Part shown: in pieces, positions 1 to 20,000 of the stretch | Layout of the letters: the number at the start of each line of letters is the position of its first letter | How positions within the stretch are numbered: the stretch's first letter is position 1 | DNA from: an uncultured virus (IMG/VR IMGVR_UViG_3300019776_000649) | Lineage: Duplodnaviria; Heunggongvirae; Uroviricota; Caudoviricetes | IMG/VR virus record: IMGVR_UViG_3300019776_000649 | DNA length: 20,000 nt | Direction: 5' to 3' (one strand) | Program-made: the position numbers and the translations under genes | The notes under the pieces: model-generated | Seen by the model: only the letters and a program-made list of their open reading frames with translations | Told to the model about the DNA's origin: nothing | Databases searched by the model: none

Positions 1-146
1 ACGAGAAGGAGCGCAAAAGCCTATCCCGTTGGCACACGATCTTCTACGGCTGGCACTTTCGGACAGGTGCTCCCATTCGCATTGCTGTAGACCTCAAGAC
101 ACTATCTCTTTTGCATCGAGCGTGCAACTTCTTTGCGACTATCTAG
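1..146 (+). CDS. 3' end of a hypothetical protein running in from the left edge (…EKERKSLSRWHTIFYGWHFRTGAPIRIAVDLKTLSLLHRACNFFATI*)
   Basis: The frame starting at position 3 is open to TAG 144-146, which overlaps the RBS of the next gene. Confidence 0.55.
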   Translation, partial: EKERKSLSRWHTIFYGWHFRTGAPIRIAVDLKTLSLLHRACNFFATI

Positions 147-154
147 GAGAAAAT

Positions 155-379
155 ATGAATGCCCCACAACTGAATAAAAGTCAGAAAAACAACTTCGAGT
201 TTCTGACAAAAGCCCCTAACGTAGCCCTCGTATCTGGATTCTACAACAACCAGCCGAGGGCTTTACTTTGCGCCGTTACTCAGGAAGGTCAGGAGTTTCA
301 AATCACTCCACTTGCCATGCTTCTTGAGGGCGCTGACCTCTCTCTGCTGAAAGACGCAGATGGTGTCGCCTTGCCATGA
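155..379 (+). CDS. hypothetical protein (74 aa, MNAPQLNK…)
   Basis: AGGAGA at 145-150 precedes ATG 155, which is in frame with the longer ORF. The stop overlaps the next start (ATGA). Confidence 0.7.
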   Translation: MNAPQLNKSQKNNFEFLTKAPNVALVSGFYNNQPRALLCAVTQEGQEFQITPLAMLLEGADLSLLKDADGVALP

Positions 380-669
380 GGAAAGGCACAAAGCTACCGG
401 ACCCTTTCGTGTTCCTCGGGAAGGGGTATGTCTGGGCTGAGACAGGATCGCCTCCAGTGAACGCATTCCGAATCGTCCCTGATCGAAACGGAATCGTCCA
501 GATGCAAGGCATTGACTCCAGCGGGTTCCCCTTAAAGCGTTCCGGTATCGGCATACGAATTAGCGAAATGGACAGGCTGTGCCTGACCTGGCTACAGCGC
601 AGAGGCTTCCTGTGCCACGACCGCACCTTGAAGGAGGTGCTAGATGAAATAGGAGTAGAGCAACTATGA
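376..669 (+). CDS. hypothetical protein (97 aa)
   Basis: ATGA overlaps at both ends, consistent with translational coupling. Confidence 0.7.
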   Translation: MRKGTKLPDPFVFLGKGYVWAETGSPPVNAFRIVPDRNGIVQMQGIDSSGFPLKRSGIGIRISEMDRLCLTWLQRRGFLCHDRTLKEVLDEIGVEQL

Positions 670-1274
670 CGGCATCAAATGAGAGGGCAAGCACACTTGA
701 GATCGACGATGAAGCCCCACTTCGCCACGGTCTCAAACTGGGAGGAGACTTGCCCAACTTCAAGATGGATGATGAGCGAGTCAAGAAGGCTTTGGGCCTG
801 ATCGCCACTGCAAGGGAGCTGGTTATGGTTCGATCAGTGGAGATGGCGACCATGATCGTTGAGGGAGGGGAGATGGACGTAGATATTCGTCCCTTTTACT
901 ACGCTCCAGACGACCACCTGCTAACGGACGTTAGTGAGAGCATCATCTACGTTGCTTCTGTGGCTGGTGGTCGCCCCTCCCTCTTCCGTAAGTTCGATGG
1001 AACTAACACTGCCACCTTCCCTGAGGGCAGTAAGCTGGTCGTCCCCACCAATAACGTCAACGGATACACGGTAGATGCCGCCATGCCAGAGTGGTGCATC
1101 GCCGAGTTCCTTCACCACATCTCACTGGGACTCTTCCAGTACGCCGAGATCGCTGTCGCTCAAAAAGCACAGAAGCGAATCAATGCCTTCGCCAAGTCCT
1201 GGGCTCCCGCAATGGAAGCATTGCGAGGCTGGGATGAGGGTCGGCCAAAGAAAACAGCGCCTAATGCCCGTTAA
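666..1274 (+). CDS. hypothetical protein (202 aa)
   Basis: Long ORF with AGGAG upstream and an ATGA overlap. No family recognised. Confidence 0.8.
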   Translation: MTASNERASTLEIDDEAPLRHGLKLGGDLPNFKMDDERVKKALGLIATARELVMVRSVEMATMIVEGGEMDVDIRPFYYAPDDHLLTDVSESIIYVASVAGGRPSLFRKFDGTNTATFPEGSKLVVPTNNVNGYTVDAAMPEWCIAEFLHHISLGLFQYAEIAVAQKAQKRINAFAKSWAPAMEALRGWDEGRPKKTAPNAR

Positions 1275-1295
1275 ACACTAGGGCAACACCCGCTG

Positions 1296-1346
1296 ATTTG
1301 ATTTAGTCGCTCGGTTGCCCAAGGCACACCAGCGATTAAACCAAAT
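1296..1346. repeat. 51-bp palindromic element, copy 1
   Basis: ATTTGATTTAGTCG + 23 nt (ctcggttGCCCAAGGCacaccag) + CGATTAAACCAAAT. Confidence 0.9.
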
Positions 1347-1459
1347 GGTGCCTCGCAGTCACACAATCCGAAGGCACCTCGCAATTCCAGCGAACATGAG
1401 TTGTGTGAAATCCAATCTCAGGGACCGCTATCCCTGATCCCCACAGGAGCAATTGAACT

Positions 1460-3196
1460 ATGTCTAAAGAGACGCAAGAAACGGAAGAGATTATCGAGAC
1501 AGCCCCCAAGAAAAAGCGCACGGCAAAGCCGGTGCCTGTCTCAACGACTGTGACCAACGATCCCCGCGTTGTCGAGCTGGTTGCCGGTGGCATGACTGAG
1601 GAGGAGGCAATCTCCTTGATTGAGGCCGAGGACGCGGCAAACGCCATTAGCCCCTCTCCTTCCCCGGTGAACACGGACGAGATCAAGCAGGAGCTTGGAG
1701 ACCTCCTTGATATGGCCGTGCAGTTCGCAAAGGAGACCGAGGAGCATATCGCCGAGCTAACAAAGGATGGCCCCATTCAGATCACTCTGAATGATCCGCC
1801 CAAGAAGGAGAAGGGTAAGCGCACCGTCAAGCCAACTGAACAGGATACCGAAGAGCAGAACGACGCTCGCAATGCGGCCTTCGGCGGCGATCCCAACTAC
1901 GTGGTGCCGAGCTTCGGCAAGGCAGACCAAGAGCGTGGTTTCACCAATGCCCTCGGTCTTGAGTCCACTGAGACCCACCGTCACGTTGCTAAGGTCTGGC
2001 AAGAGCAGTGCTTCACGCTTCCCGAGATTCGTGACAGCATCGGTCGTGCTTCGGAGAGCAAGAAGGACGAGCACATCCTTCTTTCTTCTCTCCGTATGAA
2101 GCAGGATGATAAGGGATACGTTGCGCTTTCCAACGACTCCCCGTTCACGGGCTTTGGGCTCAACTCTGCATGGCGACATGCGGGTTTGCCTGACGGTGTT
2201 CTGAAGTTCCTTGCTCACCCCGACCACGGTGGGAAGTACAACGGACATATCGTCACTCTGTACAACGACGCGATCAAGGGCGTCGAGAAAGGCGATCAGA
2301 AGGACGCGCTGGTTCGCTTCCGCAATATCCCTAACGTTGATGGCGGCAGCACACTGGCTGTCCGTGCTATTCGCTCCCGTGGATTCACAATCATCGACAA
2401 CGACGCTGTGATGGCGCTAGTGATGAACGCGATCCCGAAAGAGGCTCACAAGCACACCTTGGCCAGCCATGTTGTTCACGACGGCGACAACATCGTCATG
2501 AATATCCTTCCACCGGACTATGTAAAACGGCGCGAGGATTCGGAGTACGGTGTCGGTATCGCCGTGAAGAACTCTGAGGTTGGCGAGTCTCCACTGACCG
2601 TTGAGCCTTTCCTCTTCAGAGCGATCTGCTACAACGGTATGATCTGGGGTCGCCGCGATGCTACCGAGGCCAACGTCACCCAGCGCCACTCCGGGATGGT
2701 CAACTGGACCGAGCTTCAGGAGAAGATCAACCGGGCGGTGCTTGCCGCTCTCACCGAAGGGCAATCTCTGCTGACGCAAATGGACCTTGCCAAGCAGGTT
2801 CAGGTTCATGATCCAGAGAAGCTGGTGGTCTACTTGTCTGAGACAAATGGGCTCAACCGCACTGTCGGTCGTGCTTGGTGGAACGGCTACCAGGAGACGC
2901 TTCAGAATGAGGGTACCAAGGCCGAGGTTGAGGGCAACTTCTTCGGTCTGGTGCAAGGGCTGACTCTGGCAGCACAGGGCTTCACCGGATTTACCCGCAA
3001 TGGCATCGAGCGTACTGCCGGTCAGATTCTGGCTGAGGAGCTGACGGATGGTATTGAGCGTATGCGGGATCGTGTGGCCCGTGCTGAGCAGTTTGCTGAT
3101 CGTAGAACTGGCGCTCAGGTTGACCACTATCTGTACGGTCGTGTCGAGATCGGCCAGGACGCACCCGTCCTGACGATGGAAGCAATAACCGGATAG
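1460..3196 (+). CDS. DUF932/DUF945-like phage/plasmid protein with a long acidic N-terminal extension
   Basis: Motifs RAIRSRGFTIIDNDAV and GIAVKNSEVGESPLTVEPFLFRAICYNGMI match the DUF932 pattern (NSxxG…RxxCxNG). RBS AGGAG. Confidence 0.75.
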   Translation: MSKETQETEEIIETAPKKKRTAKPVPVSTTVTNDPRVVELVAGGMTEEEAISLIEAEDAANAISPSPSPVNTDEIKQELGDLLDMAVQFAKETEEHIAELTKDGPIQITLNDPPKKEKGKRTVKPTEQDTEEQNDARNAAFGGDPNYVVPSFGKADQERGFTNALGLESTETHRHVAKVWQEQCFTLPEIRDSIGRASESKKDEHILLSSLRMKQDDKGYVALSNDSPFTGFGLNSAWRHAGLPDGVLKFLAHPDHGGKYNGHIVTLYNDAIKGVEKGDQKDALVRFRNIPNVDGGSTLAVRAIRSRGFTIIDNDAVMALVMNAIPKEAHKHTLASHVVHDGDNIVMNILPPDYVKRREDSEYGVGIAVKNSEVGESPLTVEPFLFRAICYNGMIWGRRDATEANVTQRHSGMVNWTELQEKINRAVLAALTEGQSLLTQMDLAKQVQVHDPEKLVVYLSETNGLNRTVGRAWWNGYQETLQNEGTKAEVEGNFFGLVQGLTLAAQGFTGFTRNGIERTAGQILAEELTDGIERMRDRVARAEQFADRRTGAQVDHYLYGRVEIGQDAPVLTMEAITG

Positions 3197-3209
3197 GACC
3201 ACGGATAAG

Positions 3210-3270
3210 AGAGGAGCCAGCACAAGGCGAAGCTACCAAGCTACGCAAGGAGCTGGCTCCTCTTTCTTTC
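3210..3270 (+). terminator. terminator-like hairpin with a large loop that encloses an AGCT-ACCA-AGCT element
   Basis: 12-bp inverted repeat AGAGGAGCCAGC (3210-3221) / GCTGGCTCCTCT (3252-3263), followed by TTCTTTC. Confidence 0.5.
3227..3246. repeat. ACCA-loop mini-palindrome (GCGAAGCT-ACCA-AGCTACGC)
   Basis: 19/20 identical to the reverse complement of 5060-5079. Confidence 0.8.
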
Positions 3271-3322
3271 GCGGAGCTACCACGAAGGTTGGTACCTTCG
3301 CTCAATCTCCGGCGAGGTTAAC

Positions 3323-3532
3323 ATGCTCAAATGCACTTCCGATAAGCACTCTTTTGGTGTCGCTCCGAGCGGTTTTGAAGTTGATCTAAAGACGGTTGGC
3401 CGATCAAAAAAGACCAAGTGGAAAGAGATTGAGACCGGCAAGGTCTACTGCAAAAATTGCTACGCCACCAAGGAAGAAATCCTATCATCTCTGAATCCTG
3501 AGCCAGATGAAAATGATGAAGACGAGGAGTAA
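3323..3532 (+). CDS. small putative Zn-binding protein with an acidic tail
   Basis: C-x4-H and CKNC motifs. RBS GAGGT. Confidence 0.65.
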   Translation: MLKCTSDKHSFGVAPSGFEVDLKTVGRSKKTKWKEIETGKVYCKNCYATKEEILSSLNPEPDENDEDEE

Positions 3533-3586
3533 AGGAAGCCTTCGCAGTGGGCTTTCATTCCCACAGCCGAAGGCTTCAAAGACAAT

Positions 3587-3856
3587 ATGGAAAACACAAC
3601 AACACTCACTCTTCAGGAGGTTGACCAACTACTGCGAGAAGGCGTCCCAGTCAAGGAGATCGCACATAAGGTTGGGGAATCTCCCACTCGATTCTACAAG
3701 TGGCTGGAGGAGCAGCACGGAGCCAGGGTCAATACTCTGCGATTCGTGGTGAAGATCGAAGATGGCTCCACAATAGGCGTCAATCCTGACGACATTGATA
3801 AGGCCGCTCGCCTAGTCCCATACCATCCCAGACGACGAACAGCCGACCAGGGTTAG
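3587..3856 (+). CDS. helix-turn-helix DNA-binding protein
   Basis: LLREGVPVKEIAHKVGESPTRFYKWL is a typical HTH pattern. Confidence 0.75.
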   Translation: MENTTTLTLQEVDQLLREGVPVKEIAHKVGESPTRFYKWLEEQHGARVNTLRFVVKIEDGSTIGVNPDDIDKAARLVPYHPRRRTADQG

Positions 3857-3876
3857 CATAACCCCCTGGAGGGAAC

Positions 3877-4992
3877 ATGGAAAATCCCACAGGGGCCACC
3901 GACCTCTCATCACTGCACGATGGGTATAAGTGCTTACTGTATTTCGATACGCTGAGCCAGCCCTATCGTAGACTCCGCGATGCAGATACTCTCCGATTCT
4001 GCTTAAGATGCGTCCTTCCAAAATGGCGCGATCCAGAGCGTGAAAAGCGAGACTATCATGTCGAATACTTCCCGATAGACAGCAATGGCGTTTACGAGAT
4101 GGCTCGCTACGTCAAAGCCTACCGGGACGACTACGACATCTTCAACTCCATTCTCCCTGTGTCCTTTCCTTTGTCAAAGAGGGGCATCTACCCCTCAAAT
4201 GACGACTTCAGGTACTACGGCCTTCTTGCGACTGAGATCGACGGTGAAGGCTTCCAGGGCACTCCTGATGGCAAAACTGGAGTTCAAGCAGCCATTGAAC
4301 ATTTCATGGTGGCTCACAGGGAAAAAGGGGTTCCGAAGCCACACATGGCAGTACAGTCTCGCAGGGGTTATCACCTCTATATGATGCTGGATAAGCCATA
4401 CCAGATGGCATCTCAGGAGCAGGGTGCGATCTACACAAGAACCCTCCGTCGCCTCTGTCTTTGGATCAGCGGAGAGCCTGACGGAGTATGGATGGGAGAG
4501 CCTGCCTTTAGTGGCCCTCATGCTGACTCAGGACCGACCTACAGAGCCGCCACTCTAAGGCCAGTTGGCTCCTACAACCACAAGGTCAAAGACAATCCCG
4601 TGATGATGAAGCTGATTCACCACAACCTGTCTTTGGAGCGTCACAGCCGGATTAAGTGGACGACAGAGATGCTTCCGCCCTTGGTTGATCCTCCTCCTAT
4701 GCCAATTCATGTAGCTCAGGATGGTGGAGTCCCAGAGCGTAAACCCTACCAACGGTGGCGCATGAGAAAAGAGACAGAAGAGTTTCTCATCAATGGTCAT
4801 GTTGGCCCAGGGTTCCACGAACGGATCAAGAGAGCCACCTCAGATATGCAGTGGGCTGGCTACACCCAGCAAGAGACACTGGAAAGACTTGAGCAAGTCT
4901 GCAAAACAGAGACTCAGCTCAAGGAGATCCGGTCTTTTGTCCTCAAAGGCGCAAGAGCCTATTGGAATTGGAACACTACAGAGCAGGACTAA
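3877..4992 (+). CDS. AEP-superfamily (RepB-like) DNA primase
   Basis: Motif I LATEID, motif II SRRGYHLY, motif III HAD, followed by LRPVGSYNHK and a helical C-terminal domain. Lies near a helicase. RBS GGAGG. Confidence 0.75.
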   Translation: MENPTGATDLSSLHDGYKCLLYFDTLSQPYRRLRDADTLRFCLRCVLPKWRDPEREKRDYHVEYFPIDSNGVYEMARYVKAYRDDYDIFNSILPVSFPLSKRGIYPSNDDFRYYGLLATEIDGEGFQGTPDGKTGVQAAIEHFMVAHREKGVPKPHMAVQSRRGYHLYMMLDKPYQMASQEQGAIYTRTLRRLCLWISGEPDGVWMGEPAFSGPHADSGPTYRAATLRPVGSYNHKVKDNPVMMKLIHHNLSLERHSRIKWTTEMLPPLVDPPPMPIHVAQDGGVPERKPYQRWRMRKETEEFLINGHVGPGFHERIKRATSDMQWAGYTQQETLERLEQVCKTETQLKEIRSFVLKGARAYWNWNTTEQD

Positions 4993-5059
4993 CCGCCAAT
5001 GCCTCCCGCTCTTCCCAGTGCAGCAGTCCGGGTACTGGGTAACTACAGGACACTTCATC

Positions 5060-5079
5060 GCGTAGCTTGGTAGCTACGC
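5060..5079. repeat. ACCA/TGGT-loop mini-palindrome (GCGTAGCT-TGGT-AGCTACGC)
   Basis: Perfect 8-bp inverted repeat directly upstream of the RBS of the gene at 5094. Confidence 0.8.
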
Positions 5080-5093
5080 ACAAGGAGCAACCT

Positions 5094-5810
5094 ATGCCAG
5101 CAATTGGAGGGGCTTCCGCCCCACGAACACAAGCCCCGGCGCAAAATCGTGAAACCGTAATTGAGCGTGTTTCCATCGCCCGCTATCACTACCCTGTCTA
5201 CAATACCCAGGACCCTGCCAAGCAGTGGAACCCTACCAGCAACACTTTGTGCCTGGTTGATGCCGAGGTCTACTTCAAGGGTGAACGTGATCCCCTTATC
5301 CTTCGTGATCTGTCCGTGACTCTAACCAAGGATAACCAGTTCGCTGTCTGGCCACCGGATAAGTGGGACCCTCGCGCCATTAACGAGAAGACGGGGCAAC
5401 CGGGCGCTCGGGTTCGGGTTGTCGAGCTTCCCTACGGCGTCACACTTGCCATTCGTGGCGCAATGACCACGGGGGATGACGCTTTCGACGAGATGACTCA
5501 GCAACAGCTCGCTCAGGCTTGGGTGGACGAGATGTCCGCAGAGGGCAAGGTAGCTGAGATCAATCACTACTACGGTCTCATTGGTGTCGAGTCCGAACCG
5601 GAGCCCGAGCCCGTCGCTCCACCGCCCCCTCCGGTACGGCAAGCTCCTCAGGCGGCACGTCCTGCGGCAGTAGCGCCACAGGCATCACATCAGGCAACTC
5701 GTCCAGCAACTCCCTCTCGCCCAGTAGCTCCGGGTCGGAATGCCGCTCCTAAACTGCCTCCTGCCGAGGGTGGCGAGTACGGTGAGCAACCTAATCCCTT
5801 CGAGGAGTAG
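5094..5810 (+). CDS. putative single-stranded DNA-binding protein (SpoVG/PC4-like fold, Pro/Ala linker, acidic-aromatic tip)
   Basis: LILRDLSVTLTKDNQFAVWPP resembles the SpoVG core. The C-terminus GEQPNPFEE is SSB-tail-like. Lies between the primase and helicase. AAGGAG precedes ATG 5094. Confidence 0.55.
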   Translation: MPAIGGASAPRTQAPAQNRETVIERVSIARYHYPVYNTQDPAKQWNPTSNTLCLVDAEVYFKGERDPLILRDLSVTLTKDNQFAVWPPDKWDPRAINEKTGQPGARVRVVELPYGVTLAIRGAMTTGDDAFDEMTQQQLAQAWVDEMSAEGKVAEINHYYGLIGVESEPEPEPVAPPPPPVRQAPQAARPAAVAPQASHQATRPATPSRPVAPGRNAAPKLPPAEGGEYGEQPNPFEE

Positions 5811-5828
5811 ACAACCCTTTGGAAGCTG

Positions 5829-5867
5829 GCCCGGAAGATAGCAATGTCTTCCGGGCTCAATTCTTTT
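5829..5867 (+). terminator. GNRA-capped hairpin, probable terminator
   Basis: GCCCGGAAGATA-GCAA-TGTCTTCCGGGC followed by tcaattctttt. Confidence 0.6.
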
Positions 5868-5878
5868 ATGGAGAACTT

Positions 5879-7414
5879 ATGAATAAGCCTATCATCGGGG
5901 GTCGAATACCCCTTGGACGCGAAGCAACCATGCTTCGTGAAGGGCTCCCCACAGGGGAGATTCCACGTCAAGACGATTTCGCCCCGAAGAGGGGTACTTC
6001 TAAAATCGAATACGAAGAACCCGGAACGGGTGGCATTGACGAGTTCGATGTCTCAGCCTTTATCATGGAGGCTCCTCCATCTGCCCTAGATCGCATTATC
6101 GAACAGCTTCTGGTTCGTCGCCGTGGCAACGTAATGGATGTTGTCGGTCTAGTCGAAACAGCCGCCTACCGCCTTGGCATGGATCGGTCTTCTGGTGCCT
6201 TCAACCGATTCACCGAGGGCCTTCGTGCCGCAAACACCCTGGATAGAGACATCGACCTTCCTATGATCTGGTTTGGCCTCTACGAGCAAGCCTTGCACTT
6301 GTTCAATGGGCAGAGTGGTGCTGGTAAGTCCTCCGTCATGTACAACATCGCCATGCACCTGGCCATTGGCAAAGAGCTGTGGGGCATTCCTGTCAGCGCC
6401 CCTCAAAATATCGTTTACCTTGATCCCGAAAACCGCGTTGTTCGGCCACACAAGCTGTCCCGAATCGCGGAGAAGATGGGAATCGAGGTTCCAGACAATC
6501 TTCACTTCCATGACGGCGAAGGGATTGACCTTTCCGATCCCCGCACCCTGAAAGAGCTTGGCGACCTGCTCATGGACAAAGGCGCTACAGGGCTAATCAT
6601 CGACCCGTGGGTGAACCTCTTTGGGACGCTCAACGAAAACGACAACGCGGAGGCCGCTCGCCAGGGCAAGGCTCTGCTCGACCTTATCAAGAGGACTGGT
6701 TGCTGGGTAGTAGCTGTCCACCACACAGGCAAGTCGTCTGAGGGCGGCGGTCGAGGCGCTTCTGCTAGAGAAGGAGTCTCCCGCGTCATCATGGACTTGG
6801 TTCTTCCGAGTATGGCCCGTGAAGAGGACGACGACTACAATCCTGAGCGTAAGCAACTGCGCGAAGACTTCGTTCGCCTGATGGTTCGCAAAGACGGTAT
6901 CGGGGGGATGAAGTCCAGCGTGTATCTACAGATGCTCGGAGAGAAGGCGCAGGACTGTTTTCGCCGTGTCAGCTTCCGCGAATGGATGAATAACCTACGG
7001 GAGGCCGCAGTCTCTAAGGGGATGTCCAAAGAGGAGCAGGCTGGCGTGATGATCCTAGAGTTCCTGTCGGATAAGTACCGGGTTGTCCCCCGCAAAGAGA
7101 TCATCGACTACTTCAAATCGCTTGGGCCTAAAGCTCCCGGAGTCACAGCAGTCAATGATGCTCTTGTTACTCTTACCAGTGGAGAAACCCCGTCCTTGAA
7201 GGAACAGTACATTGGAGGCAAGGGAGGTGCAAAAGGCTATTATCTTGGAACCCTAGACCCAGCTACCTTTGTTAACGAAGTGACCGGAACCTCTGCTGCC
7301 GATGATGTAAATGAGATGGTAGAGCTTTCAGCAGGGAAAAAGCAAGTAGACGAGGAATACGTTTTACCGACAGACGGTGTGATTACTCCACCGCCAGGGG
7401 CTTTTGAAGAGTAA
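5879..7414 (+). CDS. RecA-fold helicase (AAA_25 / RSF1010 RepA-like)
   Basis: Walker A GQSGAGKS, VYLDPEN, Walker B LIIDP, VVAVHHTGK and GRGASA. GGAG precedes ATG 5879. Confidence 0.85.
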   Translation: MNKPIIGGRIPLGREATMLREGLPTGEIPRQDDFAPKRGTSKIEYEEPGTGGIDEFDVSAFIMEAPPSALDRIIEQLLVRRRGNVMDVVGLVETAAYRLGMDRSSGAFNRFTEGLRAANTLDRDIDLPMIWFGLYEQALHLFNGQSGAGKSSVMYNIAMHLAIGKELWGIPVSAPQNIVYLDPENRVVRPHKLSRIAEKMGIEVPDNLHFHDGEGIDLSDPRTLKELGDLLMDKGATGLIIDPWVNLFGTLNENDNAEAARQGKALLDLIKRTGCWVVAVHHTGKSSEGGGRGASAREGVSRVIMDLVLPSMAREEDDDYNPERKQLREDFVRLMVRKDGIGGMKSSVYLQMLGEKAQDCFRRVSFREWMNNLREAAVSKGMSKEEQAGVMILEFLSDKYRVVPRKEIIDYFKSLGPKAPGVTAVNDALVTLTSGETPSLKEQYIGGKGGAKGYYLGTLDPATFVNEVTGTSAADDVNEMVELSAGKKQVDEEYVLPTDGVITPPPGAFEE

Positions 7415-7423
7415 AGGTAGCAG

Positions 7424-7450
7424 GGAGGGGCTACCTTCGCCCCTCCATTT
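7424..7450 (+). terminator. GC-rich hairpin abutting palindrome copy 2
   Basis: GGAGGGGC-TACCTTC-GCCCCTCC followed by ATTTCGTTT. An alternative pairing AAGGTAGC/GCTACCTT (7414-7437) is also possible. Confidence 0.5.
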
Positions 7451-7497
7451 CGTTTAGTTTTATTTCGACCTAAGGGTAGAGTTCGATTAAATGAAAC
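7447..7497. repeat. 51-bp palindromic element, copy 2 (divergent)
   Basis: ATTTCGTTTAGTTT + 23 nt (tatttcgACCTAAGGGtagagtt) + CGATTAAATGAAAC. Arm position 5 shows a compensatory G:C to C:G change. Confidence 0.8.
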
Positions 7498-7556
7498 GGA
7501 TAAAAGCCTGGTAAAGGGTTAGTCATGATGTAAAATCACTCACACTGGAGTTAAAT

Positions 7557-8039
7557 ATGCCGATCTTAAGTATTTTCGGATCATCCGACTGGCCACAAGA
7601 AGGAAAATATGGCGATAGATTCGTCGAAGAAACTCTTTCCAAGCAGGTAGGAAGTGGAACGACGGTTTTCATCAGCGATAAAAACTCTCACATAGATAGA
7701 CATATCTATGAATGGTGTATGAAAAATGGAGTCATGATTGCTGTATTTCAGACAAACGAAAAATGTTTTGGCAAGACAGCACGAGGACGAACAGATGATT
7801 CCATCATAGCCAACTCATATCGCTTCCTAGCTTTTTGGGACGGAAAATCTGAAGACGTAAGACAGGCTATCGAAATTGCTTGCAAACGGCTAATACCCGG
7901 TTGTGTCTATTCAACATCGGGCAAAGAGTACCTGTTAGACCCCCAGCAGATAGGTACAAAGACCGAGGACTTCATCAGGTCAATACTGGAGGAATCGAGT
8001 GGAGACAACGGACACGAAAAAAGACGGTCTGTACTATGA
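7557..8039 (+). CDS. SLOG-superfamily (DUF2493/YspA-like) protein with degenerate motifs
   Basis: SIFGSSDW … FGKTA … FLAFWDGKS follow the DUF2493 layout. RBS GGAG. The region is visibly more AT-rich than its flanks. Confidence 0.65.
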   Translation: MPILSIFGSSDWPQEGKYGDRFVEETLSKQVGSGTTVFISDKNSHIDRHIYEWCMKNGVMIAVFQTNEKCFGKTARGRTDDSIIANSYRFLAFWDGKSEDVRQAIEIACKRLIPGCVYSTSGKEYLLDPQQIGTKTEDFIRSILEESSGDNGHEKRRSVL

Positions 8040-9006
8040 AGACCCGATAAGAATGCGAACCGCCCCAAAGTTCGTAATGGCAGACAAAAAAGACCCGGCG
8101 ACGGGTCTTTTTTGTGGCCCAGAGAGATACAGATTCTCTCAAAGTGGTGCGGTCAGACTGACGCTCGAAACCAAAAGGGAGAGACGCCCCCTCTCCCCCG
8201 ATGAGCAGAAGGCAAAGAAGACCAAGCGCAAAACTGAGGACGTTATCATCGAGCGGTGGGTTGTCGAAGACATCGTAGACAGCAGGAGAGTCGTGCTCAC
8301 GACCGATCTCTGGTCGCGAATGAAGACAGGAGGCGCACATCTCCCAGGCGTAGGGTGGATGTTCACAGGTAGCCCCAATCCAGTGTCAAGGAAAAGAGTC
8401 CAGACCTGTTCTCGCTGTGGATCAGAGTGCCAGCATCAGGCAGGAGACTCGGTAGGGTTCGGCTCCACCAGGGACTTTGATGCACTGTTGCCCTCTGAAT
8501 GGGCAGTTTTGAGTGTCCCTGGCAAACTACCTCAAGGATTGGATGCCTACCGCGATGAAGCCTTCCAGGAGCCACTGGTGGCCGATATTCTGGATGTCTT
8601 CGGCGGTGAATTACAGGCTCCCTCCAAGACGTATATCCTTTGTAGCAACTGCATTCCTCCGCGATACACCTACTGCGGCTGGTGCCAGAGAATCCACCGT
8701 GACTGGTCAACAAGTGAGGTTCTAAAGCCATACGACAGGACAATCAAGGCGTGGCGTAGCTTCAACCTTCCCTCATCAATGAAGGTTCGCGAGTACAGGC
8801 TACCAACCAAGGATCGCGATGGGAATGAGCAGTGGATTCGCAAGCCTGAGCATGTAGGCGAGAGAATCCAGACTCTTATCGAGTACATCGGTAGGGCCAC
8901 TATCTGCGAGTCTCCTGAGAGACTTTACGCAAGCAATTTGACTGAATACCTACTGGAAATGGCCGAGATCGACAAGTGGCTTGAGGATCAAGGCATGTTC
9001 CAATAA
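7999..9006 (+). CDS. hypothetical Cys-rich (Zn-finger) protein
   Basis: CSRC, CSNC and CGWC-x3-H motifs. GGAGGA precedes GTG 7999. The start position is uncertain. Confidence 0.7.
   Translation: METTDTKKDGLYYEDPIRMRTAPKFVMADKKDPATGLFCGPERYRFSQSGAVRLTLETKRERRPLSPDEQKAKKTKRKTEDVIIERWVVEDIVDSRRVVLTTDLWSRMKTGGAHLPGVGWMFTGSPNPVSRKRVQTCSRCGSECQHQAGDSVGFGSTRDFDALLPSEWAVLSVPGKLPQGLDAYRDEAFQEPLVADILDVFGGELQAPSKTYILCSNCIPPRYTYCGWCQRIHRDWSTSEVLKPYDRTIKAWRSFNLPSSMKVREYRLPTKDRDGNEQWIRKPEHVGERIQTLIEYIGRATICESPERLYASNLTEYLLEMAEIDKWLEDQGMFQ
8084..8115. terminator. bidirectional intrinsic terminator-like hairpin
   Basis: Perfect 14-bp stem ACAAAAAAGACCCG-GCGA-CGGGTCTTTTTTGT. Confidence 0.75.
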
Positions 9007-9011
9007 AAGGC

Positions 9012-9629
9012 ATGGCAATGCTATCGAAGCAATCCTACGATCTGATTTACGGCAAGGGAGTCTTCCTATCCCGAGCCCGTAGTGATCCTGACAATCCAGA
9101 TGACTCCGACCCCTTCGGAGGTGGCGGCAAAAGAACCTATTCGGAAACCGAGAGACAACAGTCTTCTCGGTTTTCTGCTTTCTCACACCTTCACGATGTA
9201 CTTGGTCCAGCCTTCATTGAAGTGCTTGGGAAGAACCCGAGAGAGTACGGCTTTGGTGACGGTGTTTACGACCGTGATCGAATCGGGAAGATAATCGCCA
9301 AGGCCGAGTCTTCCACCCACCCATTTGCGATCCATATCGAACCCCTATTTGAGCGACTTTTCGAGGAGGTCATGGCCATCAACAGCCTGTACCCAAAGCC
9401 TGCAAAAGTCATCTCGTCCATCGAGGAGCCTGACGATGATCCTCCGTGGAATCCAGAACCTGACGCTGCATACAAGTCAGGCGATGTCGTCGAGCATGAA
9501 GGCTTCAGATGGGTCGCTCGCAAGCCCCTGGCTGGGCTACCTCCCTCTGAAAAAGATTCAAGGTGGAGCTTTCTCTCCATCTTCTATCCAGATGGATACA
9601 GACAACCACGGTTTGAGGTGAGTTCATGA
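9012..9629 (+). CDS. hypothetical protein with a C-terminal CBM5/12 (ChtBD3)-like module
   Basis: W-x6-YKSGDVVEHEGFRWVA…PP…W matches the CBM5/12 pattern. Confidence 0.65.
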   Translation: MAMLSKQSYDLIYGKGVFLSRARSDPDNPDDSDPFGGGGKRTYSETERQQSSRFSAFSHLHDVLGPAFIEVLGKNPREYGFGDGVYDRDRIGKIIAKAESSTHPFAIHIEPLFERLFEEVMAINSLYPKPAKVISSIEEPDDDPPWNPEPDAAYKSGDVVEHEGFRWVARKPLAGLPPSEKDSRWSFLSIFYPDGYRQPRFEVSS

Positions 9630-10321
9630 CGGAGCGTTTTTGCAATCACTGCCCATATCGACAGGAGCGCACGAAAGGCGGTGTTTGCCGCGAGTTCTGC
9701 GTCCTACAGGAGGAATCAATGGTTCAAAAACAGGGTGAGAGCCCAGAAGACATCGAGGATGTTGATTACCAGGAAGCTGTCCGTATCCTGCATCAACCCG
9801 GAGGCATGACCCAGCAAGACGTTGAGTATGTCCTGCGCCGAATCCTCACTCACAAGGCTGCGTTGCACTCTATCAACGAGACCTGGGAGGCAGCTAAAAG
9901 ACGGGAGCAATCCCAGATCGACAAGATGATCCGGTTCTATGGACCATCCATCCGCACCTGGCTTGAGGCAACTCTTGCCGTCCAAAACTGGGGCAAGAAA
10001 AAGCCAACGAAGAGCGTCATCACTCCCTACGGCGTCCTTAAGCACACCTCCTCCGGTGGTCGGCACAAGATCGAGGACGAGGCCCAGGTGATCGAATGGA
10101 TTTCCTCCGAATCAGAGTTAGACCCCTCTCTTAAAGACCTTCTGAATGTCACCACGAAGGTCAATGCACGGGAGCTGATCTCTCGCATTGGAAAGACGGG
10201 CGAGATCATCCCCGGTGTGGGCTTTATCGACAAGTTTGACAAGCCCAGCATCGCTCTTGTTGGTTTCGGCACGATCTCCCTAGAGGGTTCCTCGGGAGAG
10301 GAGAGTGAGCCTGATGAGTAA
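9626..10321 (+). CDS. Mu Gam-like host-nuclease inhibitor / DNA end-binding protein
   Basis: Coiled-coil followed by KSVITPYGVL … DEAQVIEWI … KVNAREL … TGEIIPGV. Has an extra N-terminal Cys cluster. Confidence 0.7.
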   Translation: MTERFCNHCPYRQERTKGGVCREFCVLQEESMVQKQGESPEDIEDVDYQEAVRILHQPGGMTQQDVEYVLRRILTHKAALHSINETWEAAKRREQSQIDKMIRFYGPSIRTWLEATLAVQNWGKKKPTKSVITPYGVLKHTSSGGRHKIEDEAQVIEWISSESELDPSLKDLLNVTTKVNARELISRIGKTGEIIPGVGFIDKFDKPSIALVGFGTISLEGSSGEESEPDE

Positions 10322-10499
10322 ATTGAGCCTGATGAGTGAGCCACAAGGCAAGAAAGAGGTGATCGAGCAGGTTGTTGCGGCGGCGTTGATCTCCGTCGTC
10401 ACCGGCTTAATCACCTGGGGGATTGATGCCCTCAAAGAGGCGATTAAAAAAAAGAAAGCGAGCAAAGATGAGCCAATACATCCCACTTCTGAGACGTAG
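10314..10499 (+). CDS. small single-pass membrane protein
   Basis: Hydrophobic stretch VVAAALISVVTGLITWGI followed by a basic tail. GAGGAG upstream. Alternative start at 10332. Confidence 0.6.
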   Translation: MSKLSLMSEPQGKKEVIEQVVAAALISVVTGLITWGIDALKEAIKKKKASKDEPIHPTSET

Positions 10500-10526
10500 A
10501 GCCTCAAAACTCCAAAGCGGAGGCGC

Positions 10527-10546
10527 GGAGCTACCAAGCTCCAGCC
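10527..10546. repeat. ACCA-loop mini-palindrome GGAGCT-ACCA-AGCTCC-AGCC
   Basis: An identical 20-mer occurs at 11235-11254. Confidence 0.85.
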
Positions 10547-10560
10547 GGATAGCAAGACCA

Positions 10561-11166
10561 ATGATTGCCATCTCGGGTTACTCCCGCCAGGGTAAGGACG
10601 AGGCAGGCAAAGCACTGATAGCCAGAGGCTACAAGCGAGTCGCTTTCGGCGACATCATTCGGCAAAAACTTCGTGAGTTCACCCTTCCAGATGCCGTGAA
10701 GCTGATCGCCTGGATGCGAAATCAAGGACAACCAGAGTCCGAGAGGAAGCGAGTATGGCAGTCGTTTGAAGACATGGCCACCTTCAAGATCGACCTCTTC
10801 ACAGAAAATGACGATCAGAAGAAAATGCTCCGCGCACTGATGGAGTGGTACGGCATGTACGACTACGACGCCATCATGGATGAGCTATTTCGCACGCTGC
10901 CACTCCCCGCTGTGAACACAAGGCTCATGAGAGTCCGTGAAGCCCAGGCTTGGGTTGATAGCGGAGGATTTGTGATCGAGGTCATTAGGCTAAACGCTGT
11001 CCCACTTACCGACTTTGAGCGCGATACCCAGCAGGAGTTGCGCGACTCGGGACTGCTATCAGTGACGATCATCAACGGCGGCACTATCGAGGACCTACAC
11101 CGGGCGATTTTGGATTTTGCCGAGAGTTCTCCCACCGGATACCAACCGGAGCTGGCCATGTTCTAG
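10561..11166 (+). CDS. deoxynucleoside monophosphate kinase
   Basis: MIAISGYSRQGKDE P-loop, AFGDIIR, and IINGGTIEDL. Start set at 10561 because family members usually begin just before the P-loop; 10468 is an alternative. Confidence 0.8.
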   Translation: MIAISGYSRQGKDEAGKALIARGYKRVAFGDIIRQKLREFTLPDAVKLIAWMRNQGQPESERKRVWQSFEDMATFKIDLFTENDDQKKMLRALMEWYGMYDYDAIMDELFRTLPLPAVNTRLMRVREAQAWVDSGGFVIEVIRLNAVPLTDFERDTQQELRDSGLLSVTIINGGTIEDLHRAILDFAESSPTGYQPELAMF

Positions 11167-11168
11167 CC

Positions 11169-11219
11169 ATTTGATTTAGTCGGATACGAGCAAAAGGCAA
11201 CCAAGCGATTAAATCAAAT
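11169..11219. repeat. 51-bp palindromic element, copy 3
   Basis: ATTTGATTTAGTCG + 23 nt (gatacgaGCAAAAGGCaaccaag) + CGATTAAATCAAAT, flanked by CC/GG. Confidence 0.9.
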
Positions 11220-11234
11220 GGTTGCCTTTCTGGT

Positions 11235-11254
11235 GGAGCTACCAAGCTCCAGCC
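11235..11254. repeat. ACCA-loop mini-palindrome GGAGCT-ACCA-AGCTCC-AGCC
   Basis: Identical to 10527-10546. Lies between palindrome copy 3 and the RBS of the gene at 11271. Confidence 0.85.
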
Positions 11255-11270
11255 TGCATGAAAGGACCCT

Positions 11271-12605
11271 ATGAATACGATACTTCGCATCTACACGGAC
11301 GGCGGTCTCGCACAAGACAACCCCTCGGTTCTTGGTGGCGCTTACTGCGTCATCGCGGTCAAGGAAACGATAGACGAGAACGGCTTAGTGATCGGCTCCC
11401 AGCAGATCAGTATCCAGAGCGACATCCTCCTCCCCGATGAACTAGATGCCAGCAAGAAGGAGCCAGCCAAGGGTAGTGTCTCCAACAACAACACGGAGCT
11501 TCTCGGTGTGATCGTGGCTTTGGAGACCGTTCCCAAGCTGGTGGAGTGGGTGGCAGGTGAACTCATGGAGACCCTAACCATCGTCACGGACTCGGAGTTG
11601 GCAATGAAGTGGGCTCAGGGACTCTACGGAACGGACTCGGTTCCAAACGTCCTTCTTGAGCGTCTGAAGGACGCCTATGTTCACATCGGCAGTCTGGGCT
11701 TCGACACTCAGTTCTTCCCAAAATACGAGCTGATCGCCGGTCATCCAAACCAACAAGAGCTGAAAAAGCAGTTCAAGATGAAGAAGACCAGGAAGTACCG
11801 CGTCTCGGAGGTCAATGTCCGTTGCGACGAGGTTTGCGGAAAGATTTGTGATGCTGTATCTGCGGTCTATGTCAGCGGCCAGGACGTGACCAGGGAGACA
11901 GTCAAACAGTACATGGATGAGCAAGATACAAAGGAGGCTGAGGTAGAGAACCAGAGCCGCCCACCGATGCCAGAAATCACCGGATATGGCCTCAAGGCAG
12001 GAAACACCTACTTGTGGCTGAACGACAGTTGGGCTGAGGTCTTTAGCGGTGTCCCGCCTACGGCATCCGAGTTCCAAGCCTTCGTTGGGCTCATGCAACG
12101 ATCCGAGTTGGGAGAGATCGGACTTCGAGCTTCTTATGCTCTTGGTCTTTCGGGTGAGTCTGCCGAAGTTCTTGAAGCTCTCATCAAGAACAATTGGGAT
12201 GGTTCGCCAGACGAGATCGGAGACGTGCTGCACTACGTCTTCGGGTCGGCTCTTCTAGTCGGCATTGACGGCGATTACCTAATGGCAAGCGTCGTGGCTC
12301 GGATCATGGCTATCCAGAAAGGTGAGATACCTCCGATGCCACATACCCTTGCTGACATGGCCTACACGCTTCCCTACTTGTCTGCCAAGTACGGCGAGCT
12401 AATCAAGAAGAAGGACTACCACAGCAAGGAAATCGAGCAGGACAAGCTGGTTGGCGCACTGCACAATGTCCTGTTCAACCTCTGCGGCATCTGCAACGCC
12501 TCAAACATGACCATCCAGGCGGCGATGACTCGCAACATGGCGAAACTCCGCGAGCGCCACCCGAGCGGGTCCTTCACCCCGACGTATCACGACGCGGCAG
12601 TTTAG
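11271..12605 (+). CDS. RNase HI domain fused to a tandem MazG-like (all-alpha NTP pyrophosphatase) region
   Basis: RNase HI motifs IYTDGG, NNNTE, IVTDS, AGH and NxxCD. MazG motifs LGLSGESAEV…DEIGDVLHY and NMAKLRERHP. Confidence 0.8.
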   Translation: MNTILRIYTDGGLAQDNPSVLGGAYCVIAVKETIDENGLVIGSQQISIQSDILLPDELDASKKEPAKGSVSNNNTELLGVIVALETVPKLVEWVAGELMETLTIVTDSELAMKWAQGLYGTDSVPNVLLERLKDAYVHIGSLGFDTQFFPKYELIAGHPNQQELKKQFKMKKTRKYRVSEVNVRCDEVCGKICDAVSAVYVSGQDVTRETVKQYMDEQDTKEAEVENQSRPPMPEITGYGLKAGNTYLWLNDSWAEVFSGVPPTASEFQAFVGLMQRSELGEIGLRASYALGLSGESAEVLEALIKNNWDGSPDEIGDVLHYVFGSALLVGIDGDYLMASVVARIMAIQKGEIPPMPHTLADMAYTLPYLSAKYGELIKKKDYHSKEIEQDKLVGALHNVLFNLCGICNASNMTIQAAMTRNMAKLRERHPSGSFTPTYHDAAV

Positions 12606-12622
12606 AGCGATAGGAGATCATT

Positions 12623-13141
12623 TTGAACGATACATCCACTTACAATAGCCCCGAGATCGACAAGATCGCGGTGGCGCTGGTGAAAGTCCAGAGCGAAGTT
12701 GGAGGGGTCTCCAAATCGGGAAAGAACCCTCACCTCAGAAATTCCTATGCGACTATCGGTGACGTGCTCGACACGGTGATTCCTGTAGCGCAAGCACATG
12801 GGCTGGTCATCATCCAGCGCCCCATGCCGTCTGGAAACCCAAACCTGATCTTGCTCCAGACACTCGTTGTCCATGAGAGCGGCCAGTTTCTCTCAAGCCT
12901 GATCGAGATGCCTCTTGGCAAGCAAGACCCGCAAGGGTACGGCTCTGGAATGACTTACGCTCGCCGCTACGGTCTCATGTCTTTCTTTGGCCTCAAAGCG
13001 GAAGATGATGACGGAAATGCGGCCAGTGGAGTGACCGGACCACCGGCTCAGGCATCAAAACCACCCACTCAGGCAACAAGGCCAGCGGCGATCCCGACTG
13101 GTGGTGTTAGGCCACAAACGCGGCAGCTACCAACTCGGTAA
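12623..13141 (+). CDS. erf: ERF-family single-strand annealing protein
   Basis: Signature GSGMTYARRYGL…EDDDG. TTG start with RBS AGGAGA. Confidence 0.9.
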   Translation: MNDTSTYNSPEIDKIAVALVKVQSEVGGVSKSGKNPHLRNSYATIGDVLDTVIPVAQAHGLVIIQRPMPSGNPNLILLQTLVVHESGQFLSSLIEMPLGKQDPQGYGSGMTYARRYGLMSFFGLKAEDDDGNAASGVTGPPAQASKPPTQATRPAAIPTGGVRPQTRQLPTR

Positions 13142-13160
13142 AACGACAATCGCATAGACG

Positions 13161-13191
13161 AAGGCTCCCAGAAATGGGGGCCTTTTTGTTT
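13161..13191 (+). terminator. intrinsic terminator
   Basis: AAGGCTCCCA-GAAA-TGGGGGCCTT followed by TTTGTTT. Confidence 0.8.
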
Positions 13192-13202
13192 GGAAAGAGA
13201 CT

Positions 13203-14177
13203 ATGAAAATCAAACAAAAGCGGGGCAGGCCGATCCCCTCTGCTTACAGCGTGGAAATCTTGGAGCATACCATCGCCCCATCTGGCTCCGAGGCGATCAC
13301 CTACTTGCTGACTTATCCGCTGATCGTCCACGCCGAGCTAATGACACACCGTCAGTTCAGCCGTAACGCCGCATCCAACCGGGCCATTCCCATTGAGCGC
13401 ACGATGGAGTCTGTTATTCGCTCTCCGTTCGTCCCAGATCGCCTACCGAAGTCAGGTAAGGGGATGCAACCCGGAGGCTACTATGAAGGCTTCCAGAACA
13501 CCCTGCGGCTGTTCATTTACCGCGAGTCGCGCTGGTTTGCTCTTGCCGTTTCGTGGCTCCTGCTTCGTCTTGGCGTTCACAAGGAGATAGCCAATCGGGT
13601 ACTGGTTCCCTGGCTTTGGATCACGGTCGTTGTGACCACGATGAACGATGAGAAGGGGCTACAGAACTTCTTTAGGCAGCGTTGTCATTCTGACGCCCAG
13701 CGCCAGATTCGCATCCTGGCCGACATGATGAGAGCCAAGTACATCCAATCCACACCAAGGCGTCTGGAGCAAGTTGAGTGGCACCTGCCCTTCATCGCAA
13801 AAGAAGACTACCGACAGGTCTACCAGGAAGCAGTTCATGAGTGGGAGAGGCAGACAGGAGAGGACGAGATGGCCTTCCCGCTTGGCTTCCAGGACTGGGA
13901 GCTGGTCGGCAAGCTGGTCAAAATCTCTGCCGCTCGGTGCGCTAGAACCTCGTTTGTCCCCTTCGACAGCATGGGCTCCAAGAGTCATGCAGAAGACCTG
14001 AAGCTACACGATCAGCTTGTCGCCAAGTACCATATGTCCCCACTGGAGCATCAGCTCTGCGGAGTCACCTCTGACTGGAAAAGCAACAACGTTCACGGAT
14101 ACCGCCAATACCGTGAGCTAGTCGAGAATGGATACGTCGCCGAGGTGTCCGTCTATCAAAGCGCAGTCATGAACTAA
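13203..14177 (+). CDS. thyX: flavin-dependent thymidylate synthase (phage type)
   Basis: ELMTHRQFSRNAASNRAIP (phage variant of the RHRxxSxxxxSxR motif), HKEIANR, SAARCARTS and HMSPLEH. Confidence 0.88.
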   Translation: MKIKQKRGRPIPSAYSVEILEHTIAPSGSEAITYLLTYPLIVHAELMTHRQFSRNAASNRAIPIERTMESVIRSPFVPDRLPKSGKGMQPGGYYEGFQNTLRLFIYRESRWFALAVSWLLLRLGVHKEIANRVLVPWLWITVVVTTMNDEKGLQNFFRQRCHSDAQRQIRILADMMRAKYIQSTPRRLEQVEWHLPFIAKEDYRQVYQEAVHEWERQTGEDEMAFPLGFQDWELVGKLVKISAARCARTSFVPFDSMGSKSHAEDLKLHDQLVAKYHMSPLEHQLCGVTSDWKSNNVHGYRQYRELVENGYVAEVSVYQSAVMN

Positions 14178-14185
14178 GGAGAAAT

Positions 14186-16366
14186 ATGAGAGCAACTTTT
14201 TCACTAACCAAGTCGTTTGTCGATGGATACCGCCAGAAGCCGAGCCCATTTGGACTCAACGGCTTTGGAGAGCTGGTTTACCGCCGCACCTACAGCCGCA
14301 TCAAGCAAGACGGCACCAACGAGGACTGGACAGATACTGTCGCCCGTGTTGTGACCGGCGTCTACCGGATGCAGGAGCGCCACATCAAGGGGCTTCATAA
14401 GCGTTGGGACAGTGCCAAGGCACAGCGATCCGCGCAGACCATGTTCGACCTGATGTGGAACATGAAGTTCCTCCCGCCGGGTCGTGGACTTTGGGCGATG
14501 GGTAGCGAGATCACAGAGGACCGAGAGATGTTCGCGGCCCTCAACAACTGTGCCTTTGTCAGTACCGACGATCTTGCAGTCGCACTTGAGAAACCGTTTG
14601 CCTTCCTCATGGACATGTCCATGCTTGGGGTTGGGGTCGGTTTCGATGCCAAGGGCAAAGGCTCTATCAGTATCCTGAATCCAGACAAGACCTTCAACGT
14701 TTCGTCTTCTGTGGGGAAGATGCCGATGATCGACTTCATCCTGGAAAAGTTCGATCTGATTCGTGAGCATATCTACCCTGGCTCTCTGAGCTATGTCTCA
14801 GTACCTGACTCCAGCAAACACTACCGGGAGTGCTACACAGTCGATTACGATGACGACCCTGCGTATGGTGGATTCTACTACCAGATTCCTGATACCCGCG
14901 AGGGGTGGGTTTTGGCCCTGACTTTCATGCTCTCTTCCTACTTCCGCGACCTGCCGCGAGTCAAGTTCCTCTACGATCACATCCGTCCTGCTGGTCTTCC
15001 CATAAAGGGCTTTGGTGGCGTCTCGTCTGGTCCTGAGCCACTGAAGATGATGCTTGAGTCTGTCAGCGGCTATCTGGATCAGCGCATCGGGAAGAAGATC
15101 ACGGTCGAGGACATTGTGACCATCCAGAACATGATCGGCGTCTGCGTCGTGGCTGGCAATGTCCGTCGCACCGCTGAGATTGCTTTCGGTGAGGCAGACG
15201 ATGAGCAGTTCATGGACCTCAAGAACTACCGTTGGAACCCTGCCACCATGCAGATGGCGGGGCCAGCGGCCCATCGAGCGGCGTTTGGGTGGACCAGTAA
15301 CAACTCGATCTTCGCCGAGATCGGGATGGACTACACCAAGGCGGCGGGACGCACTGCGGTTAATGGTGAACCTGGGTACGCTTGGCTGGAGAACATGCAG
15401 AACTACAGCCGCATGATCGACGCTCCCGATTTCAAAGACTACCGAGTCAAGGGAGGCAACCCGTGTCTTGAGCAGTCGCTCGAAAGCTACGAGCTGTGCA
15501 ACCTGGTGGAGACTTACCCGGCTCGCCACGAAACGATGGAGGAGTGGCACAAGACTCTCAAGTACGCCTACCTCTACGCCAAGACGGTTACTCTCGGAAT
15601 GACCCACTGGGAAGACACGAACGAGGTCATGAGCCGCAATCGGCGCATCGGCACCTCGATCTCCGGTTTTGCTCAGGCCCGTGTCAAGTTCGGTATCCAC
15701 AAGCTCAGGACTGGCCTTGACGAGGGCTTTAAGACGATCCAGAAGTACGACCGAATCTACTCCGAATGGCTGTCAGTACCCCGGAGCATCAAGACGACCT
15801 CTGTGAAGCCTTCGGGCACTGTCAGCTTGCTTGCTGGCGCAACGCCTGGGATGCACTTCCCCCACTCGCGGTTCTGCATCCGTCGTATGAGGTTGTCTAT
15901 CCACTCCAATCTCATTCAGCCATTGAAAGACGCTGGCTACGACATTGAACCCTGCGTCGGCCAGGAGGACAGCACAGTAGTCGTGTCTGTCCCTATCGAC
16001 ATGGGCGAAGGTCTCCGTGGTACGGAGCAAGTCTCGATGTGGGAGCAGTTTGAAATCGCGGCATTCCTACAGGCTTACTGGACAGACAACCAAGTCTCTT
16101 GCACAGTCACGTTCGATCCCGTGTCTGAAGGGCCTCAGATCAAGTATGCCTTGGAGCTTTACGAGTCCCGGCTCAAGGGTATCTCGCTACTCCCGAGGCT
16201 TGACGCTGGTGCCTACCCTCAGATGCCTTATGAGGAGATCAGCGAGGCCGAGTATCACGCGAGGGTCGCTGAGCTAGGCAAGCCAGACTTCAGCGGGTCA
16301 GTTGAGCAAGCCGAGATGAATGACAAGTTCTGCGACAGCGAGAAGTGTGAACTTCCAGCCAAGTAG
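14186..16366 (+). CDS. nrdJ: class II (adenosylcobalamin-dependent) monomeric ribonucleoside-triphosphate reductase
   Basis: YRRTYSR, PPGRGLW, LNNC, VVAGNVRR, NPCLEQ…ELCNL, VKPSGT and C-terminal CDSEKC. Confidence 0.93.
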   Translation: MRATFSLTKSFVDGYRQKPSPFGLNGFGELVYRRTYSRIKQDGTNEDWTDTVARVVTGVYRMQERHIKGLHKRWDSAKAQRSAQTMFDLMWNMKFLPPGRGLWAMGSEITEDREMFAALNNCAFVSTDDLAVALEKPFAFLMDMSMLGVGVGFDAKGKGSISILNPDKTFNVSSSVGKMPMIDFILEKFDLIREHIYPGSLSYVSVPDSSKHYRECYTVDYDDDPAYGGFYYQIPDTREGWVLALTFMLSSYFRDLPRVKFLYDHIRPAGLPIKGFGGVSSGPEPLKMMLESVSGYLDQRIGKKITVEDIVTIQNMIGVCVVAGNVRRTAEIAFGEADDEQFMDLKNYRWNPATMQMAGPAAHRAAFGWTSNNSIFAEIGMDYTKAAGRTAVNGEPGYAWLENMQNYSRMIDAPDFKDYRVKGGNPCLEQSLESYELCNLVETYPARHETMEEWHKTLKYAYLYAKTVTLGMTHWEDTNEVMSRNRRIGTSISGFAQARVKFGIHKLRTGLDEGFKTIQKYDRIYSEWLSVPRSIKTTSVKPSGTVSLLAGATPGMHFPHSRFCIRRMRLSIHSNLIQPLKDAGYDIEPCVGQEDSTVVVSVPIDMGEGLRGTEQVSMWEQFEIAAFLQAYWTDNQVSCTVTFDPVSEGPQIKYALELYESRLKGISLLPRLDAGAYPQMPYEEISEAEYHARVAELGKPDFSGSVEQAEMNDKFCDSEKCELPAK

Positions 16367-16382
16367 AGAAACGACAACATAG

Positions 16383-16419
16383 ACGAAAGAGCCCCCCGAT
16401 TGGGGGGCTCTTTCGTTTT
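16383..16419 (+). terminator. intrinsic terminator
   Basis: 15-bp stem ACGAAAGAGCCCCCC-GATT-GGGGGGCTCTTTCGT followed by TTT. Confidence 0.85.
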
Positions 16420-16450
16420 GCGAAGGATCGGTCCTTCGTGGGAGATCACT

Positions 16451-16990
16451 ATGCCAGCTCATAGAAAATACCCAGAAGTCAAGCGGATTGAAGGCAGTGT
16501 CATCGTCTTTGAGGCAAAGAAAGACACGGGGGATATGGTCGAGGTTAAGGTAGATAGAGGCGACTGGGAAAGGGTTCGTCAGTACAACTGGAGGGTCAGC
16601 AGAAAGGGATATGTCCACGGTCAAGACTACATGAATGGACAAAGCCGAAAAGTTCTCCTGCACCGCTACTTGATGAATTTTCCTAACTCCCAGATTGACC
16701 ATGCCGATAGAGACAGAGCCAACTGTACGAAGGCAAATCTGCGAGTCTGCACAAGCTCACAGAACAACGGCAACAGGTCTTACGCTGGTTCTTCTAAATC
16801 GGGATTCATGGGCGTCCATTTTAGAAAAGACACGGGCAAGTACAGGGTCAAGATCGTTCATCAAGGCAAAAAGCACTTCGTTGGAAACTTCGATGATCCT
16901 TATGAAGCCGCCCTTGCCTATGACCGGAAGAAGGAAGAGCTTTTTGGGGAGTTTGCCTACGTCAATTTTCCAGAGAGGCGTATGGCATGA
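16451..16990 (+). CDS. HNH homing endonuclease with a C-terminal AP2 domain
   Basis: LHRYLM…IDHADRDRANCTKANLR and AP2 motif GVHFRKDTGKY…EAALAYD…NF. GGAG precedes ATG 16451. Confidence 0.9.
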   Translation: MPAHRKYPEVKRIEGSVIVFEAKKDTGDMVEVKVDRGDWERVRQYNWRVSRKGYVHGQDYMNGQSRKVLLHRYLMNFPNSQIDHADRDRANCTKANLRVCTSSQNNGNRSYAGSSKSGFMGVHFRKDTGKYRVKIVHQGKKHFVGNFDDPYEAALAYDRKKEELFGEFAYVNFPERRMA

Positions 16991-17448
16991 AGCAGATCAC
17001 CGCAGACGGCAGGAGTCCTCGAAAAGAGGGGCGAGTCTTCGTGGAACCCTACGGAATGGTCAAGGCCGATAACGAAGGCTCTGAGCTAGAGATCGAGTTA
17101 CTGACGGTACTCCACCAGGAGCTACCCGGCATCACCTACGGGATGCTACGCGAGTTTCGATTCAATCCTCCGGCTATCCACAAGTTTGACTTTGCTTGGC
17201 CGGACATCAAGATCGCTATCGAGATCGAGGGTGGACTTTACTCTGGTGGAAGACATACCAGAGGCGCTGGTTACGAGGCCGATCTTATCAAATACAACGA
17301 GGCAGTCCTTCGTGGCTGGATCGTTCTGAGATTCGGCACTAACCATGTTCGCCGGGAGAGGGAGTCGTCGCTGATGATGATTCGGCGAGCCTTCAATATC
17401 AGAAAATCCGGTGATCGAATTGGCGATTTAATTGATTTAGTCGTTTGA
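16987..17448 (+). CDS. PD-(D/E)xK nuclease (DUF559/Vsr-like)
   Basis: EFRF…FDFAWPDIKIAIEIEGG…RH…DLIKYN…GWIVLRF. Confidence 0.85.
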   Translation: MKQITADGRSPRKEGRVFVEPYGMVKADNEGSELEIELLTVLHQELPGITYGMLREFRFNPPAIHKFDFAWPDIKIAIEIEGGLYSGGRHTRGAGYEADLIKYNEAVLRGWIVLRFGTNHVRRERESSLMMIRRAFNIRKSGDRIGDLIDLVV

Positions 17449-17480
17449 TCGCCTAAGGCAACGCACCGATTAAATCAAAT
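17430..17480. repeat. 51-bp palindromic element, copy 4
   Basis: AATTGATTTAGTCG + 23 nt (tttgatcGCCTAAGGCaacgcac) + CGATTAAATCAAAT. Overlaps the last codons of the nuclease gene. Confidence 0.9.
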
Positions 17481-17522
17481 GGAGCTACTAGACCGTCATC
17501 TAGTAGCTCCATTCACTTTCTT
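17478..17522 (+). terminator. 15-bp hairpin containing GGAGCTAC, terminator-like
   Basis: AATGGAGCTACTAGA-CCGTCA-TCTAGTAGCTCCATT followed by cactttctt. Confidence 0.55.
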
Positions 17523-17632
17523 CCCGTGTCGGTGGCTTCGACAACGGTGCCATCGGCTCTCGTACCCAGAGTTGGCGGCAGGTACTCGCAGAGTCTATCC
17601 CTGTGTAAGCCTTACTGTCAAGAGGAAAGTCA

Positions 17633-18208
17633 ATGAGTTATCAAATCACCGAAGGCTACTTGGAATACTTCATAGATAGAACTGTTGGAGGTGATACCTT
17701 CTACTACACCGGCCAGTTTCTACTCCCTCAGCTATGGAAGCCTGATCCGATTCCTGCTATCGTTTTCGTCTTCGGCTCAAACCACCGTGGCGTTCACGGA
17801 GCTGGTGCCGCTCTCACTGCGGCTCGGCACTACGGAGCAATCAAGGGCCAGGGCAAAGGGCCAATGGGCCGATCTTACGCAATTCCCACCAAAGAGACTC
17901 CACACATCGCCCTGGAGATTGAGAGAATAAATGCGTGGGCGGATGAGTTCCTTCAATACGCGGTAGTTCGGCCAGGGACCGTATTCCTCGTCACTAAAAT
18001 CGGCACTGGGCTTGCTGGTCATGATCCAGAAAAGGTGGCGTGGCTCTTCCGAAACGCTCCTGCCAACTGCATCCTGCCTTGGGACTGGGCCAAGTATCTG
18101 CCCTACCTATACTACTCGCCTCGGCTGTGGCACATGAGGGATGCTGAAATCAAAGAGGAGGTGGGGCCAGAGGATGTTCTGAGATGGACTGCGGGAGGGA
18201 TCGAGTAA
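17633..18208 (+). CDS. A1S_2505-family phage protein (macrodomain-like)
   Basis: VFVFGSNxxGxHGAGAA … SYAIPTK … FLVTKIGTGLAG, with Gly-rich loops like those of macro domains. RBS GAGGA. Confidence 0.8.
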   Translation: MSYQITEGYLEYFIDRTVGGDTFYYTGQFLLPQLWKPDPIPAIVFVFGSNHRGVHGAGAALTAARHYGAIKGQGKGPMGRSYAIPTKETPHIALEIERINAWADEFLQYAVVRPGTVFLVTKIGTGLAGHDPEKVAWLFRNAPANCILPWDWAKYLPYLYYSPRLWHMRDAEIKEEVGPEDVLRWTAGGIE

Positions 18209-18753
18209 TGGATGACCTCCTTCCCGATGAACAAGAGGATTCCATCGAACTGTGGATGTCTGAGACAGGCAAGAGGAACACGGAAGACGACCCCATCGTG
18301 GTTTCTATCGAGCAGAGCCGAGAACTACTTGGCATCTCGTTTGTTGAAGACCCACTGGTGCTCGCAGGCTCTATGGCAAGGCGGCAGTTCGGAACCATCT
18401 TCGTCAACCAGCTACCCGCCAGTCAACCGGGACAACCAGTGAAGGTTGCTGGAAAGGTGGTGGCAGTCAAAGAGCACATCACAAAAAATCGACAGTCCAT
18501 GCTTTTCGTAACTATCGAGGACCCTACAGGCCAGTTGCCGATCACAGTCTTTCCAAGGACTTTGGCCATGATGGGCTCTCACTTCATCTTGGGTAACTTC
18601 GTTCTGATCGAAGGCAAGTCAAACCATCGGCCAGACGCCAAGAAAAAGAAACAGGAGGAGGAAGACGCAGACGATCAACATGACGACACGATCATGGTCA
18701 AGTACGAGATCACCTGTGACAACGCTTTTACGATAGGTACGCTTTACGGATAG
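18208..18753 (+). CDS. stand-alone DnaE (Pol III alpha) C-terminal OB-fold-like protein
   Basis: RELLGISFVEDPL then VKVAGKV…ITKNRQSMLFVTIEDPTGQLPITVFP…VLIEGK. TAATG overlap with the upstream gene, and GGAGG RBS. Confidence 0.8.
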   Translation: MDDLLPDEQEDSIELWMSETGKRNTEDDPIVVSIEQSRELLGISFVEDPLVLAGSMARRQFGTIFVNQLPASQPGQPVKVAGKVVAVKEHITKNRQSMLFVTIEDPTGQLPITVFPRTLAMMGSHFILGNFVLIEGKSNHRPDAKKKKQEEEDADDQHDDTIMVKYEITCDNAFTIGTLYG

Positions 18754-18762
18754 GAGTTTGCA

Positions 18763-19257
18763 ATGGGAACCGCCATTCCTAAAAAAGAAGACCATCCAGC
18801 ACTGCACGAACCCGAGATGGTGCTGGTGAGCTGTGACCCGGACATGAGACTTGGCACGTCCGAGGTCTGCGCGATTCTCGGCATCTCAAGTGAGATGCTG
18901 AAGCACTACAAGAAAAGGGGTTGGCTTGAGCCAGCTTCTGGTGGTGGCAAGGGTAATTATTGTTATTGGCGTCTTGGAGACGTGGTGGAAGCGAGACGCC
19001 GCGCCATCGAGCAGTACAAGGCTGGAAAAGCCAACGGCTGCACTGTCCGGTGGAAGGATCACGCTCCGTCTAACATGCCCCACGTTAGGCAGGCCAGGAA
19101 GACTCAGAGTCAAGGCAGATTGCAGAAGACACGGGAAGTCTTCCTAATGTCAGCCTCTTCATCGCGTGGGTTACAGCACCGCAGTCTAGCCGATCAGTAC
19201 CGTCTCGGTGATTCCGAGACCCAGAGGCTGATTCGTTTGCTCAATCGTTCTGTGTAA
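18763..19257 (+). CDS. MerR/excisionase-like HTH DNA-binding protein
   Basis: LGTSEVCAILGISSEMLKHYKKRGWL…YWRLGDV. RBS AGGAG. Confidence 0.75.
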   Translation: MGTAIPKKEDHPALHEPEMVLVSCDPDMRLGTSEVCAILGISSEMLKHYKKRGWLEPASGGGKGNYCYWRLGDVVEARRRAIEQYKAGKANGCTVRWKDHAPSNMPHVRQARKTQSQGRLQKTREVFLMSASSSRGLQHRSLADQYRLGDSETQRLIRLLNRSV

Positions 19258-19269
19258 AAGGATTTCACC

Positions 19270-19767
19270 ATGACGGATTACGTCTTGGTCCATGTGAGTG
19301 GATCGGATAAAAAGGCCCTTGTCTCTCCTGGAGACAGGGGCCTTATCATTGGTTATGCTTGGCATCTTGACCTTAGGCCAAACTCCTTTGGTCAACTTGT
19401 CCCACGCCGCATCAGGGCCAACGGGCACAAAGGCGATCCTCGCAGGATGGTCTCTCTGCACCAACTAATACTTGGCTTTCCTGGAGGAGTCATTGACCAC
19501 ATCAACGGCAACATCTTCGACAACAGGCGAGAGAACTTGAGACTGGCTGACAAACGCGGCAATCGCGCAAATGCCAAACCCAACGGAGATCGGCCTTTCA
19601 AGGGGATCACAGGCGGCGGAGGTAAATGGGAGGCGCAGATCGTCTCGGGTGGCAAGAAATACTATCTTGGCCGCTTCACCACTCCAGAAGATGCTGCCCG
19701 AGCTTACGACAAGGCGGCACTGGATATGTTTGGAGACTTCGCTCGTTTGAACTTCCCGAGTGCTTGA
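19270..19767 (+). CDS. HNH homing endonuclease with a C-terminal AP2 domain
   Basis: LHQLIL…IDHINGNIFDNRRENLR and AP2 motif KWEAQI…LGRFTTPEDAARAYD…LNFP. Confidence 0.9.
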   Translation: MTDYVLVHVSGSDKKALVSPGDRGLIIGYAWHLDLRPNSFGQLVPRRIRANGHKGDPRRMVSLHQLILGFPGGVIDHINGNIFDNRRENLRLADKRGNRANAKPNGDRPFKGITGGGGKWEAQIVSGGKKYYLGRFTTPEDAARAYDKAALDMFGDFARLNFPSA

Positions 19768-19887
19768 TTGGTTGGCTGGCTTGCATGGTCGGAAATCATG
19801 CTTTAGAATGCCAGCAGCACTGCAATCCAGTGTTTCAACCTTGTATCTGTGGCTTGAAATTTCAGGCCCTAGCTTTGTGATGAATTT

Positions 19888-19959
19888 GCACTCGGGTACG
19901 CGGATTAGAGCATCTGGTTGCGGTCCAGAAGGTCGCAGGTTCGAGTCCTGCCGAGTGCA
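19888..19959 (+). tRNA. tRNA-Arg(GCG) with an aberrant D-arm, possibly a pseudo-tRNA
   Basis: Acceptor stem GCACTCG/CGAGTGC + A. Anticodon arm TCTGG-TTGCGGT-CCAGA. Variable region AGGTC. T-arm GCAGG-TTCGAGT-CCTGC. The D-stem pairs poorly and no CCA is encoded. Confidence 0.75.
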
Positions 19960-20000
19960 CTTCCCCTTCTTTTTCGATAGTTCGAGCATATCCTTCAACC

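Follow-up and report, generated by a model that had tools for sequence, protein, structure and literature searches.

Initiator-binding origins can stand at more than one place in a phage genome, as do oriL and oriR of bacteriophage SPP1 and ori and crr of P4, one of the two sites being within the initiator gene or adjacent to it; these systems have two copies each, built as iteron arrays. The long transcript of bacteriophage T7 carries a family of similar, co-oriented intergenic RNase III hairpins with an internal loop. In RSF1010, RepB′ primes on the hairpin-forming sites ssiA and ssiB (excerpts of PMC8567376), and the ssiA hairpin includes a CCGAAGG mini-hairpin (passage quoted from PMC13037366). 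The origin of the archaeal plasmid pRN1 is a stem-loop just 3′ of the primase-helicase gene, and a similar stem-loop stands 3′ of the replication gene in Bordetella phage BIP-1 (PMC4234260). In SaPI Rep and SCCmec Cch2, according to excerpts of PMC7581432, the helicase gene is immediately followed by the origin, to which the C-terminal domain of the helicase binds. Here we analyse a 20,000-nucleotide stretch of an uncultured phage genome (hereafter the window), for which a preliminary description had noted a dispersed family of palindromes and listed several functions that might suit it.

Results

The four 51-bp palindromes of the window are genuine and belong to a conserved family. The pattern TTTAGT-N13-AAGG-N8-CGATTAAA matched at four places with no mismatch (0.00 expected from 200 shuffles), and the search returned the four co-oriented plus-strand copies originally described. 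Copy 1 (1296..1346; core CCCAAGG, one T>C change in the right arm) lies 21 nt past the stop codon at 1274, and copy 2 (7447..7497; core CCTAAGG) lies 32 nt past the helicase stop at 7414. Copy 3 (11169..11219; core CAAAAGG), an exact match to the arm consensus, lies 2 nt past the stop at 11166, and copy 4 (17430..17480; core CCTAAGG) has an offset of −19 nt, sharing the last 19 nt of a DUF559-like ORF (16987-17448). The claim that every copy is at or just after a stop codon was thus borne out. Consecutive copies start 6151, 3722 and 6261 nt apart. By our own gene list, the window has 11 intergenic gaps that measure 40 nt or more, and the copies occupy four of these. All window genes and all four copies are on the plus strand. 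Under a covariance model of the four copies, copies 1 to 4 score 68.8, 64.9, 72.7 and 73.9 bits on that strand, as against 29.3-46.5 bits on the minus strand; with filters off, the model found no fifth copy in the window, the next match scoring 9.8 bits.

Alignment confirmed that the spacer is 23 nt long in all four copies, with AAGG invariant in it. The spacers have diverged in sequence at this constant length; the arms, which are built from short tandem repeats (ATTTG/ATTTAG), are near-invariant. The dyad centre is the first A of AAGG, the GG after the right arm is invariant, and the flanks of the four copies prolong the palindrome (CC...GG). Copy 2 is the most degenerate, matching the consensus at 10 of 14 left-arm and 12 of 14 right-arm positions, and a search with the strict consensus, allowing up to three mismatches, recovers copies 1, 3 and 4 only. 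A G+C-rich hairpin (7424-7446) lies directly upstream of copy 2. Directly after copy 4 there is a terminator-like hairpin (17478-17513), and two free-standing endonuclease genes, HNH-AP2 (16400-16990) and the DUF559-like gene, adjoin that copy.

The preliminary description had allowed for an already described element, and none emerged. Rfam 15 gave three matches in the window at E values up to 1, none at an element; blastn found no match to the element in plasmids, and published phages likewise held none. It had not recognised the copies as REP, attC, dif or CRISPR repeats, and the features compared here did not fit any of these. REP elements occur as many short copies with an associated RAYT transposase; no RAYT (IS200/IS605-type) transposase gene was found in the window. 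Integron attC sites go with a nearby integron integrase and stand singly at the 3′ end of each one-gene cassette; no integrase or recombinase was found in the window, and neighbouring copies are separated by several genes and 3.7-6.3 kb, a spacing that also differs from the regular tens of bases of CRISPR repeats. The dif site is a 28-bp XerCD site and the element is 51 bp long. Against a MITE, the flanks of the four copies have no common direct repeat.

Covariation and a conserved G-U pair had been offered as signs of an RNA or single-stranded DNA hairpin. The G.T (G-U) asymmetry at arm position 11 is indeed seen in all four copies, and the G:C to C:G swap in copy 2 is real. It is, however, the single such double change among the copies: 90.8% of cells are paired in the four-copy alignment, as against 88.1% in shuffles, and 55 of 500 shuffles were as high, so that covariation within the window rests on one pair. 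The G-U argument proved weak as well, with 14 G.T cells against 7 A.C cells and four of the 14 coming from one fixed position. Across lineages, in the alignment that includes the relatives described below, 79.3% of cells are paired, as against 55.1±2.8 in shuffles (none of 500 as high), and both sides have changed in 24 of 29 pairs while AAGG is invariant. Dyad symmetry with a fixed centre thus co-varies across lineages. As plus-strand RNA, the copies fold at −16.1 to −27.4 kcal/mol (z −2.9 to −6.7), better than the minus strand for copies 2 and 3. Two uncompensated changes in copy 2, at positions 6 and 13, yield G-U pairs; this copy makes an acceptable plus-strand RNA hairpin (−18.9 kcal/mol, z −3.5) but folds poorly as DNA (−5.4 kcal/mol, z −0.9).

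Upstream of copy 2 are genes for two candidate partners of the elements. On the evidence of homologues and a structural model, the gene at 3877..4992 (plus strand) is predicted to encode an archaeo-eukaryotic-type, prim-pol-like primase (AEP), a candidate for the priming enzyme at the elements. It has no Pfam match; its model, with a mean pLDDT of only 58.8, resembles the AEP domain of S-2L PrimPol (6zp9_A, E 4e-6) and RSF1010 RepB′ (3h20, E 1.7e-4). The gene at 5879..7414 (plus strand) encodes a RepA-like helicase (Pfam AAA_25, E 2.6e-22) whose profile matches RSF1010 RepA (1g8y, E 0.004). Its C-terminal model has the topology H-b-H-H-b-b, and the weak, sub-threshold fold and profile matches of this part are nearly all to winged-helix domains. 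The helicase thus looks, on the model, as if it ends in a winged-helix-like domain, which makes it a candidate for the protein that recognises the arms.

Six distant relatives, related through the RepA-like AAA_25 helicase (L104, L162, L023, L024, L103 and L130), have one long palindrome each, within or just past the 3′ end of the helicase gene. Their arms are wholly different in sequence, and the core on the dyad axis is constant, either CCTAAGG or CCTATAGG. A scan of related phages with the covariance model, as had been proposed, gave a match (27.3 bits, E 0.01) where the helicase gene of L104 ends. The arms of this palindrome are 16 nt long, and CCTAAGG takes up positions 9-15 of its 23-nt spacer, the geometry and register of the window copies. 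In L162 the arms are 15 nt and the spacer 19 nt long, and L023 has its core on the opposite strand; in these two, as in L104 and the window, the dyad centre is the first A of AAGG. The other three (L024, L103 and L130) have CCTATAGG on the dyad axis. Homologues of the primase gene stand upstream of the helicase gene in L023, L103, L104 and L024.

The palindrome lies just after the helicase stop in L103, L130 and window copy 2, and just before it, inside the ORF, in L104, L162, L023 and L024. The in-ORF palindromes, with up to 24-26 perfectly paired positions, encode a linker ahead of an acidic tail, and their cores fall in different reading frames, which argues that selection acts on the nucleotides and not on the protein. 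The asymmetric core of L023 is turned to the strand opposite the helicase mRNA, and the G.T pairs are there too, 3 versus 0. Since the single palindrome of the relatives stands at the helicase 3′ end, copy 2 is, judged by position, its counterpart, and copies 1, 3 and 4 are additional ones, dispersed elsewhere. Copy 2 alone has the helicase-end position with an AEP primase gene upstream; the others are elsewhere. The multi-copy state was found only in the window's phage: in the two relatives with whole records that were searched, L024 (50,268 bp) and L023 (22,899 bp), the arms occur once each.

This association of core, arms and helicase gene is specific. The two cores occur 86 times in 1,557,833 nt from 161 sources, six times with flanking inverted arms, and each of the five armed cores that are not from the window is within −122 to +60 nt of the helicase stop codon. 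Eight control cores occur 725 times; one of these occurrences has arms, and it is remote from any helicase gene. The helicase loci have few strong palindromes (17 in 734,695 nt), yet five of 85 loci have one at −250 to +150 nt from the helicase stop, three of the four closest relatives among them.

Discussion

Of the functions that the preliminary description had listed, a primase or origin signal is singled out by the comparison with relatives, because a palindrome with the same core ends the helicase gene of a primase-helicase module in six of them. The reading that we favour, at about even odds, is that the elements are origin- or ssi-type DNA replication-initiation sites, in several dispersed copies, for the phage's own primase-helicase pair, a function suggested by position and analogy. 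The helicase would use its winged-helix-like C-terminal domain to bind both inverted arms, assemble there and melt the A+T-rich sequence; the freed strand would fold into a hairpin capped by a CCNAAGG mini-hairpin, and the RepB′-like primase would begin a primer beside it, like RepB′ at ssiA of RSF1010. In a phage of roughly 150 kb, extra co-oriented copies every 4-6 kb could serve as added initiation or re-priming sites on one strand. Several findings count against such initiation sites. The relatives manage with one copy, so that the multi-copy state needs a separate explanation, and the positional counterpart, copy 2, is the most degenerate copy and the poor DNA hairpin. The copies are co-oriented with transcription and lie between genes, where an RNA element would look alike, and the invariant G.T at position 11 and the GG after the right arm suit a plus-strand hairpin, RNA included. 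The cumulative GC-skew minimum of the window, at 6548, is near the helicase end and is not significant (permutation p 0.13).

RSF1010 is one of the close parallels. The helicase of the window is of the RepA/AAA_25 type, the primase model resembles RepB′, and both systems have an inverted-repeat hairpin signal, with the apex CCGAAGG in ssiA and CC(T/C)AAGG here (excerpts of PMC13037366 and PMC8567376). CCGAAGG and CCTAAGG agree in six of seven letters of what is a short motif, ssiA being represented by the motif quoted from PMC13037366. RSF1010 differs in having a RepC-like iteron initiator, which the window lacks, its helicase apparently having a DNA-binding domain of its own; in having two separate 40-nt signals on opposite strands, whereas the element is an undivided 51-bp palindrome whose one apex is asymmetric; and in having one origin as against at least four dispersed copies. 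The placement seen in pRN1, a stem-loop directly 3′ of a replication-protein gene, is that of copy 2. However, ORF904 of pRN1 is one fused protein with an SF3 helicase, whereas the window encodes a separate AEP primase and RecA-type AAA_25 helicase; the stem-loop of pRN1 measures about 100 nt and occurs once, and a CCNAAGG core is not among the features given in the origin description of PMC4234260. SaPI and SCCmec, as far as the excerpted account of them goes, share an initiator-helicase gene followed by an origin of short repeats recognised by the C-terminal domain, possibly of two hexamers; their single-copy origins, however, are arrays of direct iterons that surround A+T-rich DNA and lack the palindromic form and conserved centre of the element, and their helicases are of other families. 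Unlike the iteron arrays of SPP1 and P4, the window has 51-bp palindromes in a family spaced every 4-6 kb.

It is unlikely that the elements act instead as RNA hairpins in a long plus-strand polycistronic transcript, be it as RNase III-like processing sites, 3′-end stabilisers or sites for a phage RNA-binding protein. They resemble the T7 RNase III sites as a co-oriented family of hairpins with an internal loop between genes, each copy is at or just past a stop codon, and the stable plus-strand folds, the G-U pairs at position 11 and in copy 2, and the strand preference of the covariance model in every copy all fit such a role. The relatives weaken it. Their homologous elements are single-copy and stand beside the helicase gene, unlike a general intergenic processing signal, and in four of them the palindrome is inside the helicase ORF, where cleavage would destroy the mRNA; in L023, moreover, the core and G.T pairs lie opposite that mRNA, facing the non-coding strand, which is hard to reconcile with a function in RNA. 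Within the window, the absence of an Rfam family at the elements, the small surplus of wobble pairs over A.C mismatches and the inconsistent order of terminator-like hairpins (copy 2 follows one, copy 4 precedes one) also tell against it.

Near-invariant arms around a diverged spacer of constant length would suit a protein contacting the arms and the centre, so the copies, lying between genes in one orientation, might also be double-stranded sites: a phage-specific promoter, or a dispersed operator or ‘stoperator’-like family between gene blocks. The binder could be the helicase itself or one of the small HTH-type proteins that the window encodes (3587-3856, 18763-19257). We regard this as very unlikely, because the nine sigma-70-like sites that were found in the window all lie away from the elements, and the single copy of the relatives goes with the helicase gene and is often within its ORF, an unexpected place for either; the core that relatives with unrelated arms have in common points to a conserved enzyme and not to a lineage-specific repressor. 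There is similarly only a slim chance that an origin palindrome has spread as a selfish, MITE- or REP-like repeat, or marks a hotspot of recombination or module exchange, its extra copies having no part in replication. Conserved arms around a diverged interior recall terminal inverted repeats, the element is multi-copy only in this phage, and copy 4 adjoins two endonuclease genes. But the four copies lack target-site duplications, searches of the window turned up no gene for a transposase, integrase, recombinase or HUH protein, and the fixed spacer and invariant AAGG amid divergence imply that every copy is under selection. Four DNA runs contained no variant letters and no joint with at least 30 letters on both sides. 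The cassette-exchange or recombinase site initially listed gained no support.

For replication-initiation sites a stricter form can be imagined, in which the RepB′-like primase starts only at these hairpins, giving a hard-wired priming map every 4-6 kb on the same strand. We consider this form quite unlikely; if it were true, lagging- or displaced-strand synthesis would begin at fixed, sequence-defined places, and the ‘leading-strand-only’ ssi logic of small IncQ plasmids would extend to a virus of roughly 150 kb. More generally, the origin of replication is known for hardly any uncultured phage, and a long palindrome that is centred on a CCTAAGG-type core and ends the helicase gene is a short, recognisable signature of the probable origin in a whole clade with separate AEP primase and RepA-like helicase. 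The element also offers a concrete substrate for biochemistry of the two enzymes. The phage studied here is unusual in having multiplied the element. Should its copies be active, many sequence-defined initiation or priming sites would be in use in one large phage, which would bear on how sequence-specific primases of the RepB′/prim-pol type can support replication of large genomes; should they be inactive, they would illustrate the spread of an origin as a repeat.

Results

We found the 51-bp palindrome at 1296–1346, 7447–7497, 11169–11219 and 17430–17480 of the window (copies 1–4), all in + orientation, as the preliminary description had claimed. Its account of their geometry also held: the spacer between the two arms is 23 nt in 4/4 copies, AAGG is present in 4/4, and one asymmetry, a G·T at arm position 11, is kept in 4/4. 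A pattern composed of the invariant letters, TTTAGT-N13-AAGG-N8-CGATTAAA, matched all four copies with no mismatches, against 0.00 matches expected (200 shuffles), and a strict consensus with ≤3 mismatches recovered copies 1, 3 and 4; copy 2 is clearly degenerate, more so than the other three. Copy 2 does carry the compensatory swap ascribed to it, one G:C to C:G double change, but covariation stands for this pair only, since among the four copies it was not above the shuffle control. Each copy lies at or just after a stop codon, as had been noted (21, 32, 2 and −19 nt from the preceding stop for copies 1–4, the end of copy 4 nearest that stop being overlapped by 19 nt of the DUF559-like ORF), and 4 of the 11 intergenic gaps of ≥40 nt in the window hold an element. 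A covariance model was built from the four copies; its unfiltered scan of the window found no fifth one, and a search for lone half-sites found none. The window arm can be read as short tandem repeats, ATTTG/ATTTAG. The − strand arm of copy 1 (1296–1309) contains TTTGGTTTA, which resembles, possibly by coincidence, the sequence that PMC8718748 gives as recognized by the prim-pol of phage NrS-1 (5′-TTTGGTTA-3′).

The window is a block of replication and nucleotide-metabolism genes from an uncultured phage, with every plausible gene on the + strand. The genes encode, in order, a DUF932 protein, a small HTH protein, a 371-aa protein (3877–4992), a 237-aa protein (for which an ESM Atlas look-up was uninformative) and an AAA_25 (RepA-like) helicase (5879–7414), followed by a dNMP-kinase-like protein, a MazG fusion, ERF, ThyX and a class II ribonucleotide reductase; two HNH-AP2 endonucleases and one DUF559-like endonuclease, a DnaE C-terminus-like fragment and a tRNA-Arg are also encoded. 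The MazG fusion (444 aa; 11271–12605) joins a MazG pyrophosphohydrolase domain to a weak RNase H-like match at the N-terminus. The HNH-AP2 and DUF559/Vsr-like genes (16400–17448 and 19270–19767) look like free-standing homing endonucleases. The similarity of a 189-aa ORF (18184–18753) to DNA polymerase III alpha is confined to the C-terminal OB-fold part (profile ~940–1057 of 1146); this ORF may be a fragment standing alone or one part of a polymerase gene that is split. The tRNA-Arg gene occupies 19888–19960; different tRNA-like sequences are present on loose contig ends at 19902–19960, suggesting that the 3′ edge of the window falls at a repeat or a cluster of tRNA genes. The longest contig in the helicase cluster record is 149,753 bp.

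A second intergenic repeat family consists of a small hairpin, GGAGCT-ACCA-AGCTCC, at 3229–3248, 5064–5083 (inverted), 10527–10546 and 11235–11254, with variants at 3273–3282, 7424–7446 and 17481–17510. These hairpins lie mostly 14–17 nt 5′ of start codons and directly adjoin element copies 2, 3 and 4. Two strong terminator-like hairpins, at 13140–13190 after ERF and at 16367–16416 after the ribonucleotide reductase gene, have in common a conserved leader, AACGACAA...CATAGACGAA.

The four-copy covariance model was then applied to 160 loci encoding relatives of the helicase, 80 from IMG/VR and 80 from metagenomes. The IMG/VR loci gave no match and the metagenome loci two, one of them at the very 3′ end of the helicase gene of L104, whose product is 34% identical to the window helicase. 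The L104 palindrome, inside the ORF, has 16-nt arms unrelated in sequence to those of the window, a 23-nt spacer and CCTAAGG at spacer positions 9–15, exactly the geometry of the window copies. Inspection of the corresponding site in the other close relatives showed palindromes inside the helicase ORF at L162 (arms 15 nt, spacer 19 nt, core CCTAAGG), at L023 (arms 24 nt, spacer 13 nt, core CTAAGG on the other strand) and at L024 (arms 26 nt, spacer 0 nt, core CCTATAGG). At L103 the palindrome (arms 12 nt, spacer 16 nt, core CCTATAGG) begins 25 nt past the stop, and at L130 a CCTATAGG core lies 60 nt past the stop, with arms of score 9. In L104, L162, L023 and the window copies alike, the dyad is centred on the first A of AAGG. 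The elements thus belong to one family, and in the relatives they lie at the helicase gene end.

A covariance-model match at L170 was set aside as outside this family: it is an A+T-rich dyad that lies, past the end of the helicase gene, in a hub of another kind that is rich in iterons. This hub, 290 nt of non-coding DNA (L170 4012–4302) preceded by the helicase gene and a zinc-ribbon ORF, contains large inverted repeats, GGCGAAGTT iterons and a duplicated A+T-rich dyad with an arm like that of the window; it looks origin-like, though of a different family.

Two scans quantified this pattern. Strong palindromes are rare in helicase loci (17 in 734,695 nt), yet in 5/85 loci, including three of the four closest relatives, one is located between −250 and +150 nt relative to the helicase stop; the window elements and that of L103 are uncounted here because the scan demanded four perfect inner pairs. 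Of the two cores there are 86 instances in 1,557,833 nt, six of them with flanking inverted arms, and all five armed cores outside the window are at −122 to +60 nt from a helicase stop. Eight control cores, in comparison, gave 725 occurrences, of which one was armed, far from a helicase gene. We also aligned the four window copies, L104, L162 and the reverse-complemented L023 without gaps, taking the dyad centre as the anchor. In this alignment 79.3% of cells are paired, compared with 55.1±2.8 in shuffles (0/500 as high), an excess of symmetry that leans on the analyst's choice of anchor, as the conserved centre does not. Both sides change in 24 of 29 pairs, AAGG is invariant, and sliding the partners by 1–3 columns reduced pairing to ≤46.8%.

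At L104, L162, L023 and L024 the palindrome within the helicase ORF falls in the linker from a helix-rich domain to an acidic tail. The core is read in differing frames, for example CCT AAG G in L104 and C CTA AGG in L162, so the constraint acts on the nucleic acid and not on the protein. The arms are single-copy in the whole records of L024 (50,268 bp) and L023 (22,899 bp), and are built of short tandem repeats, TCCCAGTT in L023, CAGATCCG/CAGAATCG in L024 and a TCCGCAC unit in L130. The acidic tail after the palindrome-encoded linker is conserved as PYK/R-E/D-DDD (L023 3855–3871, L024 7411–7427, L104 5453–5469); the window helicase has none.

A homologue of the 371-aa protein is encoded upstream of the helicase in L023, L103, L104 and L024. 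Confidence in the predicted model of this protein is modest (mean pLDDT 58.8), and the model's best fold matches are all archaeo-eukaryotic primases: cyanophage S-2L PrimPol (E 4e-6), RepB′ of RSF1010 (E 1.7e-4), then cellular primases. RepA of RSF1010 is, in turn, a weak match of the helicase profile. In the modelled helicase C-terminus, helices and strands follow one another as in a winged helix (helix-strand-helix-helix-strand-strand), and profile and fold searches with this region gave sub-threshold matches only, nearly all to winged-helix domains. The cumulative GC-skew minimum, at 6548 near the helicase end, was not significant (p 0.13).

Comparison with Rfam, proposed in the preliminary description, gave no match at the elements (E up to 1). 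An exact 20-base element motif was absent from IMG/VR and a 28-base motif from metagenome_contigs and genome_contigs; the 22 IMG/VR matches of a 16-base motif were discarded as chance, their flanks being unlike the element. Neither the whole window against phages (Megablast) nor one element copy against phages and plasmids (blastn) found a match, and no cultured phage is close to the window phage. The helicase has relatives at 86% (P0002) and 53% (P0003); single-protein queries with the helicase, the ribonucleotide reductase and P0003 turned up nothing close in either IMG/VR or the genome collection, and the primase alignment search recovered the L023 and L024 contigs again and nothing further. 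The window is present in four DNA runs of one study, one of them possibly its source, and no RNA run is listed as containing it. The four runs show no variant letters on the window and are clonal, so that no population covariation can be read from them. In the possible source run, contig joints 3301>17432, 10546>11198 and 11251>17432, whose sides are only 24 letters at 85% likeness, give a weak hint of more copies elsewhere in the same assembly, collinear and beside GGAGCTACC hairpins.

Discussion

A unique palindrome at the end of an initiator-helicase gene, beside a primase gene, as seen in the relatives, resembles several published origins. In plasmid pRN1 a stem-loop origin 3′ of orf904 is described as needed for replication and functional after relocation, and phage BIP-1 has a similar stem-loop 3′ of its replication gene (passages of PMC4234260). 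The origins of SaPI and SCCmec elements are placed directly downstream of the helicase gene and bound by the helicase C-terminal domain (in PMC7581432). RSF1010 is the closest enzymatic parallel: its oriV is unwound by RepA, and RepB′ primes on the hairpin-forming single-strand initiation signals ssiA and ssiB (as outlined in PMC8567376). The ssiA hairpin includes a CCGAAGG mini-hairpin (according to PMC13037366), and the element apex is CC(T/C)AAGG. From this match we read copy 2, just after the helicase stop, as the positional counterpart of the origin element of the relatives, and take the family to be initiation sites of the origin or ssi type, an assignment to which we give about an even chance. 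We infer binding, melting and priming at the elements: the helicase would attach to the A+T-rich arms and melt them, and the primase would begin synthesis next to the capped hairpin.

The window taken alone agrees with an RNA processing or stabilizing hairpin. The fixed G·T, the GG that invariably follows the right arm, and covariance-model scores higher for the + than the − strand all suit a + strand hairpin, and copy 2 is a poor hairpin as DNA (−5.4 kcal/mol, z −0.9) and a fair one as + strand RNA (−18.9 kcal/mol); DNA hairpin energies are similar for both strands. Wobbles and A·C mismatches do not decide between the strands: they number 14 and 7 in the window copies, 4 of the 14 coming from the fixed position. 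The corresponding counts are 2 and 2 in L104, 2 and 4 in L162, and 3 and 0 in L023, there on the strand opposite the mRNA. We consider the RNA hairpin unlikely, however, because the palindromes of the relatives have up to 24–26 perfect pairs inside an ORF, are single-copy and invariably sit at the helicase gene, and the one in L023 has its core on the opposite strand. That the elements are a family of operators or promoters seems quite improbable: a sigma-70 promoter scan found no site at any of them, and the relatives lend this no support. We are just as doubtful of a selfish or recombination element, given four copies without target duplications, a window in which a recombinase was not found, and a length and core that look selected in every copy.

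If the elements are initiation sites, their kind is already known, namely a stem-loop or ssi origin beside primase-helicase genes. The CCTAAGG-type conserved core that defines the family across distant phages appears to be undescribed, and so does its amplification, in a large phage, to a dispersed set of co-oriented copies; among the titles and opening lines of abstracts that literature searches brought up, none described a dispersed family of origin-like palindromes in phages or phage ssi signals. In the relatives one copy suffices, whereas the window has four in 20 kb in one orientation, and this multi-copy state is the unusual and least supported part of the case. The uniform orientation would be explained by a strand-specific role, and equally well by the copies being transcribed. 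As initiation sites, the copies could serve for re-priming on the displaced or lagging strand, by a primase that needs a complex signal.

Follow-up and report, generated by a model that had tools for sequence, protein, structure and literature searches.

An RNase HI-family domain joined to a two-unit MazG-like domain in a predicted replication protein of an uncultured phage

Background

The closest described relatives in architecture of the protein analyzed here come from two groups of enzymes. The first group consists of all-alpha NTP pyrophosphatases. Dimeric dUTPases, typified by the Dut protein of a Staphylococcus aureus phage (5MYD) and the enzymes of Campylobacter jejuni (1W2Y) and Leishmania major (2YAY), contain a whole four-helix-bundle site in each chain; according to PMC2954211, these enzymes are thought to derive from a duplication of MazG, draw their metal ligands (E, E, E and D) from the first half of the chain, and oligomerize through the surface that faces away from the active site. 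Tandem MazG domains in a single chain are also found in Escherichia coli MazG (3CRA/3CRC), and many phages encode stand-alone NTP-PPases of approximately 160-230 aa (phrog_229).

The second group includes proteins in which an RNase H head precedes another enzyme. In mycobacteria, RNase HI is fused to a CobC phosphatase (Rv2228c/MSMEG_4305; PMC7466739), and RNase HII to a (p)ppGpp synthetase (RelZ; PMC7591505), so that in both cases the partner is an enzyme of phosphate or nucleotide metabolism. These proteins resemble the phage fusion in that respect; they differ from it in the identity of the partner domain and in being encoded by cells, not by a phage, and the RNase H of RelZ is of type 2. 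In non-primate lentiviruses, the Pol polyprotein (RT/RNase H - dUTPase - IN) has RNase H directly followed by dUTPase within one translation product (PMC4531489); the lentiviral dUTPase, however, belongs to the unrelated all-beta trimeric enzymes and is set free proteolytically, so that the likeness is an analogy only.

The fusion gene and its neighborhood

The gene in question was noticed in a 20,000-nucleotide stretch of DNA (hereinafter, the window) from an uncultured virus of the class Caudoviricetes (IMG/VR record IMGVR_UViG_3300019776_000649). Its features are the following:

11271..12605, plus strand: fusion ORF, ATG start, 444 aa, stop codon included
11271..11870, plus strand: RNase HI-family domain, aa 1-200, with the catalytic candidates D10, E76, D107, H158 and D186
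11871..12056, plus strand: linker of about 62 aa, aa 201-262, lacking homologues
12057..12326, plus strand: MazG-like unit 1, aa 263-352, with the metal-binding acids E296, E299, (E302), E315 and D318, and also Y322
12327..12602, plus strand: MazG-like unit 2, aa 353-444, in which the acids are lost and the basic set K379, K380, N422, K425 and R429 is kept

The fusion ORF is part of a phage module for replication and nucleotide metabolism that includes genes for an AAA_25 helicase/primase-like protein, a Gam-like protein, a dNMP kinase-like protein, Erf, a ThyX-like protein and a class II ribonucleotide reductase (RNR); its place is between the dNMP kinase-like gene and the ThyX-like gene. The ThyX-like protein matches the Pfam profile Thy1 only partially, over positions 59-190 of the 191 in the profile (E=7e-13), and shows strong similarity to the PHROG thymidylate synthase (6e-52). 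When HMMs were built for the two families to which the halves of the fusion protein belong (hereinafter, the N and C families) and run against the window in all six frames, each matched the fusion ORF alone. An antisense ORF at 11574..12233 was considered as a gene and is treated as spurious, with no Pfam or PHROG match. A separate C-domain product from an internal start was rejected as well: the Shine-Dalgarno-like AAGGAGG at 11931-11937 is separated by 29 nt from the in-frame ATG that follows it. A scan for promoters and terminators around the gene yielded signals at the chance level.

The RNase HI half

The preliminary description assigned the full RNase HI set of catalytic residues to the N-terminal ~200 aa, and this assignment is borne out by both the motifs and the structural model. 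The motifs are YTDGG (aa 8-12, D10), NNNTELL (aa 72-78, E76), VTDSE (aa 105-109, D107), AGHPN (aa 156-160, H158) and RCDEV (aa 184-188, D186), all of which line up with the motifs of E. coli RNase HI in a profile alignment. Among the 75 sequences of the N-family alignment, D107 is invariant, and D10, E76, H158 and D186 are each conserved in at least 90%. Taken by itself, the protein scores 18.4-20.7 bits with PF00075, below the cut-off of 25.8, which, so far as the single sequence goes, speaks against the functional reading proposed below. A profile that combines the protein with its 74 relatives identifies solved RNase HI structures with E=1.9e-9; 51 of the 75 family members match PF00075 at E<=0.01, and 58 match phrog_531.

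The AF2 model of this half (pLDDT 93.7, pTM 0.89) retrieves 189 PDB entries in a Foldseek search at E<=0.001, with RNase H1/HI structures on top at a probability of 1.00; the best E-value is 4e-8, and the matches include LC11-RNase H1 (3u3g), E. coli RNase HI and the N-terminal domain of Rv2228c (3hst). On the strength of this model we are confident that the N half adopts the RNase H fold, with a five-stranded mixed sheet and flanking helices. It differs from the bacterial type-1 RNases H in that it belongs to a distinct subfamily with a conserved insertion of about 25 aa, GHPxxxxLxxGFKxKxxxxYPVSxxNVxCD, located between the GHP motif and the last Asp (aa ~160-183) and predicted to form a beta-hairpin. 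Most members of the subfamily come from metagenomes and MAGs. A tblastn search of 50,697 phage records with an N-type relative (P0003) gave no match, and the ESM Atlas contained no usable feature match, the structure matches there being to RNase H only.

The MazG-like half

The C-terminal half is recognized by the Pfam MazG profile PF03819 with 35.1 bits in the whole protein (aa 288-346; cut-off 22) and 37.9 bits when the C fragment is searched. That it consists of two MazG-like repeats, as had been suggested, is supported by an hhalign comparison of the unit 1 and unit 2 profiles, which aligns 62 columns with a probability of 97.2% and E=4e-11. The two units differ in their conserved residues in the way that had been read from the single sequence. 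In unit 1, the acidic metal motif is intact, in GESAEVLE (aa 295-302) and DEIGDVLHY (aa 314-322), and the ExxE...ExxD pattern (E296-x2-E299, E315-x2-D318) is identical in all 61 aligned members of the C family. Unit 2, with the motifs AKYGELIKKK (aa 372-381), GALHNVLF (aa 395-402) and NMAKLRERHP (aa 422-431), has L370, K373, A396 and N399 at the acid-equivalent places, with E376 kept, and the corresponding columns are variable across the family. What unit 2 retains is the NxxKLxxR tail, along with a pair of lysines: K379 is found in 57 of the 61 sequences, K380 in 56, N422 in 60, and K425 and R429 in all. The division of labor between an acidic unit 1 and a basic unit 2 thus holds in 61/61 family members. 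A mixed alignment of all 149 matches, in which C-type sequences fell against the N half, was dropped.

All 61 aligned C-type relatives match phrog_229, for which the best stretch in the fusion protein is aa 376-437. Scores with the NCBIfam profiles for E. coli-type MazG (NF007113 / TIGR00444) are far below the cut-offs (19.7-22.5 bits vs 208, and 13.6 vs 148.3). When the C-type relative P0012 was compared by tblastn with the 50,697 GenBank phage records, 30 records were matched, none with a coverage of 80% or more; hence cultured phages match through a short, one-unit part only.

The model of the C-domain consists entirely of helices (pLDDT 88.9, pTM 0.86), in agreement with the expected all-alpha fold. 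In VIA-align, where a Z under about 13 for helical models may reflect a common arrangement, the top three rows are dimeric dUTPases spanning the whole domain, namely 5myd_A (Z 11.5, rmsd 3.4, 148 aa), 1w2y_A (Z 10.4, 156 aa) and 2yay_A (Z 9.0); they are followed by single MazG/HisE chains, including 1vmg, 1yvw and 2q5z, which cover unit 1 only (Z 6.5-6.8, rmsd 2.1-3.1). A Foldseek search with the same model detects nothing in the PDB at E<=0.001, and a search of BFVD retrieves many phage proteins annotated as MazG-like, NTP-PPase or dUTPase, 160-230 aa long, at TM 0.55-0.68. The dimeric dUTPases are therefore the best structural matches to the domain as a whole, and they share with it the complete four-helix-bundle site in one chain; the C-domain is not filed under PF08761 (dUTPase_2) because the fusion protein has no match to this profile at E<=0.1 and only one of the 61 relatives matches it (E=1.1e-3). 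It is best described as built like a dimeric dUTPase. The dUTPases, for their part, are not fused to RNase H. Furthermore, unlike in the dUTPases, both units of the C-domain are still recognizable as MazG, so that the domain looks like a separate, younger duplication.

The best PDB match by sequence profile is E. coli MazG (E=7e-8), but the model as a whole superposes poorly on it (TM 0.27/0.24, rmsd 17.9), and a profile alignment places acidic motifs in both domains of the E. coli protein as opposed to unit 1 alone in the C-domain. The stand-alone phrog_229 NTP-PPases, such as A0A1B4XWM6 from Tenacibaculum phage pT24 (TM 0.68/0.64), have the same two-unit fold and the same acid/base division, but are unfused.

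The preliminary description interpreted this half as a single-chain asymmetric dimer with one active site. The two-unit architecture stands, and the pseudo-dimer is real. It is not a new design, given the dimeric dUTPases and the many phage proteins of about 200 aa with the same fold, and the notion of a single site probably has to be amended, since self-pairing of the C-domain is predicted. The predicted homodimer, with an interface of aa ~280-302 against aa ~365-383, has an ipSAE of 0.76 (best control, 0.00); three runs share at least 95% of the contacts, with a partner pLDDT of 76 or more. The ipSAE mark that it passes was reached in calibration by 20 of 30 solved pairs and 1 of 23 solved single chains, counts that apply here only approximately because our own alignment was used. 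Such a pass could echo a resemblance to solved MazG or dUTPase oligomers. If the prediction is taken at face value, the particle probably combines a pair of composite sites with a pair of RNase H heads.

The linker and the integrity of the fusion

N-type matches stop near aa 190-210 and C-type matches start at aa 264-290. The models of the intervening linker include a helix at aa 208-229 and a low-confidence stretch at aa 236-255. A join of two adjacent genes through an assembly or sequencing error has to be considered here, given that the linker lacks homologues and contains the Shine-Dalgarno-like sequence mentioned above, and that the coverage across the gene comes from contigs rather than raw reads. 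Several observations point the other way. A 74,865-nt contig with a depth of 25.5, which may be the window's own source, spans the gene with 0 differences, and identical pieces of the gene are present in another sample of the same study. In two other studies, contig pieces extend over 11724-12001 (11 differences) and 11937-12087 (3 differences), both free of gaps, and all four of the listed nonsynonymous differences lie in codons 214-227; the lack of indels where these contigs run through parts of the linker speaks against a frameshift artefact. None of the sequencing runs listed is of RNA, and the stretches of the gene left uncovered by contigs in some of the data sets carry no weight either way. 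In addition, an ENA protein of the same length, 444 aa, differs from the fusion protein by one residue. An artefact is hardly credible in view of these data, and the fusion is no obvious sequencing error.

Distribution of the fusion

Both halves are ordinary phage enzymes; the unusual part is the fusion of RNase HI with a pyrophosphatase. When 1.84 billion representative proteins were searched exhaustively, all matches listed cover one half only, apart from those in the protein's own cluster, and a tblastn search of the 50,697 phage records with the whole fusion protein gave no match. Searches of viral and metagenome contigs for related loci, started either with the fusion protein or with the N-family alignments, produced none that could be confirmed, and a search with the N-family profile for longer proteins (584-2000 aa) found none, a result that the tool itself treats as weak evidence. 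The Erf-based search for related phages identified two distant loci, both without either domain. Neither the sequence searches nor the literature searches turned up another fusion of RNase H and MazG from these families, in accord with the preliminary description, whose author knew of none.

In genome contigs, four stand-alone N-family loci were detected, none of which has a MazG-like gene within the contig sequence available (in two cases, no more than about 3 kb), so that no conserved neighborhood links the two functions. One of these genes (L005) is located between primase and a DnaB-like helicase and adjoins an integrase; another (L006) lies 1.2 kb upstream of thymidylate synthase. The fusion is confined to one lineage, and a neutral accident fits this distribution as well as a selected coupling does.

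Predicted function and alternatives

We propose, with a probability of roughly 65%, that the gene encodes a two-enzyme protein of replication hygiene, in which an RNase H is tethered to a dUTPase-like dNTP pyrophosphatase; the activities, the substrate, the dimer and the benefit of the tether are all predictions. The N module would be a type-1 RNase H that cuts the RNA strand of RNA:DNA hybrids, such as replication primers and R-loops, by two-metal catalysis with D10, E76, D107 and D186, assisted by H158. The C module would be an all-alpha NTP pyrophosphohydrolase with one composite site formed by the two MazG-like units of the chain, unit 1 contributing the Mg-binding acids E296, E299, E315 and D318 and unit 2 the residues that would bind the triphosphate, K379/K380, N422, K425 and R429. 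The predicted reaction is (d)NTP -> (d)NMP + PPi. Because the neighboring genes encode dNMP kinase-like and ThyX-like proteins and a class II RNR, dUTP, dCTP or non-canonical dNTPs are the most likely to be removed and so kept out of the phage DNA; the product dUMP could then feed ThyX. The linker of about 62 aa would tether the modules, and the C-domain probably homodimerizes via the rear surfaces of the two long helices that it contains. The carrier is likely to be a freshwater or sediment phage in which two stand-alone phage genes were most likely joined, the presumed gains being co-expression and co-localization at the replication site.

The same neighborhood could be read differently, with the C-domain destroying one canonical dNTP, the ThyX-like protein and the dNMP kinase building a modified nucleotide, and RNase H being a passenger. 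In phage T4, a dCTPase works together with a hydroxymethylase and a dNMP kinase, and the position of the gene between those for a dNMP kinase-like protein and for a ThyX-like protein with a partial Thy1 match is compatible with an arrangement of this kind. We know of no ThyX-type hydroxymethylase, however; no modification enzyme was found in the 20-kb window, and an ordinary supply of dTTP would call for ThyX, dNMP kinase and RNR just as well. Even with the precedent of the Z-genome phage S-2L, in which, according to PMC8342488, a MazG-like enzyme acts in this manner (the structure, 7ody, is among the VIA-align rows for the C model), base replacement or dNTP exclusion appears unlikely. The preliminary description had raised alarmone depletion and action against defence as speculative couplings. 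A role in counter-defence, with RNase H directed against the RNA:DNA hybrids that reverse transcriptases of defence systems (retrons, DRT) produce and the pyrophosphatase against nucleotides made for defence, such as chain terminators, signals or alarmones, would agree with the rare, lineage-specific occurrence of the fusion, as is often seen for counter-defence genes. It is at odds with the location of the gene inside the replication and nucleotide module instead of an early or accessory region, with the stand-alone N-family genes situated between primase and helicase, and with the title of PMC6850273, by which a cyanophage MazG cannot hydrolyze magic-spot nucleotides; we regard it as very unlikely.

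It is also conceivable that one half alone is catalytic and the other targets or regulates it, for instance with RNase H anchoring the protein to hybrids or with the NTP-PPase sensing nucleotides. The domains of two-domain RNase H proteins can be interdependent, and the purified subdomains of RelZ are described as non-functional (PMC7591505); here, all catalytic residues of both families are kept, which makes such a split highly improbable. A bolder reading, in which the tether is functional and provides local dNTP sanitizing during primer removal and gap refilling, or in which the protein is a two-pronged counter-defence enzyme against reverse-transcriptase- and nucleotide-based defences, is distinctly unlikely at present.

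Implications

Domain fusions are one of the few clues to functional linkage that can be obtained from sequence only, and in this case the predicted activities welded together in one phage protein are primer or R-loop removal and dNTP hydrolysis. If the tether matters, nucleotides would be sanitized locally, where primers are replaced; should either the functional tether or the counter-defence role prove true, the protein would be an undescribed coupled enzyme and a convergent echo of the RNase H-dUTPase order in lentiviral Pol. The practical value of a compact, predicted bifunctional enzyme whose fusion is limited to one lineage is modest. The analysis also brings out two poorly described families of uncultured phages, namely an RNase HI subfamily marked by its conserved insertion and a two-unit MazG family of about 180 aa with an acid/base division of labor. 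The latter shows, in sequences that are still MazG-like, how enzymes resembling dimeric dUTPases may have arisen.

Domain architecture of the fusion protein

The open reading frame at 11271..12605 (+) starts with ATG and encodes a protein of 444 aa, in which an RNase HI part (aa 1-200) is connected by a linker (aa 201-262) to a C-terminal domain consisting of two MazG-like units (aa 263-352 and 353-444). All the motifs named in the preliminary description are present in this protein, at the following residues:

Sequence motifs of the fusion protein
aa 8-12, YTDGG, RNase H (D10)
aa 72-78, NNNTELL, RNase H (E76)
aa 105-109, VTDSE, RNase H (D107)
aa 156-160, AGHPN, RNase H (H158)
aa 184-188, RCDEV, RNase H (D186)
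aa 295-302, GESAEVLE, unit 1
aa 314-322, DEIGDVLHY, unit 1
aa 372-381, AKYGELIKKK, unit 2
aa 395-402, GALHNVLF, unit 2
aa 422-431, NMAKLRERHP, unit 2

The whole protein matches the Pfam MazG profile over aa 288-346 with 35.1 bits (cut-off 22); taken alone, it yields a sub-threshold match to RNase_H (18.4 bits, cut-off 25.8). The PHROGs matches are phrog_229, “MazG-like pyrophosphatase”, in two stretches, and, weakly, phrog_531, “RNase H”.

Continuity and rarity of the fusion

The fusion is real and rare, and both enzymes that it joins are ordinary for phages. The evidence for its continuity comes from assembled contigs, not raw reads, and the earlier concern that the fusion could be a sequencing error is countered by contig pieces from two other studies that cross parts of the linker without gaps. 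A contig of run X1 (depth 25.5), possibly the window's own source, spans 11000-12900 with 0 differences, and run X4, from another sample of the same study, contributes 7 short pieces, all identical. The piece from run X5 (another study, freshwater) covers 11937-12087 with 3 differences, and that from run X6 (a third study, sediment) covers 11724-12001 with 11 differences; jointly, these two pieces cover the linker together with its flanks, from the RNase H GHP motif up to helix 1 of the C-terminal domain. None of the matching contig pieces of the compared runs contains a gap. The 8 listed in-gene differences comprise 4 synonymous and 4 nonsynonymous ones, all the latter in linker codons 214-227, and a 444-aa ENA protein differs from the fusion protein by one residue.

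The linker also encodes a strong Shine-Dalgarno-like AAGGAGG (11931-11937, in the stretch 11931-11945). The in-frame codon 5 nt past it is GTA, not a start codon, and the nearest downstream in-frame ATG is 29 nt off; the motif may be what is left of a ribosome-binding site that once served the downstream gene, or may be due to chance. An antisense open reading frame inside the fusion gene, 11574-12233 (-), 219 aa, has no Pfam or PHROG match and is probably spurious; among the 8 natural differences from other runs, its frame has 5 synonymous changes vs 4 for the frame of the fusion gene, numbers too small to judge.

A HMMER search of 1.84 billion representative proteins (E<=0.001) produced 169 matches, the best 150 of which were examined. 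Among these 150, one is the fusion protein's own cluster (P0001), and the remaining 149 match a single half: 74 the RNase H half (aa ~5-200; mostly proteins of 150-260 aa) and 75 the C-terminal half. The latter include 60 proteins of ~165-335 aa spanning both units (aa ~265-438) and 15 that are short MazG proteins or have their best stretch within unit 2 only. No longer protein among the matches listed contains the other domain, and a two-domain match among the other 19 of the 169 is unlikely because their scores are too low. A search with the RNase H family profile identified 38 proteins of 62-583 aa, with MazG in P0001 only and a formyltransferase domain in two distant proteins; none was found among proteins of 584-2000 aa, which is weak evidence given the search tool. 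No fused relative was detected in IMG/VR, JGI metagenome contigs, GenBank phages or the ESM Atlas. A MazG neighbor was found at none of four loci with stand-alone RNase H family genes (two of these contigs are only ~3 kb), so the fusion appears to have arisen in a single event within this lineage. The full-text literature, subscription journals being outside its coverage, yielded no description of a phage RNase HI-MazG or RNase HI-dUTPase-like fusion; the available portion of PMC7824862 deals with the two enzymes separately.

The RNase H domain

Assignment of the N-terminal part to type-1 RNase H is supported. In an alignment of aa 1-235 with 74 matches to this half (75 sequences), D107 is invariant, and D10, G11, G12, N17, P18, S19, N73, E76, A79, S108, G157, H158, P159, V178, N182, D186 and C189 are at least 90% conserved. 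Pfam RNase_H is matched by 51 of the 75 family members (best 1.1e-9) and phrog_531 by 58. Compared with solved structures, the family profile identifies RNase HI 3h08 (E=1.9e-9) and E. coli RNase HI (~3e-9), and the AF2 model (pLDDT 93.7) matches LC11-RNase H1 (3u3g, E=4e-8), E. coli RNase HI and the N-terminal domain of Rv2228c (3hst), all with a probability of 1.00. Between GHP and the final Asp, family members share a conserved insertion, modeled as a β-hairpin (aa 168-177).

Two stand-alone genes of this family are found in MAG contigs. One (locus L005, 2524-5476) is flanked by genes for a primase and a DnaB-like helicase, with an adjoining integrase, and the locus probably belongs to a prophage or an integrative element; the other (locus L006, 3300-6120) is followed, 1.2 kb downstream, by a gene for a ThyA-type thymidylate synthase. 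The context of the stand-alone genes fits a role in primer removal.

The two MazG-like units

The data support placing the C-terminal part in the MazG superfamily. Its two units are homologous to each other (profile-profile probability 97.2%, E=4e-11). In an alignment of aa 236-444 with the 60 two-unit matches (61 sequences, the 15 unit-2-only matches being left out), the units conserve different residues:

Conserved residues of the two units (61 sequences)
E296, E299, E315 and D318, unit 1, acidic: 61/61 each
K425 and R429, unit 2, basic: 61/61 each
N422, unit 2, listed with the basic set: 60/61
K379, unit 2, basic: 57/61
K380, unit 2, basic: 56/61
D/E376, unit 2, retained acid: 59/61

The four unit 1 acids correspond to L370, K373, A396 and N399 in unit 2, which are variable across the family, as are the unit 1 equivalents of the unit 2 basic residues. 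All 61 members match phrog_229, 58 match Pfam MazG, and one matches Pfam dUTPase_2. One two-unit relative of 181 aa (P0011) has two nearly identical units with acidic motifs in both; it seems to stem from a very recent duplication, a hint that MazG proteins of this type arise repeatedly.

As had been anticipated for an NTP pyrophosphatase-type fold, the AF2 model of the C-terminal domain is all-alpha (pLDDT 88.9, pTM 0.86). A Foldseek search against the PDB gives no match at E<=0.001, and its weak rows include E. coli MazG (TM 0.27) and C. jejuni dUTPase (TM ~0.4). In a VIA-align comparison with 48,161 chains, the top three are dimeric dUTPases, each aligned over the whole domain:

Best VIA-align matches of the C-terminal domain model
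5myd_A: Z 11.5, rmsd 3.4, 148 of 160 aligned
1w2y_A: Z 10.4, rmsd 3.5, 156 aligned
2yay_A: Z 9.0, rmsd 4.4, 145 aligned

Helical models may reach such Z values through arrangement alone; these rows score well above all others, and their proteins come from the superfamily to which the sequence already points. The rows that follow are one-unit MazG/HisE chains (Z 6.5-6.8) covering unit 1 only. In BFVD, many phage proteins that are 160-230 aa long and carry names such as MazG-like, NTP-PPase or dUTPase have this fold (TM 0.55-0.68). According to the available portion of PMC2954211, the bundle of C. jejuni dUTPase is contained in one protomer, and dUTPases are thought to have been duplicated from MazG-like ancestors. 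Therefore, the proposed single-chain asymmetric dimer is correct, yet the design is already known and common. Although the domain is built like the dimeric dUTPases, membership of the fusion protein in Pfam dUTPase_2 is not supported, and neither is membership in E. coli-type MazG.

The C-terminal domain is also predicted to pair with itself (ipSAE 0.76 vs 0.00 for the best control); the runs share at least 95% of their contacts, and partner pLDDT is 76 or higher. In calibration, 20 of 30 proteins with solved pair structures reached this mark, as did 1 of 23 whose solved structures are single chains, counts that apply only roughly here because a custom alignment was used. The predicted interface (aa ~280-302 and ~365-383, numbered 45-67 and 130-148 in the modeled fragment) interleaves with the catalytic positions without including them. 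A resemblance to solved oligomers of MazG or dUTPase may account for this predicted pairing.

Genomic context and predicted function

All substantial open reading frames of the window lie on the + strand and together make up a replication and nucleotide module of the phage; the longest contig with the fusion gene is 74,865 nt (X1 assembly).

Genes of the module
5819-7414 (+), AAA_25 helicase/primase-like
9626-10321 (+), Mu Gam-like
10423-11166 (+), dNMP kinase-like
11271..12605 (+), fusion gene, between the dNMP kinase-like gene and Erf
12623-13141 (+), Erf
13203-14177 (+), ThyX-like, 324 aa
14186-16366 (+), class II RNR
16400-16990, HNH_3 + AP2 homing-endonuclease-like, directly 3' of the RNR gene
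19270-19767, HNH_3 + AP2 homing-endonuclease-like, 3' of the terminase-small-subunit-like gene (+)

The two HNH_3 + AP2 genes are paralogues. The ThyX-like protein has a partial Pfam Thy1 match (E=7e-13, profile positions 59-190 of 191) and a strong match to the PHROG thymidylate synthase (6e-52); by sequence, it is a divergent ThyX, encoded near the dNMP kinase-like and class II RNR genes, and a non-standard product is conceivable.

An intergenic element of ~54 nt occurs in three copies in the window (1298-1351, 11171-11224 and 17432-17485; 72-80% identity), one of them just 5' of the fusion gene, and short parts of this intergenic region recur at several sites of the 74.9-kb contig. The element holds a hairpin, CCATTTGATTTAGTCG ... 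CGATTAAATCAAATGG, with 16-nt arms and a 23-nt loop (11167-11221), and may serve the phage as a regulatory or terminator-like repeat. A 20-nt palindrome, GGAGCTACCAAGCTCCAGCC, is identical at 10527-10546 and 11235-11254, ending 15-16 nt 5' of the ATGs at 10562 and 11271, the latter being the fusion gene start. Variants are found at 3229-3244 (+) and 5062-5077 (-); with <=3 mismatches, there are 4 matches vs 0.2 expected. The palindrome suggests a putative shared expression signal, and the dNMP kinase-like gene appears to start at 10562 (MIAISGYSRQGKD...), not at the TTG at 10423.

Given the dNMP kinase-like gene upstream and the ThyX-like and RNR genes downstream, the pyrophosphatase is most economically explained as an enzyme that hydrolyzes dUTP, dCTP or non-canonical dNTPs. 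A single chain would combine a type-1 RNase H head, through the linker of ~62 aa, with a dimeric-dUTPase-like (d)NTP pyrophosphatase that would keep these nucleotides out of DNA and, by hydrolyzing dUTP or dCTP, could supply dUMP to ThyX.

RNase H fused or adjoined to nucleotide/phosphate enzymes already has precedents, as seen in the available portions of the respective sources: Rv2228c/MSMEG_4305 is an RNase HI-CobC fusion (PMC7466739), RelZ joins RNase HII to a (p)ppGpp synthetase (PMC7591505), and non-primate lentiviral Pol has the order RNase H-dUTPase-IN (PMC4531489). What seems new here, given the searches above, is the pairing of RNase HI with a two-unit MazG, each enzyme being ordinary for phages.
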